From positions 18,413 through 82,412 of IMG/VR virus record IMGVR_UViG_3300034102_002786: a DNA stretch of 64,000 nucleotides. One strand, 5' to 3'. The notes beneath the pieces were generated by a model. The model was given only the letters and a program-made list of their open reading frames with translations, had not been told where the DNA came from and ran no database searches. The translations under genes and the position numbers were made by a program. This DNA comes from a virus (lineage: Duplodnaviria; Heunggongvirae; Uroviricota; Caudoviricetes). Shown here in pieces: positions 1 through 64,000 of the stretch; the first letter of the stretch is position 1; every line of letters begins with the position of its first letter.

Positions 1-2
1 TC

Positions 3-671
3 CGTAGTTACGATTTAGAAAATCCTTATCCAGAGGAAGGTTACAGACAAATGATAGCACGCTTGGCAGATGTAAACTTTGCGCCAACACAACTTTCCGC
101 TGAAAACTTAGATGCGGAAAGAGTAAAAGGAGATATTCATATAGTTGGAAATACTGTATTGGATAATCTCCTAAAGTATGACAAAGGTAGTTATGGTGAT
201 ACTATCTTAGTAACAATGCATCGTAGAGAAAACTTTTATTGGATGGATGAATGGTTTAAGCAGATTAATCAGTTAGCAATTGATTATCCACAGTATAAAT
301 TTATACTACCAATGCATCCAAATCCAAACGTTCAAAAGCATAAGGGGTTATTGACAAACATAAATGTTGTTGAACCCCTTACGCACGATGAAACTATTAA
401 CATTCTAAAGGATTCTAAGTTAGTAATAACTGATAGTGGTGGATTGCAAGAGGAAGGGGCTTTCTTTAACAAAAAAGTAATAGTTTGTAGAAAAGTAACA
501 GAAAGACCAGAGGGGAAAGGTTCTGGGCATTTATTTGTTTGCGAAACCCCAGAAAAACTATCCGATTTATTTTGTGAATTAGAAAAAAATCCGTATATTT
601 GTAAACCTTGTCCATATGGAGATGGGAAAGCATCGGAAAAAATTTATAAAATATTAAAAGATGAATTATAA
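3..671 (+). CDS. UDP-N-acetylglucosamine 2-epimerase (non-hydrolysing), C-terminal ~220 aa; the gene continues upstream of the window
   Basis: Reading frame is open to the window edge. Motifs HRRENF and DSGGLQEE are typical of the WecB/epimerase_2 family. Confidence 0.7.
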   Translation, partial: RSYDLENPYPEEGYRQMIARLADVNFAPTQLSAENLDAERVKGDIHIVGNTVLDNLLKYDKGSYGDTILVTMHRRENFYWMDEWFKQINQLAIDYPQYKFILPMHPNPNVQKHKGLLTNINVVEPLTHDETINILKDSKLVITDSGGLQEEGAFFNKKVIVCRKVTERPEGKGSGHLFVCETPEKLSDLFCELEKNPYICKPCPYGDGKASEKIYKILKDEL

Positions 672-1848
672 AGTTACGTTTTTAAATCATGCATCGTTTT
701 CAATTGAAACAGACAATTCAATTACATTAGTTGACCCTTGGTATTTTGGTAGAATATTCAATAATAGTTGGTCTTTACTTAAAGATACTGATGATAGTAA
801 AATTGATTATTCAAAAGTAAAATATATTTCGGTATCACATGAACACCCAGACCATTTACATTGGCCTACATTAAAATACATTAAAACAAAAACTGATAAC
901 GAAATTACAATTATATTTCCTCGTAGAACTAATCCAAATGTAATGGATGAATGTAAAAAGCTTGGATACAGTTTTGCATACATTGACCATTATATTGAAA
1001 CTGAAATAGAAGAAGGGTTTACAATAACAGCATTTCCTGAAGGACATGATAGCGCATTGGTTTATAGAATTGGTGATGATGTGATTTGTAATCAGAATGA
1101 TGCTTATTTAGATGATGAAGTTCTTCCTCGAATGAAACAAATGTTTCCTAAAATTGATTTATGGTTATTCCAATTTAGTTTAGCTGGTTATTATGGTAAT
1201 AGTACCGAACCAAATGCAATTATTGAAAAAGGTACAAAATTTCATATAGATAAATTTATTAGATACCAAAATTATCTTCAACCAAAAATGAGTGTACCAT
1301 TTGCTAGTTATGTTTATTTTTGTAAGCAATACAATGACTACATAAATGATTACGCTGTTAGTTTGAATGACTTACTTCCACTTACAAAATATAAAACTCA
1401 AATACCATTTTACAATGAAGAAATATCATTAACATCAAATGAAAATAATGATACCAATATTGTTAAATGGAATGATGTTATAGCAAATTGTAGAAAAGAA
1501 ATAACTACTGTTAGTGATTTCCCAAGCGAAGATTCTATTATAAATGAACTTAATAAATTATATGATTCGGGTTATAGAATAGAAGGTCCTGGTATGGTAA
1601 TACTTGAATTTTTTGATTATAGTAAAAATTTACTTATTGATACAAAGAATAAACAATTTGTGTTTATAACTAAAGAAGAAACACCAACCCAATGGATAGC
1701 TGGTATTTTGCCCGGAGAAGAATTGATGGCTTATTTAAAAACTCCTTGGGGTGGTGATACACTAAACATAACCGGTGCTTTTATTAAAAAACATCAACAA
1801 TTATGGCACATTTTTTTAATGGCAAGAGAACATTTATACCATAGATAA
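661..1848 (+). CDS. MBL-fold metallo-hydrolase domain protein
   Basis: HEHPDH (HxHxDH) metal-binding motif near the N-terminus. Overlaps the upstream stop, as in a tightly packed operon. Confidence 0.5.
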   Translation: MNYKVTFLNHASFSIETDNSITLVDPWYFGRIFNNSWSLLKDTDDSKIDYSKVKYISVSHEHPDHLHWPTLKYIKTKTDNEITIIFPRRTNPNVMDECKKLGYSFAYIDHYIETEIEEGFTITAFPEGHDSALVYRIGDDVICNQNDAYLDDEVLPRMKQMFPKIDLWLFQFSLAGYYGNSTEPNAIIEKGTKFHIDKFIRYQNYLQPKMSVPFASYVYFCKQYNDYINDYAVSLNDLLPLTKYKTQIPFYNEEISLTSNENNDTNIVKWNDVIANCRKEITTVSDFPSEDSIINELNKLYDSGYRIEGPGMVILEFFDYSKNLLIDTKNKQFVFITKEETPTQWIAGILPGEELMAYLKTPWGGDTLNITGAFIKKHQQLWHIFLMAREHLYHR

Positions 1849-1849
1849 T

Positions 1850-2632
1850 ATGAGAAATAAACAATTTCAAAAAGAACTAACTTTTTTCTTAAATAAATTA
1901 AGAAATAACCAAAACTTTGCCTTCGTAAGATTTTCTGATGGTGAGCAATATATTCTTGATAACCAAGAATTAAAATTAGATGATAATCTTATTCAAATTG
2001 GTGAGCATAAGCAAGGTGGTTTATATAAATCGCAAGATTTTAAACACTTTGACCCAATAGAACATGCACATATTAGAGAATTATTATTAGAATCTGCGAA
2101 ACATAAACAATCAGAATACTATAAAGGAATCGGATGTGTTTGTTGTAATGGTAGAGAATATGTTGACAAACAAATTAAAATGTTTAATGGTGATTCTGAT
2201 GATTTAACTTGGGCAAATCTATGGGTTAATGGAAATTATCCAACATTTATAAGTTGGGTACTACCAGAACTTTATAATAAAAATTGTGTTATGGTTTGTC
2301 ATAAAGATGCCGATACATCCAAACTACCATTTGTTGTAAAAGATTTTAGAGTTGGTTACAATGCTATGGTAAATGATTTGCATGTAATTGATGAAATTGA
2401 TAATTGGATTACGGAAAATAAAATAGAAAATCACGTATTTCTTTTCTCAGCATCATCATTTACAAATATAGCTACTTATAAACTATATAAAAAACACCCA
2501 AATAACACCTTTATTGATATTGGTACTTGCTTAACACCATTAATGAAAATGCCAACAGAAAGAGATTATCTTCAAAGGTTTTGGTATTATAGAGGTGGTG
2601 GTGACCTTCAAAAAATATGTATATGGAATTAG
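1850..2632 (+). CDS. hypothetical protein in the glycan locus
   Basis: 260-aa ORF packed against its neighbours; no motif recognised. Confidence 0.5.
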   Translation: MRNKQFQKELTFFLNKLRNNQNFAFVRFSDGEQYILDNQELKLDDNLIQIGEHKQGGLYKSQDFKHFDPIEHAHIRELLLESAKHKQSEYYKGIGCVCCNGREYVDKQIKMFNGDSDDLTWANLWVNGNYPTFISWVLPELYNKNCVMVCHKDADTSKLPFVVKDFRVGYNAMVNDLHVIDEIDNWITENKIENHVFLFSASSFTNIATYKLYKKHPNNTFIDIGTCLTPLMKMPTERDYLQRFWYYRGGGDLQKICIWN

Positions 2633-3234
2633 TAGAATGTACGAAAGACTATTGGGAGTTTGTTAGAAAGCTTCGAATGGATGGTAGAGTAATTGATGGC
2701 TTTTTACAAACAACTCCAATTACCGAAGAACAACAGATAAAGTATATGACAGATAATTCACAACATTATCGTATTGCTTTATTAGATGGTAAGCCCGCAG
2801 GATATGTTGGTGTGATTGAAGATGATATTAGAGTATGTACCCATCCTGATTTTTTTGGAATGGGAGTTGGTAAGTTTATGATAAAATCAGCTATGGCTAT
2901 ATGGCCAACTGCATACGCTAAAGTAAAGCATGGTAATATTGCTAGTGATAAGTTATTCATTAGTTGTGGGTTTGAAGTAAGTGGTAGGGATGAAAACTTC
3001 ACATACTATAAACTAAAAAATAAAATGGTTAGCTTAAAAAGTTCAATTACACAAAAAGGAAAATATGTTTCTAAGATTCTACACTTTGTTGGTGGAGAAA
3101 AAAGAACATTTAATGGAGTTGATACTGATTCAATTAAGCAGGGACAGTTCACAAAGTTTGAAACAAAAGATGGTAGACTTGTTATGATAAATGATAAGAA
3201 TATCCTTTGTATAGAAATAATAAAAGAAGATTAA
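2617..3234 (+). CDS. GNAT-family N-acetyltransferase (putative)
   Basis: GMGVGK resembles the acetyl-CoA-binding motif A. Size and position in a sugar-modification operon fit. Confidence 0.45.
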   Translation: MYMELVECTKDYWEFVRKLRMDGRVIDGFLQTTPITEEQQIKYMTDNSQHYRIALLDGKPAGYVGVIEDDIRVCTHPDFFGMGVGKFMIKSAMAIWPTAYAKVKHGNIASDKLFISCGFEVSGRDENFTYYKLKNKMVSLKSSITQKGKYVSKILHFVGGEKRTFNGVDTDSIKQGQFTKFETKDGRLVMINDKNILCIEIIKED

Positions 3235-3235
3235 C

Positions 3236-3868
3236 ATGATTAAATTACACAACCCATACAAAATCGTAAAGATGTTTGAGGAAGAAGTGGCAGAGTACAC
3301 TGGAGCTCCTTTCGCTATTTCAATTGATAGTTGCACAAATGCACTATTCCTTATTTGTAAGTACTTAGAAGTTAAAGAGGTAACCATACCATCTAAAACT
3401 TATCTATCAGTACCACAATCAATCATCCACGCCGGTGGTGAAGTTATATTTGATAGGAGACCTGAAACAAATCATTGGGTTGGGGCTTATCAATTGAAAC
3501 CATATCCAATTTGGGATGCAGCTAAAAGATTTACTCAAGGTATGTATCAACCCGGAACTTATATGGGATTATCATTTCATATTAAAAAGTTACTTCCAAT
3601 TTGGAAAGGTGGTATGATTCTTACTGATGACCCTAAAGCAGCTGAATGGTTTAAGAGAGCAAGATATGAGGGTAGAAGTGAGAAGTATTATAAGGATGAT
3701 GATATTGAGTTCTTAGGTTGGAATATGTATATGACTCCACAACAAGCAGCACATGGATTGGCAATGATGCAAAACTTACCTTTACACAATTCGGACCAAG
3801 GTGAATTGAATGGCTATAGAGATTTAACCGAATTCACTGTTTTCAAAAATAATAAAGTTATACAATAA
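3236..3868 (+). CDS. DegT/DnrJ/EryC1/StrS-like sugar aminotransferase (short form)
   Basis: DSCTNALFL and WDAA...GGMILTDD segments resemble the PLP sugar-aminotransferase fold. The ORF is only 210 aa, so it may be truncated. Confidence 0.4.
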   Translation: MIKLHNPYKIVKMFEEEVAEYTGAPFAISIDSCTNALFLICKYLEVKEVTIPSKTYLSVPQSIIHAGGEVIFDRRPETNHWVGAYQLKPYPIWDAAKRFTQGMYQPGTYMGLSFHIKKLLPIWKGGMILTDDPKAAEWFKRARYEGRSEKYYKDDDIEFLGWNMYMTPQQAAHGLAMMQNLPLHNSDQGELNGYRDLTEFTVFKNNKVIQ

Positions 3869-4725
3869 TGATAACATTCCATAGATTAGGAGAAAATGGA
3901 AGATTAGGAAATCAATTATTTCAATATGCTGCTTTAAAGGGGTTGGCTACTAAGAATGGTTACCAAATGAAAATACCAAACCCACAAACTATGAGCTGGC
4001 ATGGTCAGATTTCTTTGTTGGATAAGTTTAATATTAATTGTGAATATTTGACTCAAGAAGATGCAAATAAATTACAAAACTTATATGAAGAACCAACTTG
4101 GCAAAAATATGACTCAAACTTCTTTAGTGTACCAGACAATACAACAATAGATGGGTATTATCAAAGTATATTTTACTTTGAACATATAGCTGAGGAAATT
4201 AAAAAAGAACTTACTCCAAAGAATGAATATTTGGATAAAGGAATGAACTATATTGATTTCTTAAAAGAGCAACATCAATGTGAAATTGTTAGTGTGCATG
4301 TTAGGAGAGGTGATAATATGACTAATGGGCAAACTGGATTGATTCAAGCGTATGAACCTGATGGAATGTATGAAACTTATTTCAAAGAAGCAAAGAAAGT
4401 ATTCGATGGAAAGAATGTAAAGTTCTTAGTATTCACCGGTGGGCAGAGATTCAATGAAGACAATAGTATTGATGTTGATTGGTGTAAACAATTCTTTGGC
4501 GAAGATGGATTTCTTTTTTCTGAAGGACAGGAACAAATTGATGATTATTGTAGAATAATGAGTTGTGACCATAATATACTATCACATGCAAGTAGTTTCG
4601 GATGGTGGGCAGCATATGTTAATCCAAACCCAAACAAAATAGTTGTAGCGCCAGAATGGTATCACCCCGATGAACCAACTTTAAAAAGGGAAAAATTTTA
4701 CCCAAAAGAATACATTTTAAAATAA
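3868..4725 (+). CDS. glycosyltransferase family 11 (alpha-1,2-fucosyltransferase-like)
   Basis: N-terminal GRLGNQLFQYA and internal HVRRGD are the GT11 signature motifs. Confidence 0.75.
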   Translation: MITFHRLGENGRLGNQLFQYAALKGLATKNGYQMKIPNPQTMSWHGQISLLDKFNINCEYLTQEDANKLQNLYEEPTWQKYDSNFFSVPDNTTIDGYYQSIFYFEHIAEEIKKELTPKNEYLDKGMNYIDFLKEQHQCEIVSVHVRRGDNMTNGQTGLIQAYEPDGMYETYFKEAKKVFDGKNVKFLVFTGGQRFNEDNSIDVDWCKQFFGEDGFLFSEGQEQIDDYCRIMSCDHNILSHASSFGWWAAYVNPNPNKIVVAPEWYHPDEPTLKREKFYPKEYILK

Positions 4726-4730
4726 AAACA

Positions 4731-5432
4731 ATGGAATTAATATTTGATATAGGATTTAACGTTGGTGAATTTACACAAACATGCTTTAACAAATTCCCAA
4801 ATTGCTCAGTAGTGGCAGTTGAAGCTAATCCGGATTTAGCGGCTAGAGTTTCAAATCATTTTTATACAAACTACAATTTTACACTTTTAAACAATTTAGT
4901 TTCCAATAAGGAAGGAGACATGGTTGATTTTTACATATCAAAATATGCAACAGGTGTATCAACGGCTTCAACAACCTTTATGGAGAATTCTAGATTTACA
5001 AAAGGAAGTAAAAATGTTGAAGCAAATTCAATTAAATGGGAAGCTCCTATTAAAATAGAATCTATAAGTTTGGATAGTATGCTTGAAAGATTTGGTATAC
5101 CCGATTTAATAAAAATTGATGTTGAGGGATATGAATTAAATGTGTTGCAGGGACTAACACAAAAAGCAAATGATATTTGTTTTGAGTGGCATGAAGAAGA
5201 AGCAGAACAATTATATAAAATATTAGACCATTTGGAAAGTTTGGGTTATGACCAATTTGGTGTCATTGGCTGGTTTGATGAAGGTGACGTATTTCCTAAA
5301 GCAACATTTTCAGATAAGGGAGACCCATATTTGGAATACCCAAAAAACTTTTACAAAAGAAGTGAATTGGAATTGGAAAAAATAATTAATTCAGAAAGAC
5401 GTATAAATTATGGTATGTTTTTCGTAAAATAA
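4731..5432 (+). CDS. FkbM-family methyltransferase
   Basis: DIGFNVGEF and IKIDVEGYELNVLQG are FkbM-domain motifs. Confidence 0.6.
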   Translation: MELIFDIGFNVGEFTQTCFNKFPNCSVVAVEANPDLAARVSNHFYTNYNFTLLNNLVSNKEGDMVDFYISKYATGVSTASTTFMENSRFTKGSKNVEANSIKWEAPIKIESISLDSMLERFGIPDLIKIDVEGYELNVLQGLTQKANDICFEWHEEEAEQLYKILDHLESLGYDQFGVIGWFDEGDVFPKATFSDKGDPYLEYPKNFYKRSELELEKIINSERRINYGMFFVK

Positions 5433-5439
5433 TAAATGA

Positions 5440-6366
5440 ATGAAAATAGTAGCAGAACATAGTGGAGAATATGGCGATGTCATAAATAGTTTTTATAATT
5501 TAGAAAGATTTGATGATAACTCTGAAACAGAAGTATTATTTCAAGGATATGCAACATCAATTAATTCAGAACTAAAAGAAAAATATAAAAACTTTAATAA
5601 ACGTACATATCTTAATTTAGAAGCACCTTGTGCATATTGTAGTACAACTAATTGTAATGATGAGCAAGAGTATTTTACACATGTATATACGTTATGTCCA
5701 TATACATGTGATTGGATGAATAAAAAAAGTTCTACAAAATTTATACCAATACCATTCCCATATGCTAAAGAATCTTTTGAATCAATTGATTACACTGCCG
5801 AAAAAACATATGATGTAATTTATATGGGTCATTTATTAGGACAGGAGCATTTTAAAATAATTGATATAATGAAAAATTACAATTATGTTCATGCATCCAT
5901 AAGCGGCTATCAGGCACCATATACACCAACCCATATTAATATTCAAAGTAAATTGAAATGGGATATACTTTCCAAAAGTAAAGTTTCAATAGCAATGAAC
6001 TTAGCACCAATTAATAATGGACATTCTGGTTTTATAACCAAATATGATGGTTGGCAAAACAACCAAGCATTTAAAGATTTGGAAAGTGGATATATACCAC
6101 AATTTAAACCAAGAGTGATAGAATCTATGGTTTGTAAAACTTTGGTTTTGGTAAAATATGACCAATGGAATGTTATAGAAAATTGGTTCACGCCAAACGA
6201 ACATTTTATATATTGGTATAACTTAGAAGACCTTTTTTATAAATTATATCACATTATTCATAACTATAAATCATATCAACCAATTGTAGATGCTGCATAT
6301 GAAAAAGTAAAGGAATACGAGATTGAAAAAATATATCAAAAAATGAAAAATTATGAATCACTTTAA
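5440..6366 (+). CDS. hypothetical protein in the glycan locus (possible glycosyltransferase)
   Basis: 308-aa ORF in operon context; no motif recognised. Confidence 0.45.
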   Translation: MKIVAEHSGEYGDVINSFYNLERFDDNSETEVLFQGYATSINSELKEKYKNFNKRTYLNLEAPCAYCSTTNCNDEQEYFTHVYTLCPYTCDWMNKKSSTKFIPIPFPYAKESFESIDYTAEKTYDVIYMGHLLGQEHFKIIDIMKNYNYVHASISGYQAPYTPTHINIQSKLKWDILSKSKVSIAMNLAPINNGHSGFITKYDGWQNNQAFKDLESGYIPQFKPRVIESMVCKTLVLVKYDQWNVIENWFTPNEHFIYWYNLEDLFYKLYHIIHNYKSYQPIVDAAYEKVKEYEIEKIYQKMKNYESL

Positions 6367-7081
6367 ATCAAAGTTTTTAGGAAATGAAATTTTACTATCA
6401 GATAAATGTAACTCTATATGGGGTGCTTCTCGTGGTGGTGAAATTTATGATGAGCAATTAATAGCAACTTTTTATAATAATATAATCTTTAACAGAGATA
6501 CCATTAATTTTTTTGATATAGGTGCTAATACTGGTAGTTTTATATTTTTACCAATACTTAATAAATCAATTAAATGCTATGCATTCGAACCAAATCCATT
6601 GGCATTTGAAGCATTAGAAGAAAATATTAAACTTAATGGTTTAGAAGATAATGTAAAACCATTCAACTTAGGAATGTGGTCAGAAAAAAAAGAATTGGAA
6701 TTAAAAGTTCCTTTAGATATGACAGATAGTGGTTTGGCAACGTTAGGAGATAACCCATCAAGATTTCAGTATGATAATAAATCTGGTGAATACAAAAACT
6801 TTAAAGTAAATTGTGAAACAATAGATGATTTAATGGAATCTTTACAATTAGAAAGTTTAGACCTTTTAAAAATTGATACGGAAGGTGCTGAACTTAACAT
6901 CTTAAAAGGTGCAGAAAAAACTTTAAGAGAATATCAACCATCAATTCTTTTGGAATATGATGACAAAAATACAACACAATTTGGATATAAAAAAGATGAT
7001 ATAGTTGAATTATTAAAATCATATGGATACTCAACATTCAAACTTATGGCATCTTCCGATTTATACGCAAGTGTTCTTTAA
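6353..7081 (+). CDS. FkbM-family methyltransferase
   Basis: FFDIGANTGSF, CYAFEPNP and LLKIDTEGAELNILKG are FkbM-domain motifs. Confidence 0.65.
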   Translation: MNHFKSKFLGNEILLSDKCNSIWGASRGGEIYDEQLIATFYNNIIFNRDTINFFDIGANTGSFIFLPILNKSIKCYAFEPNPLAFEALEENIKLNGLEDNVKPFNLGMWSEKKELELKVPLDMTDSGLATLGDNPSRFQYDNKSGEYKNFKVNCETIDDLMESLQLESLDLLKIDTEGAELNILKGAEKTLREYQPSILLEYDDKNTTQFGYKKDDIVELLKSYGYSTFKLMASSDLYASVL

Positions 7082-7092
7082 AAACAAAAATT

Positions 7093-8046
7093 ATGAATAT
7101 AGAACAATTTAAAAACAAAACAATTTTAGTTACTGGAGCTAGCGGCTTCGTAGGTAAAAATTTAGTAGAGGAACTACAAAGACAGGGTTTTACAAATCTT
7201 TTAACACCATCTTCATCCGAAGTGGATTTTACGAGAGAAAACGATGTAAGAGGATATTTTCAATTACATCAACCACAAATAGTGTTACATATAGCAGGTT
7301 TAGTTGGTGGTATTGCTGCAAACAAAGCAAGACCAGCTGAGTTCTTTTATAAGAACGCAATGATGAGTGTGTTGATTAATCATTATTCTTATGTTAATGG
7401 TGTTGAGAAGTTGGTATCATTAGCAGCCGGTTGTGGGTATCCAAAAGAAATACCTGTACCATTTTCAGAAGATGATTTTTGGAATGGATTACCTGATATG
7501 AATTCGTATGGTTATTCATTGGCTAAGAAAAACTTAGTAATTGGTGGGTGGGCATATAGAGAACAATATGGTTTCAATACAACGGTATTACTACCAGCTA
7601 ATCTTTACGGACCTTATGATAACTTCCATTTAGAAAATTCGCATGTAATTCCTGCATTGATTAGAAAGTTCATCGCAGCTAAAGAATCAAATTCACCTAC
7701 CGTTGAAGTATGGGGAACTGGTGTAGCAACAAGAGAATTCTTATATGTTGGTGATACTGTTAAAGCAATCATTGACGCTATGGCTTGTAATGAAACAGGT
7801 CCTTTCAATTTAGGAACTGGTGTTGAAACATCTATTAAAGAATTAAACGAAACTATCGCTAAGTTAGTAGGATACGAAGGTGAGATTGTTTGGGATACAA
7901 CTAGACCAGATGGGCAACCAAAGAGATTCTATGATATGAGTAAGTTCAAAGAAACATTTGGATATGTACCAAATACAACTTTGGAGGATGGTTTAAAACA
8001 AACTATTGAGTGGTATTCAAACAACAAAGAAAACGCAAGATTATAA
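7093..8046 (+). CDS. fcl: GDP-L-fucose synthase (GDP-4-keto-6-deoxymannose 3,5-epimerase/4-reductase)
   Basis: Matches Fcl/WcaG along the whole length: TGASGFVG NAD-binding motif, NLYGPYDNFHLENSHVIPALIRKF, VWGTG..REFLYVGD and RPDGQPKR. Confidence 0.9.
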   Translation: MNIEQFKNKTILVTGASGFVGKNLVEELQRQGFTNLLTPSSSEVDFTRENDVRGYFQLHQPQIVLHIAGLVGGIAANKARPAEFFYKNAMMSVLINHYSYVNGVEKLVSLAAGCGYPKEIPVPFSEDDFWNGLPDMNSYGYSLAKKNLVIGGWAYREQYGFNTTVLLPANLYGPYDNFHLENSHVIPALIRKFIAAKESNSPTVEVWGTGVATREFLYVGDTVKAIIDAMACNETGPFNLGTGVETSIKELNETIAKLVGYEGEIVWDTTRPDGQPKRFYDMSKFKETFGYVPNTTLEDGLKQTIEWYSNNKENARL

Positions 8047-8762
8047 TGTTAGAAAGATTTTTAAATGAAAACGGAAAATTCGATATTCCATCGGATGTAG
8101 AAAGCATCAGATTTGATATAGGATTGAGCTATTGTGCACCAAATTCATCATATTGGTTAAATAAAAATAAAAATACTTTTGTTATTGGAATTGAAGCTAA
8201 TAAATACGCTGTAGATTCTATTATAAGGAATGGTTTATATACTAATCAATATGGTATTGGTGTTTCGTTTCCAAATGATAACTTTTTATTATTAAATCTT
8301 GCACTTGATAACGTTGCCGAAAAAACAACAAAACCATTTTATCATATGTCTAATGATGTTGGTGTTTCATCTCTTTTGAAACCAACAAATCAATTAGATG
8401 ATTCGGTTAGAGAATTAAGTGATGTTGATGTTTATCCATTTTTTGAATTACTTGATAGAATAGATTGGGAAAGATTTGACCATATTGACATTGTTAAAAT
8501 AGATACTCAAGGAAAAGATTTAGATATAATCAAAAGTGCTGGAAAATATTTAGATAAAATAGTTTATTTAAATTGTGAAGTAAATACTTTTAATTATTAT
8601 GAAAATAACCCCAAACCAATTGAATTTGACGAATTTTTATTAGCAAATAATTTTGAAAAAATAGTAAATAATTCTTATGTTAATGGTGAGGTTGTTGATT
8701 CAACATATTTTAATAAAAAATATGAAACATTAAGAAATAAAATTGATTCATTCGTATTATGA
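8046..8762 (+). CDS. FkbM-like methyltransferase (putative)
   Basis: IDIVKIDTQGKDLDIIKSAG resembles the FkbM catalytic segment. Start set at the internal ATG, just past the fcl stop. Confidence 0.45.
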   Translation: MLERFLNENGKFDIPSDVESIRFDIGLSYCAPNSSYWLNKNKNTFVIGIEANKYAVDSIIRNGLYTNQYGIGVSFPNDNFLLLNLALDNVAEKTTKPFYHMSNDVGVSSLLKPTNQLDDSVRELSDVDVYPFFELLDRIDWERFDHIDIVKIDTQGKDLDIIKSAGKYLDKIVYLNCEVNTFNYYENNPKPIEFDEFLLANNFEKIVNNSYVNGEVVDSTYFNKKYETLRNKIDSFVL

Positions 8763-9730
8763 AAAAAATATTAGTTACGGGCGGAGCGGGATTTATAGGT
8801 TCTCATTTAGTTAAGAGATTAGTTGAAAGAGGACATGAAGTTACTGCTATTGATAATTTGGAAAGAGGTAAAGTTGATTTCGTTGAAAACATTAAACGAT
8901 TAAAATTGGTTGTATGTGATTTGACAGATTACGAAACAATGCAGCAATTCTTTGAAGATAAAGATGTGGTTATACATTTGGCATCTAAAGTTGGTGGTAT
9001 TGGTGTTTATTTGGATAATCCATATGGTGTTATGAAAACAAATATGGAGATGGATGCAAATGTTTTGAAAGCAATATTGCATTACAAAATAGATACATAT
9101 TTTTACGCATCATCGGCACACATTTATCCAAAGGAGTTACAAATGATTGCAGACTCTCCAATGATTAAAGAATCAGATGCATATCCAGCTAATCCCGAAC
9201 TAACATATGGTTGGGCAAAACTAATTGGTGAAAAATCAATTGAATCGGCAATAGTTGAAAACGATTGGTTAAAAGCAGCAATAGCAAGATTCATTGGTAT
9301 CTACGGACCAAATCAAGACTTTGGATTGGAAACTGGTTCAGTAATTCCTGTATTCTCACATAGAGCAATCAAATATCCTGAAGTACCATTTAGAGTATGG
9401 GGTACTGGTAAAGAAACTCGTTCTTATTGTTACATTGATGATGCTTTGGATTGTATTGAAAAGATGATTGAAGCAATGGATACTAAGCAATTAGTAGGTC
9501 CATACAATGTTGGTAAAGGTGAAAGATGTACGGTAGAAGATATAGCAAATACGGCTGTTGAAATAAGTGGAAAGGATATTGAAATAGAATGGGATACTGA
9601 TAAGAAAACAGTAATATGGGGACAGTGGTGTGATGTATCTAAAGCAAAAGAAGAATTAGATTGGGAAGCACAAACATCTCTGAGAGATGGGATGATAAAA
9701 GTATATAACGATATAAAACAAAGATTATGA
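8759..9730 (+). CDS. NAD-dependent sugar-nucleotide epimerase/dehydratase (SDR family)
   Basis: N-terminal VTGGAGFIGSHLV Rossmann motif and an SDR-type YxxxK region. 323 aa. Confidence 0.8.
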   Translation: MKKILVTGGAGFIGSHLVKRLVERGHEVTAIDNLERGKVDFVENIKRLKLVVCDLTDYETMQQFFEDKDVVIHLASKVGGIGVYLDNPYGVMKTNMEMDANVLKAILHYKIDTYFYASSAHIYPKELQMIADSPMIKESDAYPANPELTYGWAKLIGEKSIESAIVENDWLKAAIARFIGIYGPNQDFGLETGSVIPVFSHRAIKYPEVPFRVWGTGKETRSYCYIDDALDCIEKMIEAMDTKQLVGPYNVGKGERCTVEDIANTAVEISGKDIEIEWDTDKKTVIWGQWCDVSKAKEELDWEAQTSLRDGMIKVYNDIKQRL

Positions 9731-10662
9731 AAGTATTAATTACAGGTGGTGGGGGTTATTTAGGTTCAACCCTTACTAAACATTTATTAGAAGCAGGTTA
9801 CACTGTTACTGTGTTGGATAATTTGATGTATGGTCAATTATCACTATTACATTTATTTGGAAATCCTAAATTCCATTTTGAATTGGGGGATGTTAGAGAT
9901 AAAAAACTTTTGCAAGAATTAGTATCATTGAACGATGTTATTATTCCATTAGCAGCAATTGTAGGTATGCCGGCATGTAAAGCTAATCCAGAATTAACGG
10001 TAGCTGTGAACTATCAACAGATAGCAGATGTATTAGAAGTATTAAGAGATGACCAAAAGTTAATCTTACCAAATACCAATTCACAATATGGTTCATCGGA
10101 TTCAATCATTACTGAAGAATCGCCATTCAAACCATTATCATTATATGCAACAACTAAGTGTGATGCTGAAAACGCAATGTTAGCAAAAGGAAATGGTGTA
10201 TCGTTGAGATTGGCAACTGTGTTTGGTGTATCACCTCGTATGAGAACTGACCTTTTAGTAAATGACTTTACATATAAGAGTGTGGTAGATGGTTACTTAG
10301 TGTTATTTGAAGGACACTTTAAAAGAAACTACATACACGTTCAGGACATAGCTCGTACATTCCAATTTGTTATTGAAAATTATGAGAAGTGTAAGGGGCA
10401 AGCATTTAATGTTGGATTATCAACCGCTAACTTATCTAAATTAGAATTAGCAGAAAAAATTAAATCACATATCCCATCATTAGTAATTAAGCAAGATGAT
10501 TTCAAAGAAGATTTTGATAAAAGAAACTATATCGTATCAAATGAGAAATTAGAAGCGTTAGGATGGAAACCAATTTATGATTTGGATTATGGAATCAAAC
10601 AATTGATACAGGCTTACAAATTGGTAGTTAAGAAAAATAATCAAAATTTTACAAATTTATAA
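9727..10662 (+). CDS. NAD-dependent sugar-nucleotide epimerase/reductase (SDR family)
   Basis: ITGGGGYLGSTLT Rossmann motif. 311 aa. Confidence 0.7.
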   Translation: MKVLITGGGGYLGSTLTKHLLEAGYTVTVLDNLMYGQLSLLHLFGNPKFHFELGDVRDKKLLQELVSLNDVIIPLAAIVGMPACKANPELTVAVNYQQIADVLEVLRDDQKLILPNTNSQYGSSDSIITEESPFKPLSLYATTKCDAENAMLAKGNGVSLRLATVFGVSPRMRTDLLVNDFTYKSVVDGYLVLFEGHFKRNYIHVQDIARTFQFVIENYEKCKGQAFNVGLSTANLSKLELAEKIKSHIPSLVIKQDDFKEDFDKRNYIVSNEKLEALGWKPIYDLDYGIKQLIQAYKLVVKKNNQNFTNL

Positions 10663-10663
10663 T

Positions 10664-11068
10664 ATGACAGAAAGAAAGTATTTACCTACATTAAGTGAAT
10701 TAGTTGACCGTTTAAGTATCGTTCAATTAAAAGAAGTATTCATTACCGAACATAAAGAAGAATACGCGGAAGAAATAAAAGCAATTGTGCATGATATTCA
10801 ATTGTATTTGGATGAAAGTAAAGAACCAATTACAGCTGAAACAATCAGAGCGATTATAGTTTTATCACAAATGAACTTACATATTTGGCATAACGAATCA
10901 AATTATCGTAAGGGAATTAAAGATGGTAATAATTTAGAATTAACACATGGATTAAATGGAATCCGTAATGTTGCTAAAAACAAAATTCAAGAAGTAATGG
11001 GTGGTAGAAAAGATTATAAGATTGATTGCTTAGCAGCAGAATTTAAAGATTGGGAAATTAGTTGGTAG
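10664..11068 (+). CDS. hypothetical protein
   Basis: 134-aa ORF in operon context. Confidence 0.5.
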   Translation: MTERKYLPTLSELVDRLSIVQLKEVFITEHKEEYAEEIKAIVHDIQLYLDESKEPITAETIRAIIVLSQMNLHIWHNESNYRKGIKDGNNLELTHGLNGIRNVAKNKIQEVMGGRKDYKIDCLAAEFKDWEISW

Positions 11069-11069
11069 T

Positions 11070-11828
11070 ATGAAAATATTAGTTATAGGAGATAGTTGTA
11101 AAGATGTATTCATTTATGGTAAAGCAAATAGACTTTGCCCTGAAGCTCCTGTACCTGTATTCATTCCACAAAGAAAGACTGAAACAGGTGGTATGGCAGC
11201 TAACGTATATGAAAATATAGAATCATTGGGTGTTGAAGTTGATTTAGTTACGAATTCGGAAGTTATTACTAAAACAAGATATGTTGAGGAAAAAACAAAC
11301 CATCAAATCATTAGAGTAGATTCTGATTCGGCCAAATCAAAAAGAGTAGAAGGACTAGAATATATTCCTTTTGAAAATTATTGCGCAGTTATTATATCAG
11401 ATTACAATAAAGGATTTTTAGAGTATGATGATATTGAGTATATTTGTTCAAAGCATGATATTGTATTCATTGATACTAAAAAGATTATTAATGAAAAAAT
11501 GTTAGGAGCTAGGTTCATTAAAATAAATGAGCATGAGTATGAAAACAATATCGCAGCTGGACAATACTTCAAAGAATTCTACGATAAATTAATTGTAACT
11601 ATGAGTGGAAAGGGATGTAAGTATATGGATAAAGAATACAATGTGGCAGAAGTTGAAGTTAGAGATAATAGTGGCGCCGGAGATTCATTTATTTCTGCAT
11701 TGGTAATTCAATATTGTAGAACAAATGATATTCAAAGTGCAATAATTTATGGTAATGAATGTGCCACAATAGCAGTTCAACATAAAGGAGTTACTAAAGT
11801 TGGTAAACATTTAAAAGCACTTCCATGA
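11070..11828 (+). CDS. PfkB-family sugar kinase resembling HldE domain I (heptose-7-phosphate kinase-like)
   Basis: ILVIGDSCKDVFIYGKANRLCPEAPVPVF and TGGMAANV match the RfaE/HldE kinase-domain pattern. A C-terminal GAGD anion-hole motif is present. Confidence 0.6.
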   Translation: MKILVIGDSCKDVFIYGKANRLCPEAPVPVFIPQRKTETGGMAANVYENIESLGVEVDLVTNSEVITKTRYVEEKTNHQIIRVDSDSAKSKRVEGLEYIPFENYCAVIISDYNKGFLEYDDIEYICSKHDIVFIDTKKIINEKMLGARFIKINEHEYENNIAAGQYFKEFYDKLIVTMSGKGCKYMDKEYNVAEVEVRDNSGAGDSFISALVIQYCRTNDIQSAIIYGNECATIAVQHKGVTKVGKHLKALP

Positions 11829-13201
11829 CAAAATTAATAATATTTGATTTGGATGGTGTATTGGTTGAAGCAAAACAAATACATTACGATACGCTTAATC
11901 AGGCTCTTAGAGAAACTGAAATCGTAACAGGTAATGAATATGTTATTACCGAAGCTGAGCATCTTTCAATTTATGATGGATTAAAGACAACCCAAAAATT
12001 AGAACTACTTACAAAAAATAAAGGACTACATCCTGAGTTTTATGACAATATTTGGTTTAGAAAACAACACCTAACAATTCAGGCAATATCACAATTGCAA
12101 ACAAATCATATATTGGTTTATCTATTTAATGAGTTGAGGGAAAGGGGGTATCAGCTCGCATGTTGCTCAAACTCAATTAGGCGCTCGGTATTGGTAATGC
12201 TTTCAAAGATAGGTCTTATTGAGTATATGGACTTAATCCTCTCCAATGAGGATGTAAAGAACTCTAAACCGCATCCTGAAATGTATTGGAAGGCTATGAG
12301 TATGATGGGTGTATTGCCGGAAGAAACCCTAATTGTAGAAGATTCTCCACATGGGTTATTGGCAGCAAGTAGAAGTAGAGCAAGTGTATTAAGAGTAGAT
12401 AACCCGCATGATTTGACATTGGAAAAAATAACAAACAAATTAAACGAAAAGAAAAGTATGAGTACACCAAAATGGCAAGGTGGTAAGATGAATGTATTAA
12501 TTCCAATGGCAGGAGCAGGAAGTAGATTTCAACAGGCAGGTTATACATTTCCAAAACCACTAATTGATGTGGAAGGTAAACCAATGATTCAGGTTGTAGT
12601 GGATAACTTAAATATAGAAGCTACATACATTTATGTAGTACAAAAAGAACATAGAGAAAAGTATAATTTAGATACTCTCCTAAACTTAATCACTCCTAAT
12701 TGTAAGATTGTAGAAGTTGATGGTTTGACTGAGGGAGCTGCTTGTACAACCCTATTAGCAAAAGAATATATTGATAACGATGCTCCATTGGTTATGGCAA
12801 ACTCTGACCAATTTGTAGAGTGGGATTCAAATGAGTTTATGTATAAGATGATTGAACAAAAAGTTGATGGTGGTATTGTTACTTTTAAAGCAACACATCC
12901 AAAATGGTCATTCGCTAAAGTAGATGACTATGGATATGTAACAGAAGTTGCGGAGAAGAATCCAATTTCAGATATAGCAACTGTTGGTGTTTATTATTGG
13001 GCTAAAGGTTCTGACTATGTTAAATATGCGGAACAAATGATTGATAAGAACATCAGAACTAACAACGAATTTTATACTTGTCCAACATTTAATGAAGCAA
13101 TTGAAGATGGTAAGAAAGTAAAAACATTTAACATTGAAAAAATGTGGGGATTGGGAACACCTGAGGATTTAAAATATTACTTAGAAAATTATAACAAATA
13201 A
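11825..13201 (+). CDS. bifunctional protein: HAD-family phosphatase/mutase domain fused to a sugar-1-phosphate nucleotidylyltransferase domain
   Basis: N-terminal IIFDLDGVLVEA is the HAD motif I. The C-terminal half begins MNVLIPMAGAGSRFQ..PKPLIDVEGKPMIQ, a nucleotidyltransferase G-x-G-x-R signature. Confidence 0.6.
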   Translation: MTKLIIFDLDGVLVEAKQIHYDTLNQALRETEIVTGNEYVITEAEHLSIYDGLKTTQKLELLTKNKGLHPEFYDNIWFRKQHLTIQAISQLQTNHILVYLFNELRERGYQLACCSNSIRRSVLVMLSKIGLIEYMDLILSNEDVKNSKPHPEMYWKAMSMMGVLPEETLIVEDSPHGLLAASRSRASVLRVDNPHDLTLEKITNKLNEKKSMSTPKWQGGKMNVLIPMAGAGSRFQQAGYTFPKPLIDVEGKPMIQVVVDNLNIEATYIYVVQKEHREKYNLDTLLNLITPNCKIVEVDGLTEGAACTTLLAKEYIDNDAPLVMANSDQFVEWDSNEFMYKMIEQKVDGGIVTFKATHPKWSFAKVDDYGYVTEVAEKNPISDIATVGVYYWAKGSDYVKYAEQMIDKNIRTNNEFYTCPTFNEAIEDGKKVKTFNIEKMWGLGTPEDLKYYLENYNK

Positions 13202-14427
13202 TGGCACAATATCAACGTATAACATTTATTATACCTTGCCGAAATAATTTAAAATATTTAAAGCAAGCAGTTAATAGTATTGAAGATTGTTATGGGGATA
13301 CTCATAACATAGTAATATTAGATGATGCTTCTAATGATGGAACTTGGGAATGGGTAAACAACCTAAATAAACCATACATTAAAACATATAGGAATGGTTC
13401 TGATAATAGAGTAGGACATACTGTACTTTATGATATTGGTATTAGATTAGCCGAAACTCCGGTAGTAACTATATTACATTCGGATATGATTGTAACTCAA
13501 AACTATGTTGGGAATATGCTAAAACATTTAAAACCAATGAGCGTAGTTTCAGCAACTCGTATTGAACCACCATTACATCCACCTGGTCCTGAAAAGTATG
13601 TAATGGATTTTGGTATGGAGCCGGAATCATTTGATAATGGTGCATTCCAAAAGTTCGTTTATGAAACCGAATATGTGATGGAAGATAAAACAACAAAAGG
13701 TATCTTTGCACCTTGGATGTTATATAAAGAAGATTTTGTTTGTATTGGTGGACATGACCTTTTATTCGCACCAATGGAGTTGGAAGATTCTGATATATTC
13801 AATAGATTTCATTTACAGCAATATGAGTTAATACAAAGTAGAGATGCTTTTGTATATCATATGACTTGTAGAGGTTCACGTTTCAAAGATGGCATTGAAA
13901 TAGAAAAGGTAATTGATTTACCAGATGGAACAAAATGGTATAAACCAAAAGATTCTGAAGAATATACAAAACTTCGTCAAAACAAATTTAGAGAATGGTG
14001 GAGAAAATGGCATACTGATGTTTTACATGATGAACTTATGATGCCAATTGTACCAAACAGATACGATACCTCATTTGTAGTTCATAATTGTACACCTTAT
14101 TTGTTAGGTGTTTTAGAACCTTGGTGTGACCATATTTACGTTGATTGTGATTTTTCTGCTTATATAGCAAACGAAGAAAATCAATCAATGTTCAAAATAT
14201 CAGAAAAGGTTCATAACATAGGAGATTTGATGAGAGGTGATGTACAAATATTGTTTGATGGCTCTAAATTAAAAAATGAACACTATGGGCAGTTTATAAA
14301 AAACATACCATTTATAATTCAACAAACGGATTCAATTGGTAGTTTTGAATGGGATATATTCCAAATACATATACTTAATTTAAGGACAAAAGATATGGTC
14401 CCACCATTTTTCAAAAACGTATTTTAA
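13201..14427 (+). CDS. glycosyltransferase family 2
   Basis: ITFIIPCRNN...ILDDASNDGT is the GT-A fold signature. Confidence 0.65.
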   Translation: MAQYQRITFIIPCRNNLKYLKQAVNSIEDCYGDTHNIVILDDASNDGTWEWVNNLNKPYIKTYRNGSDNRVGHTVLYDIGIRLAETPVVTILHSDMIVTQNYVGNMLKHLKPMSVVSATRIEPPLHPPGPEKYVMDFGMEPESFDNGAFQKFVYETEYVMEDKTTKGIFAPWMLYKEDFVCIGGHDLLFAPMELEDSDIFNRFHLQQYELIQSRDAFVYHMTCRGSRFKDGIEIEKVIDLPDGTKWYKPKDSEEYTKLRQNKFREWWRKWHTDVLHDELMMPIVPNRYDTSFVVHNCTPYLLGVLEPWCDHIYVDCDFSAYIANEENQSMFKISEKVHNIGDLMRGDVQILFDGSKLKNEHYGQFIKNIPFIIQQTDSIGSFEWDIFQIHILNLRTKDMVPPFFKNVF

Positions 14428-14428
14428 T

Positions 14429-15277
14429 ATGAATATAATTGTAACAGGAGGAGTTGGTTTTGTTGGAACTAATTTAGTAAAAAGGTTAAAAGAAGAAGGG
14501 CACAAAGTAATTGTAATAGATGATTATTCTGTTGGAGTGGTTGATAATCAAATTGAAGGAGTAAGATACCTTCCTATGAATGTAGAGCAAATTGATTTTA
14601 TCAAAGGCGATGAAGTTGATTTATGCTTTCACTTAGCAGCATTAAGTAGAATACAACCATCATTTGAAACTCCATCGGATTTCTTTAGAGTAAACGTAAG
14701 TGGTACTGAAGCTGTATGTGATTGGGCTAGAAAGTGGAATGTAAAAGTAGTATATAGTGGTTCATCTTCACAATGGCATGACCCATTTCAATCACCTTAC
14801 GCAATGTATAAAAAGTTAGGTGAGGATGTATGTAAGATGTATCGTAAAGTATTTGGAACTAACATTGAGATTGCAAGATTTTATAATGTGTATGGTCCAT
14901 ACGAAATTACTGATGGTAAGTGGGCAGCTGTAATTGGTAAGTGGAGAGGTCAATGTATAACACAAAAAGCAATAACTATTGTTGGTGACGGTAAACAACG
15001 TAGAGATTTCACTCATATTGATGATATTGTTGATGGATTAATTAAAATAGGATTTGGAACTGAAACACATGAAGATGCATGGGAGTTGGGAACTGGTTTT
15101 AACTATTCACTTAATGAGGTTGCTGATATGTTTGTTAAAAAGTTTGGCGTTGATAAAGTTTATATGCCTAACCAAAAAGGTAATTATAGAGAAACTTGTA
15201 GAGAAAATAACGATGCTTTGGAGAGATTAAATTGGAAACCAACCGATAAATTAAAAGATTATATAAATTCATTATGA
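14429..15277 (+). CDS. NAD-dependent epimerase/dehydratase (short SDR)
   Basis: IVTGGVGFVGTNLV Rossmann motif. Confidence 0.7.
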   Translation: MNIIVTGGVGFVGTNLVKRLKEEGHKVIVIDDYSVGVVDNQIEGVRYLPMNVEQIDFIKGDEVDLCFHLAALSRIQPSFETPSDFFRVNVSGTEAVCDWARKWNVKVVYSGSSSQWHDPFQSPYAMYKKLGEDVCKMYRKVFGTNIEIARFYNVYGPYEITDGKWAAVIGKWRGQCITQKAITIVGDGKQRRDFTHIDDIVDGLIKIGFGTETHEDAWELGTGFNYSLNEVADMFVKKFGVDKVYMPNQKGNYRETCRENNDALERLNWKPTDKLKDYINSL

Positions 15278-16176
15278 AAAAAAGAACCCTAATTTGTATC
15301 CATGTAATGCCATCCGAAATGGAAATGTTTGAAAGACTTATGATTCAAATGCATAAAGCCTTTAAATATCTTAATAACGATGATGATGTTACAATTAAAG
15401 CCACACTAAACCTAAATCCAAAATTAACAGATTGGGATAATAGCGAATACAAACAATCATATTTTGTAGCCAGATTTGGTGTTCTTTTTAATGGATTAAA
15501 AAATATAAATGAAATTATATTAGATACATCTTGTTGGGGAACTACACAACAAAAGAGAGAAAGTTATAAATTGGATTATGACCAATTTATATTTTGTGAT
15601 ACTGATATTCTGTTTCACGAACATATGTTACGATACCAATTGGATGTATCTTACAAATTAGATGGTATTTATTTATTATCTCCATCTTTACCAAAATGGT
15701 GGGATACTAGTTGGGACTACTTAACACATTCTGAATATTTAGATAAACCATTTGGATATGCAATAGATTCAAAAGAAGTTATTGAAAATACATACAATCA
15801 AAAAATTAATTTTATAAGTGCAAAGCAAATTCCAACACTTAAATTTGGATGTGGAATGCATACTTTATATTCTAAATCATTTTGGGAATTAGTAGATATT
15901 CCGGAATCATTTGGGGGATATGGGCCTGAAGATACATATGGGATGGAAGCCGGAAAGATAGCAATAAAATTAGGATACAATGTACAACAATTTGTATTAG
16001 ATGGGGTTTATATAACAGAGGATTATATTAATAGGGTACCTGAATTTGCTGATAAAATAAAACCAATAGATAAGAAAAAGGAGTTTTATGATAGGGCCTA
16101 TGATATAGCAAGACAAGAAATTTCAACATTCGCTACAAAATTAATTCAAAAAAATCAACCTAATCTTCAAATCTAA
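15274..16176 (+). CDS. hypothetical protein (last gene of the glycan operon)
   Basis: 300-aa ORF; no motif recognised. Confidence 0.5.
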   Translation: MKKRTLICIHVMPSEMEMFERLMIQMHKAFKYLNNDDDVTIKATLNLNPKLTDWDNSEYKQSYFVARFGVLFNGLKNINEIILDTSCWGTTQQKRESYKLDYDQFIFCDTDILFHEHMLRYQLDVSYKLDGIYLLSPSLPKWWDTSWDYLTHSEYLDKPFGYAIDSKEVIENTYNQKINFISAKQIPTLKFGCGMHTLYSKSFWELVDIPESFGGYGPEDTYGMEAGKIAIKLGYNVQQFVLDGVYITEDYINRVPEFADKIKPIDKKKEFYDRAYDIARQEISTFATKLIQKNQPNLQI

Positions 16177-16202
16177 TATTTATTATCGTAAAATTAGATG
16201 AA

Positions 16203-16529
16203 ATGAATATAAAAGAGCAAATTAGAGCTATAATAAGAGAAAACTTCATAAAAGAGATGGGTATTAACGATACTCACCTTAAAGCTATTATGAAATACTA
16301 TGATAGAGGTACTCCATCTACAAAGAAGCAAGTAGCTATTGTAGTAACTGGAAAGAAAACATCAAATAGAGGTCAGATTCTAAATGACCTTATGGATATG
16401 GACTACCATGAAATTTTGGATACCGAAAAGAGATTGAAGTATGTAAAAGAATACTTCGATAAGAAAGGACAAGAAAGAGTTGCAGCAGCGTTACCTCAAA
16501 CTGAAGAAGAACCACAAAAAGACATCTAA
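16203..16529 (+). CDS. hypothetical protein
   Basis: 108-aa ORF. Confidence 0.45.
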   Translation: MNIKEQIRAIIRENFIKEMGINDTHLKAIMKYYDRGTPSTKKQVAIVVTGKKTSNRGQILNDLMDMDYHEILDTEKRLKYVKEYFDKKGQERVAAALPQTEEEPQKDI

Positions 16530-16841
16530 ATGGAAAACATATATTCGGTATTAATAACGGCAATCACAGTATTAAGTGGAACAACCGCATTTCGTTACTA
16601 TGAAAAGAGAGCAATGCGTAAGGAGAAAGATGATGAGTTTATCAGACATGATTGCAAAGACCGTATTACTAAATTAGAAGCACTTCTCGCCGCATCTTCC
16701 AGAGAGAAGGATGAATTACGAAAGATGGTTTTGGATATGACAGCTAAAGTAGCTGAATTGAGTGTTAAAGTGGAATTCCTTACCAAAGAGAATGATAAAT
16801 TAGTAAAGACTCCAAGAAACAAAAAATTATTAAACGGATAA
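16530..16841 (+). CDS. hypothetical protein with N-terminal transmembrane helix and coiled coil
   Basis: 103-aa ORF; hydrophobic N-terminus followed by a heptad-like region. Confidence 0.45.
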   Translation: MENIYSVLITAITVLSGTTAFRYYEKRAMRKEKDDEFIRHDCKDRITKLEALLAASSREKDELRKMVLDMTAKVAELSVKVEFLTKENDKLVKTPRNKKLLNG

Positions 16842-16844
16842 GAA

Positions 16845-17135
16845 ATGGCAAATGTATCACTTAAATCATTATTAGTAGAAGTATCTAATCCTAAATTGGA
16901 AAAGATAGTAAAACAAACTTTAGGTAGTAAAGTTCGTCTTGAGCACTTTAAGGATAAAATGTGGATTGTAGCTCCGGGTGATTTTTATTCTAAGACCAGA
17001 TTAAATCAAATGGTAGATGATTTAATTGAAGCTATACCAGCAGCAATGTTAGCAGCTCCCGTTGGTGATAGAGGACCTATACGATTAGGTACTGGTGGAG
17101 CTACTGAAGGATTTATTGTAATTAAATTAAAATAA
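16845..17135 (+). CDS. hypothetical protein
   Basis: 96-aa ORF. Confidence 0.45.
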   Translation: MANVSLKSLLVEVSNPKLEKIVKQTLGSKVRLEHFKDKMWIVAPGDFYSKTRLNQMVDDLIEAIPAAMLAAPVGDRGPIRLGTGGATEGFIVIKLK

Positions 17136-17144
17136 TAGGTTTTA

Positions 17145-17876
17145 ATGCCAATCTCAAGAACTTTATTTACTGAAGATAAGAAGTTAAGGGTATTTGATTT
17201 TGATGATACACTTGTCAAAACATCTTCTTTTATATATGTAACTCATAAAGATGGTAAGAAATCAAAATTAAGTCCTGGTCAATATGCTGTTTACAAAGAA
17301 AGACCTGGTGATGTATTTGATTATGCCGATTTTCAAAAGGTATCAAATCCAAAGTTAATTAAAGGGTATTTTGAATTATTAAAAAGAATGTCTGCATCTG
17401 ATAGCGGTAGAACTATTTACATTCTTACTGCTAGGAGTGCATATAAACCTGTTTATGACTTTATTAGAGATTTAGGAATTCGTAATTTAAATGTTGTTGC
17501 TTTAGGTGATGCTGATCCTGAAAAGAAAGCAGACTGGATTGAAGCAAAAGTAAGGGATGAGAAGTATGATGATGTTTTCTTTGTAGATGATTCAATTAAA
17601 AATGTTGAGGCAGTACGAAAAAGATTAAAAAAGTACCCAAACATAAAACAAAAGATTCAGCATGTAAAATCAAAAGAAGAATCTCAACCTAAAGTATTTA
17701 ATCCAATATCACAAAATTGGCATTCTTTTATGCAGAAATCACAAAAAGAAAAAGATACGATTTTAAATAAAAGAATTAAAAATCCTGAAACAAACAAAGA
17801 TATAAAAATTGCATCTGCTTTACGTTATGATAAAGACTCCAAAGTTTATAAAGCAGCTATACAACAAATTAAATAA
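17145..17876 (+). CDS. HAD-like phosphatase (putative, PNK-phosphatase-like)
   Basis: VFDFDDTLV is a DxDxT HAD motif I near the N-terminus. Confidence 0.4.
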   Translation: MPISRTLFTEDKKLRVFDFDDTLVKTSSFIYVTHKDGKKSKLSPGQYAVYKERPGDVFDYADFQKVSNPKLIKGYFELLKRMSASDSGRTIYILTARSAYKPVYDFIRDLGIRNLNVVALGDADPEKKADWIEAKVRDEKYDDVFFVDDSIKNVEAVRKRLKKYPNIKQKIQHVKSKEESQPKVFNPISQNWHSFMQKSQKEKDTILNKRIKNPETNKDIKIASALRYDKDSKVYKAAIQQIK

Positions 17877-17879
17877 TAT

Positions 17880-18152
17880 ATGGGAGTATCAATAGTTATA
17901 GTGGACTGTACAAAGCAGGACATAAATAAGGCTCTTAAAGAATTCAAAAGAAAGGTTATTAAGTCTGGGCATATAATAGAATTAAAAAACCGAAAGGAAT
18001 ACACTAAGCCCACAACTCAAAAGAGAGAAGAAAAACAAAAGGCTATTCGTAGAAATCAAAGAGAAGTAATTTTGGACAAAATTGCTATCGGAACACTTTC
18101 TGAATCAGCATTGGGAACTAAGAAGAAGAAAAGGGGATTTTCTCAAGATTAA
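17880..18152 (+). CDS. hypothetical protein
   Basis: 90-aa basic ORF. Confidence 0.45.
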   Translation: MGVSIVIVDCTKQDINKALKEFKRKVIKSGHIIELKNRKEYTKPTTQKREEKQKAIRRNQREVILDKIAIGTLSESALGTKKKKRGFSQD

Positions 18153-18218
18153 AATCATTTCTTTTAGTATTTGAATATATTTACTGTTATAACATTACAA
18201 AAATAACATAAAAGAACC

Positions 18219-20609
18219 ATGTCATTAATATTAAGAATTCCTAAAGGCTCTCCACTTACAGCTTCCGAAATGGATGCCAACTTTTCTTATCTTGAAAATT
18301 TGATAAATATTGGAACATCCGGTACTGGCGGTTCTGCTGGCTCAGGTGGCTCATCTGGTTCAAGCGGAAGTAGTGGTACAAGTGGGTCAAACGGAAGTAG
18401 TGGCTCAAGTGGCTCTAGCGGTACTAATGCAAGTGCAGGTTCATCTGGTTCATCTGGTAGTAGTGGTTTATCACAAAATGGTACTGATGGTTCAAGCGGT
18501 TCAAGCGGCTCATCGGGTAGTTCAGGAGAAAGTGGTAGTAGTGGTTCAAGCGGCTCAAGTGGTTCATCCGGTCAAAGTGGGACATCTGGTGTAAATGGAG
18601 AAAATGGTACATTCTTTGGAACTTCGGGAAGTTCTGGTTCATCTGGAGTGAATGGTGTACAAGGTTCACCTGGTTCTTCTGGTTCAAGCGGCTCAAGTGG
18701 AGAAAGTAGTTCAAGCGGTTCAAGCGGTTCAAGCGGTTCAAGCGGAATTTCGGGAGATTCTGGTACAAGTGGTGTAAATGGTACATCTGGTTCTTCTGGT
18801 AGTAGTGGATTACCTGGTTCATCAGGTTCTAGCGGCTCATCGGGTACAAATGGTTCACAAGGAAGTGATGGCTCAAGTGGGTCATCAGGTTCTAGCGGTG
18901 GTCCGGGATTGCCTGGTACTGATGGTTCAAGCGGAAGTAGTGGCTCAAGCGGTACAAGCGGCTCAAGCGGAAGTAGTGGGTCATCGGGTAGTAGCGGTAC
19001 TGATGGTGCTGGTACATCTGGCTCGAGCGGCTCAAGCGGTACAAGCGGAACTTCCGGTAATGGTTCGCCAGGAACTTCTGGCACAAGCGGTACATCTGGC
19101 ACAAGCGGCTCATCTGGTGAAAATGGTACAAGTGGCTCAAGCGGTAGTAGTGGTTCATCGGGTACAAGTTTACTTCCATTATCAGGCAGTACAAATAATG
19201 GTCTAATAACTTATTTACCGGCTGGAAGTGGAAGTGTTGAAACTAATCTTACATTTGATGCAGTAACAAATACTTTATCCGTTTATGGTAAAGCACATAT
19301 TAGTGAATTTGTAAGTGCATCTGGGGTTTATTTATCACAATCAGCAAATCCTGAAATTGTTTCTCCATCATCGTTAAGTTTGACAGCAGCAACTGTAGTA
19401 TTAATTTCATCATCATCACTTAGGTTGGCATCTTTTACAAACGCTCAAACCAATAGTTTAGTATTAGGTGAGGGACAGTTGATTTATAATTCAAGTGAAG
19501 CAAAAATTATGGGTTATACGGATTCTAAATGGAGACCGATAGCTTATGATGAAATAGTAACAGCTATTAATACATTTACAGGTTCAGCTAGAATTGAATT
19601 AAATAATATAGAATCTTACACTGCTTCATTAAAAGCAGTAGCTATTGTTTCATCATCAACTCAAATACAAAACTATGATGTATTTGCTTTAAACTCAAAT
19701 TTATATGAATCAACTGGTTCTATAAAAGGAGAAATTTCGGCAATAGAATTATATACTGCTTCATTAAAAGCAGTAGATATTGTATCTTCATCAACCCAAA
19801 TATCAAACTATTATAAATTTGCAGAAACCGCATCGGCAAACACTTTTTATGGTACTCAAACAATTAGTGGTTCATTTAACTTAACCGGTTCAATGATACA
19901 AAGTGGATTAAGCACACTAATTGGTAACACTATATTAAGTGGTAGTATTCAAATGAGTGGGTCAACCGTTCAAACTGGAGACAACACGCTAATTGGTAAT
20001 ACTGTATTAAGTGGTTCTGTTTTTGTAAGTGGTAGCACGCACTTCCAAAATTCAATAATGACCGTAACGGGTTCATCATACTTTACTGGTTCAATGTATG
20101 TTGATGGTGATTTTTACAAAAATAGACAGAAGCAGTTTAATTTCCTATCATTGGTAAATACGGGTTCGTTATTACTAACACAAAACCAATTGTATTCCGC
20201 ATCTTTTGTTAATGGAGTATCACCATTATATGTAAAAAGTGGTATGTATTTAAGTGGAAGCGCTGGCGCGAATACTTATACGAAAATAGTTTTTGAACAT
20301 ACTGGTATTTACAACTTCCAATATAGTATTCAAATGGATACTAACGATAATCAGATTGCAACCCTTCATACTTGGTTTGCAAAAAATGGAACTGATGTTG
20401 AGTATTCTAACTCCGTATTTGGTGTAGCTAATAACGGATATAGTATTGGTTCAATGAATTTAATATATACTATGGAATCTGGTAGTTATATGGAGTTACG
20501 ATATGCAACTTCGGATACTAATTTAGAATTAGCAAGTGTTAGTAGTTCATTGGTTCCTGTTAGACCTATAGCGCCAGCCATCATAGCAACTGTAACACAA
20601 GTAGCATAA
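18219..20609 (+). CDS. collagen-like repeat fibre protein (putative tail or virion fibre), with an N-terminal attachment-like domain, ~300 aa of G-S/T-S triplets and a C-terminal globular domain
   Basis: 796-aa ORF. The N-terminus SLILRIPKGSPLTASEMDANFSYLENL resembles conserved phage fibre N-termini. Residues ~30-310 are uninterrupted Gly-X-Y triplets in which X and Y are almost only Ser, Thr, Asn, Asp or Glu. Confidence 0.75.
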   Translation: MSLILRIPKGSPLTASEMDANFSYLENLINIGTSGTGGSAGSGGSSGSSGSSGTSGSNGSSGSSGSSGTNASAGSSGSSGSSGLSQNGTDGSSGSSGSSGSSGESGSSGSSGSSGSSGQSGTSGVNGENGTFFGTSGSSGSSGVNGVQGSPGSSGSSGSSGESSSSGSSGSSGSSGISGDSGTSGVNGTSGSSGSSGLPGSSGSSGSSGTNGSQGSDGSSGSSGSSGGPGLPGTDGSSGSSGSSGTSGSSGSSGSSGSSGTDGAGTSGSSGSSGTSGTSGNGSPGTSGTSGTSGTSGSSGENGTSGSSGSSGSSGTSLLPLSGSTNNGLITYLPAGSGSVETNLTFDAVTNTLSVYGKAHISEFVSASGVYLSQSANPEIVSPSSLSLTAATVVLISSSSLRLASFTNAQTNSLVLGEGQLIYNSSEAKIMGYTDSKWRPIAYDEIVTAINTFTGSARIELNNIESYTASLKAVAIVSSSTQIQNYDVFALNSNLYESTGSIKGEISAIELYTASLKAVDIVSSSTQISNYYKFAETASANTFYGTQTISGSFNLTGSMIQSGLSTLIGNTILSGSIQMSGSTVQTGDNTLIGNTVLSGSVFVSGSTHFQNSIMTVTGSSYFTGSMYVDGDFYKNRQKQFNFLSLVNTGSLLLTQNQLYSASFVNGVSPLYVKSGMYLSGSAGANTYTKIVFEHTGIYNFQYSIQMDTNDNQIATLHTWFAKNGTDVEYSNSVFGVANNGYSIGSMNLIYTMESGSYMELRYATSDTNLELASVSSSLVPVRPIAPAIIATVTQVA
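18300..19200 (+). repeat. coding low-complexity repeat (GGN-AGY-AGY)n encoding (Gly-Ser-Ser)n
   Basis: Repeated ggttcaagcggctcaagtgg-type units. The repeat creates spurious ORFs in all six frames of the track. Confidence 0.85.
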
Positions 20610-20656
20610 TTTATTTTAAATTATTTTAAAATAAAATACTTATGTAAAACAAAGTT

Positions 20657-21073
20657 ATGATATATTGGTTTACGGGGCAGCCGGGTACGGGCAAAACAAT
20701 ACAAGCAAACAAACTTAAAGAACTTCTCCAAACGGAAAAACGTAATTGGAGAAAGGATGTCTTTCATATTGATAACGATACGTTTGATATAAATGAAGCA
20801 CAAATAATTTCAGCCTTTTTAAATAATAATAATTGTGATGTTGTAGTTTCTATCACATCGCCTGATTTAAAACAAAGAGAGGAATTCAAAAATAAATGCG
20901 GTGATGGTATAGTAGAGATATATGTACATGCTAATAAGAAAAAATTGAAAGATAGAATGTGCGAATACGAACAACCGCAAGAAAACTTTTTTGATATGGA
21001 TACAACATCAGATAATGCAGTACAATCATTTACTAAATTAGTTCATTATTTGAGAGAAAACCAAAAGATATGA
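20657..21073 (+). CDS. P-loop NTPase, putative nucleotide/nucleoside kinase
   Basis: Walker A GQPGTGKT at the N-terminus; 138 aa. Confidence 0.5.
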   Translation: MIYWFTGQPGTGKTIQANKLKELLQTEKRNWRKDVFHIDNDTFDINEAQIISAFLNNNNCDVVVSITSPDLKQREEFKNKCGDGIVEIYVHANKKKLKDRMCEYEQPQENFFDMDTTSDNAVQSFTKLVHYLRENQKI

Positions 21074-21330
21074 ACAAAATAGAAGAAATATTTAGGGCTT
21101 GGAAAATATCATATAATCCAAATGAATGGGAAAGCGGATTGGCTATTGCTAGAATGGAAATTTGTGATAAATGCGATTCTAAAAAAGATAATCCATATAT
21201 TCATTGTGGAGAGTGTGGGTGTATGCTAAGTAAAAAAATATATACGCCTGTTATGGGTGGTTGTCCAAGAGGAAAATGGATTTCGGTAGAAATTGAATTT
21301 GAAAATAAAAAAAATAATCCGAAAAAATAA
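21070..21330 (+). CDS. Cys-rich small protein (putative zinc-binding)
   Basis: CDKCDS...CGECGC...GGCPRG cysteine clusters. Confidence 0.45.
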   Translation: MNKIEEIFRAWKISYNPNEWESGLAIARMEICDKCDSKKDNPYIHCGECGCMLSKKIYTPVMGGCPRGKWISVEIEFENKKNNPKK

Positions 21331-21378
21331 AATTGATATACTTATATAAAGAAAGCAAATAAGTCTATCAAAATTGTT

Positions 21379-21942
21379 ATGGAAGAGCAAAAAGAATTTA
21401 GGGAATTTCCTAACTTTGACCCTACAAAGAATTTATCATTGGCACCCCAACGAAGAACAAAGAGGGGATTGGGTGCTAGACCTTTATTAGAAAGTGAAAT
21501 AAAGGATATACAAAAAAAAGCCCGTTCGGCGGCTGAAGCAGCAAAATTATTAGGGGTATCATATAATACCTATAAAAAATACGCAAGAGAATATGGTGTA
21601 TTTGAGGACCTTAAAAATCCACACGGATTGGGTATAAGAAAAGGAACTCAAACCCAGGGTGGATTTCATGCATTGGACGATATTATAGCTGGTAAGTATC
21701 CAAAGTATCCTGTATGGAAACTTAAAAAAAGATTACTACTTAGTGGCTATGTTGAAGAAAAATGTTCAAATTGTGGATTTGAAGAAAGGAGAATAACAGA
21801 CCATAGAGTTCCATTAGTTTTAGACTTTTTAGATGGTAACAAAAAGAATCATCAATACGATAATTTAAGAATGTTGTGTTTCAATTGTTCGTTCTTAATA
21901 AATGGAAACCTTTCTGGACCTAAAAAAGAATATGAATATTAA
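21379..21942 (+). CDS. HNH homing-endonuclease-like protein with N-terminal helix-turn-helix
   Basis: C-terminal CSNCG...DHRVPLVL...NHQYDNLRMLCFNC is an HNH motif; AAKLLGVSYNTYKKYAREYG is HTH-like. Confidence 0.6.
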   Translation: MEEQKEFREFPNFDPTKNLSLAPQRRTKRGLGARPLLESEIKDIQKKARSAAEAAKLLGVSYNTYKKYAREYGVFEDLKNPHGLGIRKGTQTQGGFHALDDIIAGKYPKYPVWKLKKRLLLSGYVEEKCSNCGFEERRITDHRVPLVLDFLDGNKKNHQYDNLRMLCFNCSFLINGNLSGPKKEYEY

Positions 21943-21974
21943 TTTGGAAAATTCAGAAAAAAGTAGTATATTTG
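21943..21974 (+). promoter_or_regulatory. Bacteroidetes-type promoter (-33 TTTG, 20-nt spacer, -7 TATATTTG)
   Basis: aaTTTGgaaaattcagaaaaaagtagTATATTTGtaat, ~30 nt upstream of the ATG at 22001. Confidence 0.55.
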
Positions 21975-22000
21975 TAATTAAACATTAAAAACATAAAATT

Positions 22001-22222
22001 ATGGCAAAGTATTTTGAAGTTACAGTAACAGTACAACATGAGGTAGATGGCGGTAAAGGTGGTACAAAAATCAAAAAAGTGAAAGAAAACTATTTGGTTG
22101 ATGCTATGACCGTTACGGAAGCTGAAGCTAGGGTAGTTAAAGAATTCGAAAAAGCAGGTATTCAATTAGACTATGAAGTATCTGCGGCTAAAGAATCTAA
22201 AATCTTACAAGTTATTAAATAA
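22001..22222 (+). CDS. hypothetical protein
   Basis: 73-aa ORF downstream of a promoter motif. Confidence 0.45.
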   Translation: MAKYFEVTVTVQHEVDGGKGGTKIKKVKENYLVDAMTVTEAEARVVKEFEKAGIQLDYEVSAAKESKILQVIK

Positions 22223-22479
22223 TGGCTTTTGAAACTAAAATAGAAGAAGTTAAAGAAGTAGTATTAAGGAGAGTACCACCGGGTGATAGATGGCAGCCGG
22301 TAGACTCTCCTTCTACCATTTTAGAATCTCTAACCGATGGGTTGGAGTATCATTTTCAACAAACCGGACAAACGGATTTCTTCCTATCAGCTCGTAAAGG
22401 GACGGTAGAAGTAATCTATAAAGAGGAAATAAAGGTTGAGAAACCTGTTAAAAGATACTCTTTATACGATGAGGATTAA
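22222..22479 (+). CDS. hypothetical protein
   Basis: 85-aa ORF. Confidence 0.45.
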   Translation: MAFETKIEEVKEVVLRRVPPGDRWQPVDSPSTILESLTDGLEYHFQQTGQTDFFLSARKGTVEVIYKEEIKVEKPVKRYSLYDED

Positions 22480-22531
22480 GTTTGTTTACAAAAAAACTAT
22501 ATATTTATAGATAAACCTTAAAACAAAAATT

Positions 22532-22780
22532 ATGGGAACATTTTTAATTATTTTGGCAGTTCTTGCAATCGGTGGTACATTCGCATACTTCGGTATGAAG
22601 TCTGGAAAGATTGAAGATAAGAACAACAATAACATTCCAGATACTATCGAAGAAAAAATCGAAGAAGTTAAGGAAGTTGCAGTTAAAGTAAAGAAAGTAG
22701 CTGATAAGGCTAAAAAAGTTGCTAAGACTATTGTTGTTGAAAAGAAAAAGCCAGCAGCAAAGAAGAAGACTAGTAAGTAA
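22532..22780 (+). CDS. small membrane-anchored Lys-rich protein
   Basis: N-terminal TM helix followed by a KK-rich tail. Confidence 0.45.
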   Translation: MGTFLIILAVLAIGGTFAYFGMKSGKIEDKNNNNIPDTIEEKIEEVKEVAVKVKKVADKAKKVAKTIVVEKKKPAAKKKTSK

Positions 22781-22783
22781 TCA

Positions 22784-23578
22784 ATGAAAAAGCTTATATC
22801 CGAACTATCTACTATCCAAAAAGAGCTAAAGGAAATCAGAACAAACTTATTCGTAGATATTATCACCGAAGGAGTTGATGATCCTGGTATCCTTAAATGT
22901 ATCTTTTTGGCTGGTGGACCGGGTAGCGGTAAATCCTACACGGCAAAGGAAATCTTTGGTGTTGGTAGGGGAGAAATGGATTCGGTATCGGCAGGTGGAT
23001 TGAAGATAATCAATTCAGACACCGCATTTGAACAAGCTCTCAAAAAAAGAGGAATCAATCCAAAAGATTTAGCAGACATCGAAAAGAATGACCCTAACTT
23101 CTGGGCTTTTATAGCTGGGGAGACTGGTGATTCTATTCGTAATAAGGCTAAAGAGGTTACTAAGAAACAACAAGAATTTTACGAAGCAGGACGTTTAGGA
23201 ATGATAATTGACGGAACGGGAGATGAAGTTCTTAAAATCCGTAACAAAAAAGACAAAGCCGAAAAGCTTGGATATGATTGTTATATGGTATTCGTAAACA
23301 CTTCGTTGGAAGTTGCATTAAAAAGAAATGCTGAAAGAAGCAGAAGCCTACCTGAATCGTTGGTAAAAGACGTTTGGAGAAAGTGCCAAGAGAATATGGG
23401 TAAGTTTCAGGGAATATTCCACAACAATTTTATCATAGTAGATAATACGGAATACCATCCAGTTTCTAAATCAGTACAAAAGCAAGTTGATTCTTTCCTT
23501 AGAAAACCAATTGAAAACCCAATAGGAAAAAAATGGATATTGGGTGCAAGAGCTCTAAAGAAAGTTAGAAGCAAATAA
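22784..23578 (+). CDS. polynucleotide-kinase-like P-loop kinase (T4 Pnk kinase-domain-like)
   Basis: CIFLAGGPGSGKSYTAKEIFG...IINSDTAFEQ parallels T4 Pnk IILTIGCPGSGKSTWAREF...IISDTNLNPE. No fused phosphatase domain. Confidence 0.5.
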   Translation: MKKLISELSTIQKELKEIRTNLFVDIITEGVDDPGILKCIFLAGGPGSGKSYTAKEIFGVGRGEMDSVSAGGLKIINSDTAFEQALKKRGINPKDLADIEKNDPNFWAFIAGETGDSIRNKAKEVTKKQQEFYEAGRLGMIIDGTGDEVLKIRNKKDKAEKLGYDCYMVFVNTSLEVALKRNAERSRSLPESLVKDVWRKCQENMGKFQGIFHNNFIIVDNTEYHPVSKSVQKQVDSFLRKPIENPIGKKWILGARALKKVRSK

Positions 23579-23618
23579 TAGGTTACGTTACAAATTTACG
23601 TTAAAATTGTAACAACAA

Positions 23619-23744
23619 ATGGCTAAATCAGTAGGTTCGGCAAACAAAGTATCTTTTGGTAAAAGAAAGAGTAATCCAAAAGGAAAAAAATCGTATGGTC
23701 CTAAAGCACAAGCACCTAAAAAGTATAGAGGACAGGGTAGATAA
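23619..23744 (+). CDS. small basic protein (41 aa)
   Basis: Hand-translated ORF MAKSVGSANKVSFGKRKSNPKGKKSYGPKAQAPKKYRGQGR; below the ORF-track cutoff. Confidence 0.3.
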   Translation: MAKSVGSANKVSFGKRKSNPKGKKSYGPKAQAPKKYRGQGR

Positions 23745-23753
23745 AATGGGTTT

Positions 23754-23915
23754 ATGAAAAACGGAAAAGCTTACTTGAAAAAGTTTGTGTATAACGAAAT
23801 TGATGAAGAAGAATTATACATAAAAGATAAAAGCAAAGTTAAGAAACAAAAACCAAAGAAGAAGGACTCAAAACCAATTAAAGGTAAAAAGAGTTATTCT
23901 GATGATTGGGATTAA
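23754..23915 (+). CDS. small Lys-rich protein (53 aa)
   Basis: Hand-translated ORF MKNGKAYLKKFVYNEIDEEELYIKDKSKVKKQKPKKKDSKPIKGKKSYSDDWD. Confidence 0.3.
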   Translation: MKNGKAYLKKFVYNEIDEEELYIKDKSKVKKQKPKKKDSKPIKGKKSYSDDWD

Positions 23916-24337
23916 TATATAGAGTTATGAATAAATGGTTATGGAGAGCGCTCGGCTTACTTTTTGTAGGTTGTGCATACATAGGAGCTATTGTACCAGG
24001 CGTACCTATGACAACTTTTGTGGTACTAGCTGCATGGGCATTCGCTAAAAGTTCGCCAGCATTAAATCATTGGTTGCATACGCACCCAACATTCTCACCA
24101 CATCTTATCAGATGGGAAACTAAAAGAATATATCCAACAAAGGTTAAGTATATTATGCTTCTTTGTTGTTTGGTGAGCTATACATTTCTATTATTTACAT
24201 TACATAAAGTGGGAGCACTGATTGGGATAGCATTATTTATGTTATTTTGGTTAGTATGGGCTTGGAGATTTCCCGGTTCAGAAGAAGAATATGAGCGTAG
24301 AGTAAAAGCCGGTAAAAAAATTGGCTGGACAAAATAA
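23906..24337 (+). CDS. DUF454/YbaN-like inner-membrane protein
   Basis: Pattern W..LG..FVGCAYIGAIVPGVPMTTFVVLAAWAFAKSSP is typical of the YbaN family; 3-4 TM helices. Confidence 0.55.
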   Translation: MGLIYRVMNKWLWRALGLLFVGCAYIGAIVPGVPMTTFVVLAAWAFAKSSPALNHWLHTHPTFSPHLIRWETKRIYPTKVKYIMLLCCLVSYTFLLFTLHKVGALIGIALFMLFWLVWAWRFPGSEEEYERRVKAGKKIGWTK

Positions 24338-24357
24338 CATAATGTATAGTTATACGA

Positions 24358-25125
24358 ATGGAAGATGTTACTATTATTGTTCAAGGTAGAATTTCACAAG
24401 AAGCCTATGATTTTTGGTTAGAAAATTATAAGCAATATAAAGTTATTATTTCTACATGGGTTGATAATCAAATTAATTTTTTGAACATTCACGATAACTT
24501 TAGAATAATTTTATCACAAATACCATTACTATCTGGTGACCAAAATTTGAATTATCAATTAATATCCACAATTAATGCCTTAGAGTGTGTTACAACAAAA
24601 TATGTAATAAAAATAAGGGGTGATGAATATTGGTCAAATTTAGAAAATATTGTAAATACCATAAAGAAAAATGAAGATAAGATATATACATCATCCGTAT
24701 TTTTTAGACATTGGTCATTTGCAGAATATCACGTATCGGACCATTTGATGGCGGGAACAAAAGAAAATATGTCATTAATGTTTAAAGAAACTAAACATAA
24801 TTTTGATAATGGTAAGTTAAATGTTTCCAAATGGATAATAGATGGTAAATTTTGGAAGTGGGGTAATACGCATTCTCCTGAAGAGCGATTAACAAAATCT
24901 TATTTAAATGCAAAACACCCTAATAAATTTGAAAAAATTGATGGTAGAATTTTAATGAAAGAAAATTTTGATATTCTAAATATTGATGTATTAAAACCAT
25001 ATAAGATAAAAGCAAATTGTTTCAAAGTAGAATGGAGAGATAATTTTATACCAGAAAGAAATTATAGTATTTCCACAATTGACCAACTATTTAGTGATGA
25101 GCCTTATAAAATTCCAAATAAATGA
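24358..25125 (+). CDS. member 1 of a three-gene paralog family (with 25571 and 34483), function unknown
   Basis: Shares N-terminal IIVQG...ISTW and internal NYQLISTIN motifs with the proteins at 34483 and 25571. Confidence 0.5.
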   Translation: MEDVTIIVQGRISQEAYDFWLENYKQYKVIISTWVDNQINFLNIHDNFRIILSQIPLLSGDQNLNYQLISTINALECVTTKYVIKIRGDEYWSNLENIVNTIKKNEDKIYTSSVFFRHWSFAEYHVSDHLMAGTKENMSLMFKETKHNFDNGKLNVSKWIIDGKFWKWGNTHSPEERLTKSYLNAKHPNKFEKIDGRILMKENFDILNIDVLKPYKIKANCFKVEWRDNFIPERNYSISTIDQLFSDEPYKIPNK

Positions 25126-25574
25126 TATACATATCACATAGAGGAAATGTAAACGGAAGGGTAACAGATGCCGAAAATAAACCTGAATATATAGATGAAG
25201 CAATTACATTAGGATATGATGTTGAAATTGATGTTTGGTATGTTGATGGTAAATGGTCGTTAGGACACGATGAGCCACAATACGAAATAGATTTTGATTG
25301 GATGGATGATAGAAGTGATAGGTTGTGGATTCATTGTAAGAATAAACACGCAGTTGAATATTTTGCAGAAAATGATTATGAAGCCGCTAATATCAATTGG
25401 TTTTGGCATGAAGAAGATACAATGACATTGACATCATTTAATTATGTTTGGGTATATCCTGGTAAACAGCCAATTAAAAAAAGTATAGCAGTAATGCCCG
25501 AAATAAATAATGATGATGTTTCAAAGTGTAGTGGAATATGTTCAGATTACATTCAAAAATATAAAGAGCAATGA
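25122..25574 (+). CDS. hypothetical protein
   Basis: 150-aa ORF. Confidence 0.45.
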   Translation: MIYISHRGNVNGRVTDAENKPEYIDEAITLGYDVEIDVWYVDGKWSLGHDEPQYEIDFDWMDDRSDRLWIHCKNKHAVEYFAENDYEAANINWFWHEEDTMTLTSFNYVWVYPGKQPIKKSIAVMPEINNDDVSKCSGICSDYIQKYKEQ

Positions 25575-26386
25575 AAATAGCATTATGTTTTTCGGGTCAT
25601 ATGAGAGACCTAAATGAAACAAAAACTTTTTGGACTGAACTTATTGAAAAATATAAGATGGATGTATATGCTTCATTTTGGGATGAAGAAAATGAAGATA
25701 AAGGTGATACTATAAATAATTTTCTAAAAATATATACACCAAAAAAATGGGAAGTTGAAAGATATGATGTTTTTAAAGAAACAACATTAGATATTGCTTC
25801 TATGTATGTCGACCCACCATCCTTTTTCAATGATGGTTTAAAAAAAGCAGCAAAAGAATTTAGACAAATATCAATGTACTATAAAATATGGAGAGCTAAT
25901 ATGCTATCCAAACATATAGGAATTGAATATGATTTGGTAATAAGAGCAAGAACAGACATTGTATTGGATGATAATTTTGAAATTAGATATAATCAAATGC
26001 TGAATATCCCTATGGGTAGAATTAAAGCACAAATGTGGCCCGATTCGGCAAGTATTACTGATATATTTGCGTATGGTACACCAAAAATTATGGATTACTA
26101 CGCATTTGTATTTTTAAAAGCAATGGAATATCAGCAGGCTGGACATTATATGATTCCTGCAGAACATTTACTACACGTTCACTTTAAAAAGATTCATATT
26201 CAAATAAGAAGCTTTCCAAATTATCTATTGATTACAAGAGTTTGGAAAGATTCACCACATGAATATTATAACAACTACGTTTCCCCAGCGGAAGAAACTA
26301 TTGAATGTAGTGATGAAAAGGAACTAAATGTTAATCCAGCCGGCACATTTGTAAAAGATGTAAAAAAAGAGTTCAAAGTAGATTAG
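25571..26386 (+). CDS. member 2 of the paralog family
   Basis: MKIALCFSGHMRD...ASFWDEENE parallels VTIIVQGRIS...ISTWVDNQ and VVIQGTYEN...WSTWNY. Confidence 0.45.
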   Translation: MKIALCFSGHMRDLNETKTFWTELIEKYKMDVYASFWDEENEDKGDTINNFLKIYTPKKWEVERYDVFKETTLDIASMYVDPPSFFNDGLKKAAKEFRQISMYYKIWRANMLSKHIGIEYDLVIRARTDIVLDDNFEIRYNQMLNIPMGRIKAQMWPDSASITDIFAYGTPKIMDYYAFVFLKAMEYQQAGHYMIPAEHLLHVHFKKIHIQIRSFPNYLLITRVWKDSPHEYYNNYVSPAEETIECSDEKELNVNPAGTFVKDVKKEFKVD

Positions 26387-26418
26387 TTTTTCGTTTAGTT
26401 TAATATCATTATATTTAA

Positions 26419-26604
26419 ATGAAAAATATTAGCACTATGAATATTGAAAATAAAGTAAAACAGGTGATTGATATGCTAGAAGATGCTATGTCCTTTGAAG
26501 ATTGGCGTAGGGTAGAAGATGCCCACAAAGAACTGACATTCCTTTTTGAAGAAATTGAGTCATCTTTTCCTATGGATGGGTATGATGATGAGGAATTGGA
26601 TTAA
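26419..26604 (+). CDS. hypothetical acidic protein
   Basis: 61-aa ORF. Confidence 0.4.
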   Translation: MKNISTMNIENKVKQVIDMLEDAMSFEDWRRVEDAHKELTFLFEEIESSFPMDGYDDEELD

Positions 26605-26624
26605 GCATAACTGGTTGATTTTCA

Positions 26625-26635
26625 ATCACTTATAA
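26625..26635. promoter_or_regulatory. operator-like inverted repeat TTGAtttTCAA
   Basis: One of at least 11 intergenic copies of TTGA-N3-TCAA. Confidence 0.4.
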
Positions 26636-26651
26636 AAAAGATTAAAAAAGA

Positions 26652-26690
26652 TTTTGCTATATCAGGAAATCTTCGTATATTTGGGTATAA
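26652..26690 (+). promoter_or_regulatory. Bacteroidetes-type promoter (-7 TATATTTG at 26675-26682)
   Basis: gaTTTTGctatatcaggaaatcttcgTATATTTGggtat, upstream of the ATG at 26714. Confidence 0.55.
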
Positions 26691-26713
26691 TTAATCAACA
26701 AAACCCCTTTTAT

Positions 26714-28930
26714 ATGAGTTGGTATTCCGATTTTAAGACAGGTACAAAAGACCACTTAGTTAGTGGCAAATCCAAAAAAAGTAAATCATATAGTTCTTAT
26801 GGTAAATCCTCTTGGTGGATGGACGATTGGGATGTGGATTACCACTCTCCAGTTTATAGTACATACACTACAAAAGAGATTGCTACTAAGAACCTATATA
26901 AGTTGGCAGCTCATCGTAGAGCAATCGCTAACTTCGTATCTATTGTAACAGGTCAATCTATTCCTGTTAAGTTTTCAACTAAAGGCGATTCCTATACTGA
27001 TGGTAAGGTAGTAACTATTTCGGCTAACATAGCTGAACCGAAGGAGTTTGACCCGGCCGTAGGTTTGGCATTGCATGAAGGTTCACACATCAAACTTTCC
27101 AATTTCCAATTATTGAGAGATTTGGATTCGGCAATACATCGTATTGTTGGTAGTGAAGAATACAAACGATTGGATGAAGTTTCTAAAGCTAAAGGTATTC
27201 AATACTTTACAGGTATTGTGAAAGACTTACTTAACTATGTAGAAGATAGAAGGATTGATAACTTCATCTACAAATCAGCACCCGGTTATAGAGATTATTA
27301 TCGTTCAATGTATGATAAGTTTTTCAATGACCCTGCTATTGATAAGGGTATGAAATCTGATGAGTTCACCGAAGAAACGTTTGAGGCTTATATGTTCCGA
27401 TTGATTAACCTACATTCTAAATTCAGTAGGTTAGATGCCCTTAAACAATTACGTTCTATCGCTTCGGTAATTCAACTTAATCAAATCAGTAGGTTGAGAA
27501 CAACTGAAGATGCACTTAAAGTTGCTATTGAAGTTTACTCAATAATTGTGGAAGCTATTGAACCACTTAATCAGCAACAACAACAAAACGGAATTGGACA
27601 AGGTAGTGGTAATGGGCAAGCAGGTGAGGGTGAGCAAGAAGCGGGTGAAGATGATATTGATGTTCAAATGAGTGATGATGATGGTGATGATAAAAGTGGT
27701 GATACCAATGGTGATTCGGATATGAGTGGTGATTCTAATGAACCTGCTGAAGATGGTAAAGGTATGACCGGTAAGATTAGTGTTAAAGTTGGTAAAGGTG
27801 GTAAACCTTCCGATAAACCTGCTGATGGTAGATTATCACAAAGACAGATGGACATCATTCGTAAGAAGATTGAGAAACAAAAAGAGTTCTTACGTGGTAA
27901 CATTAAGAAATCTAAAATGTCTCAATCTGAATCCAAACAACTTCAATCAATTGAGGAAGCTGGCGCAGAGATGAAAGTAGTAGCACAGGATTATTATGGT
28001 ACTTCTTCTTCGTTCAAAGGTATTGAATGTGTTGTGGTTAAGAAGATGACTCGTAGCTTAATGGAGCAAGATAACTTCCCACTTACAACCAAAAGATGGA
28101 GTAGTACCGAAGATACTATGTATGAGCAGCACGCTAAAGAAGTGTTAGAAGGTATTCGTATTGGTACTTTATTGGGTAAGAAAATGCAAGTTAGAGGTGA
28201 GAGTAGAGAAACGATTTTCAATCGCCAGCTTGTAGGTAAGATGGATAAACGAATGGTATCTTCTTTGGGGTATGGTAATGAGCATGTGTTCTTTACTAGA
28301 GAGATTGATATGTTCAAAAAAGCTAACCTACATATTTCAGTAGATGCCTCTGGTTCAATGAGTGGTTCTAAGTGGAATAAAACTATGACTAATATTGTGG
28401 CATTGGCTAAGGCAGTTGATATGATTCCTAACCTTAACATTCAAATTAGTTTCCGTACAACAACTGGTGAGTTACCTTATATTGTATTGGCTTATGATAG
28501 TAGAGTGGATAAGTTTATGAAGGTTAAGCAGTTGTTTGGTTATTTACATCCAAACGGAACTACGCCTGAAGGTTTGTGTTTCGAAGCAATTTCAAAACAA
28601 ATGGTAGGTAGTAATGGCGAAGTTGATTCATACTTCTTAAACATATCAGATGGTGAACCTTACTTCCATGGCAAGGGTATGAGTTATAGTGGTAGTAATG
28701 CAGCTAAACACACTCGTAAGATGATGAAATCTATTGAGAGTATGGGTATCAAAGTATTGAGTTACTTTGTGGCAGATAATGGTTACGATATGGATGAAAC
28801 CACAAATAGTTCAGCTCGTATATTCAAAGAGTGTTATGGACCTTCAGCTAGTTATATTAATGTAACTAATGTAAACGAAGTGGCCCGTACAATGAACAAA
28901 TTGTTTATGAGTAAACCACAAAATTCATAA
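26714..28930 (+). CDS. CobT-like protein with C-terminal von Willebrand factor A (vWA) domain
   Basis: MIDAS motif DASGSMSGSKW in the C-terminal third. Start moved to the ATG downstream of the promoter, because the track's TTG start lies inside it. Paired with the downstream AAA_5 ATPase. Confidence 0.65.
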   Translation: MSWYSDFKTGTKDHLVSGKSKKSKSYSSYGKSSWWMDDWDVDYHSPVYSTYTTKEIATKNLYKLAAHRRAIANFVSIVTGQSIPVKFSTKGDSYTDGKVVTISANIAEPKEFDPAVGLALHEGSHIKLSNFQLLRDLDSAIHRIVGSEEYKRLDEVSKAKGIQYFTGIVKDLLNYVEDRRIDNFIYKSAPGYRDYYRSMYDKFFNDPAIDKGMKSDEFTEETFEAYMFRLINLHSKFSRLDALKQLRSIASVIQLNQISRLRTTEDALKVAIEVYSIIVEAIEPLNQQQQQNGIGQGSGNGQAGEGEQEAGEDDIDVQMSDDDGDDKSGDTNGDSDMSGDSNEPAEDGKGMTGKISVKVGKGGKPSDKPADGRLSQRQMDIIRKKIEKQKEFLRGNIKKSKMSQSESKQLQSIEEAGAEMKVVAQDYYGTSSSFKGIECVVVKKMTRSLMEQDNFPLTTKRWSSTEDTMYEQHAKEVLEGIRIGTLLGKKMQVRGESRETIFNRQLVGKMDKRMVSSLGYGNEHVFFTREIDMFKKANLHISVDASGSMSGSKWNKTMTNIVALAKAVDMIPNLNIQISFRTTTGELPYIVLAYDSRVDKFMKVKQLFGYLHPNGTTPEGLCFEAISKQMVGSNGEVDSYFLNISDGEPYFHGKGMSYSGSNAAKHTRKMMKSIESMGIKVLSYFVADNGYDMDETTNSSARIFKECYGPSASYINVTNVNEVARTMNKLFMSKPQNS

Positions 28931-28934
28931 CTAA

Positions 28935-28983
28935 TTGATTATCAATGAGTTAGCAAAAATACAGCTAACTCATTGATTTTCAA
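28935..28983. promoter_or_regulatory. two operator-like sites (TTGAttaTCAA at 28935-28945 and TTGAtttTCAA at 28973-28983)
   Basis: Same TTGA-N3-TCAA motif; the sites flank a 14-bp perfect hairpin. Confidence 0.4.
28941..28980 (+). terminator. hairpin terminator candidate after the vWA gene
   Basis: ATCAATGAGTTAGC-aaaaataca-GCTAACTCATTGAT is a perfect 14-bp stem followed by TTTT. Confidence 0.45.
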
Positions 28984-29014
28984 CCATTTGTAATCTCAAA
29001 AAATAATTAAAAAA

Positions 29015-29055
29015 ACATTTGGTAGTTTCAGGTATTTTTCGTATCTTTACGAAGT
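29015..29055 (+). promoter_or_regulatory. Bacteroidetes-type promoter (-33 TTTG at 29018-29021, -7 TATCTTTA at 29042-29049)
   Basis: aaacaTTTGgtagtttcaggtatttttcgTATCTTTAcgaag is nearly identical to the tRNA-array promoters. Confidence 0.55.
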
Positions 29056-29105
29056 AAGATTGATAAGAAATAACAATTATTATTTATATTTAAAACCCCT
29101 TAATT

Positions 29106-30311
29106 ATGGCAAAGTCTAATGTAGACAAAGTGAGTAAAGTAATCTTCAAAGTAGTGAAGGTAGGCTCACATTTCAAACTAGCAAATACTGCTGGTAAAAT
29201 TGTAGGTACTAACGGAATTAGTACTGGTACTCGTAAGAAAGCTTTCGAAGCTGGTAAAGCACTTCGTAAAGTAGTTGGTAGTGGTGGTAAGATTCAATAC
29301 CGCTTAACCGATATGGCTGAATTTGATAACTTAGTTGCTCCATTGAAAAGCAACGCCGAAGTTAATGTTGAGAAATTGGATAATCATAAAGAGATTACCG
29401 ATTTTATCCATAACGAATCGGTTAAACTTAAACCTGAAGGATTGGTTATTTCAGACCTTAAATGGAAATACCTTATTCGTTCAGCTGTGAGAGCTAAAAA
29501 TATTATGATGACTGGACCTGCTGGTTGTGGTAAGACATTAGCAGCTAAAGCATTAACTAAAGGTTTAAAGAGACCTGATTTCTATTTCAACTTAGGTGCT
29601 ACGCAAGATGCTAGAGCAACGTTGATTGGTAACACGCACTTTGATTCTAAGAAAGGTACTTTCTTCGCTGAATCCGCTTTCGTAAAAGCAATCACCACTC
29701 CAAACGCTGTTATCCTATTGGATGAGTTGAGTAGAGCACATCCTGATGCTTGGAATATTCTTATGACAGTGTTGGATTTGGGACAACGTTACCTTCGTTT
29801 GGATGAAGCTGTTGATTCACCAATTGTAAATGTGGCTGAAGGTGTTACCTTTATCGCTACGGCTAACATTGGTGGTGAATATACATCAACGCGTGTTCTT
29901 GACCGTGCTATCTTAGACCGTTTCACTACAATTGAAATGGATGTATTGAACGATACGCAGGAGTTTGACTTGTTAAAGTATATGTATCCAGCTGTTAATG
30001 ATGATGATTTGAAAGCAGTAGCTGAAATCGCTCACCATACTAGAGAAATAGCTAAAGGTGGTGATGGTAAATTATCAACTGGTGTATCAACTCGTGCTAG
30101 TGTAGAAACTGCTGGACTTATCTATGATGGATTCAGTTTGTTCGAAGCAGCTGAGATTAGTATGTTCCCCTTCTTCAGTAATGATGGTGGTGTGGATAGT
30201 GAACGTACCTATGTTAAGCAGTTGGTACAAAAGTATGTAAAGGATGAGAAAGCTGATGAGGCTTTATTCACCGAACCAACCGAAGATGATAGTGAAAAAA
30301 TTGTTTGGTAA
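29106..30311 (+). CDS. CobS-like AAA+ ATPase (MoxR/CbbQ/AAA_5 family)
   Basis: Walker A MMTGPAGCGKT and Walker B VILLDELSRAHPD...NILMTVLD. Confidence 0.75.
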   Translation: MAKSNVDKVSKVIFKVVKVGSHFKLANTAGKIVGTNGISTGTRKKAFEAGKALRKVVGSGGKIQYRLTDMAEFDNLVAPLKSNAEVNVEKLDNHKEITDFIHNESVKLKPEGLVISDLKWKYLIRSAVRAKNIMMTGPAGCGKTLAAKALTKGLKRPDFYFNLGATQDARATLIGNTHFDSKKGTFFAESAFVKAITTPNAVILLDELSRAHPDAWNILMTVLDLGQRYLRLDEAVDSPIVNVAEGVTFIATANIGGEYTSTRVLDRAILDRFTTIEMDVLNDTQEFDLLKYMYPAVNDDDLKAVAEIAHHTREIAKGGDGKLSTGVSTRASVETAGLIYDGFSLFEAAEISMFPFFSNDGGVDSERTYVKQLVQKYVKDEKADEALFTEPTEDDSEKIVW

Positions 30312-30403
30312 TTTAAGGGGTTAAATCCAAACATAAGGTGGGTGACTTCGGTCATCCACCATTTTTTGTAAACAAACATTTTTTTAATGGTCATTCATAG
30401 TAT

Positions 30404-31030
30404 ATGTTAAAGAAAGCAAACGAAAACGAAGTAATTGATTCCTTTGAGAAGAAGAAAAGGATTAGAGATGCGGCTAAATACTATGGCCTGTTTTTAGAAT
30501 CATTAGGATTTGATTATGAGGCTGACCCACAAACGGTAGAAACTCCTTTGAGGGTAGCTAAAGCTTGGGTAGAGGATTTGGTTAAAGGGAGTATGACACA
30601 TGCACCAAATATAACTGTATTTCCAAATGAGGAAGGTTATGATGGTATAGTAATTCAGACTGGTATTAAGGTGAACTCAATGTGCGCTCACCATAACTTA
30701 CCTTTCTATGGATATGCAGCTGTAGCTTATCTGCCCGAAAAGAATGTAATAGGATTGAGTAAGTTGAATAGAGTTGTAGATTGGTTTAGTAGAAGGCCAC
30801 AAATGCAGGAATCGCTTACACAACAAATACACAAATACCTTAGTGATAAATTGGAATGTGAGCATGTGGCGGTATCAATCAGCGGACATCACCTTTGTTG
30901 TGGTATGAGAGGTGTACAACATCCTGATTCCTTAATGACTACCAATAAATTTAGTGGTAGGTTTTTGGAAAAGGATAATTTGGTGAGAGAAGAATTTATG
31001 AACGCTATAAAAATGAATAAACTTAATTAA
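30404..31030 (+). CDS. folE: GTP cyclohydrolase I
   Basis: SMCAHHNLPFYG catalytic motif (CEHH-type) and GLSKLNRVVDWFSRRPQMQE. Confidence 0.85.
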   Translation: MLKKANENEVIDSFEKKKRIRDAAKYYGLFLESLGFDYEADPQTVETPLRVAKAWVEDLVKGSMTHAPNITVFPNEEGYDGIVIQTGIKVNSMCAHHNLPFYGYAAVAYLPEKNVIGLSKLNRVVDWFSRRPQMQESLTQQIHKYLSDKLECEHVAVSISGHHLCCGMRGVQHPDSLMTTNKFSGRFLEKDNLVREEFMNAIKMNKLN

Positions 31031-31031
31031 T

Positions 31032-31202
31032 ATGAGTAAGGATACAACAAAAGACTGGATGGATAAGTTAGTGAAGAACTATCGCATACCAGAGGAAGCA
31101 CCAAAGGAAAATAAAGAACCTGCAAGGTTATTAAAAGAGTCCCAACTTCGTATCATTATGGAGAGGGATAAAAAAGATTTAGTAAACAAAAAAAATAAAT
31201 AA
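31032..31202 (+). CDS. small hypothetical protein (56 aa)
   Basis: Hand-translated MSKDTTKDWMDKLVKNYRIPEE...; packed between folE and the next gene. Confidence 0.3.
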   Translation: MSKDTTKDWMDKLVKNYRIPEEAPKENKEPARLLKESQLRIIMERDKKDLVNKKNK

Positions 31203-31203
31203 A

Positions 31204-31548
31204 ATGATAAATTTTTTAAAAAAGTACAAAGAACAAATCTTTAATGTGATTACCATATTTTTGATTTTAGAATTCGCAATTTATCCCGGTCTTACAACTG
31301 CTAATACATTTTCAAATATAATGGCAGGTATTGGATTATTGCTATTAATTATTTGGGGTGGTTTGGCACTTTATTCTTATGTAACATCTGATAAAGGTGG
31401 GATAGTTGATAAAGAGGAATTGAAGGAAGCTGAACAAATGGTTAAAGAAAACCCAAAGAAAAGAAATCCTAAACAATTTGATGGTGTTAAGAGTGATGAA
31501 CCTTTTGTAAAGACTAGAAAAAAATCAGTAACTAAAAAAACAAAGTAA
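31204..31548 (+). CDS. membrane protein (two TM helices)
   Basis: Hydrophobic N-terminal half. Confidence 0.45.
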   Translation: MINFLKKYKEQIFNVITIFLILEFAIYPGLTTANTFSNIMAGIGLLLLIIWGGLALYSYVTSDKGGIVDKEELKEAEQMVKENPKKRNPKQFDGVKSDEPFVKTRKKSVTKKTK

Positions 31549-31549
31549 T

Positions 31550-32473
31550 ATGGAATCAATGAGTGAAAGATTTGCACGTTTGGAAAGAGAACGTGACGAA
31601 GAACTTAAACAATATAAATTAGAACAACAATTAAAAATTAAAAAGATGACAAAAATTATTGGTGGTAGTGTTATAGGATTATTCCTAATGGTATTCCTTT
31701 TCAAATCTTGTGAAAGAATTGATGCAGGACATGTGGGTGTTAAAGTAAACCTTTATGGTGATAACAAAGGTGTAAGTGATGTGACTGAAGTAACTGGTAT
31801 GGTATTCTATAATCCAATTACGCATAGCATCTATGAGTTCCCAACGTTTATTCAACACAAAGAATATACAGGTGATAATTCATTCGTAGTAAATAGTAAA
31901 GATGGTAGTGAGTTCCATGTATCACCAATCATTAACTATTCAGTAAAGAGAGAGAAAGTTCCGGCAATCTTCGCTAAATATCGTAGAAGTTTGGACCAAA
32001 TAGAAGAAGGTTTTTTAAAGACAGCTGTATTTGATGCCTTCCGTTTGGCAACTAACGTTTATACTGCTGATGAATTAATTAGTAATAGACAGAAGTTTGA
32101 AATAGAAGTTCGTAGAATATTAGAAGGACAGTTATTAGCAGAAGGATTTGTAGTTAATCAATTCACATCTAACTTAGTATATCCCGAAACATTCAAAACA
32201 GCTATTGAAGCTAAGAATAACGCAGTACAATCGGCATTGATGGCTGAGAATAAAGTTAAGCAAGCAGAAGCTGAAGCTAAGATTAAAGTAGCAACTGCAG
32301 AAGGTAATGCACAGGCACTAATTACTTCCGCTAAAGCTGAAGCTGAAGCAAATAGGATGAAACAGCAAACATTGACACCGTTACTTATTCAATTGGAATA
32401 TGTACAAAAATGGGATGGTAAATTGCCGGTATATGGCGAAGTTCCACAATTGTTCAGAAACATCCAAAAATAA
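31550..32473 (+). CDS. SPFH/band-7 (prohibitin/HflKC-like) domain protein
   Basis: N-terminal TM helix, an SPFH-like core (HVGVKVNLYG...) and a C-terminal Ala/Glu-rich coiled coil. Confidence 0.55.
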   Translation: MESMSERFARLERERDEELKQYKLEQQLKIKKMTKIIGGSVIGLFLMVFLFKSCERIDAGHVGVKVNLYGDNKGVSDVTEVTGMVFYNPITHSIYEFPTFIQHKEYTGDNSFVVNSKDGSEFHVSPIINYSVKREKVPAIFAKYRRSLDQIEEGFLKTAVFDAFRLATNVYTADELISNRQKFEIEVRRILEGQLLAEGFVVNQFTSNLVYPETFKTAIEAKNNAVQSALMAENKVKQAEAEAKIKVATAEGNAQALITSAKAEAEANRMKQQTLTPLLIQLEYVQKWDGKLPVYGEVPQLFRNIQK

Positions 32474-32483
32474 ATTTTTAGAG

Positions 32484-32510
32484 AAAGTCTTGGTAATTCC
32501 AAGACTTTTT
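32484..32510 (+). terminator. rho-independent terminator overlapping the next promoter
   Basis: AAGTCTTGG-taatt-CCAAGACTT is a 9-bp perfect stem followed by TTTTT. Confidence 0.6.
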
Positions 32511-32522
32511 CGTATATTTGTA
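32489..32522 (+). promoter_or_regulatory. Bacteroidetes-type promoter (-7 TATATTTG at 32513-32520)
   Basis: The -33 TTGG lies in the terminator stem, 20 nt upstream of TATATTTG. Confidence 0.5.
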
Positions 32523-32533
32523 TAGTTAATTAA

Positions 32534-32830
32534 TTGTTCAACCTTAAAAGGCATAAAATGAAAACCTTTAAAGATTTAGATTTTAAACCACACCCAAATA
32601 CAGGGCATCTTGGTGGGGTTCAGGCTCGTATCACATTTGATAATGGATATGGTGCATCAATTGTTCAAACCGAATTTAGTTATGGTGGTAAGGATGGTTT
32701 GTATGAGTTAGCAGTGTTCGGTAAGAATGGACATATTACATACGATACTCCAATTACAAATGATGTGTTGGGTTATCTGAAAGCAGAAGAAGTATCTAAA
32801 ATTATGGAACAAATTCAATTGTTGAAATAA
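32534..32830 (+). CDS. hypothetical protein
   Basis: 98-aa ORF downstream of the promoter. Confidence 0.5.
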   Translation: MFNLKRHKMKTFKDLDFKPHPNTGHLGGVQARITFDNGYGASIVQTEFSYGGKDGLYELAVFGKNGHITYDTPITNDVLGYLKAEEVSKIMEQIQLLK

Positions 32831-33255
32831 TGCAACCAACAAAGTATCCCGAAGCAGCAGCATTTGTACCCGGTAGAAGAAAATATTGTAGACGAAAAGT
32901 AAAGGATATGCGATTTGAAATGGCTACACGTAAATCCGGCAGAGATGGTATAAGTGATTCTCAATTCCAACACATATTAGGTAAGTTGCAGGCAGCTGGT
33001 CACTTAAAGATTGAAGGGTTTACTAACTTCAATGTTACTAAAGAAGTTTTTGAACCTATGGCGAATGTGCCGGGTAGTGGTGGACATGTTGATAAATACA
33101 CAATCAGTTTTAAGAGTAGTATGGGTGAGAATATGAAAGGTAATAGACCTCATTTAAAAGGATACTTAACTTCGGCATCTGATAATGATAAAGAGTATAA
33201 GTTAAAGGGATGGTTCAATGAAGATGGGACTATTCGATTGTTAATAACAAATTAA
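32830..33255 (+). CDS. hypothetical protein
   Basis: 141-aa ORF. Confidence 0.5.
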   Translation: MQPTKYPEAAAFVPGRRKYCRRKVKDMRFEMATRKSGRDGISDSQFQHILGKLQAAGHLKIEGFTNFNVTKEVFEPMANVPGSGGHVDKYTISFKSSMGENMKGNRPHLKGYLTSASDNDKEYKLKGWFNEDGTIRLLITN

Positions 33256-33259
33256 TTAT

Positions 33260-33751
33260 ATGGGATATAATCCATTTAGATGGTGGACTAAAGGTAGACC
33301 AAACAAACCACTTAAAGCAGATACTCCATTGTTGTTAAAGATAAGGAATGGTGACTTTGATTATTCGTATATGTTCAATGAAGCTAAAGGGATGAGAGAA
33401 ACTGCTACCAAAGCTTATGAACAAACATATAAGAACTATGGTGGAACTGACCAAAAGAATAGGGAACAGGCTGCATTGGAAGCCAGTAGAATGAAAAGAG
33501 TGAAAGCTATTAAGTTGGAGTTGGAAGCAGCTAGAGATGAGGAAATCATATTATGGAAGTTGAGGACGGAATTAAAGAAGGAATTTGGAAAGGATTTGTG
33601 GGATAAAGCTATGGAAAGACAAAGAGGAAAAGGTACATTAGAGGATTTGTATGAATGGTATAGGAAAAACAGCAAAGTGAAAAATCCGCAATCTATACAG
33701 GATATTCAGTTGAGGAAACCGAATACCAAAGGGTTGGAATATTTATTCTAA
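33260..33751 (+). CDS. hypothetical protein
   Basis: 163-aa ORF. Confidence 0.5.
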   Translation: MGYNPFRWWTKGRPNKPLKADTPLLLKIRNGDFDYSYMFNEAKGMRETATKAYEQTYKNYGGTDQKNREQAALEASRMKRVKAIKLELEAARDEEIILWKLRTELKKEFGKDLWDKAMERQRGKGTLEDLYEWYRKNSKVKNPQSIQDIQLRKPNTKGLEYLF

Positions 33752-33767
33752 CAAAAGATACCGTACT

Positions 33768-33962
33768 ATGAACAACTTAATCAAATTACAGTCCTTAAAT
33801 GTATGGGCTGACGAAACTGGAGTTTATCAATCAAATGATGATGGAACGCCAAATGTAGAAGATAAAAAATTATATAGTGATATAAATCCGGAGTGGTTTC
33901 AAAACTTATCTTCGGAAGATAAAGAGCAAATTTCAATTATTATTAAAAACAAAAACAACTAA
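33768..33962 (+). CDS. hypothetical protein
   Basis: 64-aa ORF. Confidence 0.4.
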   Translation: MNNLIKLQSLNVWADETGVYQSNDDGTPNVEDKKLYSDINPEWFQNLSSEDKEQISIIIKNKNN

Positions 33963-33971
33963 AAAACAGTT

Positions 33972-34247
33972 ATGGAAATCGTAAAGAGCAGATTCGGACA
34001 TGAGAGAAGTATTGAAAGAATCAATCTAAACAAAGTTAGAGTGTTAGGAGAATCGCAGTTTGTTCGTAAATCTCAAAATAAGAATGGGGATATGACCCTA
34101 TTTGATTTTGAAGGTGGACCGGCTTACACTTTAGGTGGTAAGTTAAACTTCGAAAAAATGTTGTGGAAGATTAGAGGCATTGAACCAAAGGATAGTGGGT
34201 ACAAAGACCTTTATGAGGTTATACTATATATAGACCCAATTTATTAA
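33972..34247 (+). CDS. hypothetical protein
   Basis: 91-aa ORF. Confidence 0.45.
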   Translation: MEIVKSRFGHERSIERINLNKVRVLGESQFVRKSQNKNGDMTLFDFEGGPAYTLGGKLNFEKMLWKIRGIEPKDSGYKDLYEVILYIDPIY

Positions 34248-34249
34248 TT

Positions 34250-34438
34250 ATGGAATTAGAACCATTACAACAAATTCAGATAGATAAGTTAAATGAACTT
34301 ATAGCATCTCAATCATTACAACCAACGCCGGAGCAATTAGGAAGAAAAGTATTTAATGCCCAAACAGGTGAATTACAATTATATGTAGATAATGGTAATG
34401 GTGGTGTAAGATTGGCATCGGTGAATTTGTTCGAATAA
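34250..34438 (+). CDS. hypothetical protein
   Basis: 62-aa ORF. Confidence 0.4.
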   Translation: MELEPLQQIQIDKLNELIASQSLQPTPEQLGRKVFNAQTGELQLYVDNGNGGVRLASVNLFE

Positions 34439-34482
34439 CGAATCCGAAGGATGAGTCGTTATGGAAAATTTCTTGATAGTTT

Positions 34483-35139
34483 ATGCCAAGACCAAATAAA
34501 TGTGTTGTTATCCAAGGAACGTATGAAAATAAAGAATCCGTAAAGAAAATAAGGAATTCTTTTTTACTATCCGGTGATTACCAAATCATTTGGTCAACTT
34601 GGAATTATATACCTAAAGATTGGTTTTATCCAAGTGAGATTGTAATTCAAAATAATCCACCATCTCACTCCGGACACGCCAACTACAATTACCAAAAGAT
34701 TTCTACAATCAATGGTATGATGAAAGCAATGGAGTTGGGATATAAAAGGGCTATAAAGTGGAGAAGTGATATGATACCAACCAATCCATTTAAATTATAT
34801 GAATTGTTTGGTGATGGGTTAAACATATATTTTTGGGTTAATTCTGAAATGGGATATGTGGCTGATTTTGTATTTGAGGGTGAATGTGAAGATATTATAA
34901 AAATATTTTCGCCGGAAGACGGACATAAAGAGAAATTAATTTTTCCGGAACATTCTATAACCCGTCAAATTTATAGGAATGAATTAAATTTTAAAACACA
35001 AACGTTTGGGCAGAATTTAACAAATGAAAATGATATATTTTGGATAAAACGAAATTATCATTTATCAGAGAATAAAAACCACCCATCTTTGTATTTTACT
35101 AGGATACCATTAAATTGGAAAGCGTATCCATTAATTTAA
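34483..35139 (+). CDS. member 3 of the paralog family (with 24358 and 25571)
   Basis: VVIQGTYENKE...IIWSTWNY and NYNYQKISTINGM match IIVQGRISQE...ISTWVDNQ and NLNYQLISTINAL of the 24358 protein. Confidence 0.5.
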   Translation: MPRPNKCVVIQGTYENKESVKKIRNSFLLSGDYQIIWSTWNYIPKDWFYPSEIVIQNNPPSHSGHANYNYQKISTINGMMKAMELGYKRAIKWRSDMIPTNPFKLYELFGDGLNIYFWVNSEMGYVADFVFEGECEDIIKIFSPEDGHKEKLIFPEHSITRQIYRNELNFKTQTFGQNLTNENDIFWIKRNYHLSENKNHPSLYFTRIPLNWKAYPLI

Positions 35140-35261
35140 ACTTTCCAATATTTAAGGGTATGAAACTTATACTCTTAAAATTAGAAGCAACATTCATAGC
35201 ATTCGGCCTTGCTATGTATGAGTATTGGAAAAATCAAAGGCCGTATTAAAAACTAAAAATT

Positions 35262-35660
35262 ATGGCATACGGAGAAAAGGTCATTGACCATTATCAAAAC
35301 CCCCGTAATGTTGGTACGTTGGATAAGAGTAAACCAACGGTGGGGACTGGGTTAGTTGGGGCGCCCGAATGTGGTGATGTAATGAGGCTCCAAATCCAAA
35401 TCGAAGATGGTATCATAACGGATGCCAAATTCAAAACTTTCGGATGTGGCTCGGCAATCGCAGCCAGTTCCTTAGCAACTGAATGGTTAAAGGGAAAGAG
35501 TGTAGATGAGGCGGCTAAGTTGGATAATATGGATTTAGTTGAGGAATTATCTCTACCACCTGTAAAGATACATTGTTCGGTATTGGCGCAGGATGCAGTT
35601 CAAGCCGCTATCAATGATTACCGAACAAAAAACGGATTAGAACCAATTAAATTTGATTAA
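35262..35660 (+). CDS. iscU: Fe-S cluster assembly scaffold IscU/NifU-like
   Basis: Full-length match to IscU: NPRNVG, GAPECGDVMRLQI, FKTFGCGSAIASSS and LPPVKIHCSVLA. Confidence 0.9.
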   Translation: MAYGEKVIDHYQNPRNVGTLDKSKPTVGTGLVGAPECGDVMRLQIQIEDGIITDAKFKTFGCGSAIAASSLATEWLKGKSVDEAAKLDNMDLVEELSLPPVKIHCSVLAQDAVQAAINDYRTKNGLEPIKFD

Positions 35661-35970
35661 TATGAAAAAGTTATTGAACTGGTTAAGGAGTATATTCGGC
35701 CAAAAAGTAGGTGCTGAGTTACACATTTATTCTATTAAGTGGGAGAAACCTTTGGATGGAACGCAGATTAGGGCGGTTATTAATACGATGATAAATTATT
35801 TCCCACCTAATTGTAAACCGAGTAGTATAACCACAACATCATCATCTACATCTTTTAATTTTTATTCAACCTGCCTAAGTGGACAGCAATTAAAAGATAT
35901 TGGTGAAAAGGCTGTAAGTGGGGCTAAGGTTCAATCGGTTTGGTTAGATGGAACTCAAATTTTACCATAA
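35653..35970 (+). CDS. hypothetical protein
   Basis: 105-aa ORF. Confidence 0.45.
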   Translation: MINMKKLLNWLRSIFGQKVGAELHIYSIKWEKPLDGTQIRAVINTMINYFPPNCKPSSITTTSSSTSFNFYSTCLSGQQLKDIGEKAVSGAKVQSVWLDGTQILP

Positions 35971-36167
35971 TGGAAGATAAGATAGAAATAAACGATGGAC
36001 ACTATTTGGAGTTATTAGATAGATTACACGTTATAATGTGTAACTTAAATGACCATTGTTTGGAACACCCATTGGCTCAATCTGATGAAGAAATAAAATT
36101 CAAAATAGAATACGCATTAGGACAAGTCTGGGATGCGTATCAAATGGTTGGAAGTAAAACAAAATAA
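35970..36167 (+). CDS. hypothetical protein
   Basis: Start moved to the internal ATG after the upstream stop. Confidence 0.4.
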   Translation: MEDKIEINDGHYLELLDRLHVIMCNLNDHCLEHPLAQSDEEIKFKIEYALGQVWDAYQMVGSKTK

Positions 36168-36168
36168 T

Positions 36169-36348
36169 ATGAAAAAATTATTTAGAAGTACAACAGATAG
36201 TAGAATAGGTGGAGTGTGTGGTGGTATCGCCGAATATACAAATAGTGACCCAACAATTTGGAGATTACTTTTTTTGGCATTAATATGTGCTCCATTCCCT
36301 ATGATTTTTATGTACTGTTTGGCGTGGATTATTATACCTAAAAAATAA
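36169..36348 (+). CDS. PspC-domain membrane protein
   Basis: RSTTDSRIGGVCGGIAEYTNSDPTIWRLLF followed by a TM helix is the PspC domain signature. Start at the internal ATG. Confidence 0.7.
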   Translation: MKKLFRSTTDSRIGGVCGGIAEYTNSDPTIWRLLFLALICAPFPMIFMYCLAWIIIPKK

Positions 36349-36352
36349 AATT

Positions 36353-36622
36353 ATGAAAGAGTTTATTGCAAAGTATCAGAAAGCAATTGTAGGAACGGGA
36401 GCCGTATCGGTACTCCTTATATGTTTCTTACAACAAAAGGAATTAAGTAAGTTAAGAGCTGAAGTTAAAGTACAAACAGCAGCTGCTGACTCACTTCATA
36501 ATGAAAACTTCCCTTGCCAAATTGAGTTAGGTAGATACCAAATTGCGTATCAAATCCTATTGGAAAGAAATCCAAAAGCGGCCAAAGAGTATGGTGATAT
36601 AATATCTGAAGAAACTGAATAA
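36353..36622 (+). CDS. hypothetical membrane-anchored protein
   Basis: 89-aa ORF with an N-terminal TM helix. Confidence 0.45.
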
Positions 36623-36624
36623 TT

Positions 36625-36954
36625 ATGGTAACACTACAACCTAAAGCATTAGAACACATAATCCAATTAATGAAGGAAGGTGGTTTAACGTCTGATACTC
36701 ATAACTTACGAGTTGGTATCAAAGGTGGTGGATGTAGTGGGTTATCTTATACAATGGATTTCGATGATAAGATAGAACCTACTGATGAAGTGGTAGAGGC
36801 TGATGGATTGAAAGTAGTAATTGATAGAAAGAGTTTACTATATCTTTATGGTACTCAATTGACATATTCAGATGGATTAAATGGTAAAGGATTTCAATGG
36901 GAGAATCCAAACGCATCTCGAACTTGTGGATGTGGTGAATCGTTTTCACTATGA
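36625..36954 (+). CDS. iscA: Fe-S cluster insertion/carrier protein, IscA/ErpA/HesB family
   Basis: GGGCSGLSY and the C-terminal [14 protein letters not shown] are the HesB signatures. Confidence 0.9.
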
Positions 36955-37315
36955 TGAAGTTCTTTCTCAAATTAGCAACTATACTTTTGTTATTGGGAGT
37001 TATAATTTTTGTAATACCATTGGCTATATTTATTAATATAGTAATGCTATTGGATTCATATATTACCCAAATATATCGTTATTATAAAAGAAAAAGATAA
37101 TTATTAGTAAAAATTTTAATATGTCATTAACTAAGAAACAAAAGAAAGTAAGAAGGCGTAATCAGTTAGCAAAAAAGACCCGTAAAATGTTGTTTAAAAA
37201 GGGGTTATTTGGAAAAAAATGCTAATCTAATATAAGAATACTCAAAGACTTGCATGCCATGCGGGAGACACCCTTAAAATTGCTCTAAAAGCGTTTTAAG
37301 ACCCACTTTAACCCA

Positions 37316-37351
37316 TTGAAAATCAACTGATTATAACTCGTTGAAAATCAA
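37316..37351. promoter_or_regulatory. two operator-like sites (TTGAaaaTCAA at 37316-37326 and 37341-37351) in a larger inverted repeat
   Basis: aacCCATTGAAAATCAActgattataactcgTTGAAAATCAATGGGtt. Confidence 0.45.
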
Positions 37352-37359
37352 TGGGTTAT

Positions 37360-37400
37360 TTATTTGATTTATTCCAAAAAAATTCGTATATTTGTATATT
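37360..37400 (+). promoter_or_regulatory. Bacteroidetes-type promoter (-33 TTTG at 37363-37366, -7 TATATTTG at 37387-37394)
   Basis: 20-nt spacer; sits immediately downstream of the operator pair. Confidence 0.55.
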
Positions 37401-37410
37401 ATAAAAAGTT

Positions 37411-37935
37411 ATGAGACGTAAAATTATATTCATAGATGTAGATGGCCCATTGGCTTGGGCAACTTGGAATGATGGCAAGGTTACTATCAAAGGTGGACCG
37501 GAAGACTTTACAATACCATACCCTTGGGTTAAAGAAGATTGTGAAGCACTACAAAAAATATGCGATGAAACAAACGCTGAGTTAGTACTTAGTTCAGATT
37601 GGAAAAAACATTTCACATTCAATCAGATGAAACACATTTTCTGGCACTATGGAATTACCGCACATTTGGTTGATATAACCACACATCAGGACTTATGGCA
37701 CAAAATGAGTAGACCATCCATAGACCACGAAAGAGCATTAGAAGTTGCTAAGTGGGCTAAAGATAATAAGATAACAAATTGGATTGCTATTGATGACCTT
37801 CGTTTAGGTGAGCAATTCAAATGGTTATCACCCAAAGTTCCAATGTGGAGGCATGTGGCAGTTGATGGTGATTGGGGGCAAGGTGGTAGATTGCGAGATA
37901 AGGTAGAAGAATGTATAACAAAACTAAACCGATAA
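37411..37935 (+). CDS. HAD-like hydrolase (putative nucleotidase/phosphatase)
   Basis: IIFIDVDGPLA is HAD motif I. Confidence 0.4.
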   Translation: MRRKIIFIDVDGPLAWATWNDGKVTIKGGPEDFTIPYPWVKEDCEALQKICDETNAELVLSSDWKKHFTFNQMKHIFWHYGITAHLVDITTHQDLWHKMSRPSIDHERALEVAKWAKDNKITNWIAIDDLRLGEQFKWLSPKVPMWRHVAVDGDWGQGGRLRDKVEECITKLNR

Positions 37936-37937
37936 AA

Positions 37938-39209
37938 ATGAGTAAAAGAGAACAAATATTAGAAAAGGAAAGACAACTTATTAAACTGTTGGAAAGTGAT
38001 ATTATGGTTGATGATGATACACCAGAAGAACTATTAGAAGCAATTAGAGAAGCTTATGATAATGATGAAATTGTAAGTGAGAGAGGCACCAGTCTTGGTG
38101 ATGTAACAACTGGACAACCATATCGTTTGAGTGATGTAGATGATTTTCCATTTGGTACATATATTCAAAACCAAACGGGAAAGATTATCACAAAGCACTT
38201 CCGAATCAGCGATGATTATCAGATTAAGCAAGCACCATTCTTTACGGCAGTTAAAGAAATGGGGTTCACTAGAATTTATGTTAGAGAATTCTATGGACAT
38301 AATAACTATGGTGCTAGTGAAGTATGGGAAAAGAGAAATGGTGGGGTAACTACTCTAATCAATATCTCAAATGTAATTCGTAAATGGAATGGTAAGGTTA
38401 AGAAATCATTCAAAGATAGTATTGGAGTAGATGTTCAGGTATATTCGAATGATGAATCGGAAATATATACCAAATTAGTTGAAAGAATTATCGGATTGGG
38501 TAAGAAACGAAAGCATGAAAGTAATAACATTGCTTTAGTTATTCAAACCCCAAGAGGATATGATACAACTTCGTTTGAATTACCTGACCAAAAGTTAGAT
38601 ATTGAATTGGGATATGGAAAAGGATTCAAACCAATTCACGAAAAGATTATCAACACACTTAACCAAAAGAATGGTAAAGGATTGGTACTCTTACACGGTA
38701 CGCCGGGTACGGGAAAGACTCACTACCTAAAGTATATAGCAAGTAAGATTAAGGATAAGAGAGTTTTATTCATCCCACCTTATTTAGCAGACTTCATTAC
38801 ATCACCTGAGATGACACCATTCCTAATTCAGAATAGTAATTCAATCCTATTCATTGAAGATGCGGAGAGAGTAATTACGGATAGAAACAATGGTGGGGCA
38901 AATGGGGTATCTAATATCCTTAATATTACCGATGGTATCCTAAGTGATATTCTAAAGATTCAGATTGTTGCAACATTCAATATGGATAAAGCTAAGATTG
39001 ATTCGGCATTACTTCGTAAAGGTAGATTGATTGCAGAACATAAGTTCGATGCATTACCTATTGATGATGCTAACAATCTATTGAAACACTTAGGTAAAGA
39101 TTATGTGACAACCAAACCAATGACACTAACTGAAATATATAACATAGGAGAGGAAGAATACAAATCAGAAGATAAGTATTCACCAATCGGATTCAATAAT
39201 AGATATTAA
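37938..39209 (+). CDS. AAA+ family ATPase
   Basis: Walker A LHGTPGTGKTH and Walker B ILFIEDAE. Start set at the ATG after the upstream stop. Confidence 0.7.
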   Translation: MSKREQILEKERQLIKLLESDIMVDDDTPEELLEAIREAYDNDEIVSERGTSLGDVTTGQPYRLSDVDDFPFGTYIQNQTGKIITKHFRISDDYQIKQAPFFTAVKEMGFTRIYVREFYGHNNYGASEVWEKRNGGVTTLINISNVIRKWNGKVKKSFKDSIGVDVQVYSNDESEIYTKLVERIIGLGKKRKHESNNIALVIQTPRGYDTTSFELPDQKLDIELGYGKGFKPIHEKIINTLNQKNGKGLVLLHGTPGTGKTHYLKYIASKIKDKRVLFIPPYLADFITSPEMTPFLIQNSNSILFIEDAERVITDRNNGGANGVSNILNITDGILSDILKIQIVATFNMDKAKIDSALLRKGRLIAEHKFDALPIDDANNLLKHLGKDYVTTKPMTLTEIYNIGEEEYKSEDKYSPIGFNNRY

Positions 39210-39210
39210 T

Positions 39211-39420
39211 ATGAAAGGTTATTACGCTATATATAATCATCGTTCAAACCAATGGCTTTCTCAAGGTGGTACTTGGATGGAAGATACCGATACCTACAAA
39301 GACGTAAATAATGTAAGAAAATTTTCAACACTATCTGATGCGGAATTCTATTTGGTAGGTGGTAGTGTGTATAAGAATGATTATAAAGATTTTTTCACAA
39401 TTCGTAAAATATATTTTTAA
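39211..39420 (+). CDS. hypothetical protein
   Basis: 69-aa ORF. Confidence 0.4.
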   Translation: MKGYYAIYNHRSNQWLSQGGTWMEDTDTYKDVNNVRKFSTLSDAEFYLVGGSVYKNDYKDFFTIRKIYF

Positions 39421-40163
39421 TGTTTGATAAATCAAAACTAATAATATTGGTTACTGGTACAAATATAGAACCTTACGATAAAAATTGGAAGGAATCTGAA
39501 AGAACTTGGATACCCGAATTAAGAAAATTAGGATATAACATAAAGATTTCGATTGGTGTCCCTAGTTTATCAAATTATTATCTTTTAGATAACGATAAAA
39601 TTTATTTTAAAACATATGATACTAAGGATGGTTTGGTTGATAAAAGTATTAAGCTGCCAATAAAATGGATACTTGCAGAAACAAAATATCAATACTATAT
39701 GAGAATTGATTCAGATTCTTTTGTAGCCCCATTAAGATTTGAAAAAATGTTAAATGAAAATTTTATCAAATATGGTGATGTTGATTATATGGGATGTTCT
39801 ATTCCGGTAGATATGTGGTGGGATAAACCACCTATGAGATTCCATATAATGAAAAAAGGAATTTATGCAAGTGGAGCTGCATATTTTCTTTCTAAAAAAG
39901 CTATGATATTGGCAGATAGGGATATGAGAATAGATGATGATAAGGAATTACAATGGGATGATTTGGTTTTGGGGAGAGCTATGTGGGAAAACAATATACC
40001 ACTTTTGCATGATGGTAGAATTTTACTACACTCAAAATATTATATGGGATTTCAATACCCTAACAACGAAGTACCCGATATATCAATACCAAATTCATAT
40101 TTAGCAATTCAACACTATATGAACGGGCATATGGATGAGGCAAAAAATAAATTAGGATTTTAA
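39420..40163 (+). CDS. DxD-motif glycosyltransferase-like protein, paralog A (fringe/beta3GalT-like?)
   Basis: About 50 percent identical to the 41043 product: LVTGTNIEPYDKNWKE vs MVTGTTIEPWDQNWKE, RIDSDSFVAP in both, and the C-terminal LAIQHYMNGHMDEA in both. Confidence 0.45.
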   Translation: MFDKSKLIILVTGTNIEPYDKNWKESERTWIPELRKLGYNIKISIGVPSLSNYYLLDNDKIYFKTYDTKDGLVDKSIKLPIKWILAETKYQYYMRIDSDSFVAPLRFEKMLNENFIKYGDVDYMGCSIPVDMWWDKPPMRFHIMKKGIYASGAAYFLSKKAMILADRDMRIDDDKELQWDDLVLGRAMWENNIPLLHDGRILLHSKYYMGFQYPNNEVPDISIPNSYLAIQHYMNGHMDEAKNKLGF

Positions 40164-40173
40164 AACAAAAAAT

Positions 40174-40545
40174 ATGAACACAATTAAACAATATGGATTA
40201 GCAATACTTTGCGTTATATTTGGAACTATTGCTTTCCTAAACTATGCCCGATTCAAAGGTAGAGAATTGGAGATAGAACAATTAAGTAGAGATAATGAAA
40301 ATCTAAGACAACATATAATTACCTTAGATGAAAAAATAACCTTATTGGATAGTTATCCATACGAACATTCAGAAATAAAAAAAGAAAACAATGACAGAGT
40401 TACTGATTTTCCTAAACATAATGATTTTGGAAATTGTACTAAGTATAGACAATGCGGCTGTACTTGCGGCGATGGTAAAGGAGTTACCAAAAGACCAGCA
40501 AAAAAAGGCGCTGACTTACGGGATAGCGGGAGCATACCTTTTTAG
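40174..40545 (+). CDS. hypothetical small membrane protein; its 3' part overlaps terC in another frame
   Basis: N-terminal TM helix plus coiled coil up to ~40390; the remainder is probably frame-overlap read-through. Confidence 0.25.
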   Translation: MNTIKQYGLAILCVIFGTIAFLNYARFKGRELEIEQLSRDNENLRQHIITLDEKITLLDSYPYEHSEIKKENNDRVTDFPKHNDFGNCTKYRQCGCTCGDGKGVTKRPAKKGADLRDSGSIPF

Positions 40546-41041
40546 AGGATTAGCTTTACTATTCGCATCCGTTCTTATCAAATTGGTATGGTTGAAAGTA
40601 GCAGGTGGATTGTATCTTATGTACTTAGCATATAAAGCCCTATCTTCAAAAGTTGAGCAGGGTGGTGAGAGTAAGATGACAATTAAGATACCATTTCTAT
40701 CAGCACTTTGGTCTACTATCGTAGCAATTGAGATGATGGATTTAGTATTCAGTATTGATAATGTATTTGCCGCTGTAGCATTCACACCTAACTTATGGTT
40801 GATATGTGGTGGGGTATTCATTGGTATCCTTGCTATGAGATTTGCAACAACAAAGTTTGTGAAAGTGTTAGAGAAAAATCCTATATTGGAGAGAGTAGCA
40901 TATTGGGTAATTGGAGCATTGGGATTGAAGTTAGTATCATCATATTGGTTGCATGATTTGAATACTGAAAGCATAGATGCAGTATTCTCAATCTTAACTT
41001 TATTAGCGTTTATTATACCTTTAATTTTGAAGAAAAAATAA
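40391..41041 (+). CDS. TerC-family integral membrane protein
   Basis: LEIVLSIDNAAVLA and a second SIDNVFAAVA repeat are the TerC signature; multiple TM helices. Confidence 0.7.
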   Translation: MTELLIFLNIMILEIVLSIDNAAVLAAMVKELPKDQQKKALTYGIAGAYLFRGLALLFASVLIKLVWLKVAGGLYLMYLAYKALSSKVEQGGESKMTIKIPFLSALWSTIVAIEMMDLVFSIDNVFAAVAFTPNLWLICGGVFIGILAMRFATTKFVKVLEKNPILERVAYWVIGALGLKLVSSYWLHDLNTESIDAVFSILTLLAFIIPLILKKK

Positions 41042-41042
41042 T

Positions 41043-41801
41043 ATGGCTTTTGATATATCTAAAATGGTAATTATGGTAACCGGCACAACAATTGAGCCGT
41101 GGGACCAAAATTGGAAAGAATGTAGAAGGACTTGGGTAACTTCTTTGAGAAATATGGGATACCATGTTTACATAGCAATTGGTAACCCTGATTTGGAACA
41201 TTACTATAAAATAGAAGAAGATATAATTTGGTTTAAAGCAGATGATACAAAGTTGGGCTTATATGATAAATCAATTAGGTTACCAATAAAATGGATATTA
41301 GAAGAAACAGGATATGAATACTATTTCAGAATTGATTCAGATTCATTCGTTGCTCCTAAGAGATTTCATAATATGCTTATTCAAAATTTTAATGAAATAT
41401 CAAATATTGATTATATGGGTTGTTGTCATCCGAATGATGGTTGGAATCCATTTCATATTAATAGATACTATGTGTTAAAAAGCGGATATATAGCTAGTGG
41501 GTGTGGATATTTGGTTAGTAAAAAAGCAATGGAAATTGCACAAAGAGATATGAGAATAGTTGAAGACCCTTTGGATTGTACAATTGATGATTGGGTTTTG
41601 GGTAGAGCGATGTATGAAAACGGAATTTATCTATTGCATGATTCAAGAATATTATTTGAATCAAAGTATAAATCATTGGCATTAGACCCATATAACATAG
41701 GATTACCAGATATAGCTGAGCCGGAATCGCATTTGGCAATACAACATTATATGAATGGTCATATGGATGAAGCATTTGAAAAATTAGGATATAAAATATA
41801 A
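41043..41801 (+). CDS. DxD-motif glycosyltransferase-like protein, paralog B
   Basis: See 39420; the two paralogs flank terC. Confidence 0.45.
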   Translation: MAFDISKMVIMVTGTTIEPWDQNWKECRRTWVTSLRNMGYHVYIAIGNPDLEHYYKIEEDIIWFKADDTKLGLYDKSIRLPIKWILEETGYEYYFRIDSDSFVAPKRFHNMLIQNFNEISNIDYMGCCHPNDGWNPFHINRYYVLKSGYIASGCGYLVSKKAMEIAQRDMRIVEDPLDCTIDDWVLGRAMYENGIYLLHDSRILFESKYKSLALDPYNIGLPDIAEPESHLAIQHYMNGHMDEAFEKLGYKI

Positions 41802-41804
41802 GTT

Positions 41805-42050
41805 ATGCACAACCCCTTTTGTTACATCGGTTGCCACAACTGGGAATACCGAAAAGAAAAACATCCAGTTACAAATCACCCAATGGGTCTACCAACTATT
41901 AGAGTAGTAGTAAGAGAATGTAAATGGTGTGGGCATAGAGAGCATCATTCCCTTCCTAGAGTTGGAAAGAAATTTACTCTATGGAAATCATTTGATGATA
42001 TAAAGAGGGATGAATGTATAGATATTAAAAGAGTTAGAGATGAAATTTAG
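41805..42050 (+). CDS. small Cys/His-rich protein
   Basis: CYIGCHNW...CKWCGHREHH. Confidence 0.4.
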   Translation: MHNPFCYIGCHNWEYRKEKHPVTNHPMGLPTIRVVVRECKWCGHREHHSLPRVGKKFTLWKSFDDIKRDECIDIKRVRDEI

Positions 42051-42399
42051 AACGAGAAAATTAATAAAGCCCGGTGACCTAAATGCTAGAGGCACACTAT
42101 TTGGCGGACAGGTATTGAAGTGGATAGATGAAGAAGCATCCATATTTACAATATGCCAATTAGGTGAGCGAAGTATTGTTACAAAGGCAATGAGTGAAAT
42201 CAACTTTGTGGCATCTGCAAAAACTGGTGACATTATTGAGATAGGATGCGAGTTAGTACAATTTGGTACAACATCAGTTACAATTTCATGCGAAGTTCGA
42301 AATAAAGATACTAAGCAAACTATCATTAAAATTGATAAGATTGTATTTGTTGCGGTAGATGAAAACGGAAGACCAAAACCACATGGTATAATAAAATGA
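42040..42399 (+). CDS. hotdog-fold acyl-CoA thioesterase (YciA-like)
   Basis: GDLNARGTLFGGQVLKWIDEEASI matches the hotdog thioesterase core. Confidence 0.8.
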   Translation: MKFRTRKLIKPGDLNARGTLFGGQVLKWIDEEASIFTICQLGERSIVTKAMSEINFVASAKTGDIIEIGCELVQFGTTSVTISCEVRNKDTKQTIIKIDKIVFVAVDENGRPKPHGIIK

Positions 42400-42941
42400 G
42401 TAAATGGATTTGCCAATACTGCGGACAAGATACATCTGATGTAGATTATGATTACTTAGTTGGTAATAATCATTTAGCATGTATATTACTGGCTAATGAT
42501 GATAAAGGTGTGAAGATAGAAAATTGGAATAAGTTAGATAATAAAGTATTTGAGATAGCTGGAGTTCCTATGAGAGTATCCGGAACTCAAATATTAGAAT
42601 CACGTTATACCATTGATGTATATGAAATGGTGGATGGTGACCAGTTTGTGAGAGTAGATTTGTGGGCTGATAATATGGAACTGAGCGTTAAGATATTTCC
42701 GCCTAAACAATTTACAACAATACCAATTCATTTGGAAAGGTATGTAGTAAAGGAACACCTAAAAGACCCAACCATTTTTTTAAGTACTGTTGAGAGTTTA
42801 GTAATAACTGATACAGAGGTGAAGAATTTTCTAACATTTCTTAGGGATAGGCTTAATTCCAAAAATGGTAAAACCGGTATTGTAAGTCATGTCATTAATA
42901 ATGGTAGTACAATGACATTTGGTTCAGCAAGTCTTTGGTAA
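42396..42941 (+). CDS. hypothetical protein
   Basis: 181-aa ORF. Confidence 0.5.
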   Translation: MSKWICQYCGQDTSDVDYDYLVGNNHLACILLANDDKGVKIENWNKLDNKVFEIAGVPMRVSGTQILESRYTIDVYEMVDGDQFVRVDLWADNMELSVKIFPPKQFTTIPIHLERYVVKEHLKDPTIFLSTVESLVITDTEVKNFLTFLRDRLNSKNGKTGIVSHVINNGSTMTFGSASLW

Positions 42942-42968
42942 TCTCAGGAATTTTTCGTATATTTGTAA
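42931..42968 (+). promoter_or_regulatory. Bacteroidetes-type promoter (-33 TTTG at 42934-42937, -7 TATATTTG at 42958-42965)
   Basis: gtcTTTGgtaatctcaggaatttttcgTATATTTGtaaaATG. Confidence 0.55.
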
Positions 42969-42969
42969 A

Positions 42970-43320
42970 ATGAATTTTATAGTTGAATTTTGTAAGGGTG
43001 CGTTATATGGATTGGTGGCCCAAATTATTACTTTTGTACAATTACAAGGTAATATTAAATGGGGATTATTATCCAAATATCCAATATTGACGCTTTTAAC
43101 ATCAATACCAATGGCTTACCTATTTATGAAATCGGTAGAGCATTTTGTTGTTGCTTATAATGGTGAAATATGGCCTAGTAGATTAATAGGATTTGCAATA
43201 GGTATAATTGTATTTGCTATAATGAGTATCTTAATGTTTAAAGAACCAATAACTATGAAAACGTTTGTGTGTTTGATGTTGGCATGTTGCATATTGGGAG
43301 TTCAAATTTTTTGGAAATGA
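42970..43320 (+). CDS. membrane protein (3-4 TM helices)
   Basis: Start moved to the ATG at 42970 just downstream of the promoter; hydrophobic throughout. Confidence 0.45.
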   Translation: MNFIVEFCKGALYGLVAQIITFVQLQGNIKWGLLSKYPILTLLTSIPMAYLFMKSVEHFVVAYNGEIWPSRLIGFAIGIIVFAIMSILMFKEPITMKTFVCLMLACCILGVQIFWK

Positions 43321-43559
43321 TAATTAATATCTTACCGGATGAGTTAGAGCCGGAATTTGTAAATAGTTGGAAGATGGGACTCTTAAGAGAACCCTCTATT
43401 GATTATGCTACAAATGCCATACATTGTTTGTTTGAAGGTAATGATGTAATCGTTTTTAGATTTGATAAATATGGTTGGATAAATGATAATAGATACAACA
43501 CATATTTTGTATCAGCTGGAAATGCTGGTATAACAATACGAATAGAAAAAACTTTATAA
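43317..43559 (+). CDS. hypothetical protein
   Basis: Start at the internal ATG, with ATGA overlap on the upstream stop. Confidence 0.35.
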   Translation: MIINILPDELEPEFVNSWKMGLLREPSIDYATNAIHCLFEGNDVIVFRFDKYGWINDNRYNTYFVSAGNAGITIRIEKTL

Positions 43560-43591
43560 AAACCCAACTTTTTTAATTAAAATTAATATAT

Positions 43592-43753
43592 ATGAGTGGA
43601 TATACAATTTTCGGAATCATTTTAGTGGTAGTATCACTTTGGATGGCCTATGAAATTTGGAGAGCACCTTTAATGCAAGAGACAGAAGATGGTGGACTTC
43701 GAACAATAAGACCAACAAAGAAGTTAAGTGACTTATTTAAAAAGAAAAAGTAA
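43592..43753 (+). CDS. small membrane protein (53 aa)
   Basis: Hand-translated MSGYTIFGIILVVVSLWMAYEIW... Confidence 0.3.
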   Translation: MSGYTIFGIILVVVSLWMAYEIWRAPLMQETEDGGLRTIRPTKKLSDLFKKKK

Positions 43754-43754
43754 T

Positions 43755-44321
43755 ATGAAAGTACAAATTACAGATTCTTTTACTAAATCACTTAAAAGAC
43801 TAATATGGCATCAGCATTGGTTATACCGAACCTATGCCACCTTCCGATATGATATTCCACTCTTTGTAAAGAATGTGTGGAGATTCAGAAGGGAGTTATG
43901 GGACCATCAATGGTGGGATTATCGTTACACTTTGAATATGATGGAACGTTCTCTTATCATAATGGAAAAGGGAATGGGTACGAAGGGAATGGAAGTGAGC
44001 GAGACTAGAGAACCAAAAGTGAAATCTATGAGAAGGGCTTTGGAGTTACTTCGTAATAATAGAGAAGATAACTTTGTAGAAAGAGCTGAAGCTGAATTAG
44101 GTCCTATTACTAGATGGGATTGGGAATTGGATGAGGAAGGTGTAATGATTGATAGAGATACACCGGAACAAAAAGAACATAATCGTAACGTATTCAAAAG
44201 AGCACGTGAGATTGAAGATAGTGAGTGGAAAGAATTGTGGGAAATTTTTAAAGGCACTAAGAACTCAAAGAAGTACGGTAAAAATTATGATGGTACTGAT
44301 ATGAGAGCTTGGTGGGATTAA
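43755..44321 (+). CDS. hypothetical protein (Trp-rich)
   Basis: Start at the ATG after the upstream stop. Confidence 0.5.
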   Translation: MKVQITDSFTKSLKRLIWHQHWLYRTYATFRYDIPLFVKNVWRFRRELWDHQWWDYRYTLNMMERSLIIMEKGMGTKGMEVSETREPKVKSMRRALELLRNNREDNFVERAEAELGPITRWDWELDEEGVMIDRDTPEQKEHNRNVFKRAREIEDSEWKELWEIFKGTKNSKKYGKNYDGTDMRAWWD

Positions 44322-44348
44322 GCAAGGAAAAAACAAAAACAATAATAT

Positions 44349-44558
44349 ATGGTAACTTTGGGCTTAGTTACATTTATTGTTCTTTCTTGCGGTTTGTTAG
44401 CGTGGAGATGGGTAAGGGGTATTGACTACATGAAAGAAAATCATCCTGATTACAAAGGAGAAGATTTTCTGAATTGGGACAATGATGCTGATGTAACCAA
44501 AATTGCTGGTAGGGATGGATGGGATGATAATCTCGTTCACACCGAAGGTGATTTCTAA
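44349..44558 (+). CDS. hypothetical protein
   Basis: 69-aa ORF with an N-terminal TM helix. Confidence 0.4.
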   Translation: MVTLGLVTFIVLSCGLLAWRWVRGIDYMKENHPDYKGEDFLNWDNDADVTKIAGRDGWDDNLVHTEGDF

Positions 44559-44569
44559 GAGTAGACAGT

Positions 44570-44845
44570 ATGATGGAAACAATCGGATTTATTGGTAGCA
44601 TACTTTTAGCAGTATGTGGTATTCCAGAAGTGGTTCGCACTATTAAAGATAACAAATGTCATTTAGGATGGAACTTTTTGTTACTTTGGTTTGGTGGCGA
44701 ACTTTTCATGCTTACATATATTATACCAATGAAAGACCTTCCATTATTATTAAACTATGTATTCAATACGGCATTAGTAGGAATAATGCTATTTTATAAA
44801 ATCAAAAACACAAAATATGTTACCATTAAAAGAAGCAATCGCTGA
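44570..44845 (+). CDS. membrane protein
   Basis: 91-aa ORF with 2-3 TM helices. Confidence 0.45.
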   Translation: MMETIGFIGSILLAVCGIPEVVRTIKDNKCHLGWNFLLLWFGGELFMLTYIIPMKDLPLLLNYVFNTALVGIMLFYKIKNTKYVTIKRSNR

Positions 44846-45362
44846 GAAGCATTCGTTAGCAGAAAAAATGACATTCAATCAAAGAATGTTAAACGGAGAA
44901 TTGAGTAAAGAAGAATATATCGCATATCTTTGCCAACAATTAGGAATATTCGATGCGATAGAAAGAGGTAGAACACTACCACACCCATCCCTTAACAGAG
45001 TTGATAATATCTTAAAAGATATTCAAGAACTGATGGAAATTGGCGATGATGCTGGGTTGGAAATTGACCTTTTAGATTCAACTGAAAAATATTTTTTATA
45101 TATTAAATCATTATCGGATGAAGAAATACTTCCGCACATTTATCTTAACTACTTAGCCCTAATGTTTGGTGGGCAGATGATGAAATCAAAAGTTCCTGGT
45201 AATGGTAAGATGTATGAGTTCGATGGTGATATGAGGGAAGTTGCTGGAAGTATTAGAGCAATTCAAAAAGATGAATGGGCAGACGAAGCAAACAAAGCAT
45301 TAGATTACAATATAGCTATTTTTGATGAACTACAACGAATATCTGAATCAGCTGGCGAATAA
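44817..45362 (+). CDS. heme oxygenase
   Basis: LKEAIAEKHSLAEKMTFNQRMLNGELSKEEYIAYLCQQLGIFDAIE follows the heme-oxygenase proximal-helix pattern (K.H...E....L.G.....Y...L.Q.Y.I..A.E). Confidence 0.7.
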   Translation: MLPLKEAIAEKHSLAEKMTFNQRMLNGELSKEEYIAYLCQQLGIFDAIERGRTLPHPSLNRVDNILKDIQELMEIGDDAGLEIDLLDSTEKYFLYIKSLSDEEILPHIYLNYLALMFGGQMMKSKVPGNGKMYEFDGDMREVAGSIRAIQKDEWADEANKALDYNIAIFDELQRISESAGE

Positions 45363-45954
45363 GTTTCAACAAATGGTGTTAGCTGCACCTAAAGTTGGGA
45401 CTGTATTTACCGAAGACTTTGGATGGGTTAATCATCGTTACGAATCTTCCACATTTCGTTTGGCCCATATCGAAAGGTATTGGGATAAGAATATAGAAGT
45501 ACTTCACTTTACTACCTTTCCACACAAATGGAGTCCAGAACCTATATTTGGGTTTGATGTAATTTGTACTGAAAACAAAGTAACAGGATGTTATATGGAT
45601 TTGAGTCCGGGTCTGAAGGATTACCCATTTGATAATGGTATTGATTTTAAGGATAGGAAACCATTACCTGAATGGGCTACTGTATTTTCTGATAAGTTTA
45701 TAATGTTGAAGCCGGAAAGTAATGAAGAATTTATTCGTTTTTGTGATTGGGTGTTGGACAGATATGATTGGTATCTTAATTCTATCTTATGGATGGAAAA
45801 GAAAGTAGAAGATATTAATAGTGTAATAGAGAAGCAGAATATTTATTGTCAAATACAGGCAACAAACCCTCGAACATTTTCAGCATTAAAAGCTAAGATT
45901 GGTGAGGAAAAAGCTCGTTATTTTATGGAAAACATACTATTCCCAAAAATATGA
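45322..45954 (+). CDS. ferredoxin-dependent bilin reductase (PcyA/PebS/PcyX-like)
   Basis: LAHIERYWDKNIEVLHFTTFPHKWSPEPIFGFDVICTENKVTGCYMDLSP matches the FDBR core (AHVERY..K.DVLH.V.FP....LPIFG.D.V......S.AI.DLSP). Overlaps the heme-oxygenase gene by 41 nt; alternative start ATG at 45373. Confidence 0.7.
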   Translation: MMNYNEYLNQLANKFQQMVLAAPKVGTVFTEDFGWVNHRYESSTFRLAHIERYWDKNIEVLHFTTFPHKWSPEPIFGFDVICTENKVTGCYMDLSPGLKDYPFDNGIDFKDRKPLPEWATVFSDKFIMLKPESNEEFIRFCDWVLDRYDWYLNSILWMEKKVEDINSVIEKQNIYCQIQATNPRTFSALKAKIGEEKARYFMENILFPKI

Positions 45955-46316
45955 CACCAAAAAAAATATACATAGATTTTGGAACTCCCATAGAAGAATG
46001 GGCTGATAATAACAAAGGAGTAATTATGGATTCCATATATTCCAATGTATTTGATTTTGTAGAATCCGAAGAAGATGATAGAGTAGTACTTCAGGTATCA
46101 CCAAAGATACCACAAAGAAGAAGACCGGCGGCACTTAAAGAACCACCTATTAATGTGGATTTTATCATATCGAAGGACGATATTGATTTAACACTACGAA
46201 AGATGATGGAATATTATATTGAGGTGGAAGAATATGAAAGGTGTGCTGAAATCCAAAAGCTACAAAACGGAGAAAAAAAACCCAAAAAGAAAAGTAAAAA
46301 AGAGGCTTACTGGTAA
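45951..46316 (+). CDS. hypothetical protein
   Basis: 121-aa ORF with a Lys-rich C-terminus. Confidence 0.45.
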   Translation: MTPKKIYIDFGTPIEEWADNNKGVIMDSIYSNVFDFVESEEDDRVVLQVSPKIPQRRRPAALKEPPINVDFIISKDDIDLTLRKMMEYYIEVEEYERCAEIQKLQNGEKKPKKKSKKEAYW

Positions 46317-46343
46317 AAACTATATTTATACAAAAAATAAATA

Positions 46344-46799
46344 ATGTTCGTACCAAATCATTTGCATCTATTGGTAAAGGGATACTTAAAATCCCCACCA
46401 CAAACAGAAAAAGTGTTAAACATATGGTTTACACAATTGGTTGACAACGTAGGAATGAAAGTTGTTGCAGGTCCTACATCGGTTTATGTTAATGAACCGG
46501 GCAACGAAGGGATAACGGGAACGGTAACATTAGCAACATCGCATGCATCTATTCACGTTTGGGATAACGAAAATCCGGCTATGTTTCAATTTGATATTTA
46601 TAGTTGTTCGGATTTTAAACCAAAAGATGTACTAAACCATATAGATGATTGGTTTGGATTAACTGAAGCACATTGGCAGTTTATAGATAGAAACGGTAAA
46701 GATTTTAAAGTGATTGATTCGGGTCATTTTAAAAAGAGTGTTGTAAGAAAAATTACCGATGTATTTAAAACGAAAAAAGTAGTTGATGAACTTGGATGA
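46344..46799 (+). CDS. speD: S-adenosylmethionine decarboxylase proenzyme (SpeH/class 1 AdoMetDC)
   Basis: GPTSVYVNEPGNEGITGTVTLATSHASIHVWDNE carries the pyruvoyl-forming Ser region typical of small AdoMetDC. Confidence 0.7.
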   Translation: MFVPNHLHLLVKGYLKSPPQTEKVLNIWFTQLVDNVGMKVVAGPTSVYVNEPGNEGITGTVTLATSHASIHVWDNENPAMFQFDIYSCSDFKPKDVLNHIDDWFGLTEAHWQFIDRNGKDFKVIDSGHFKKSVVRKITDVFKTKKVVDELG

Positions 46800-47430
46800 T
46801 ATTAAATATGGTAATACAACTAAAGAACAGGAGCAGAAGGTAAGAGAAGACCGTTCCGGTATCATCAAAGACTGCGAAGAAACTGGTATCATCAAAGATG
46901 TATTAGAAAATCATCCATTTCCCAAAAATTCATCCGAAGAAACTAAAAACGAGTTAGATTATTTGTTAAGAATTACAAAAGAAGCATCCGAAGAAGATTT
47001 AAAATTTTGTAAGTTAATAGAAACCAATCACTATGATTTCTTTGTTATAGTTGGAAAAAAGCTGGGATTAGATGTTAGCAAGGAAGAAATACTAAAATGG
47101 GTTGGTGATGTGGACCCGATTCTATTTTACCTTAAAGATAAGTTCAATAGACCAAGGCCATATCAATTGGCAAAGGAACTAAACTTACCACTTTATCCAA
47201 TAACCGCATCTGATGCAAATTCAGCAGCATATCCATCTGGTCATACTTTAGATTTTTTAGTAATATTATATCATTTTGGAAAAATGAAGCCGGAAATTGC
47301 GGATGAAGTAGATGACTTTTATCATCAAATAAAAAGAGTAAGAGAATTGAGTGGATTACATTATCCATCTGATAGAAAAGTATCTGAATATTTATTTAAG
47401 CAGTTAGTTAAGAATAAATTAATAAAATAA
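46783..47430 (+). CDS. PAP2-superfamily phosphatase
   Basis: KDKFNRPRP, PSGH and SGLHYPSD are PAP2 motifs 1-3. Confidence 0.7.
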   Translation: MMNLDDIKYGNTTKEQEQKVREDRSGIIKDCEETGIIKDVLENHPFPKNSSEETKNELDYLLRITKEASEEDLKFCKLIETNHYDFFVIVGKKLGLDVSKEEILKWVGDVDPILFYLKDKFNRPRPYQLAKELNLPLYPITASDANSAAYPSGHTLDFLVILYHFGKMKPEIADEVDDFYHQIKRVRELSGLHYPSDRKVSEYLFKQLVKNKLIK

Positions 47431-47469
47431 GTTACAAACCTTAACGAAAGAAACCATATATGGACGACG

Positions 47470-47718
47470 GTGACAGTGAAAAAAACAATCAAAAAATTAG
47501 AAAACAAAGAGAGCAGATTGATGCTCTATCGCGATACATCATTGATGCTGGCAATGTTTTTTCTACCTTTGGGGTACGATGCACTGTTCAAGCTATTGAT
47601 GGATATAACAGGCTCATATTGGGGAGCAGACGTGGTCTTTTACTCAATTTCAGGCTGCTTTTGGTTGGCATATATATTGTTTACCAAACGTTTAAATAAA
47701 TTTGGAAAATCCGAATAA
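47470..47718 (+). CDS. small membrane protein
   Basis: 82-aa ORF; an alternative-frame ORF at 47460..47699 also exists. Confidence 0.35.
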   Translation: MTVKKTIKKLENKESRLMLYRDTSLMLAMFFLPLGYDALFKLLMDITGSYWGADVVFYSISGCFWLAYILFTKRLNKFGKSE

Positions 47719-47735
47719 ATTTAGTATCTTTGTAT
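47701..47735 (+). promoter_or_regulatory. Bacteroidetes-type promoter (-33 TTTG at 47701-47704, -7 TATCTTTG at 47725-47732)
   Basis: TTTGgaaaatccgaataaatttagTATCTTTGtatag. Confidence 0.55.
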
Positions 47736-47737
47736 AG

Positions 47738-47971
47738 ATGGAAATCAACGAAAACATATTAAAACTTAAACTTAAAGAATCCGAATTAAAGGAAGAATTA
47801 GCAAGTGCTGAAGCTCACATACCTGTAAATAATATGGGTAAATGGGCTCGTCAAACTAAAATTGACCGTATTTCGGAAAGACTAAAGAAGGTGCAAGAAA
47901 AAATCCATTTTCACGATTCTATATATTTATCTAATGAAATATACAATGAATGGAAAAAGGATGTAAAGTAG
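47738..47971 (+). CDS. hypothetical coiled-coil protein
   Basis: 77-aa ORF. Confidence 0.4.
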   Translation: MEINENILKLKLKESELKEELASAEAHIPVNNMGKWARQTKIDRISERLKKVQEKIHFHDSIYLSNEIYNEWKKDVK

Positions 47972-48636
47972 TACGTTTGGATGAAGCTTCTTTAGGTAGA
48001 GTTCTCCAACACATTCAGGGCAAAAAGAGTGTGAAAAATTGGGGTATGCTTACCGCATATAGATATTCTAATACTCCAAACCAAAATAAAAAACTTAATA
48101 AAGAATTAGAAGCTGAATTAAGGCAGATGGGGCATGGATTCTTTAAAGTAGAAGGTCATTGGGTTGAGTGCCAGGATGGTAACCTATCATACGAAGATTG
48201 TCCGAAGAACTTACTAAAAGATGCTATCGAAGAATCACTTTTCGTTCCAAATATTTCAGCAAAAGATATTCACAACTTAGGTAAAAAATACGGACAGGAT
48301 GCGGTTATCTTTGGTGGTGAACAAACTAAAGGAAACGCAACTCTTATATTCAAAGATGGTAAGGTAGAAAATATTGGTAAGTTTTCTCCTGATAAAATAC
48401 AACAAGCTTATTCAAAACTAAAAGGCGGAAAAACTTTTGTATTTAAGCCAGAAGAACCTAAAGTTTCTGATGATGAAACAAAGTTAATGCATTTATTACC
48501 AAAAGATATTTTAGACAAAACTATTAAAAATCCAGCAACAGGAAATATGATTAAAGTTAAATCAGCTTTAGCATACGATGAGAAACACCCTGTATTTAAG
48601 GCAGCTCAAACATTTGTTGCACAATCTAAAAAATAA
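47950..48636 (+). CDS. hypothetical protein
   Basis: 228-aa ORF. Confidence 0.5.
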   Translation: MEKGCKVVRLDEASLGRVLQHIQGKKSVKNWGMLTAYRYSNTPNQNKKLNKELEAELRQMGHGFFKVEGHWVECQDGNLSYEDCPKNLLKDAIEESLFVPNISAKDIHNLGKKYGQDAVIFGGEQTKGNATLIFKDGKVENIGKFSPDKIQQAYSKLKGGKTFVFKPEEPKVSDDETKLMHLLPKDILDKTIKNPATGNMIKVKSALAYDEKHPVFKAAQTFVAQSKK

Positions 48637-48637
48637 A

Positions 48638-48672
48638 TTTGGCGGATTCGTATCTTTTTAGTATATTTGTAT
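48638..48672 (+). promoter_or_regulatory. Bacteroidetes-type promoter (-7 TATATTTG at 48662-48669)
   Basis: aaTTTGgcggattcgtatctttttagTATATTTGtat. Confidence 0.45.
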
Positions 48673-48748
48673 ATACTTATTAATTCTATGTGTATAACTC
48701 ATTGATTCTGAGGCATTTATGAAAGTTATCCACATTTAGAAAAAAAGA

Positions 48749-48782
48749 TTTGGTAGTTTGAAAAATTATTTGTATCTTTACA
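48749..48782 (+). promoter_or_regulatory. tandem promoter copy P1 (-33 TTTG at 48749-48752, -7 TATCTTTA at 48773-48780), immediately upstream of the first tRNA
   Basis: aaaaaagaTTTGgtagtttgaaaaattatttgTATCTTTAcaaagtt. Confidence 0.6.
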
Positions 48783-48806
48783 AAGTTCTTTTAAATAATA
48801 TAATAT

Positions 48807-48878
48807 TGTGGGGTAGAGCAGAGGTAGCTCGCAAGGCTCATAACCTTGAGGCCGTTGGTTCGAATCCTTCCCCCGCAA
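48807..48878 (+). tRNA. tRNA-Met-like (anticodon CAT), copy 1; the T-stem has two T-T mismatches
   Basis: Acceptor TGTGGGG/CCCCGCA, D-stem GAGC/GCTC, anticodon stem CAAGG/CCTTG with loop CTCATAA, T-loop TTCGAAT. The acceptor is identical to the tRNA at 52002. Confidence 0.55.
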
Positions 48879-48887
48879 CAAAAAAGA

Positions 48888-48921
48888 TTTGGTAGTTTGA
48901 AAAAATTATCGTATCTTTACA
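48888..48921 (+). promoter_or_regulatory. tandem promoter copy P2
   Basis: aaaaagaTTTGgtagtttgaaaaaattatcgTATCTTTAcaaagtt. Confidence 0.55.
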
Positions 48922-49040
48922 AAGTTAAGGTTGAAGCCATCAACTAATAAAACCGATTGAGTGACTCGTTAAACATTAGTTTCGTTAGAGTGAAAAGAAA
49001 CTACAAAGCCGGATACTTTAACTAACTAATTAAAAAAAGA

Positions 49041-49074
49041 TTTGGTAGTTTGAAAAAATTATCGTATCTTTACT
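49041..49074 (+). promoter_or_regulatory. tandem promoter copy P3
   Basis: aaaaagaTTTGgtagtttgaaaaaattatcgTATCTTTActaagatt. Confidence 0.55.
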
Positions 49075-49140
49075 AAGATTCAAAAATAAAGTAGTTGATT
49101 GGTTCGCCAGAAAACAAAATTGAGAATCTTTAAAAAAAGT

Positions 49141-49174
49141 TTTGGAAAATTGAAAAAGATTTCGTATCTTTACT
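49141..49174 (+). promoter_or_regulatory. tandem promoter copy P4
   Basis: TTTGgaaaattgaaaaagatttcgTATCTTTActctgttc. Confidence 0.5.
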
Positions 49175-50368
49175 CTGTTCTTAAAACAAAAGTTCTTTAA
49201 CATATTGAAGATACTACACATAGTAACCTTGTGTTACATAGTGTACGATGGCCGCCTATGGTCATTAAATAAACTACGAAAGTAGGATAAAGTGAATCAT
49301 TTGGTTAAATGATTTGCGGTTTGTAATCCGTTTAGGGTTATGAGCTTGAGTAGGCAAGTGAGATATTACTTGGGCTTTGTATGTGAGGGTAACACTGTAG
49401 CAGAAGAGTTTGGGTAACTGGGGGTATGTAGAACCTTCGGTTGAGTTCGGAAGAACAATAAGAATAACTCATAGAATTATTGTAAGACATAGAAAGCTAA
49501 TCCCTTTTTACTATTGCGTGATTCAATACCAAAGTGGTCTTGATAATCAAGCTATCCGAAAGGACGTAAGATAAGACTGTGTACGCGTGGTGGCGTTACT
49601 ATCCTTTAATGTGGGACACCAATCCCTATTAATGAAGATGACTTGAAGTATGGCGTTGAGATAACGCATTGGGTAGTTTAGTATTCTCTCGTTCAAAAGA
49701 TGGGGGAGCTGGTGATGGACCGCTACCTGAATCAATCTACAAACCAAAACTTTATATTTTCAATTTAGGTTTGAAAAACTATAATTAAACATAAAGCATA
49801 AGTGTCCATCAGTTGTGACCGAAAGGTGCATACATAGTTGGGAGTTGTTCCCAGCCATAAACGCCCGCAAGGTGGTTATGATTTTTACGAAAAGCTTATA
49901 GACCCGCAAGGTTGAATCAGTTCGGCAGGATTGAATAAGGGGAGTAGTAAGAGAGTAAGTTACAACTTTAAGAGTGGTTATACTTTACTAACCTGCATTG
50001 ACTGGTACATCTCAAAAGGGTGTGGAAACGAAAGGAATCAAAATAATCTTTCTAAAGCTAGTTATCCCAACGTGTATTCTCAACGTTTTTACTTTCTCAA
50101 TGGTTGTATATTGGTTCGATTCCAATAGAGAGAGCAAATTCATCCTGTAAGATGAATTATCGTGGTCTTTCTTTTACATAATGTTCACCTATTGAGAATA
50201 AAGAGTTATGTAGACCTAAAAGAACAAAACTAATGTAGACAGTATAGGCTGGTTTTTGTAAGTTTGACTGTTAATCCCTTATCAAATAGGGCTAAACGAA
50301 AATGGTTGACACGATAGATACCTGTGGTTAGGCAAGCGCTCGGAAAGTTCCCACCTTACAAAAAAACT

Positions 50369-50440
50369 TTCCATTTATGCGGTGTAAGTGTTACGGTAGC
50401 ACATTTCACATTCCAGTGAAAAGGAGAGGTTCAATTCCTT
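50369..50440 (+). ncRNA. tRNA-like element (pseudo-tRNA) with a 6-nt anticodon loop
   Basis: Acceptor TGCGGTG/CACCGCT (6 of 7 bp), T-arm AGAGG-TTCAATT-CCTTT, anticodon stem TTCAC/GTGAA with loop ATTCCA. Confidence 0.2.
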
Positions 50441-50505
50441 TCACCGCTCTACTAACAACTGAAAAGTTGTTCGTTTCATATCTTAATTTTTATTACAACT
50501 TAGAT

Positions 50506-50530
50506 GGGGGTGCTTCGGCATCCCCTATTT
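50506..50530 (+). terminator. rho-independent terminator with a UUCG tetraloop
   Basis: GGGGGTGC-TTCG-GCATCCCC is an 8-bp stem followed by TATTT. Confidence 0.55.
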
Positions 50531-50776
50531 AAGCCTGATGAAACTAACAACAATTCGGAAAAAATTATTTATATATACTTATTAATATAACAAAGTGATG
50601 AAAACTTTAACACTACATACAAATTGTTCGCAACCTACATTGAGAAATGAGTGGGCAGGCATTCGTATGTTTAGTACGATTAGTAATCCGGCAAACTTAG
50701 GCAAGGTGGATTATATTTGTACACAGTTAGAGGAAGCATCAGGTTGGTAATAGATTATACTTAAAACAACATAGAA

Positions 50777-50816
50777 AGACCTCTAACTGAATCAAATCGG
50801 TTAGAGGTTTTTTCGT
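50777..50816 (+). terminator. rho-independent terminator
   Basis: AGACCTCTAAC-(12-nt loop)-GTTAGAGGTTT followed by TTTTT; ends 6 nt before tRNA-Asn. Confidence 0.6.
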
Positions 50817-50821
50817 TTTAA

Positions 50822-50893
50822 GCTCCTTTGGCGCAGCGGTAGCGCAGCAGACTGTTAATCTGTTGGTCCTTGGTTCGAATCCAAGAGGGAGCG
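50822..50893 (+). tRNA. tRNA-Asn (GTT)
   Basis: Acceptor GCTCCTT/AGGGAGC, D GCGC/GCGC, anticodon loop CTGTTAA, T-arm CTTGG-TTCGAAT-CCAAG. Confidence 0.85.
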
Positions 50894-50926
50894 CAGTATA
50901 TGTTCTTTGACATATTGGGATAAGTT

Positions 50927-51001
50927 GGAAGTTTAGCTCAGCTGGTTTAGAGCATCACGTTTACACCGTGAGGGTCATAGGTTCGAATCCTGTAACTTCC
51001 A
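50927..51001 (+). tRNA. tRNA-Val (TAC)
   Basis: Acceptor GGAAGTT/AACTTCC, D GCTC/GAGC, anticodon arm TCACG-TTTACAC-CGTGA, T-loop TTCGAAT. Confidence 0.85.
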
Positions 51002-51106
51002 CAACATGTTCCATACACATTCCTACAATCTCTCAGTTGAAAGCTGTTGTAGGATTGAGTGAGTAGCACGATAGGGCTATCAAATGTGAGTTATATGGAA
51101 CGCCAT

Positions 51107-51188
51107 TGGGGTATCGCATAGTGGCAATTGCGGCTGACTGTAAATCAGCTCTCATTTGAGTTCGGCGGTTCGAGTCCGTCTACCCCAA
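51107..51188 (+). tRNA. tRNA-Tyr (GTA), class II with a long variable arm
   Basis: Acceptor TGGGGTA/TACCCCA, anticodon arm GCTGA-CTGTAAA-TCAGC, 14-nt variable arm, T-arm GGCGG-TTCGAGT-CCGTC. Confidence 0.8.
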
Positions 51189-51192
51189 CACC

Positions 51193-51265
51193 GGTGATGA
51201 AGCTAACTAGGTAGAAGCGAAAGACTGAAAATCTTTAGGAAGTGGTTCGATACCACTCATTACCA
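51193..51265 (+). tRNA. tRNA-Phe (GAA)
   Basis: Acceptor GGTGATG/CATTACC, anticodon arm AAAGA-CTGAAAA-TCTTT, T-arm AGTGG-TTCGATA-CCACT. Confidence 0.8.
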
Positions 51266-51287
51266 CTTAACAATTAAAAAAACAATT

Positions 51288-51497
51288 ATGGCAGATTTTA
51301 ATCATGGAGTTGGTACATTAATAAAAGAGTTGGTGACACCAAAAGGAAAAATTGAAATGGGTAGTAAAGGAATAGTAACTGCGTATCTACCAGAAGATGG
51401 TAAGTTCGCAGTAGATTTTGGAAATGGACAATGGATAACATTTGATAAAATATCATTGGACGAATATTGTAAAATAGAATTAGAAGATAACAATTAA
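51288..51497 (+). CDS. hypothetical protein embedded in the tRNA array
   Basis: 69-aa ORF between tRNA-Phe and tRNA-Lys. Confidence 0.4.
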   Translation: MADFNHGVGTLIKELVTPKGKIEMGSKGIVTAYLPEDGKFAVDFGNGQWITFDKISLDEYCKIELEDNN

Positions 51498-51537
51498 AAA
51501 CAAATACTATGGAAAGTGACAAGTATGACAAAAGTCA

Positions 51538-51611
51538 GACCTCTTAGCTCAGTTGGTTAGAGCACTATACTTTTAATATAGGAGTCAATGGTTCGAATCC
51601 ATTAGGGGTCA
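51538..51611 (+). tRNA. tRNA-Lys (TTT)
   Basis: Acceptor GACCTCT/AGGGGTC, D GCTC/GAGC, anticodon arm CTATA-CTTTTAA-TATAG, T-arm AATGG-TTCGAAT-CCATT. Confidence 0.85.
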
Positions 51612-51686
51612 CAAAAAGTTCCGAACTTAATATTGAGTTAAAATAATGATGTACACATTATACGATAGGATGGAAACCTATCACAT

Positions 51687-51760
51687 TGGAGTATAGCTCA
51701 GTTGGTTAGAGCGCTAATCTGATACGTTAGATGCCGCAGGTTCGAATCCCGCTACTCCAA
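51687..51760 (+). tRNA. tRNA-Ile (GAT)
   Basis: Acceptor TGGAGTA/TACTCCA, D GCTC/GAGC, anticodon arm CTAAT-CTGATAC-GTTAG, T-loop TTCGAAT (one A-C mismatch in the T-stem). Confidence 0.75.
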
Positions 51761-51765
51761 CACAC

Positions 51766-51836
51766 ATGGGTATAGTGAAATGGTATCATGCCGGTCTCCA
51801 AAACCGTTGTTGTGGGTTCGAATCCTACTACCCGTG
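51766..51836 (+). tRNA. tRNA-Trp (CCA)
   Basis: Acceptor ATGGGTA/TACCCGT, D GTGA/TCAT, anticodon loop CTCCAAA, T-arm GTGGG-TTCGAAT-CCTAC. Confidence 0.7.
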
Positions 51837-51841
51837 CAATT

Positions 51842-51914
51842 GGCTCTTTAGTGAAATGGATTATCACACAACGCTACGGACGTTGGGTTAAAGGTTCGAA
51901 TCCTTTAGGGGCTA
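51842..51914 (+). tRNA. tRNA-Arg (ACG)
   Basis: Acceptor GGCTCTT/AGGGGCT (three G-U pairs), D GTGA/TCAC, anticodon arm CAACG-CTACGGA-CGTTG, T-arm AAAGG-TTCGAAT-CCTTT. Confidence 0.7.
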
Positions 51915-51922
51915 CATAATAA

Positions 51923-51993
51923 GGCGAGTTGTTAGAGTGGTGATATGAAGTTCTGCAAAAACTTTTACACAGGTTCGAATCCTGTACTCGCCT
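51923..51993 (+). tRNA. tRNA-Cys (GCA)
   Basis: Acceptor GGCGAGT/ACTCGCC, anticodon arm AAGTT-CTGCAAA-AACTT, T-arm ACAGG-TTCGAAT-CCTGT; the D-arm pairs weakly. Confidence 0.75.
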
Positions 51994-52001
51994 CTTGATA
52001 T

Positions 52002-52073
52002 TGTGGGGAGATTAGGTAATCCGTTTGGTCTCATAAGCCAGATATTCAGGTTCAATTCCTGGCCCCGCAACCA
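52002..52073 (+). tRNA. tRNA-Met-like (CAT), copy 2, with a reduced D-arm and an encoded 3' CCA
   Basis: Acceptor TGTGGGG/CCCCGCA, anticodon loop CTCATAA, T-arm TCAGG-TTCAATT-CCTGG, ends A-CCA. Candidate initiator or Ile-lysidine tRNA. Confidence 0.55.
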
Positions 52074-52076
52074 AAT

Positions 52077-52151
52077 GGTGTTTGAAGCATTAAGGTGATG
52101 CGCTAGTTTGTGGAGCTAGATAAGACGGTTCGATACCGTCCTTACACCCCA
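52077..52151 (+). tRNA. tRNA-His (GTG) with the extra 5' G(-1) and an encoded CCA
   Basis: G-1 plus acceptor GTGTTTG/CTTACAC (two T-T mismatches), D GCAT/ATGC, anticodon arm CTAGT-TTGTGGA-GCTAG, T-arm GACGG-TTCGATA-CCGTC, discriminator C. Confidence 0.65.
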
Positions 52152-52153
52152 AC

Positions 52154-52243
52154 GGAGAGTTGCCTGAGTGGCCGAAAGGGCCGGTTTGCTAAACCGTTGT
52201 ACGGAGTTAATCTGTACCGAGAGTTCGAATCTCTCACTCTCCG
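52154..52243 (+). tRNA. tRNA-Ser (GCT), class II
   Basis: Acceptor GGAGAGT/ACTCTCC, anticodon loop TTGCTAA, long variable arm TGTACGGAGTTAATCTGTACC, T-arm GAGAG-TTCGAAT-CTCTC. Confidence 0.8.
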
Positions 52244-52252
52244 CATAAATAA

Positions 52253-52286
52253 TTTGGATAATTGAAAAATTATTCGTATATTTGTA
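52253..52286 (+). promoter_or_regulatory. Bacteroidetes-type promoter inside the array (-33 TTTG at 52253-52256, -7 TATATTTG at 52277-52284)
   Basis: aaTTTGgataattgaaaaattattcgTATATTTGtataac. Confidence 0.55.
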
Positions 52287-52306
52287 TAACTTAAAACATA
52301 AAAGAG

Positions 52307-52735
52307 ATGAACGTAAAACAGGCTTTAAAAGCAAAGAACAAACTTACCACTCAAATCAAAGCGTTATATGAAATCGCTAAGAATCATAACTCAATTGAGG
52401 AAGGTAACCTGCGTAGATATTCCGTAAATGGAGTATTGAATGAAGCAGAAGAATTGACCAAAGAGTTGGTTGATTTAAAAACTAAAATCCATCAGGCTAA
52501 CCAACCTGTATATGGTAAGATTTTCCTAATGGCAGAGCTAAAAGGAAAGGTAAAGCAACTTAAAGGAATGAGTTGTGAAGAAGGTAAAGTAACCGAAAGA
52601 TTTGGTTCAATCCAATCGGTGAAAGAAGTAGAAATTAATATCGCTCAAAAAGACCAAATGATAAAAGATTTGGAAAATCAAATTGAGGGATTGCAGGATG
52701 AGTTGGATGTGTATAACGCAACTACAACCATCTAA
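52307..52735 (+). CDS. hypothetical coiled-coil protein embedded in the tRNA array
   Basis: 142-aa ORF downstream of the internal promoter. Confidence 0.5.
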   Translation: MNVKQALKAKNKLTTQIKALYEIAKNHNSIEEGNLRRYSVNGVLNEAEELTKELVDLKTKIHQANQPVYGKIFLMAELKGKVKQLKGMSCEEGKVTERFGSIQSVKEVEINIAQKDQMIKDLENQIEGLQDELDVYNATTTI

Positions 52736-52947
52736 TAAAAAATTGGGAAGATGTGAGTGATGAAATTTGTTTTTATTATTATCTTGCAAATCTGACGCAT
52801 TGCCAATCAGTATTAAACGATGATGATTAAATAATTTCAACTCTCAAATCTTGATAGAGTCAACATTCGCGCAATGTCAACACACTCAAAACTCTTATTA
52901 ATTGGTAATCATATTAACTTATTGATTCACCACATCAACCCATCTAT

Positions 52948-53019
52948 GCTCGGTTCGTCTAACGGTTAGGACACCACCCTTTCACGGTGGTGATACGGGT
53001 TCGATTCCCGTACCGAGTA
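52948..53019 (+). tRNA. tRNA-Glu (TTC)
   Basis: Acceptor GCTCGGT/ACCGAGT, D GTCT/GGAC, anticodon arm CCACC-CTTTCAC-GGTGG, T-arm ACGGG-TTCGATT-CCCGT; resembles bacterial tRNA-Glu throughout. Confidence 0.85.
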
Positions 53020-53113
53020 CAATAGCATACATCACAATCAGTCAAGCCGTATTTAGCTGTTAGTGTATGTTAGATAAGAGAAAGAAACGGCTGGGACATT
53101 CTCTTATCAAAAC

Positions 53114-53185
53114 GCTTCCAAAGCATTGCAGGCGATGCGCTTGACTTGTAATCAAGATAATTCGGTTCGATTCCGGATGGAAGCT
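53114..53185 (+). tRNA. tRNA-Thr (TGT)
   Basis: Acceptor GCTTCCA/TGGAAGC, D GCAT/ATGC, anticodon arm CTTGA-CTTGTAA-TCAAG, T-arm TTCGG-TTCGATT-CCGGA. Confidence 0.85.
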
Positions 53186-53260
53186 CAAACTAATTCATTG
53201 AGGTGTTTGTCAACCAGTGCATGACATGGATGGTGCGGATAAAGGTGAATTAGTGATTAA

Positions 53261-53334
53261 GGATTGTTGGTGAAGTTGGTTATCATGCCACCCTGTCACG
53301 GTGGAGTTCACGGGTTCGAGTCCCGTACAATCCG
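53261..53334 (+). tRNA. tRNA-Asp (GTC)
   Basis: Acceptor GGATTGT/ACAATCC, D GTGA/TCAT, anticodon arm CCACC-CTGTCAC-GGTGG, T-arm ACGGG-TTCGAGT-CCCGT. Confidence 0.85.
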
Positions 53335-53582
53335 CAAAAGGTATAATTAGATTGTATATGCAATTAGCTCGGCAATCTTTAACACCTGCAGATGTGAGGT
53401 GATTATACTTTTAAGTTGTTTCATACACTTAACACACCTAGTAACAAGGTAAGGCACATAGAGTTACATAGAGGCATGGAGTAATTACCCAACGCCACAT
53501 TCGGACTACAAATGTAGATTAGGTTCAGACGTTGTAGAGAAAGAGATGTTAAGAGTAAACTTGCAAGTTGAAACAACTGTTT

Positions 53583-53659
53583 GGTTCGGTAGCTCAGTTG
53601 GATAGAGCAACAGCCTTCTAAGCTGTGGGTCAAAGGTTCGAATCCTTTCCGAATCACCA
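53583..53659 (+). tRNA. tRNA-Arg (TCT) with an encoded CCA
   Basis: Acceptor GGTTCGG/CCGAATC, D GCTC/GAGC, anticodon arm ACAGC-CTTCTAA-GCTGT, T-arm AAAGG-TTCGAAT-CCTTT, then A-CCA. Confidence 0.85.
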
Positions 53660-53674
53660 AATAAAAAGTAAGAC

Positions 53675-54121
53675 ATGAAAAATGTAACTTTAGTAACATG
53701 CTTCTTTTTGTTATTCATTCCGCATAATATAAATAACTCTGAAAGGAGTGAGGAAGAAGTTGTGGATGAAATAATAGAAAAGAAAAAGTTACCTTATGAT
53801 TTAGTGACCGTAACAACGTACACTGTATCTAAAGGTGAAACCGATTCAACTCCATTAATTACCGCAAGTGGTTACAAATTGGATAGCCTTAATCCAAAGA
53901 AACAAAAGGTAATAGCAATAAGCAGAGACCTGAAACGAAAGTATAAGTTTGGACAAAAAGTAAGAGTGAAGGGTGCTGGTAAATTAGATGGTGTATATAC
54001 CGTCAGAGATTTAATGGCGAAGAGATGGACAAAAAAGATTGATATATTAATTAACCCAGATGATAAAGGAACAAAAATCAGAAAGGTTAAGTTATATAAT
54101 GTAGCAAACATAGGGAATTAG
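53675..54121 (+). CDS. secreted 3D-domain protein (MltA/YocH-like cell-wall-binding or lytic fold)
   Basis: N-terminal signal-like segment, then VTVTTYTVSKGETDSTPLITASGYKL...VRVKGAGKLDGVYTVRD, which follows the 3D-domain pattern (TAYT..E.D..P.TASG). Its 3' end overlaps tRNA-Pro by 10 nt. Confidence 0.6.
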   Translation: MKNVTLVTCFFLLFIPHNINNSERSEEEVVDEIIEKKKLPYDLVTVTTYTVSKGETDSTPLITASGYKLDSLNPKKQKVIAISRDLKRKYKFGQKVRVKGAGKLDGVYTVRDLMAKRWTKKIDILINPDDKGTKIRKVKLYNVANIGN

Positions 54122-54185
54122 CGTAGCCCGGTATCGCGCTTGGTTTGGGACCAAGAGGTCGTCAGTTCGAATCTGGCATTCCCTA
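54112..54185 (+). tRNA. tRNA-Pro (TGG)
   Basis: Acceptor AGGGAAT/ATTCCCT, anticodon arm CTTGG-TTTGGGA-CCAAG, T-arm GTCAG-TTCGAAT-CTGGC. Confidence 0.8.
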
Positions 54186-54218
54186 CGAAAAGATTTGGAT
54201 AAGTGAAATATAAAATAA

Positions 54219-54446
54219 ATGGCAAAGTATATTAAAACCGCATTCATACGAGATTTAGAAATCAAATTGCAAAATGAAGAAATTTCATATGGTAAAGCGA
54301 TTGAACTTATTCAAGAAGAAGTTATTGAAAATTATAAAAAAGATAATACCTTATTGAAAAAAATAAAAAGATTATTAGGTGAGGTTTGGCTAGGATTTAA
54401 GATAGCTGAAGGAAACCGAAATAAATCTCAATGGGGTAAATTTTAA
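54219..54446 (+). CDS. hypothetical protein embedded in the tRNA array
   Basis: 75-aa ORF. Confidence 0.4.
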   Translation: MAKYIKTAFIRDLEIKLQNEEISYGKAIELIQEEVIENYKKDNTLLKKIKRLLGEVWLGFKIAEGNRNKSQWGKF

Positions 54447-54447
54447 A

Positions 54448-54482
54448 TTAGGATAATTAAAATATTATTCGTATCTTTGTAT
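54448..54482 (+). promoter_or_regulatory. promoter inside the array (-7 TATCTTTG at 54472-54479; degenerate -33)
   Basis: ggataattaaaatattattcgTATCTTTGtatag. Confidence 0.45.
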
Positions 54483-54504
54483 AGTTATTTGAAATAGTAT
54501 CGCC

Positions 54505-54590
54505 GCCGAGGTGATGGAATGGTAGACATGAAAGACTTAAAATCTTTTGAGCAGAAATAGCTCGTGTGGGTTCGACTCCCATCCTCGGTA
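54505..54590 (+). tRNA. tRNA-Leu (TAA), class II
   Basis: Acceptor GCCGAGG/CCTCGGT, D-arm TG-ATGG-AATGGTAG-ACAT, anticodon arm AAAGA-CTTAAAA-TCTTT, 18-nt variable arm, T-arm GTGGG-TTCGACT-CCCAT. Confidence 0.8.
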
Positions 54591-54600
54591 CGTTCAATTA

Positions 54601-54674
54601 GGGGAAGTAGCTCAGTTGGCTAGAGCATCTGCCTTGCACGCAGAGGGTCATGGGTTCGACTCCCTTCTTCTCCA
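54601..54674 (+). tRNA. tRNA-Ala (TGC) with the G3:U70 identity pair
   Basis: Acceptor GGGGAAG/CTTCTCC (G3-T70 wobble), D GCTC/GAGC, anticodon arm TCTGC-CTTGCAC-GCAGA, T-loop TTCGACT. Confidence 0.8.
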
Positions 54675-54678
54675 CATC

Positions 54679-54752
54679 GGACCTATAGCTCATTCGGTTA
54701 GAGCAACTGACTCATAATCAGTAGGTGCTTGGTTCGATTCCAAGTGGGTCCA
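54679..54752 (+). tRNA. tRNA-Met (CAT), copy 3, canonical elongator-like
   Basis: Acceptor GGACCTA/TGGGTCC, D GCTC/GAGC, anticodon arm ACTGA-CTCATAA-TCAGT, T-arm CTTGG-TTCGATT-CCAAG. Confidence 0.85.
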
Positions 54753-54760
54753 CAAAAATT

Positions 54761-54833
54761 GCGGAAGTAGCTCATTCGGTAGAGCACAACCTTGCCAAGG
54801 TTGGGGTGGCCAGTTCGAGCCTGGTCTTCCGCT
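54761..54833 (+). tRNA. tRNA-Gly (GCC)
   Basis: Acceptor GCGGAAG/CTTCCGC, D GCTC/GAGC, anticodon arm CAACC-TTGCCAA-GGTTG, T-arm GCCAG-TTCGAGC-CTGGT. Confidence 0.85.
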
Positions 54834-54893
54834 CAAAAGGACTTTAATGGTTGAAGTACAAAACCGAAGTAGGTTAGTCCCACCTACACAAAA

Positions 54894-54966
54894 GCGAGAG
54901 TAGCTCATTTGGTAGAGCGGTAGCCTTCCAAGCTTCAGGTGGCCAGTTCGAGCCTGGTCTCTCGCT
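54894..54966 (+). tRNA. tRNA-Gly (TCC)
   Basis: Acceptor GCGAGAG/CTCTCGC, D GCTC/GAGC, anticodon loop CTTCCAA (one mismatch in the stem), T-arm GCCAG-TTCGAGC-CTGGT. Confidence 0.75.
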
Positions 54967-55025
54967 CAAGTGGGCCTGTTAGTATTAGGCCGCAAGAAGA
55001 ATAGATGTTTTTCAATTACTACAAA

Positions 55026-55053
55026 CTCAAGCATTAATTTGCTTGGGTTTTAT
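55026..55053 (+). terminator. hairpin plus T-tract (weak terminator or attenuator) before tRNA-Gln
   Basis: CTCAAGCA-ttaatt-TGCTTGGG followed by TTTTATT. Confidence 0.35.
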
Positions 55054-55125
55054 TGCCCGATGATGTAATGGTTAGCATCACAGATTTTGATTCTGTTCGT
55101 ATTGGTTCGAGTCCAGTTCGGGTAA
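55054..55125 (+). tRNA. tRNA-Gln (TTG)
   Basis: Acceptor TGCCCGA/TCGGGTA, anticodon arm ACAGA-TTTTGAT-TCTGT, T-arm ATTGG-TTCGAGT-CCAGT. The track's TTG-start ORF at 55053 overlaps this tRNA and is rejected. Confidence 0.75.
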
Positions 55126-55136
55126 CAAAAAATATT

Positions 55137-55598
55137 ATGAAATATAAAATTTCATTTGAAGATATAAATAAAATAAAAGAGGTTTACAAAAATGGTAATG
55201 ATACTAGATATGTACCTAGCAATTCAGATGATATAAATAGTCCATATTTCATAAAAAGTGAAAGATTTTTTTGTGATTTAAAAAATGATGAATTACTAGA
55301 TATTATAAAAAATAATATACCAATAGATGATGTTAATGAATGTATAACATCAATTCATTATATAAATTACAAAAAAGGTGAAGGGGCAAAAGAACATAGT
55401 GATATTGGTGCATCTAATAAAACTTTTATTTTCATTCTAAACGATGAATTTGAAGGTGGTGAATTTCATTTGGATAAAAATTATGTTCCATTAGTGAAAG
55501 GAGATATAATAGCTTTTAATGGAAATCAGCTACACTTAGTTAAACCAATTAAAAAAGGAAATAGAGAGGTTTTAGTTGTCTTTCTAAAAAATAAATAA
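55137..55598 (+). CDS. 2OG-Fe(II) oxygenase superfamily protein (prolyl-4-hydroxylase/PKHD-like)
   Basis: HSD...H facial triad candidates (EHSDIG, then LHLVKP) and a C-terminal RE.LVVF strand. Start set at the ATG after tRNA-Gln. Confidence 0.65.
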   Translation: MKYKISFEDINKIKEVYKNGNDTRYVPSNSDDINSPYFIKSERFFCDLKNDELLDIIKNNIPIDDVNECITSIHYINYKKGEGAKEHSDIGASNKTFIFILNDEFEGGEFHLDKNYVPLVKGDIIAFNGNQLHLVKPIKKGNREVLVVFLKNK

Positions 55599-55625
55599 AA
55601 ATTTTAATAATTAAAAACAAATGTT

Positions 55626-55889
55626 ATGGGATTATTTTGGACGTATTATGTAATTTGTTTCATCTATTGTCTTGTAATGTCAATACGAAAATGGAATAGA
55701 GATGTAAGAGCAGGTGGTTTAGGTATATCACCTGGTTTAGATTCTTTGGCTCTATTGATTATGTGTTGGATATTAGCACCAGTAGATATATTCTTAACTT
55801 GGGTTAGGGTATATAAAGAAGCAGAAGAAGCAAGAAGAAATCAAAGTACTTTAGATACTAAAGACTTTAAAGATGAAAAAGTATTCTAA
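55626..55889 (+). CDS. small membrane protein
   Basis: 87-aa ORF with two TM helices. Confidence 0.45.
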   Translation: MGLFWTYYVICFIYCLVMSIRKWNRDVRAGGLGISPGLDSLALLIMCWILAPVDIFLTWVRVYKEAEEARRNQSTLDTKDFKDEKVF

Positions 55890-55906
55890 TTATTAGAGTA
55901 CTAAAC

Positions 55907-55991
55907 AGAGAGTTGGCCGAGTGGTTGATGGCGGCAGTCTTGAAAACTGTTTTACTGAAAGGTAACGGGGGTTCGAATCCCTCACTCTCTG
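55907..55991 (+). tRNA. tRNA-Ser (TGA), class II
   Basis: Acceptor AGAGAGT/ACTCTCT, 3-bp D-stem GCC/GGC, anticodon arm GCAGT-CTTGAAA-ACTGT, 16-nt variable arm, T-arm GGGGG-TTCGAAT-CCCTC. Confidence 0.8.
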
Positions 55992-55996
55992 CACAT

Positions 55997-56143
55997 TGTA
56001 AGGTGTTGGAATTGGCAGACAAGCCCTCCTGTCTCGGGGGTGGTGAGCACGAAATAGGTTAGTAATATGGGGTAGACCACCATCCTGCAGGAATGTGTTA
56101 CTAACTGAATCGCACTATGGTGGTTCGAATCCATCTCTTACAG
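55997..56143 (+). tRNA. 147-nt tRNA-like gene (Leu-like D-arm) carrying a ~78-nt insertion between the anticodon-arm region and the T-arm; anticodon unresolved; possibly intron-containing or disrupted
   Basis: Acceptor TGTAAGG/TCTTACA (7 bp), D-arm TG-TTGG-AATTGGCAG-ACAA is almost identical to the adjacent tRNA-Leu genes, candidate anticodon arm CCCTC-CTGTCTC-GGGGG, T-arm GGTGG-TTCGAAT-CCATC. The insert 56041-56118 contains a 9-bp hairpin GGTTAGTAA...TTACTAACT and the palindrome TCCTGCAGGA. Confidence 0.4.
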
Positions 56144-56148
56144 CAAAG

Positions 56149-56230
56149 GCCCCGTTGATGGAATTGGTAGACATGCCAGACTTAGGATCTGGTGCTGAGA
56201 AGCATAAGAGTTCGAGTCTCTTATGGGGCA
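56149..56230 (+). tRNA. tRNA-Leu (TAG), class II
   Basis: Acceptor GCCCCGT/ATGGGGC, D-arm TG-ATGG-AATTGGTAG-ACAT, anticodon arm CCAGA-CTTAGGA-TCTGG, 13-nt variable arm, T-arm AAGAG-TTCGAGT-CTCTT. Confidence 0.8.
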
Positions 56231-56246
56231 CTCAAAAACAAAATTT

Positions 56247-56702
56247 ATGAAGTACAAAAAGCTTTATGGTAGAGAAGAATTTGAACTTATCCCTTATGTT
56301 AAAAACTATTTTGAAAACAATGAAAATATTGAACTTCTTATCGGATGTGATTCGCAAAACTTTGCCGATAAAACAATATATGCCGTTGTTGTGGCTTTGT
56401 ACCATAACGGAAAAGGAGCTCATGTACTTTATAGAAGATGGAAAGCAGATAGAGAACCAACCCGTTCAGTAAGATTATTAAACGAAGTTTGGTATGCAAT
56501 TGAAGCAGCTGAATATTTAAGAGAAGCTGGTATTCCAAAACCAAAGTGGATTGATATTGATTTGAATCCAGATCCACGCTTTAAATCAAATGAAGTGTTC
56601 AGACAAGCAGTTGGTATGGTAGAAGGTATGGGGTATGAAGTACGATATAAAACATTAGGTCCAATTGCAACTTATGCAGCTGACCACTTAGTAAAAATAT
56701 AA
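56247..56702 (+). CDS. hypothetical protein
   Basis: Start moved to the ATG at 56247, because the track start at 56223 lies inside tRNA-Leu. Confidence 0.5.
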   Translation: MKYKKLYGREEFELIPYVKNYFENNENIELLIGCDSQNFADKTIYAVVVALYHNGKGAHVLYRRWKADREPTRSVRLLNEVWYAIEAAEYLREAGIPKPKWIDIDLNPDPRFKSNEVFRQAVGMVEGMGYEVRYKTLGPIATYAADHLVKI

Positions 56703-56703
56703 T

Positions 56704-57303
56704 ATGAGTTACTCATCTGTTCAAGACTTATTTATTAGTATTCCTCAAAAAGTATTACTTGTTGGAAACGGTGATATTAAAAATATGGGAAGTATAATAG
56801 ATAGTTATGAATATGTAATTCGTTTCAATGATTTCCAATTGGATGGACATGAAGAAAATGCAGGTACTAAAATATCTGCATTATCTTTGCATTGCAGTGA
56901 CTTTTCTCACAAACATACAAAGTATTTAGAAAAAAATTATATAAAGTATAGTGGTAGTGTTCCTATATTTACAACATCACCAAAGTATCCAAACAGCAAA
57001 GATGATATAATACATATACAATCTGGAACTAAACTATTGGATGTATCACTTCCTTTGATGATTAGCCCAACATTTAGACTTTCATCGGGAGGAACTTTAG
57101 CATTAAATTTATCTTTGTTCTTTAATAAAGAAGTACATTTAGTTGGGTTTAATTTTTTCTTAAAATCAGGTCATTACTACGATAAAGATTTTACAAACGA
57201 AGAATTTTGGAAAAAAATTATGGGAACTGATGTTGTTGAACATGATGGTGAGTTTGAAAAAAGAATACTAACTAATTTTAAGAACATTCACATAATTGAT
57301 TAA
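56704..57303 (+). CDS. sialyltransferase-like glycosyltransferase (GT29/GT42-like sialyl-motif L)
   Basis: VLLVGNGDIKNMGSIIDSYEYVIRFNDFQLDGHEENAGTKIS follows the sialyl-motif L pattern (V.GNG..L.....ID..D.V.R.N...). Confidence 0.5.
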   Translation: MSYSSVQDLFISIPQKVLLVGNGDIKNMGSIIDSYEYVIRFNDFQLDGHEENAGTKISALSLHCSDFSHKHTKYLEKNYIKYSGSVPIFTTSPKYPNSKDDIIHIQSGTKLLDVSLPLMISPTFRLSSGGTLALNLSLFFNKEVHLVGFNFFLKSGHYYDKDFTNEEFWKKIMGTDVVEHDGEFEKRILTNFKNIHIID

Positions 57304-58597
57304 TATGAAAATAGTTGCGTTTTTACCTGTAAAGGGAACAAGTTCAAGAATAGAAAACAAAAATATAAAATTGTTGGATGGTAAACCACTATTCTTACAT
57401 ACATTAGAAAAACTTTTACAATGTGATATTATAGACGAAGTTTATTTAGATACTGAATCCAATGAGGTAATTGGTATGGCATCTCATTTAAATCATTTTG
57501 TATTAAAGAGAGACCATTCTTTGGCTGATAATAAAACCGATGGTAATAAATTATTTATGAATGAAGTTAGGCAAGTGGATGCCGATATATACATTCAGAT
57601 TTTATGTACATCACCTTTTATAGAAACCAATACAATTAAATTAGCAATAAATCAAATAGTACATTCCAAATATGATTCGGCTGTTTTAGTTAGAGATGAA
57701 AAATTATATACGTGGACAGATGGTAAGCCTGTGTATGATATAAACAATATACCTAACAGTGTTGATTTGGAAAGTACAACAATTGAAACTATGGGATTAT
57801 ACATAGTAAAAAAAGAATGTGCTATACAAACTCAAAGAAGAATAGGTGATAATCCATTTTTAGTTAAAGCAAGTATAATCGAAGCCATTGATGTTAATTG
57901 GCCTGAAGATTTTGAATTGGCAAATCTTATAGCAGCTGGTTTGAGAGAGAAAGATAGAATCTTATTGGATAACCTAAAAAGTCAATTGAATAGTTCGATG
58001 CTATCGGATTTGTTAGATGATTTGGGATATTCAACTATAATAAACGGATTACAACCAAACATAATTGATGCTAAGATTTTTGGTAGAGCTAAAACTTTGA
58101 AGATACGAAAGTTAAAAGAAGGTGATAGTTACAAAGGAATATACAATGCATTACATAGTTATAATACAATAGTACCAAATGATGTTATAATTGTTGAAAA
58201 CGAAATATCAGATTACGCATACTTTGGTGAACTAAATGCTAACTTAGGAATACGTTCTGGTGCGGTTGGTGCAATTGTTGGTGGGGTTACTAGAGATTCA
58301 GCTGATGTAAAGAAATTAGGGTTTCCTGTATTTGCTAAAGGTAATAAATGTATTGATGTTAGAAGGCGTGCAACTTTGGATGGAATAAATGTTCCAATAC
58401 AAATAGAAGGTGTTAGGATACTACCCGGTGATTTAGTATTTGCTGATAACGAAGGTATTGTTGTTATACCAAAAGAAATTGAGAAAAAATTATTGGCTAT
58501 GGCTATGGAAGTTTGTATGAAAGAAAAAAGTGTATTGTTGGATATAGCTAATGGTATAGGAGTTGATGAACTTGTAAAACGAAATGGAGAATTCTAA
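57296..58597 (+). CDS. fusion of a CMP-N-acylneuraminate (or CMP-nonulosonate/KDO) cytidylyltransferase domain with a C-terminal RraA-family domain
   Basis: The N-terminal KIVAFLPVKGTSSRIENKNIKLLDGKPLF is the NeuA/KdsB signature. The C-terminal GIRSGAVGAIVGGVTRDSADVKKLGFPVFAKG...GDLVFADNEGIVVIPKE is the RraA/MenG-like fold. Confidence 0.7.
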   Translation: MINMKIVAFLPVKGTSSRIENKNIKLLDGKPLFLHTLEKLLQCDIIDEVYLDTESNEVIGMASHLNHFVLKRDHSLADNKTDGNKLFMNEVRQVDADIYIQILCTSPFIETNTIKLAINQIVHSKYDSAVLVRDEKLYTWTDGKPVYDINNIPNSVDLESTTIETMGLYIVKKECAIQTQRRIGDNPFLVKASIIEAIDVNWPEDFELANLIAAGLREKDRILLDNLKSQLNSSMLSDLLDDLGYSTIINGLQPNIIDAKIFGRAKTLKIRKLKEGDSYKGIYNALHSYNTIVPNDVIIVENEISDYAYFGELNANLGIRSGAVGAIVGGVTRDSADVKKLGFPVFAKGNKCIDVRRRATLDGINVPIQIEGVRILPGDLVFADNEGIVVIPKEIEKKLLAMAMEVCMKEKSVLLDIANGIGVDELVKRNGEF

Positions 58598-59020
58598 ATG
58601 GATATTACTAAAGAAGTTATAAATCATTTGGCTAATAATATAAAAACCGAAATAGCAGTTTCACCTTTAGACGGTGTTGGTGTATTTGCCATCAAAGATA
58701 TTAAGAAAGGTGAAGATGTGTTTCCAATTTGGGAAGGTGAAACTGGAATTTATGTTGTACCTAATAGTGATTTGGATAAAATACCAAAATCGGTGCAACA
58801 TTTACTTCACAAATATTTTATCAACGAAGAATGTGGATATAAGATAATACGATTATTCAAAGGATTAAATTTCTTATTCCACGGATTCAGTTATTGTAAT
58901 TCAGCACACCCTAATATAGAAAATGTAAACATTGATATAAATGGGATAGCACTACGAGATATAAAAGCAGGCGAAGAAATTTTAGAATGGTACACAGAGA
59001 ATATAAACTTAGAAAATTAA
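58598..59020 (+). CDS. SET-domain protein (putative protein-lysine methyltransferase)
   Basis: HGFSYCNSAHPN (resembling NHSC.PN) followed by IALRDIKAGEEILEWY is the SET C-terminal signature. Confidence 0.5.
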   Translation: MDITKEVINHLANNIKTEIAVSPLDGVGVFAIKDIKKGEDVFPIWEGETGIYVVPNSDLDKIPKSVQHLLHKYFINEECGYKIIRLFKGLNFLFHGFSYCNSAHPNIENVNIDINGIALRDIKAGEEILEWYTENINLEN

Positions 59021-59061
59021 AAATTAAGATATGTATATATAAACATTAAAACTTAAAAGTT

Positions 59062-59406
59062 ATGGGAACACAACATGTGCCGTTACAAATTGATGAAAAC
59101 AACAATGTAACAAAAGTAGGACACGATATGGGTGGTTCGTATGAATACACCACAATTAAAGATAACGAACAATTTGATAATTGCGTAATTTGTGGAAAAA
59201 CTACGGTGTATAGAACACAGCAACATATTGATACTAGAATCGGATATGTTGAAGGCGTTGGACAACTTTGTGGAAATTGTTATACGGGTGGTTCACCTTC
59301 AGGCAGAGAAATGATTACAATACCAAAACATTGGGTATTGGGGACACCAAATGACCAAGAATTGGGTAAAAAAGTTAGGGCCTATTATTGGGAAAATTAC
59401 GGATAA
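59062..59406 (+). CDS. hypothetical Cys-rich protein
   Basis: CVICG...CGNCYTGG. Confidence 0.45.
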   Translation: MGTQHVPLQIDENNNVTKVGHDMGGSYEYTTIKDNEQFDNCVICGKTTVYRTQQHIDTRIGYVEGVGQLCGNCYTGGSPSGREMITIPKHWVLGTPNDQELGKKVRAYYWENYG

Positions 59407-59585
59407 TCATAACTCATTGATTTTCAACAACTTATAACTCATTGATTTTCAATGGGTTATTTTTTGTCAAAAACTTTTTTATTGATAATCAACACGTTAG
59501 AATTTGTGAGACAAAAATAATCACTAAAATATTTGTTTAATTCAAATACAATTACTACCTTTACTATGTAATAAAACTTAAAAAT
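59407..59585 (+). repeat. duplicated ~180-bp intergenic regulatory module, copy A (three TTGA-N3-TCAA sites plus a conserved promoter-proximal block)
   Basis: Roughly 80-85 percent identical by eye to 63781-63972: cattgattttcaa (twice), ttattgaNaatcaacacgttag, ctaaaatatttg, tttactatgtaataaaacttaaaaat(t)atg. Confidence 0.7.
59417..59492. promoter_or_regulatory. three operator-like sites (59417-59427, 59442-59452, 59482-59492)
   Basis: TTGAtttTCAA twice and TTGAtaaTCAA; the first two extend to CATTGA-N3-TCAA(tg). Confidence 0.5.
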
Positions 59586-60062
59586 ATGAAGGTCAATTTA
59601 GGAATTGTGGTAGCATCCCACTTAAACGATGCGATGATTGAAGTAAATTTCAATACGGAATTGGCAACCAAACGTATGAAGTTTGTAAAAGCTCTTACTT
59701 TCCATAATCAGAATTTGGAATTGGGTGTAACCGATGAGTATTTGAATTGGTTATGGTCTGAATTGGATAACGGTAATTGGGGTGGTGAATATGATAATTC
59801 AACTAATTATTCAATTGTAAAAAACGAAGGTAATATCAGAAACTATTATTTAGAAGCTTTCCCAACCGATGAATTGGGTATTGAAATTAATCCTGAAGCT
59901 ACCTTTGCTGGTTTACAAAAAGTTTTGGATAACTTTGAAGATGTTTATGAATACATTGGCGTTGGTGATAGTTTGGTAAGAGAGCGTGTATTCGATAAAT
60001 TGGCAATAACAATGGGTGTAGAATATGATGTAATTTATTCACAATGGTTATTGTCCGCTTAA
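59586..60062 (+). CDS. hypothetical protein
   Basis: 158-aa ORF downstream of module A. Confidence 0.5.
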   Translation: MKVNLGIVVASHLNDAMIEVNFNTELATKRMKFVKALTFHNQNLELGVTDEYLNWLWSELDNGNWGGEYDNSTNYSIVKNEGNIRNYYLEAFPTDELGIEINPEATFAGLQKVLDNFEDVYEYIGVGDSLVRERVFDKLAITMGVEYDVIYSQWLLSA

Positions 60063-60086
60063 TTAATCAATTAAATAAAAATAAAT

Positions 60087-60365
60087 ATGAACAAGTTAGT
60101 TTTTAAAGTTAATGAGAAGGCTTGTATAGCTTTCCTTAAAAAGTATCCTTTGGTATGTAACCTTATGGAGAATTCCAATGGTAAAGATTTAATGTCCGCT
60201 TATAAGAAGTTCTTAAAGTTAAAGGAAATGAATGAATCTAAGTTGGGTGGTAGAGCTGAATGTATAGGTTCGGTTTCATTTGGTACTAAGACATTCTATA
60301 AATACGATTGGGATGCTTGTAGTGGATGGGCTGAAGTTTTTCAATTTTATAAAAATAAAAAATAA
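60087..60365 (+). CDS. hypothetical protein
   Basis: 92-aa ORF. Confidence 0.45.
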   Translation: MNKLVFKVNEKACIAFLKKYPLVCNLMENSNGKDLMSAYKKFLKLKEMNESKLGGRAECIGSVSFGTKTFYKYDWDACSGWAEVFQFYKNKK

Positions 60366-60369
60366 GAAT

Positions 60370-60582
60370 ATGAATAAAGTAAATGATTTAAAACAAGTTA
60401 TTGGGAAAGATGTTTCTCAAAACTTTTCACCAACTTGTAGAGCAAGATTGGTTAAAGTAAATAAAGTGAATTCAACATTTGAATCAGTTCCATCGCCATA
60501 CGATAAGTTCCCTAAGCCGGAGTTTGTTGGAGTTAAGTACAAAGTACCTAATTGGATTGCATGGAATAGTTTCTTTTATTAA
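60370..60582 (+). CDS. hypothetical protein
   Basis: Start at the internal ATG after the upstream stop. Confidence 0.4.
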   Translation: MNKVNDLKQVIGKDVSQNFSPTCRARLVKVNKVNSTFESVPSPYDKFPKPEFVGVKYKVPNWIAWNSFFY

Positions 60583-60602
60583 TAAAATTAAAAATTAAGT
60601 AT

Positions 60603-61244
60603 ATGATTTATAAAACAAATCAGCCGGCTATATTTACGGCACAAACGTATGGTACTAAAACTACCGTAGAGATTGACCATTGTGACTTGGACTTGGATGA
60701 AGTTATGGATGCTTTCCAAACACTTATCAAAGGTATGGGGTATCACAACGATGCTTTCAAACAATGGATATTGGAAAGAGCAGAAGAGTATAGAGAAGAT
60801 GAAACGCCCCAATATGATAGTGCCGGATTTTCTTATAACAATAGATTAGATTCTACATTGAAAAATGTATTAGGTGATGCCAATCCATTGGTAGATGAAA
60901 TTCGTTCACACTATGTAAGTAACGAAGAAGCTGATGAAGATTATCGTTCAACATTGTTGCAGGATTCTCAAAGATATGAAGATTCAAAAAAATTCAATGG
61001 TATTACACAAAAGTTATTGGATTATGTAGATAGGAGAGGTGCAGTATCTTATACTGAATTACATACTTATTACAAAATTCATTCTGGTTCGAATAGTTTC
61101 TCACACATATTGGCTAATTTGAGAATACCTTATAAGAATCGTAAAACACAAAGGTACTTAGCTAAAGAGGGTAAACGTTATTCAGATGCTAAGTATGTGA
61201 TTAAGGTAGCTAATCCATCAAATTGGGTAGAAGTAGATTATTAA
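60603..61244 (+). CDS. hypothetical protein
   Basis: 213-aa ORF. Confidence 0.5.
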   Translation: MIYKTNQPAIFTAQTYGTKTTVEIDHCDLDLDEVMDAFQTLIKGMGYHNDAFKQWILERAEEYREDETPQYDSAGFSYNNRLDSTLKNVLGDANPLVDEIRSHYVSNEEADEDYRSTLLQDSQRYEDSKKFNGITQKLLDYVDRRGAVSYTELHTYYKIHSGSNSFSHILANLRIPYKNRKTQRYLAKEGKRYSDAKYVIKVANPSNWVEVDY

Positions 61245-61262
61245 TAAATAAAAATTAAAGTT

Positions 61263-61517
61263 ATGGATATTAGAGAAAAATATAGAGAGCGAGCTATTCA
61301 ATTCGCTAAAGAGTGGAATGAAGAAAATGTAAGTGACCATATTTTTGATATTATGGTTTCTATTATGGCCACAAGAGATAAATCATCTTACGCAGGTGGT
61401 GGATTTGTTGAAGCAGTTGTAGCTAACAATTTGTATTTGGCTATGAGTAGAGCCGATTCCGATTGTAGAAAGAACATATTCTTATTAACAATGTGTAACG
61501 CTAATTGTTACGCTTAA
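61263..61517 (+). CDS. hypothetical protein
   Basis: 84-aa ORF. Confidence 0.45.
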   Translation: MDIREKYRERAIQFAKEWNEENVSDHIFDIMVSIMATRDKSSYAGGGFVEAVVANNLYLAMSRADSDCRKNIFLLTMCNANCYA

Positions 61518-61547
61518 AAACTAATTGTAAAACCTAAAAATTAAATT

Positions 61548-61790
61548 ATGGCAAGTATTGACATTGATATTGAAGAAATCATATATTCGATGACTAGTTG
61601 GGAAAAACAGGAATTAGCAGATGAACTTTATGATGATGGGTATGTTCCAAAACAAATGGGTGGAGTGCATCCTGATGATGTACCAACAGGTGACTTTGAT
61701 AAAGAAGTGAGTAAACTTATTGGTAATAGTTGGAGATTATCAAAAGAAGATGAAGAAACGATTTTACGAATCGCAAATAAATTAATCTAA
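61548..61790 (+). CDS. hypothetical protein
   Basis: 80-aa ORF. Confidence 0.45.
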   Translation: MASIDIDIEEIIYSMTSWEKQELADELYDDGYVPKQMGGVHPDDVPTGDFDKEVSKLIGNSWRLSKEDEETILRIANKLI

Positions 61791-62006
61791 ATGAAAGCAA
61801 TAGAAGCATTTTTAATTGTAATTGGATTGTTGTTATTATCAGCAATCATTTTGGCGTTTCCAACAATGTTCCTTTGGAATTGGTTAATGCCTAGAATTTT
61901 TGGTGTAACACAAATTACCTTATACGAAGCTATGGGTATTAATTTTCTTACACACATTCTTTTCAAATCAAACGTAACTATTAAAAGAGATGGCAATGAA
62001 AACTAA
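61791..62006 (+). CDS. small membrane protein
   Basis: 71-aa ORF with two TM helices. Confidence 0.4.
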   Translation: MKAIEAFLIVIGLLLLSAIILAFPTMFLWNWLMPRIFGVTQITLYEAMGINFLTHILFKSNVTIKRDGNEN

Positions 62007-62169
62007 TATTACAATAGAAGAACAAATGGATATTGAATTGATATTGGAAGAAGCAGGTGCTTGGGGACTTCGTTATGAAGTTGAAGAAACTGCTAAAAAA
62101 TATCACCATGAAGATGGACATCCTATTGTAGATGCGTATCATTTCGCTTACGAAGATTGGATTAAATAA
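61990..62169 (+). CDS. small acidic hypothetical protein (59 aa)
   Basis: Hand-translated MAMKTNITIEEQMDIELILEEAGAWGLRYEVEE... Confidence 0.3.
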   Translation: MAMKTNITIEEQMDIELILEEAGAWGLRYEVEETAKKYHHEDGHPIVDAYHFAYEDWIK

Positions 62170-62175
62170 TAAACT

Positions 62176-62484
62176 ATGTTAGTAGAAAATTGGGATAAAC
62201 TTTATGGTGAGAATTTATTCACACCTGATACAATGTATGGATTTGATAAAGATACAATGACTATAGCACCCGATGCACAAGTTGTTCGTATAGCTCCGAT
62301 GAGTGGTAAGGGTAATACTCCTTTCACTATTGTTGTAACCAAAGCCCAAAATCGTATCAAATGCGGAATCTACATTGATAGGCAATGGAATCCAATTGAG
62401 ATATTTGAAATGAGCAAATTGGATTTGAAAACAATAGATACGTTCAAAAAATTATTATCCTACAAAATAGCAAATCATGAATAA
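62176..62484 (+). CDS. hypothetical protein
   Basis: 102-aa ORF. Confidence 0.45.
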   Translation: MLVENWDKLYGENLFTPDTMYGFDKDTMTIAPDAQVVRIAPMSGKGNTPFTIVVTKAQNRIKCGIYIDRQWNPIEIFEMSKLDLKTIDTFKKLLSYKIANHE

Positions 62485-62845
62485 AAAAGAAGTAGAGAGA
62501 TTGGCTGAAATCTATTTAGATAGAACAATAGAACTTTTGGGTGAAAGTAAATACCATCCACATGCACCGTATTTAGTTGTAGAATACAGTCCGAATTCGG
62601 AAGGTATTGATAACGATTGGCATGGTGAATATGATGATGAAGAAAACGAAATTATAATCTATTCAAAAAATATAACATCAAAGAGTGATTTGGCAAAAAC
62701 AATAGTACACGAATACACTCATTATTTACAAGACCCAAAATGGATGGCACGATATTATAGTATGGGATATAAGTATCATAATCACCCATACGAAAAACAG
62801 GCATTTATAATGGAAGAACTAAATTGGTTTAAGATATGCAAATAG
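62477..62845 (+). CDS. hypothetical protein with an HExxH motif (possible SprT/WLM-like metallopeptidase)
   Basis: IVHEYTHYLQ. Confidence 0.3.
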   Translation: MNKKEVERLAEIYLDRTIELLGESKYHPHAPYLVVEYSPNSEGIDNDWHGEYDDEENEIIIYSKNITSKSDLAKTIVHEYTHYLQDPKWMARYYSMGYKYHNHPYEKQAFIMEELNWFKICK

Positions 62846-63054
62846 AAATGATAAATGCAAATAATAGTGTGTGGGTAATAAAAAGAAAATTTAAAGCAGA
62901 TAGTTGGTTTGTTCAGGGATTATTCTCTAATAAATTTACAGCTCAAGAAGCTTGTGAAGCATATCACGTTGAAAAACTATTGAGAGGACCGGATGATACA
63001 CACTATTTAGTAAACGAAGTACCTGAAGCTGAAATTGTAAACGATACTATTTAG
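62836..63054 (+). CDS. hypothetical protein
   Basis: 72-aa ORF. Confidence 0.4.
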   Translation: MQIEMINANNSVWVIKRKFKADSWFVQGLFSNKFTAQEACEAYHVEKLLRGPDDTHYLVNEVPEAEIVNDTI

Positions 63055-63058
63055 AACT

Positions 63059-63385
63059 ATGAAGTATGACCCACAAAATGAGTTGACTGATGAACAACTG
63101 AAAGAATTATCCGAAGATGATTTCTTTGAGTATTTGGATACCAAAGCAGCTTACTTAAAAGAGTTCACAGTTCCATTAGACCAATACCACACTAAGAAAT
63201 ATGCATCTGTGGCAGCCGGTGGTAATCTTTCAACTAAACAATTGAGAGAGGCTAAGAAGATTGGTAGGGAAGGTGAATGGGTTCGTAACGAGAAGATAAG
63301 AGATGCTGCTAAAAACATTACTGCCAAAGTTCCTGATTTGTATGTTAAACATCACAAAACTGACCGCTCACAATGGTTTGAATAA
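63059..63385 (+). CDS. hypothetical protein
   Basis: 108-aa ORF. Confidence 0.45.
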   Translation: MKYDPQNELTDEQLKELSEDDFFEYLDTKAAYLKEFTVPLDQYHTKKYASVAAGGNLSTKQLREAKKIGREGEWVRNEKIRDAAKNITAKVPDLYVKHHKTDRSQWFE

Positions 63386-63395
63386 TTAATAAGTT

Positions 63396-63626
63396 ATGAA
63401 AGAATTAGACCTTCACGGATTATTACATCACCAAGTTAGAGATGAAGTTGAGAACTTTGTTTTACTTAACGCCAAAGAACTACCTATCAGAATCATAATA
63501 GGTAATTCTATCCGAATGAAAAACCTTACTGAAAACATTTTATATAAACATAAATTTGAATGGTATATCCCAGCGCATAACGCCGGTGAAATTATTGTTA
63601 CCTTTGATAAAGATTATAAACTATAA
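63396..63626 (+). CDS. Smr-domain protein (small MutS-related nuclease domain)
   Basis: ELDLHGLLHHQVRDEVENFVL...IRIIIGNS follows the Smr pattern (LDLHG...A...FL.....IIHGKG). Confidence 0.6.
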   Translation: MKELDLHGLLHHQVRDEVENFVLLNAKELPIRIIIGNSIRMKNLTENILYKHKFEWYIPAHNAGEIIVTFDKDYKL

Positions 63627-63629
63627 CCT

Positions 63630-63797
63630 ATGGGCAAGTTTTATGAAAATTTGGATGACCTTAATAAGTTAATTAAGAAGCTTGAAAAAAGAGATGAAGT
63701 ATCTATATTCTTATTAAGAGCAATAGCTTACGCTAAGGATAACCCAAACTTATCAGTTCACGAAATAATAAAGAACACTAAGGACGAAAGATTCTAA
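63630..63797 (+). CDS. small hypothetical protein (55 aa)
   Basis: Hand-translated MGKFYENLDDLNKLIKKLEKRDEVSIFLLRAIAYAKDNPNLSVHEIIKNTKDERF. Confidence 0.3.
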   Translation: MGKFYENLDDLNKLIKKLEKRDEVSIFLLRAIAYAKDNPNLSVHEIIKNTKDERF

Positions 63798-63972
63798 CCC
63801 ATTGATTTTCAATGACTTATGTAACTTATTGATTTTCAATGAATTATATTAGTTAAAAAATTCTTTATTGAGAATCAACACGTTAGCATTTAGACCCCAA
63901 AAATAACCCCTAAAATATTTGGATATATCGTGCCGTTTTTGTACATTTACTATGTAATAAAACTTAAAAATT
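63781..63972 (+). repeat. duplicated ~180-bp intergenic regulatory module, copy B
   Basis: See copy A at 59407-59585. Confidence 0.7.
63802..63878. promoter_or_regulatory. three operator-like sites (63802-63812, 63829-63839, 63868-63878)
   Basis: TTGAtttTCAA twice and TTGAgaaTCAA. Confidence 0.5.
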
Positions 63973-64000
63973 ATGGCTACGAGCAATTTCCACAACGTAA
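63973..64000 (+). CDS. 5' end of a gene continuing past the window (MATSNFHNV...)
   Basis: ATG immediately after module B in the aaaattATGG context; open to the window end. Confidence 0.3.

Follow-up and report, generated by a model that had tools for sequence, protein, structure and literature searches.

Which host polymerase reads the genes of an uncultured freshwater phage whose metabolic genes look cyanophage-like is the question raised by a 64-kb stretch of its DNA (hereafter the window). The longest contig of this phage is 278 kb, and the window was examined together with 20 kb of flanking sequence. On the basis of an observed motif, its strand bias, its position ahead of genes, its conservation in relatives, the depletion of Shine-Dalgarno motifs and a resemblance to phages grown on Bacteroidota hosts, 15 sites in the window are probably strong promoters of a T4-related jumbo phage, read by a host polymerase of the Bacteroidota type.

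A uniform promoter-like motif on the coding strand

Strong promoter-like sites were defined as those scoring at least 25 bits with a matrix trained on the obvious sites. Fifteen were found on the + strand, which is the coding strand, and none on the - strand (Table 1). All share one fixed register, aaaAaanATTTGG-N19-TTCGTAT(A/C)TTT(G/A), with 19-20 nt between TTTG and TA. TTTG serves as the -33 element in 13 of them; the -7 box is TATATTTG in eight, TATCTTTG in two and TATCTTTA in five, in line with the variants listed by the first-pass annotation, G is missing from both of its variable positions in all 15, and five boxes end in A rather than G. The sites stand ahead of genes, tRNAs and the GOLLD RNA, and all are intergenic when the true ATG starts at 26714 and 42970 replace the mechanical TTG starts, the exception being 571-601, which falls in the final 100 nt of the ORF before it. 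The annotation had counted at least 14 intergenic TTTG/TAnnTTTG sites, and exactly 14 strong ones (P2-P15) lie inside 21943-54482, a range that starts at the TTTG of P2 and ends at the box of P15, with P1 outside it. TTTG-N17-23-TANNTTTG occurs 22 times in the window vs. 5.1 +/- 2.1 times in dinucleotide shuffles, none of 100 shuffles reaching 22. Further sites of this type are present in the flanks, beyond the window. There is no enrichment of canonical TTGACA-N16-18-TATAAT (70 matches vs. 96.8 expected, and 85 vs. 91.2), and TTGACW-N16-18-TAnnnT was not found upstream of window genes. In geometry the sites do not differ from any sigma-70 promoter (TTGnnn-N17-TATMTT), and only the invariant TTT(G/A) and the TTTGG are diagnostic.

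Table 1. Promoter-like sites and other features of the window (all on the + strand; Box, first position of the -7 box)
Feature	Motif	Coordinates	Box	Score or basis	Target or context
P1	TTTG-N19-TATATTTG	571..601	594	30.9 bits; same sequence in L013	gene 661-1848, sugar-modification cluster, downstream
P2	TTTGG-N19-TATATTTG	21943..21974	21967	40.3 bits	DUF4494 gene 22001-22222, 27 nt downstream
P3	TTTG-N19-TATATTTG	26653..26683	26676	motif count and matrix	cobT-like gene, ATG 26714, end 28930
P4	TTTGG-N19-TATCTTTA	29018..29049	29042	51.2 bits	cobS 29106-30311, 57 nt downstream
P5	cTTGG-N19-TATATTTG	32489..32520	32513	matrix	32558-32830
P6		37363..37394	37387		directly after hairpin 37333-37359; HAD-like gene 37411-37935, 17 nt downstream
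P7		42934..42965	42958		membrane-protein gene, ATG 42970, end 43320
P8	TATCTTTG	47701..47732	47725		ATG 47738, 6 nt on
P9		48638..48669	48662		heads ORF-free RNA-gene region
P10	TATCTTTA	48749..48780	48773		tRNA-Met 48807-48879
P11	TATCTTTA	48888..48919	48912		then ~100 nt without ORF
P12	TATCTTTA	49041..49072	49065		then ~60 nt without ORF
P13	TATCTTTA	49141..49172	49165		closest promoter 5' of GOLLD RNA
P14		52253..52284	52277		gene 52307-52735, 23 nt downstream
P15	-33 aTTAGG; TATCTTTG	54448..54479	54472	motif matrix	tRNA-Leu at 54505 and next six tRNAs
Weaker site	TTTG...TACCTTTA	59532..59563	59556	12.4 bits	follows hairpin 59434-59460; 59586-60062
Weaker site	TTTGG...TACATTTA	63918..63949	63942	13.5 bits; L012	gene starting past window end
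~100 co-oriented genes		51..63797			starts without Shine-Dalgarno, A-rich leaders, often TTAAAAC
bS21 homologue, phage-encoded ribosomal protein		17880..18152
Heme oxygenase and bilin reductase		44817..45954			heme oxygenase 44817-45362, overlapping short PcyX/PcyA-like reductase 45325-45954

Some sites have features of their own. The spacer of P5 forms a 13-bp hairpin, and a terminator and a promoter would therefore overlap there; the mRNA from P8 would be nearly leaderless if transcription starts about 5 nt past the box. In L018 and L019 both boxes of P2 are constant and the spacer is altered. The four copies at 48749-49172 are near-identical, and repeated hairpins accompany some sites (37333 and 59434).

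Likeness to Bacteroidota promoters and translation starts

Bacteroidota promoters consist of a -33 TTTG and a -7 TAnnTTTG, the latter refined to TAHHTTTG, and their genes start with A at -3, -6, -12 and -13 and without a Shine-Dalgarno motif (Baez 2019, PMC6847099). These sigma-ABfr promoters, named for the primary sigma factor of Bacteroidota, have been defined in Bacteroides fragilis and Flavobacterium johnsoniae (Baez et al. 2019, PMC6847099, and work cited there), the final G of the -7 box being nearly invariant in F. johnsoniae (Baez 2019, PMC6847099). The window sites share the TAHHTTTG box, the TTTG at -33 and an AT-rich spacer of the same 19-20 nt, and the mRNAs share the lack of Shine-Dalgarno motifs and the A-rich leaders. 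Compared with host sigma-ABfr promoters, however, the sites of the phage vary far less, add a conserved TTTGG, TTCG and upstream A-tract, and have one third of their boxes ending in A instead of G. Their recognition by this sigma factor is putative.

T4-type early promoters depend on the host sigma-70, follow a super-consensus and sometimes lie in mobile promoter/stem-loop cassettes. Here too, many near-identical strong sites precede small early genes, auxiliary genes and tRNAs, with upstream A-tracts and with hairpins adjoining or inside the promoter, and a T4-like clamp loader gene lies in the flank; the consensus, however, is of the Bacteroidota type and not TTGACA/TATAAT.

GGAG, GAGG or AGGA precedes 4% of window genes, compared with 11% in coding-sequence controls, which bears out the earlier claim that these genes lack Shine-Dalgarno sequences. 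In the leaders, A has a frequency of 0.65-0.68 from -13 to -11 and of 0.5-0.6 from -6 to -3, and T stands at -1 in 56% of genes. Of the start context aaaattATGG proposed before, the A-rich leader is thus retained; the ATGG was overstated, because G at +4 (35% of genes) does not exceed its frequency for all ATGs of the window (32%), and the literal ttATGG is found in 14 of 85 genes.

It is proposed that the sites act as early or constitutive promoters, in which an A-tract, a -33 TTTGG, a spacer of 19-20 nt ending in TTCG and a -7 TAT(A/C)TTT(G/A) would be read by the RNA polymerase of the host, equipped with a primary sigma factor of the Bacteroidota type, the A-tract possibly acting like an UP element. 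Transcription would start about 5 nt past the box and would yield operons of 1-15 genes, tRNA arrays and the GOLLD RNA, and translation would begin on unstructured A-rich leaders without Shine-Dalgarno pairing, as in F. johnsoniae.

Phages of known host

In a panel of phages with known hosts, genes with TTG-N19-21-TAHHTTTR at most 150 nt upstream were counted in sense/antisense orientation. The window gave 13/0, Flavobacterium phage immuto 22/5 and Bacteroides phage BS162P1 10/0, vs. 1/1 for Pelagibacter phage HTVC008M, 0/0 for Synechococcus phage S-SM2, 0/1 for Methylophilales phage Melnitz and 0/0 for Rhodothermus phage RM378; the Bacteroidota-type signals are thus missing in these last four. 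The Shine-Dalgarno core upstream of genes vs. coding controls was 0.04 vs. 0.11 in the window, 0.03 vs. 0.21 in immuto and 0.09 vs. 0.17 in BS162P1, and 0.49 vs. 0.05 in HTVC008M, 0.40 vs. 0.15 in S-SM2 and 0.48 vs. 0.10 in Melnitz. BS162P1 is tied to the window by weak matches only (cobS 27%, cobT-like 21%).

In promoter, leader and start context alike, the window most resembles vB_FspM_immuto (MW353175.1), cultured on Flavobacterium. The intergenic regions of immuto carry aaaaaGTTGc-N20-ttcgTATATTTAGGTATcaataaTTAAAAC..ATG, that is, an A-tract, TTG and, after a 20-nt spacer, ttcgTAT(A/C)TTTA, and its leaders share TTAAAAC, the A-rich start and the absence of Shine-Dalgarno motifs. It differs in a -33 GTTGC in place of TTTGG, in the use of TATATTTAGG, in its 160-kb genome and in a family A DNA polymerase, and no DNA-level similarity was found between it and the window. 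At the protein level, four products of the sugar cluster have immuto counterparts with 40-54% identity, and an HNH-like protein is common to both. For three small genes of narrow distribution, the cultured-phage homologues all come from phages of Flavobacterium, Tenacibaculum or Cellulophaga: immuto is the sole match for the DUF4494 protein and for the membrane protein 42970-43320 (48.8%), and the protein 53675-54121 has matches in Tenacibaculum and Cellulophaga phages and in no others.

Uncultured relatives and competing readings

Among 67 distinct cobS-linked IMG/VR relatives, a promoter occupies the P4 position in nearly all close ones (cobS identity at least 66%) and many distant ones. It stays in place before cobS, but its type differs between lineages and Shine-Dalgarno use switches alongside: relatives with the window-type box (23 loci, 126 genes) have a Shine-Dalgarno frequency of 0.02 by core motif and 0.03 by duplex energy, compared with 0.42 and 0.46 in relatives with TTGACW-N17-TAnnnT (20 loci, 125 genes). 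The 84 sites in 80 related loci all lie on the + strand.

Microcystis phage Mel-JY01 (PP395634.1), the relative in culture that is closest by cobS (55.6%) and clamp loader (39.5%), has its clamp loader, PD-(D/E)XK nuclease and glycosyltransferase genes in the same order as the window phage, a bS21 gene, and 13 or more co-oriented sites that carry the TTCGTAnnTTTGTA box of the window. Unlike the window, it has a -33 cTTGCAT, G at variable positions in some boxes, Shine-Dalgarno-like AGGA/AAGG (0.25-0.38 upstream vs. 0.04-0.05 in coding sequence) and a cyanobacterial annotated host, so the box alone is not exclusive to Bacteroidota phages; the motif, called specific to Bacteroidetes by the first-pass annotation, is so within the known-host panel but not strictly. 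The capsid protein of Mel-JY01 is nearest to that of immuto (55%).

The motif might accordingly be a promoter type inherited in the lineage and read through a phage-encoded factor (a sigma or a MotA/AsiA-like adaptor), in which case it would say little on the host, which could be a cyanobacterium, as annotated for Mel-JY01, or a proteobacterium, as published work assumes for phages with hemO-pcyX. This is unlikely, even though the A-tract, TTG, TTCG and TAnnTTTGTA recur in Mel-JY01, the TTCG and box-flanking bases are conserved past the published host consensus, and published work assigns hemO/pcyX contigs to pelagiphages or alphaproteobacterial hosts. Within the cobS-linked family TTGACW-N17-TAnnnT takes over exactly where Shine-Dalgarno motifs appear, which argues that promoter type tracks something external and not the lineage; the same architecture recurs in immuto and in the weakly linked BS162P1; and the all but complete lack of Shine-Dalgarno motifs is at odds with both cyanophages and pelagiphages. 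As for the factor, no sigma-like protein was found among the Pfam matches of window and flanks, which make up 64 kb + 20 kb of a phage of ~278 kb, a portion that leaves room for one elsewhere.

A host in another Shine-Dalgarno-poor lineage with look-alike promoters, either of the FCB group (Ignavibacteria, Chlorobi) or of an uncharacterised freshwater phylum, appears rather improbable. Four misbinned fragments of the phage group lie in Chitinophagaceae, 'uncultured Bacteroidetes', Ignavibacteria and Arenimonas metagenome-assembled genomes (one of the four thus in a gammaproteobacterial bin), and the Ignavibacteria fragment would suit such a host. So would the relatives at 70-72% cobS identity, in which TATATTAG replaces TATMTTTR, also without Shine-Dalgarno motifs, suggesting several related promoter 'dialects'; to our knowledge, promoter consensus sequences have been described for very few phyla. 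Against this, all three narrowly distributed small genes point to Flavobacteriia phages, the best promoter, leader and start-context match was cultured on Flavobacterium, and RM378, whose host lies outside Bacteroidia, is devoid of the signals.

That the sites are no promoters, but a dispersed repeat (a recombination or homing cassette), as the near-identical copies and the hairpin pairing reminiscent of T4-type mobile cassettes might suggest, or a chance product of AT-rich sequence, is hardly credible given the shuffles, the absolute strand bias, the position of each site just 5' of a gene or RNA gene and the divergence of spacers in relatives, where only the two boxes are conserved; even a promoter carried on a mobile cassette would remain a promoter.

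Host and auxiliary genes

Since Bacteroidota-type promoters are combined with Shine-Dalgarno-free starts, the host most probably belongs to the Bacteroidota (class Bacteroidia in the GTDB sense), as first proposed; the literature match, the known-host panel, the joint switch of promoter type and Shine-Dalgarno use, and the shared small genes all support this. The bins of the misbinned fragments also speak for it, except for the gammaproteobacterial one. The narrower 'Flavobacteriia-like' stands at the level of Bacteroidota and is only suggested at that of Flavobacteriia; Flavobacteriales is a plausible host order. Freshwater jumbo phages of 293-331 kb with GC 31-34%, tRNAs and lipopolysaccharide genes have been predicted to infect Bacteroidetes, with one Flavobacterium spacer match (Chen et al. 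2022, PMC9723584). The window phage resembles these bS21 phages in freshwater lake origin, size (about 280-330 kb), GC (31-34%), many tRNAs, polysaccharide genes, dUTPase, DegT-type aminotransferase and bS21, and is at most a putative member of their clades. It differs in that its bS21 is co-oriented with its neighbours and lies far from any capsid or terminase block. This bS21 also has, in place of the Bacteroidia signature Tyr54, an Arg and no aromatic residue, with a basic C-terminal part, which speaks against a Bacteroidia host.

How the 'cyanophage-like' heme oxygenase and bilin reductase genes are to be read depends on the host, which is most likely a member of the Bacteroidota rather than a cyanobacterium despite such metabolic genes. 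The heme oxygenase/PcyX-like reductase pair, speD and cobS/T belong to a gene pool common to aquatic T4-like phages and are no marker of a cyanobacterial host.

Source phage and features of the window

All genes of the window lie on the + strand and the GC content is 30-36%. None of 50,697 phage records searched at the DNA level matched the window; proteins identical to those of the window are encoded on many metagenome contigs, the longest of 278,432 bp, which indicates that the source is a widespread uncultured jumbo phage, about one quarter of whose genome (window and flanks) was read. The upstream flank carries a T4-type clamp loader, a dUTPase and a PD-(D/E)XK nuclease. The closest records by clamp loader and cobS (40-56% identity) belong to LR756508.1, an uncultured phage of 484 kb, and to the Microcystis phage Mel-JY01 (PP395634.1), on neither of which a literature search found a paper. 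When IMG/VR was searched with the Mel-JY01 capsid protein for the phage's own capsid gene, more than 600 matches were obtained, none of them on window-linked contigs. Misbinned fragments of the phage group point to lake time series, the label 'ME2015' being one that we infer to denote Lake Mendota.

Features of the window and of linked contigs
Feature	Position	Strand	Remarks
Sugar cluster	1-16176, continued on L013 (same phage) 3438-10011		about 23 kb; more than 25 sugar-nucleotide, glycosyltransferase, methyltransferase and aminotransferase genes
Strong promoter-like site	571-601	+	
bS21 gene	17880-18152	same as neighbours	between HAD-like gene and collagen-like fibre gene
Collagen-like protein	18219-20609		796 aa; long Gly-Ser-Ser repeat region, then beta-rich C-terminal part
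Promoter-like site P2	21943-21974	+	before DUF4494 gene
DUF4494 protein	22001-22222		cultured-phage match: immuto only
Cell-type genes unusual in phage	35262-36954, 40391-41041, 31550-32473, 23906-24337		IscU (NifU_N, E = 9e-50), IscA-like Fe-S protein, PspC, TerC, Band 7/SPFH, DUF454
Hairpins	37333-37359 and 59434-59460		12-bp stem; promoter-like site after each
Membrane protein	42970-43320		cultured-phage match: immuto only
speD (S-adenosylmethionine decarboxylase) and nearby S-adenosylmethionine lyase family protein	46344-46799 and 47950-48636		lyase family match, E = 3e-10
Five tandem promoters	48638-49200 region	+	within 550 nt
Four near-identical site copies	48749-49172	+	ahead of tRNA-Met, two short ORF-free stretches and GOLLD RNA
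27 tRNA genes	48.8-56.2 kb		
GOLLD RNA	49669-50086, probably about 49200-50100	+	full-length Rfam model match, 295.9 bits, E = 1e-83
tRNA-like element	50378-50449		abnormal anticodon loop
Narrowly distributed protein	53675-54121		cultured-phage matches: Tenacibaculum and Cellulophaga phages only
Sialyltransferase-like (Glyco_transf_29), CMP-sugar synthetase/RraA-like fusion, SET-domain protein	56704-59020		downstream of tRNA array; Pfam matches taken from the identical contig L012
Weaker promoter-like sites	59556 and 63942		
Heme oxygenase and short reductase cassette homologue	L186 8936-10642		directly 3' of CpeT

Promoter-like sites

A conserved, strand-specific two-box motif precedes transcription units in the window. 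The pattern TTTG-N17-23-TANNTTTG has 22 matches vs 5.1 +/- 2.1 in shuffled sequences, and a chance origin was rejected on these figures; a position matrix yields 15 strong sites, every one of them on the + strand, with aaaAaanATTTGG-N19-TTCGTAT(A/C)TTT(G/A) as their common register. The first-pass annotation had counted at least 14 such sites between 21943 and 54482, and exactly 14 of the 15 strong sites do fall in that span; beyond it there are one strong and two weaker sites in the window, and further ones in both flanks. All sites are co-oriented with what follows: 6-60 nt downstream of each comes an initiation codon, a tRNA gene or RNA sequence without an ORF.

For Bacteroidetes (now Bacteroidota), Baez et al. 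2019 described -33/-7 elements of the form TTTG/TANNTTTG, refined to TAHHTTTG. The refined -7 element is exact in 10 of the 15 sites, while the other five read TATCTTTA, with the final G changed to A; no site has G at the two nn positions, TAHH being obeyed by every box. The -33 TTTG is present in 13 sites, the remaining two having cTTG and aTTAG, and the spacer measures 19-20 nt, the class requirement being 19-21 nt. The arrangement TTGnnn-N17-TATMTT also fits ordinary sigma-70 geometry, and the discriminating parts of the sites are the invariant TTT(G/A) together with TTTGG in place of TTGACA; matches to the canonical sigma-70 consensus are not enriched in the window.

The two near-identical hairpins (ATAACTCGTTGAAAATCAATGGGTTAT and ATAACTCATTGATTTTCAATGGGTTAT), each with its promoter-like site, resemble the promoter/stem-loop cassettes of T4-type phages. 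The GOLLD RNA heads the tRNA array, and the strong site P13 lies some 500 nt before it. RNAs of the GOLLD class are large and ornate, have no assigned function and often adjoin phage tRNAs. One tRNA lies among the five tandem promoters, which suggests two or three further short transcripts; an Rfam E-value scan of 48638-49200 and 50100-50820 found nothing else.

Translation signals

The leaders of the window are free of Shine-Dalgarno sequences, as the first-pass annotation had stated: AGGAG occurs upstream of none of the 85 ATG genes, GGAG/GAGG/AGGA is depleted upstream of starts (fraction 0.04 vs 0.11 in coding controls), and pairing to the anti-Shine-Dalgarno sequence has a mean duplex energy of -0.48 vs -2.26 kcal/mol. 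In Bacteroidetes, according to Baez et al. 2019, Shine-Dalgarno motifs are lacking and A at -3, -6, -12 and -13 acts positively. Before the starts of the window the fraction of A is 0.65-0.68 over -13 to -11 (0.68 at -13 and -12), with a second peak from -6 to -3 (0.52 at -6, 0.51 at -3), a profile nearly identical to that of the Flavobacterium phage vB_FspM_immuto (MW353175.1; hereafter immuto). Of the aaaattATGG start context proposed earlier, the A-rich leader was retained, but the literal form is in the minority (ttATGG in 14 of the 85 genes), and the +4 position has G at background level. AUG is scarce near starts (29 observed vs 44.6 expected); the same deficit is seen in phages of every host type, and it is uninformative, being an artefact of an ORF caller that picks the first ATG.

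Calibration on phages of known host

Promoters were counted as genes with TTG-N19-21-TAHHTTTR at most 150 nt upstream, in sense and antisense, and Shine-Dalgarno use as the core-motif fraction upstream vs in a coding control. A stricter pattern with TTTG at both ends was dropped, since real immuto promoters (GTTGC, TATATTTA) escaped it.

Promoter class and Shine-Dalgarno use in the window and in phages of known host
Phage	Promoters, sense/antisense	Shine-Dalgarno, upstream vs coding
Window	13/0	0.04 vs 0.11
Flavobacterium phage immuto	22/5	0.03 vs 0.21
Bacteroides phage BS162P1	10/0	0.09 vs 0.17
Pelagibacter phage HTVC008M	1/1	0.49 vs 0.05
Synechococcus phage S-SM2	0/0	0.40 vs 0.15
Methylophilales phage Melnitz	0/1	0.48 vs 0.10
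Rhodothermus phage RM378	0/0	0.24 vs 0.11

The promoter class is present in both Bacteroidia phages and lacking in all four phages of other hosts, yet it is found in Mel-JY01, whose annotated host is Microcystis. Between genes, immuto has sequences of the form aaaaaGTTGc-N20-ttcgTATATTTAGGTATcaataaTTAAAAC..ATG, which have in common with the window the A-tract, TTCG, the box variant ending in A and a TTAAAAC leader. An assignment to the T4-like cyanophages (Kyanoviridae) was rejected on Shine-Dalgarno use (0.04 vs 0.40 in S-SM2), promoter type (TTGACW promoters, 0 vs 4) and low core-gene identity, the clamp loader being only 36-37% identical and similarity being limited to sugar and auxiliary genes (25-48%).

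Joint change of promoters and ribosome-binding sites among relatives

The region before cobS was compared in 80 IMG/VR loci (67 distinct) with cobS identities of 59-94%. A promoter-like site occupies a comparable place in nearly all loci of at least 66% identity and in many of the more distant ones, and its type varies by lineage. Among close relatives TTTGG...TATCTTTA is retained and the spacers have diverged, and two relatives also conserve P2, with differences confined to the spacer; loci at 70-72% identity (L032-L047) have TATATTAG in place of TATMTTTR as downstream box, and many of those at 59-62% have AAAAAAAGaCTTGACT-N17-TAnnnT. Shine-Dalgarno use in these relatives, given by core motif and by duplex energy, is 0.02 and 0.03 where the box is of the window type (23 loci, 126 genes), 0.06 and 0.04 for the TTAG type (8 loci), and 0.42 and 0.46 for the TTGACW type (20 loci, 125 genes). 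Promoter type and Shine-Dalgarno use are independent signals, and their switching together within one phage family favours adaptation to the transcription and translation machinery of the host and argues against a fixed, lineage-specific promoter. The sister group L032-L047, which lacks Shine-Dalgarno sequences, may represent a third expression 'dialect'.

The Mel-JY01 case

Mel-JY01 has at least 13 sites with the box of the window, together with AGGA-type Shine-Dalgarno leaders and a cyanobacterial host annotation, which means that the box alone is not exclusive; the strict Bacteroidetes specificity that had been ascribed to it is thus not established. Either inheritance within the lineage accounts in part for the box, or the host record needs checking. 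The capsid protein of Mel-JY01 is closest to that of immuto (55% identity), which ties the wider clade to a Flavobacterium phage, and no photosynthesis gene annotation was found in the roughly 177 kb of PP395634.1 that were read (L006, L015-L017). The host record may deserve re-examination.

Gene content

When about 55 small hypothetical proteins of the window were searched against cultured phages, three had a narrow distribution, in each case pointing to Flavobacteriia phages (see the feature table). Four proteins of the sugar cluster also match immuto at 40-54% identity, as does an HNH-like protein. Weak evidence comes from four misbinned fragments of the phage group, which lie in bins assigned to Chitinophagaceae, 'Bacteroidetes', Ignavibacteria and Arenimonas; these were the only matches in a single scan of genome collections, made with the DUF4494 protein, and none was a homologue from a cell. 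Bacteroidetes hosts were predicted for similar lake jumbo phages by Chen et al. 2022.

The ribosomal protein bS21 was rejected as a host marker. It has Arg aligned with the Bacteroidia signature Tyr54 (KAI-R vs KAI-Y; Mel-JY01 has Lys there) and, where the Bacteroidia type is weakly basic, a basic C-terminal part (about 13 K/R vs 6 D/E by hand count), and is therefore not of the Bacteroidia type. Nor does its position agree with clades a-e of Chen et al. 2022, in which bS21 lies on the reverse strand inside the terminase/portal/protease/capsid block. A bS21 without Tyr54, the residue concerned with anti-Shine-Dalgarno stacking in Bacteroidia, is odd in a phage whose mRNAs lack Shine-Dalgarno sequences.

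The sugar cluster, parts of which are 40-54% identical to immuto and 25-48% to cyanophage S-SM2, probably remodels the cell surface, and the collagen-like protein probably forms a fibre; long ORFs listed antisense to its gene are artefacts of the repeat. With speD and the lyase family protein, two phage enzymes would act on one metabolite, S-adenosylmethionine.

Auxiliary genes shared across host types

The putative ferredoxin-dependent bilin reductase (Pfam PF05996, Fe_bilin_red, E = 7e-19) has PcyX as its best solved structure (5OWG, 7e-19) and PcyA as the next, and is not closest to PebS. As candidates for the catalytic pair, a His in MAHL/VLHF and the GFD Asp align; the protein has 209 aa vs 243, and its product may be phycoerythrobilin or phycocyanobilin. 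An earlier single-protein IMG/VR search gave only the same phage group; protein searches combined with contig look-ups gave homologues (58-65% identity) both on contigs that use Shine-Dalgarno sequences (L186, 0.63; L185, 0.42) and on contigs free of them (L187, 0.03; window group, 0). The cassette homologue of L186 stands on a cyanophage-like contig (GC 0.44), which indicates transfer of the cassette among phages whose hosts differ in type. Pelagiphage HTVC008M has bS21, and cobS after a large 'peptidase' gene placed like the cobT-like gene of the window. These distributions indicate that the genes are in circulation in aquatic T4-like phages whose hosts differ. The heme oxygenase and PcyX-like reductase, speD and cobS/T belong to a pool common to such phages across several host phyla and are not evidence of a phototrophic host; the earlier remark that the host bears on how the cyanophage-like genes should be read was to the point.

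Host and implications

Taken with the calibration, the co-switching and the gene content, the promoter-like sites and the leaders free of Shine-Dalgarno sequences make a host in the phylum Bacteroidota quite probable; the first-pass proposal of such a host stands at this rank, but its narrowing to the class Flavobacteriia is not established. Counted against a Bacteroidota host are Mel-JY01, the non-Bacteroidia bS21 and the one third of boxes that end in A. In such a host, the -33 and -7 boxes would be bound by RNA polymerase that carries a sigma-A of the Bacteroidota type, the upstream A-tract may work as an UP element, transcription would begin about 5 nt past the box, and ribosomes would load onto unstructured A-rich leaders.

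A broader reading, which we put forward tentatively and hold somewhat doubtful, is that one aquatic T4-related jumbo phage lineage crossed host phyla, with promoters and ribosome-binding sites rewritten jointly and auxiliary cassettes (heme oxygenase and PcyX-like reductase, cobS/T, speD, bS21) kept. If so, the window would be the Bacteroidota-adapted form, and Mel-JY01 would stand out as mixed or transitional, or else as a phage whose host was misassigned. Expression of the bilin-synthesis genes would in that case take place in non-phototrophic Bacteroidota and would serve heme/iron turnover or a bilin-binding sensor, not light harvesting. The literature on hemO-pcyX phages assumes cyanobacterial, pelagiphage or alphaproteobacterial hosts, a range that would be broadened by a Bacteroidota case. 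For uncultured jumbo phages the chief gap is the assignment of hosts, and expression signals alone, calibrated on cultured phages, may suffice to assign a widespread lake phage to Bacteroidota; the co-switching of promoter and Shine-Dalgarno use among its relatives offers a simple, testable rule for host prediction, and, were the crossing of phyla true, this 'dialect' could predict the host phylum of uncultured phages generally.

Follow-up and report, generated by a model that had tools for sequence, protein, structure and literature searches.

An intergenic palindrome recurring in phage DNA looks more like a site for an IHF/HU-type DNA-bending protein than an operator for a phage HTH repressor

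What reads a palindrome that recurs in the spacers between phage genes? The question is raised by the motif TTGA-N3-TCAA in the window, that is, the whole stretch of 64,000 nucleotides, from a large uncultured phage, that was analysed. An earlier note had described it as typical of a dimeric HTH regulator, possibly phage-encoded and controlling an early or middle regulon. There were 15 exact matches to TTGANNNTCAA in the window, compared with 3.15 +/- 1.77 expected from 100 dinucleotide shuffles (maximum 9). The non-coding 13.5% of the window, defined as the sequence outside ORFs of at least 60 aa, holds 12 of them (binomial p = 1.2e-8), and the motif is thus more frequent in intergenic than in coding DNA here. 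All 11 intergenic sites listed in the earlier note were present; ten had been given by their start, while 26625 is the end of a site at 26615-26625. This site is a singleton. The others form pairs and triplets upstream of promoters, as had been claimed: two pairs (28935/28973, 38 nt apart, and 37316/37341, 25 nt apart) and two triplets (59417/59442/59482 and 63802/63829/63868). The extended form CATTGA-N3-TCAATG, thought to be common, is perfect at just two sites (59440 and 63800). The twelfth non-coding match (49540) is solitary and lies upstream of a GOLLD RNA (49669-50086). This match and the three coding ones (14541, 24461 and 27657) have neither flanking arms nor the 13-mer WATCAANNNNTTR, and the four are about as many as expected by chance. 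A PWM detected nine strong copies of the longer unit described below, all nine intergenic, and one more, degenerate copy at 48702.

TTGA-N3-TCAA is the core of a palindromic unit of 25-27 bp, CATAAC-YCR-TTGA-nWn-TCAA-YGR-GTTATG, in which the outermost CA/TG is optional, i.e. (CA)TAAC-YCR-TTGA-nWn-TCAA-YGR-GTTA(TG). The 25-bp form, TAAC-nnn-TTGA-nWn-TCAA-nnn-GTTA, has arms of 11 bp. Read outward from the centre, both halves spell WATCAA-N4-TTR, which is the IHF consensus, and the core sets its TT and AA steps exactly 9 bp apart. Such steps are where the prolines of IHF/HU-family (DNABII) proteins intercalate; these proteins bind the minor groove and are not HTH proteins. All 77 of the 77 clustered sites have A or T as the middle base of the N3. 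Each of the 11 sites contains the 13-mer WATCAANNNNTTR at least once, as do two degenerate copies (48695 and 52915); of 29 occurrences in the window, where 11.7 are expected, 14 lie inside units. Units with one arm retain the 13-mer, and about 10 nt 5' of it they show an A5-7 tract, as in AAAAAAAGTTTATTGACAATCAATGACTTA; an A-run of at least five is found in 24 of 54 one-armed units. Canonically, an IHF site is made up of WATCAA, a TTR that follows after 4 bp, a pair of ApA steps 9 bp apart and, in its 5' half, an A4-6 tract (PMC1874591); all four elements have counterparts in the units. Aligned 20-mers of a one-armed unit and of the lambda attP H' site (AAAAAAGCATTGCTTATCAATTTGTTG) are identical at 15 of 20 positions, with the A-tract about 2 bp farther from WATCAA than in H'.

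The first unit stands alone (26608..26632, core 26615-26625; TAACTGG-TTGATTTTCAA-TCACTTA), with its IHF-type 13-mer at 26608-26620 on the minus strand. It begins 3 nt past the stop of a small ORF (26419-26604) and precedes a Bacteroidota-type promoter at 26653..26683 (plus strand, TTTG-N19-TATATTTG) of a CobT-like gene (26654/26714-28930). The TAA of the next unit (28928..28952, core 28935-28945; 13-mers at 28928-28940, minus strand, and 28940-28952, plus strand) doubles as the stop codon of ORF 26654-28930. It is followed by a unit at 28966..28990 (core 28973-28983; 13-mer 28966-28978, minus strand) and by the promoter 29018..29049 (plus strand, TTTGG...TATCTTTA) of a MoxR/CobS-like AAA gene (29106-30311). 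Head to tail with a 25-nt period, two units occupy 37309..37333 (core 37316-37326; 13-mer 37321-37333) and 37334..37358 (core 37341-37351; 13-mer 37346-37358), both 13-mers being on the plus strand; the centre of the second lies 41 nt before the -7 box of the promoter 37363..37394 (plus strand, TTTG-N20-TATATTTG) of a HAD_SAK_2 gene (37411-37935).

Starting 3 nt past the stop of ORF 59062-59406, the triplet at 59.4 kb consists of a unit at 59410..59434 (core 59417-59427; 13-mer 59410-59422, minus strand), a perfect CATTGATTTTCAATG at 59435..59459 (core 59442-59452) and a half-unit on the plus strand at 59463..59499 (core 59482-59492), which has an A/T tract, TTGATAATCAA and CACGTTA, no left arm, and the 13-mer AATCAACACGTTA at 59487-59499 (plus strand). 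A promoter-like element at 59532..59563 (plus strand, TTTG...TACCTTTA) leads into ORF 59586-60062. The triplet at 63.8 kb opens with the perfect CATTGATTTTCAATG at 63795..63819 (core 63802-63812), whose TAA is the stop codon of a small ORF (63630-63797), and continues with a unit at 63822..63846 (core 63829-63839; 13-mer 63822-63834, minus strand) and a half-unit at 63849..63885 on the plus strand (core 63868-63878; AAAAAATTCTTTA-TTGAGAATCAA-CACGTTA; 13-mer 63873-63885, plus strand), which is paralogous to the half-unit at 59463..59499. Its promoter-like element at 63918..63949 (plus strand, TTTGG...TACATTTA) belongs to an ORF that starts at 63979 and runs off the window. Two degenerate copies lie on the minus strand: TAACTCATTGATTCTGAGG at 48695..48713, upstream of a promoter at 48749-48780, where the 13-mer alone is kept (48695-48707, minus strand) and the palindrome partner is lost, and the half copy TAACTTATTGATT at 52915..52927, about 20 nt before a tRNA-Glu.

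The arrays are thus found immediately upstream of promoter elements, as had been noted, but the promoters are of the Bacteroidota sigma-A type (TTTG-N19-21-TAnnTTTG) and not classic -35/-10 promoters. Units precede just 5-6 of the approximately 15 such promoters in the window, and about 10 similar promoters have no array upstream. The 13-mer together with its TTGA partner is enriched 71-fold in the 110 nt upstream of predicted promoters. Unit centres lie at approximately -53 to -81 from the start site, and related phages have at least 10 promoters at which the last unit is centred exactly 50 nt before the -7 box, in spacers whose sequence has diverged. Some units sit between a canonical terminator and a promoter, a position expected to be little transcribed from either side.

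The best-fitting reader of the motif is a dimeric sequence-specific DNA-binding protein, because the arms are conserved as sequence and show no compensatory changes inside a unit, their centre is invariably A or T, and the promoter-proximal unit keeps its distance in the relatives' promoters. Within units, arm complementarity is not above that of shuffled units (z = -1.4 and -1.8). The dimeric part of the original proposal is therefore the best fit, whereas the HTH part is unsupported by an anatomy that resembles IHF/DNABII sites. We consider it possible, at a probability of roughly 40%, that the unit is a symmetrised site for a homodimeric protein of the IHF/HU family, probably from the host. 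The identity of the protein and its effect on transcription we infer as follows. A homodimeric DNA-bending protein would bind the units via the minor groove and bend the DNA sharply in the spacer that separates the end of a transcription unit from the host-type promoter following it, and this would serve to organise, activate or insulate some of the early or middle promoters. As palindromes with 11-bp arms, the units also fold as hairpins in the RNA transcribed from upstream, and the two copies with T-runs (37334-37358 and 59435-59459) probably terminate that transcript as well. The protein would most likely be that of the Bacteroidota-type host, or could be encoded by the phage outside the window; no DNABII gene was detected in the window or in the relatives' fragments by tblastn and Pfam. 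Bacteroides has an IHF/HU-family host factor for which E. coli IHF substitutes in IntDOT recombination in vitro (PMC2034462; PMC6606824), and Bacteroidetes have a greatly expanded HU/IHF superfamily (PMC5499826).

IHF sites of enterobacteria and their phages resemble the units in WATCAA, the TTR 4 bp downstream, the ApA/TpT steps 9 bp apart, the A/T centre and, for one-armed units, the A-tract in the 5' half, and they too lie upstream of promoters and beside tRNA genes. The match to the consensus was noticed post hoc and marks a candidate binding site; the consensus is enterobacterial, the likeness is one of sequence, and the site preference of DNABII proteins of a Bacteroidota-type host may differ. 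The units also depart from IHF sites in several respects. They carry the consensus on both halves and are true palindromes, which would fit a homodimer; the IHF of E. coli, by contrast, is a heterodimer with an asymmetric site. Their N4 positions (YGAG) and the CT of the left arm are conserved beyond the E. coli consensus. At 25-27 bp, abutting units leave too little room for two complete IHF-type wraps, each of about 35 bp, so that neighbours would need alternate or partial occupancy.

A less probable alternative is that the units function chiefly in RNA, as hairpins that end transcription units by intrinsic termination or stabilise their 3' ends, with arrays as redundant or alternative hairpins and the conserved sequence as a result of the spread and homogenisation of a successful terminator cassette and not of protein recognition. 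The predicted folds are far more stable than those of shuffled sequences (z = -4 to -8), and in four of the five arrays the first unit overlaps the upstream stop codon or begins at most 3 nt from it. Two copies also qualify as intrinsic terminators: 37334-37358 (12 pairs at 37333-37359, then TTATTTGATT) and 59435-59459 (12 pairs at 59434-59460, then TTTTTGTCAA) pass a simple terminator scan and make up two of the four intergenic plus-strand terminator-like hairpins in 20-64 kb. In more distant relatives the corresponding spacer before the AAA gene holds canonical terminators that share the core, for example AAGCCGTTGAAAATCAACGGCTTTTTTATT in L022. The outer arms of adjacent units covary (z = 5.4); at 28.9 kb the right arm of one unit and the left arm of the next form a perfect 13-bp inverted repeat (RNA -24.3 kcal/mol, z = -8), which in two relatives (L001 and L009) shows a compensatory T:A to C:G change. 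This covariation and the compensatory change favour some selection on pairing. Against a purely structural role, a run of at least five T follows 11 of 80 units, compared with an A-run before 8 of 80, and mismatches between arms show no excess of the G:U-compatible type on the transcribed strand (31 G:T, 26 A:C), just as covariation within units is absent. Half-units unable to form the hairpin persist across phages, an element selected for structure only would not be expected to keep identical 22-nt stems across phyla, and the invariable A/T centre and the fixed promoter distance are left unexplained. The element had no match among Rfam families.

The distribution of the unit bears on who owns its reader. 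It recurs in many contigs of a large clade of related jumbo phages, and the identical 25-mer is also found in contigs of unrelated phages with different promoters and GC content. Exact copies were detected in 56 bacterial genome stretches, compared with about one expected as estimated from base composition; 50 of these belong to the FCB group (33 Bacteroidota, 17 Fibrobacterota). The bacterial copies, perfect palindromes, typically lie 11-15 nt past the 3' end of a tRNA gene and are followed by a T-run, an arrangement in Bacteroidota chromosomes that looks like an intrinsic terminator and counts for the hairpin and against an IHF-type site. Such a motif is not a private phage operator, and its distribution suggests either a generic element or a factor of host type.

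It is therefore unlikely, and somewhat less probable than a hairpin, that the units are operators of a dimeric regulator (HTH or another fold) encoded by the phage outside the window, which by cooperative binding to tandem sites would switch a set of early or middle promoters. The palindromic consensus with both arms conserved as sequence, the tandem arrays upstream of a subset of promoters, the conservation over the jumbo-phage clade and the fixed distance between last unit and promoter in relatives all agree with an operator. However, a private regulator cannot explain an identical element in unrelated phages and in Bacteroidota and Fibrobacterota chromosomes, including after tRNA genes, and centres at -53 to -81, not over the promoter, make simple repression by occlusion unlikely. 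A Pfam scan of the approximately 90 ORFs in the window found no HTH, DNABII or other DNA-binding domain. The product of the gene at 21379, put forward as a candidate HTH protein, was rejected as it is an HNH endonuclease. An 11-bp half-site with two conserved patches 7 bp apart would be unusual for an HTH protein. FNR/CRP-family boxes (TTGAT-N4-ATCAA) share the pentamers TTGAT and ATCAA with the units, but the spacing in the units is TTGAT-N1-ATCAA (11 bp, not 14 bp), which misfits the CRP/FNR dimer, and FNR boxes lack the flanking TAAC/GTTA patches. Nor may control of an early or middle regulon be the whole function, since the two terminator-like copies and the four arrays at stop codons suggest that it lies partly at the 3' end of the upstream transcript.

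Finally, the units could be parts of mobile or recombinogenic regulatory cassettes (PeSL, REP/BIME or MITE-like) that persist by cassette exchange or self-spread, with secondary effects on expression. They combine a stem-loop with a host-type promoter between small, patchily distributed ORFs, and homologues of the genes at 55-64 kb are scattered among relatives. The number of units per array differs between close relatives (two in the window, three in L003-L005), indels or rearrangements adjoin arrays in L001, L009 and L003, paralogous cassettes of about 180 nt lie at 59.4 kb and 63.8 kb, and in one Saprospiraceae MAG the motif lies within a longer repeat present at many contig ends. We nevertheless regard this as improbable, because many indels between relatives lie away from arrays and the association is without statistical support, Pfam detected neither a Y1 (RAYT) nor any other transposase in the window, the conservation far exceeds what recombination within one lineage would produce, and the stem-loops of PeSLs are unlike the units.

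Known elements of this kind offer partial parallels to the units. Correia elements of Neisseria are small intergenic inverted repeats with a functional IHF site that can supply promoters and terminators and fold into mRNA hairpins; they are MITEs of 100-155 bp with 26-bp terminal inverted repeats and a target-site duplication, and no such ends were seen at the units. The RIB/RIP elements (BIME-1) of E. coli, which join REP palindromes to an IHF site, are likewise repeated extragenic palindromes at the 3' ends of transcription units with variable copy number per locus, and the roles ascribed to REPs include termination, stabilisation of mRNA, insulation and protein binding (PMC3333891). BIME-1 has its IHF site in a linker flanked by two G/C-rich REPs, whereas here the A/T-rich palindrome itself is IHF-like, is seen without a RAYT transposase and occurs, with few copies per genome, in phages and FCB-group bacteria. 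The promoter-early stem-loops (PeSLs) of T4-type phages are, like the arrays, short conserved intergenic cassettes of a terminator stem-loop and a host-type early promoter, and are likewise placed between the small, variable genes that a large phage carries (PMC2839356; PMC4122927). Their stem-loops are G/C-rich, in many cases polyG/polyC, and are situated between the -35 and -10 boxes or over them, and the promoter is the conserved part; here the stem-loop sequence itself is conserved across phyla, upstream of the promoter, in arrays of 1-7 units.

The palindrome TTGANNNTCAA was found 15 times in the window against an expectation of 3.15, and 12 of the 15 matches fall in the 13.5% of the sequence that is non-coding (p = 1.2e-8). 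The motif described in the earlier note is thus real, and its intergenic enrichment holds within the window. All 11 sites reported there are present (cores at 26615, 28935, 28973, 37316, 37341, 59417, 59442, 59482, 63802, 63829 and 63868); the one placed at 26625 is the end of a site at 26615-26625. Extra core matches at 14541, 24461, 27657 and 49540 lack flanking arms, and their number is at chance level. The conserved unit comprises 25-27 bp and reads (CA)TAAC-YCR-TTGA-nWn-TCAA-YGR-GTTA(TG), as in the 25-bp copy TATAACTCATTGATTTTCAATGGGTTATT. Its outer TAA/TTA triplets rank among the best conserved arm positions, and among 77 clustered sites the first of the three central bases is T in 58 and the third is A in 45. 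The units are A/T-rich and amount to about 11 copies per 64 kb, limited to five spacers, with none in the structural-gene block at 1-26 kb. Within an array they either abut head to tail with a period of 25-27 nt or are spaced at about 37, 50 or 57 nt.

In four of the five arrays, the first unit follows the upstream stop codon by 3 nt or provides its TAA, and unit centres lie 41-69 nt upstream of the -7 box of the next promoter. Promoters of the form TTTG-N19-21-TAnnTTTG number about 15 on the + strand, compared with 9 on the - strand and about 5.6 in shuffled sequences. Sigma-A promoters of Flavobacterium and other Bacteroidota are of this form, their -7 box occupying -12 to -5 (PMC9723704), which makes a Bacteroidota host probable. 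The general arrangement is a stem-loop array followed by a promoter of this type, and the adjoining genes occur patchily across relatives. A further short motif, CCCCAAAAAT or GAGACAAAAAT, is located between the last unit and the promoter at 59500-59530 and 63890-63917. It also occurs inside array spacers and in the arrays of four related contigs (L033, L035, L040 and L047); some relatives have a GGGG downstream with which it pairs, so that a unit is enclosed in a longer terminator-like hairpin. A hairpin with a 13-bp stem, GAGAAAGTCTTGG-TAATT-CCAAGACTTTTTC, is found within the promoter at 32481-32520. Its sequence is unlike the TTGA-N3-TCAA motif; it covers the -33 TTGG, stops at the -7 box TATATTTG and resembles a PeSL in being a stem-loop between promoter elements.

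We read the units as symmetrised IHF/DNABII-type sites at transcription-unit boundaries, some copies of which may be terminators too, and assign this reading a probability of roughly 0.4. A canonical IHF site consists of WATCAA, a TTR 4 bp away, two ApA steps 9 bp apart (the positions of proline intercalation) and an optional A4-6 tract in the 5' half (PMC1874591). Each unit half, read outward, is WATCAA-N4-TTR, the IHF consensus, and the exact sequence WATCAANNNNTTR is present on at least one strand in all 11 sites and in both degenerate copies of the unit (48695-48713 and 52915-52927). WATCAA-N4-TTR has 29 matches in the window against 11.7 expected, and 14 of the 29 lie inside units; every one of the 11 sites has one or more, each degenerate copy has one, and the four chance core matches have none. 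In TTGA-N3-TCAA the steps T1T2 and A10A11, both invariant by the definition of the core, are exactly 9 bp apart. One-armed units, in which one outer arm is absent and the IHF-type 13-mer is kept, have an A5-7 tract about 10 nt 5' of WATCAA. A run of at least five A is present in 24 of 54 such units and ends about 10 nt before the W. In the lambda H' site for IHF that gap is 8 nt, and an alignment of 20-mers shows identity with H' at 15 of 20 positions. In the full palindromes, a second consensus occupies the place of the A-tract, and a homodimeric DNABII protein would prefer such a palindrome with the consensus on both halves. An IHF/HU-family host factor operates in Bacteroides, and E. coli IHF can substitute for it in vitro (PMC2034462, PMC6606824); the HU/IHF superfamily is greatly expanded in Bacteroidetes (PMC5499826).

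The IHF resemblance is post hoc, with the anatomy added to it, and the sites are predicted ones. With a spacing of 25 bp, adjacent units leave no room for two full wraps, and the N4 positions are partly conserved; both count against IHF-type sites. So does the result of tblastn with IhfA, IhfB, HupA and TF1, which detected no DNABII gene in the window or in the fragments of relatives examined; the sole match was in an unrelated contig (L181). Very little is known about the organisation of transcription in Bacteroidota phages or about the targets of the phylum's many HU/IHF paralogues, and a full-text literature search returned no account of the motif. If the IHF reading is true, TAAC-N3-TTGA-N3-TCAA-N3-GTTA would be a simple cis-element marking transcription-unit boundaries in a large uncultured jumbo-phage clade, a candidate recognition sequence for a Bacteroidota/Fibrobacterota DNABII protein, and a possible marker for assigning such phage contigs to a host phylum.

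The broader proposition that the units are protein-binding sites of any kind, i.e. are read as double-stranded DNA, seems probable to us from the sequence comparisons; that they serve as RNA terminator or stabiliser hairpins we consider unlikely, although several observations favour such a role. Predicted folds are far more stable than those of shuffled sequences (z = -4 to -8), and two copies (37333-37359 and 59434-59460) pass a terminator scan as a stable hairpin followed by a U-tract. Some relatives have canonical terminators with the same core in place of the units, and the bacterial copies resemble tRNA terminators. Covariation is seen between the outer arms of adjacent units (z = 5.4), and the inter-unit hairpin at 28.9 kb contains a compensatory change. 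However, complementarity between the two arms of a unit is that of shuffled arm pairs in clustered sites (z = -1.4 and -1.8), and within-unit covariation in viral-contig sites ascertained by pattern is weak (z of about 2.8) and diluted by chance matches. The middle base of the supposed loop, the W of the consensus, is without exception A or T (77 of 77 sites), and one-armed units, which are unable to fold, are kept across phages. In relatives, at least 10 promoters with divergent spacers have the last unit exactly 50 nt upstream of the -7 box, and some units sit between a canonical terminator and a promoter. In the phage clade, a T-run follows just 11 of 80 units, a weak asymmetry against the 8 of 80 that have an A-run in front. 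Mismatches have no G:U bias, G:T (31) versus A:C (26) being uninformative as a test for a + strand RNA hairpin. In the window only the GOLLD RNA and tRNAs pass the Rfam gathering score, and permissive thresholds likewise gave no family for the units; nothing comes near threshold at 59380-59600 or at one bacterial copy. We conclude that hairpin formation is real but a secondary property of the units. If they were merely a shared terminator hairpin, the identical sequence across phyla would still need an explanation.

In bacteria, the perfect palindrome TAACTCRTTGANNNTCAAYGAGTTA was found in 56 genome stretches (33 Bacteroidota, 17 Fibrobacterota, 5 PVC-group, 1 gammaproteobacterium), where about one would be expected by chance, as estimated from base composition. 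Of 12 Bacteroidota loci inspected, seven have it 11-15 nt beyond the 3' end of a tRNA gene, usually with a T-run after it. These copies of the 25-mer (L220, L222, L237, L239, L204, L252 and L254) follow genes for tRNA Lys, Cys, Gln, Asp and Arg in different families; judged from these loci, one stem sequence after tRNA genes of different families is unexpected for ordinary terminators. In the Saprospiraceae MAG GL122_UP_metabinner_4, the palindrome is centred in a longer repeat, ...CCACCATAAATGGTGG...TAACTCATTGATAATCAATGAGTTA...AAACTTGCTGCAAG... (L207, L226, L227, L229, L230, L232, L241, L244 and L246). This repeat is located at the ends of many small contigs, a MITE-like or IS-like behaviour.

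Among phages, relatives of the AAA protein encoded at 29106-30311 were detected in many IMG/VR contigs of up to about 290 kb (59-94% identity). The closest relatives of the window (L001, L002, L009 and L029) have the same units at matching places, and in L003-L005 the number of units differs from that in the window. Arrays of up to seven units occur in relatives with an AAA protein of only about 60% identity, upstream of CobT-like, GP88, RNA ligase and DNA ligase genes; some relatives of intermediate distance are without any units. A scan of viral contigs with TAACNNNTTGANNNTCAANNNNTTA gave, among the matches listed, the unrelated contigs L128 and L145 of higher GC, in which GTAACTCGTTGAnnnTCAACGAGTTAC flanks G/C-rich hairpins upstream of sigma-70-like promoters. 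In the unrelated low-GC viral contig L118, two DnaA-box-like repeats TGTGGATAAGTTGTGGATAAC stand between the motif units and the promoter (6460-6490). The largest arrays precede GP88-family genes (PF17338; L040 at 16979-17824, L047, L035 and L033), and such a gene is likewise downstream of the array in L128 (1256-1969, - strand). We treated this link as a coincidence among early genes rather than a functional one; to our knowledge, no DNA-binding role of GP88 has been described.

By this distribution, which takes in unrelated phages and bacterial genomes, the motif does not belong to a single phage regulator as its private operator. The earlier note had proposed a dimeric HTH regulator, possibly phage-encoded. 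A dimeric DNA-binding protein and sites upstream of promoters fit our results, but a phage HTH regulator is unsupported: Pfam and PHROGs searches detected neither HTH nor DNABII (PF00216-type) domains in about 90 window ORFs, and the suggested 21379 product (21379-21942) matches HNH endonuclease families in both collections and has no regulator domain. An operator of an HTH repressor was rejected on the same absence and on the distance of 41-69 nt between unit centres and the -7 box. That the units serve another dimeric regulator, encoded elsewhere in the phage, appears doubtful to us. The IHF-site, hairpin, other-regulator and cassette readings are not mutually exclusive.

More speculatively, the palindrome might be the high-affinity site of one homodimeric HU/IHF paralogue of the FCB group, a host element copied in arrays by large Bacteroidota phages. 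The paralogue would be drawn from the large Bacteroidetes-specific expansion. In host chromosomes, behind tRNA genes and at the ends of mobile elements, the element would both bind the protein and act as a terminator; in phages, the arrays would recruit the host protein as boundary and activator for early or middle transcription units. Alternatively, the host protein might target invading DNA through the palindrome. If true, a DNA code would for the first time be defined for a DNABII protein of the Bacteroidota, and the still unexplained HU expansion would be tied to phage biology.

It is quite improbable that the units are recombinogenic cassettes of the PeSL or REP kind. PeSLs of T4-type phages (PMC2839356, PMC4122927) are among the nearest known things, sharing the conserved stem-loop and host-type early promoter as a cassette between variable small genes. 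Indels adjoin arrays in the relatives L001, L009 and L003, but many indels lie elsewhere. The RIB/BIME-1 elements of E. coli, repeated and palindromic, located at 3' ends and carrying IHF sites (PMC3333891), are also close. REP/BIME elements differ in their high copy number, G/C-rich imperfect palindrome, conserved 5' tetranucleotide and RAYT, whereas the units are A/T-rich with about 11 copies, and Pfam detected no Y1 transposase (RAYT) domain in the window. The remaining candidates were dismissed: an FNR/CRP box requires TTGAT-N4-ATCAA (14 bp) and all copies are TTGAT-N1-ATCAA, while, on anatomical grounds, N4-type hairpin promoters differ in sequence and the units do not precede every gene, integron attC sites and IS200/IS605 ends share only TAAC...GTTA and neither integrase nor TnpA is present, type III toxin-antitoxin and CRISPR repeats do not match the irregular unit spacing, and ANTAR or RAT antiterminator targets do not match a position upstream of promoters instead of in leaders.

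The predicted gene content of the window is that of a large phage, with all long ORFs on the + strand and a GC content of about 32%. By sequence matching, it is a phage without a close cultured relative; megablast of 8-kb and 12-kb window stretches against 50,697 phage records returned no match. A ribosomal protein S21 homologue (17880-18152; Pfam Ribosomal_S21, E = 3e-11) precedes a 796-aa tail-fibre protein (18219-20609) with five collagen triple-helix repeat stretches, tail-fibre PHROG matches and a local GC content of up to 0.40. Large freshwater phages of Bacteroidota are reported to encode S21, which would agree with the promoter type of the window. Further genes encode a CobT-like/MoxR-AAA pair (AAA protein at 29106-30311), GTP cyclohydrolase I (30404-31030), an SPFH protein (31550-32473), NifU (35262-35660), PspC (36133-36348), an IscA-like protein (36625-36954) and TerC (40391-41041). 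Auxiliary genes are abundant in the window, those from GTP cyclohydrolase I to TerC and a cytidylyltransferase-RraA fusion (57296-58597) included; the ones at 44817-45954, 46344-46799, 47950-48636 and 58598-59020 comprise a heme oxygenase adjoining a ferredoxin-dependent bilin reductase, an AdoMet decarboxylase, an S-adenosylmethionine lyase and a SET-domain protein. For the fusion product, the search for related loci found no relatives. A full-length GOLLD RNA (49669-50086; 295.9 bits against a gathering score of 150) heads a cluster of 27 tRNA genes (48807-56231, + strand) covering nearly all amino acids. The ARAGORN call at 50378-50449 is odd: its 'anticodon' has two bases, and Rfam gives no tRNA match there. 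Four near-identical promoter cassettes, TTTGGTAGTTTGAAAAA...TCGTATCTTTA, precede GOLLD at 48749, 48888, 49041 and 49141 (region 48749-49172).
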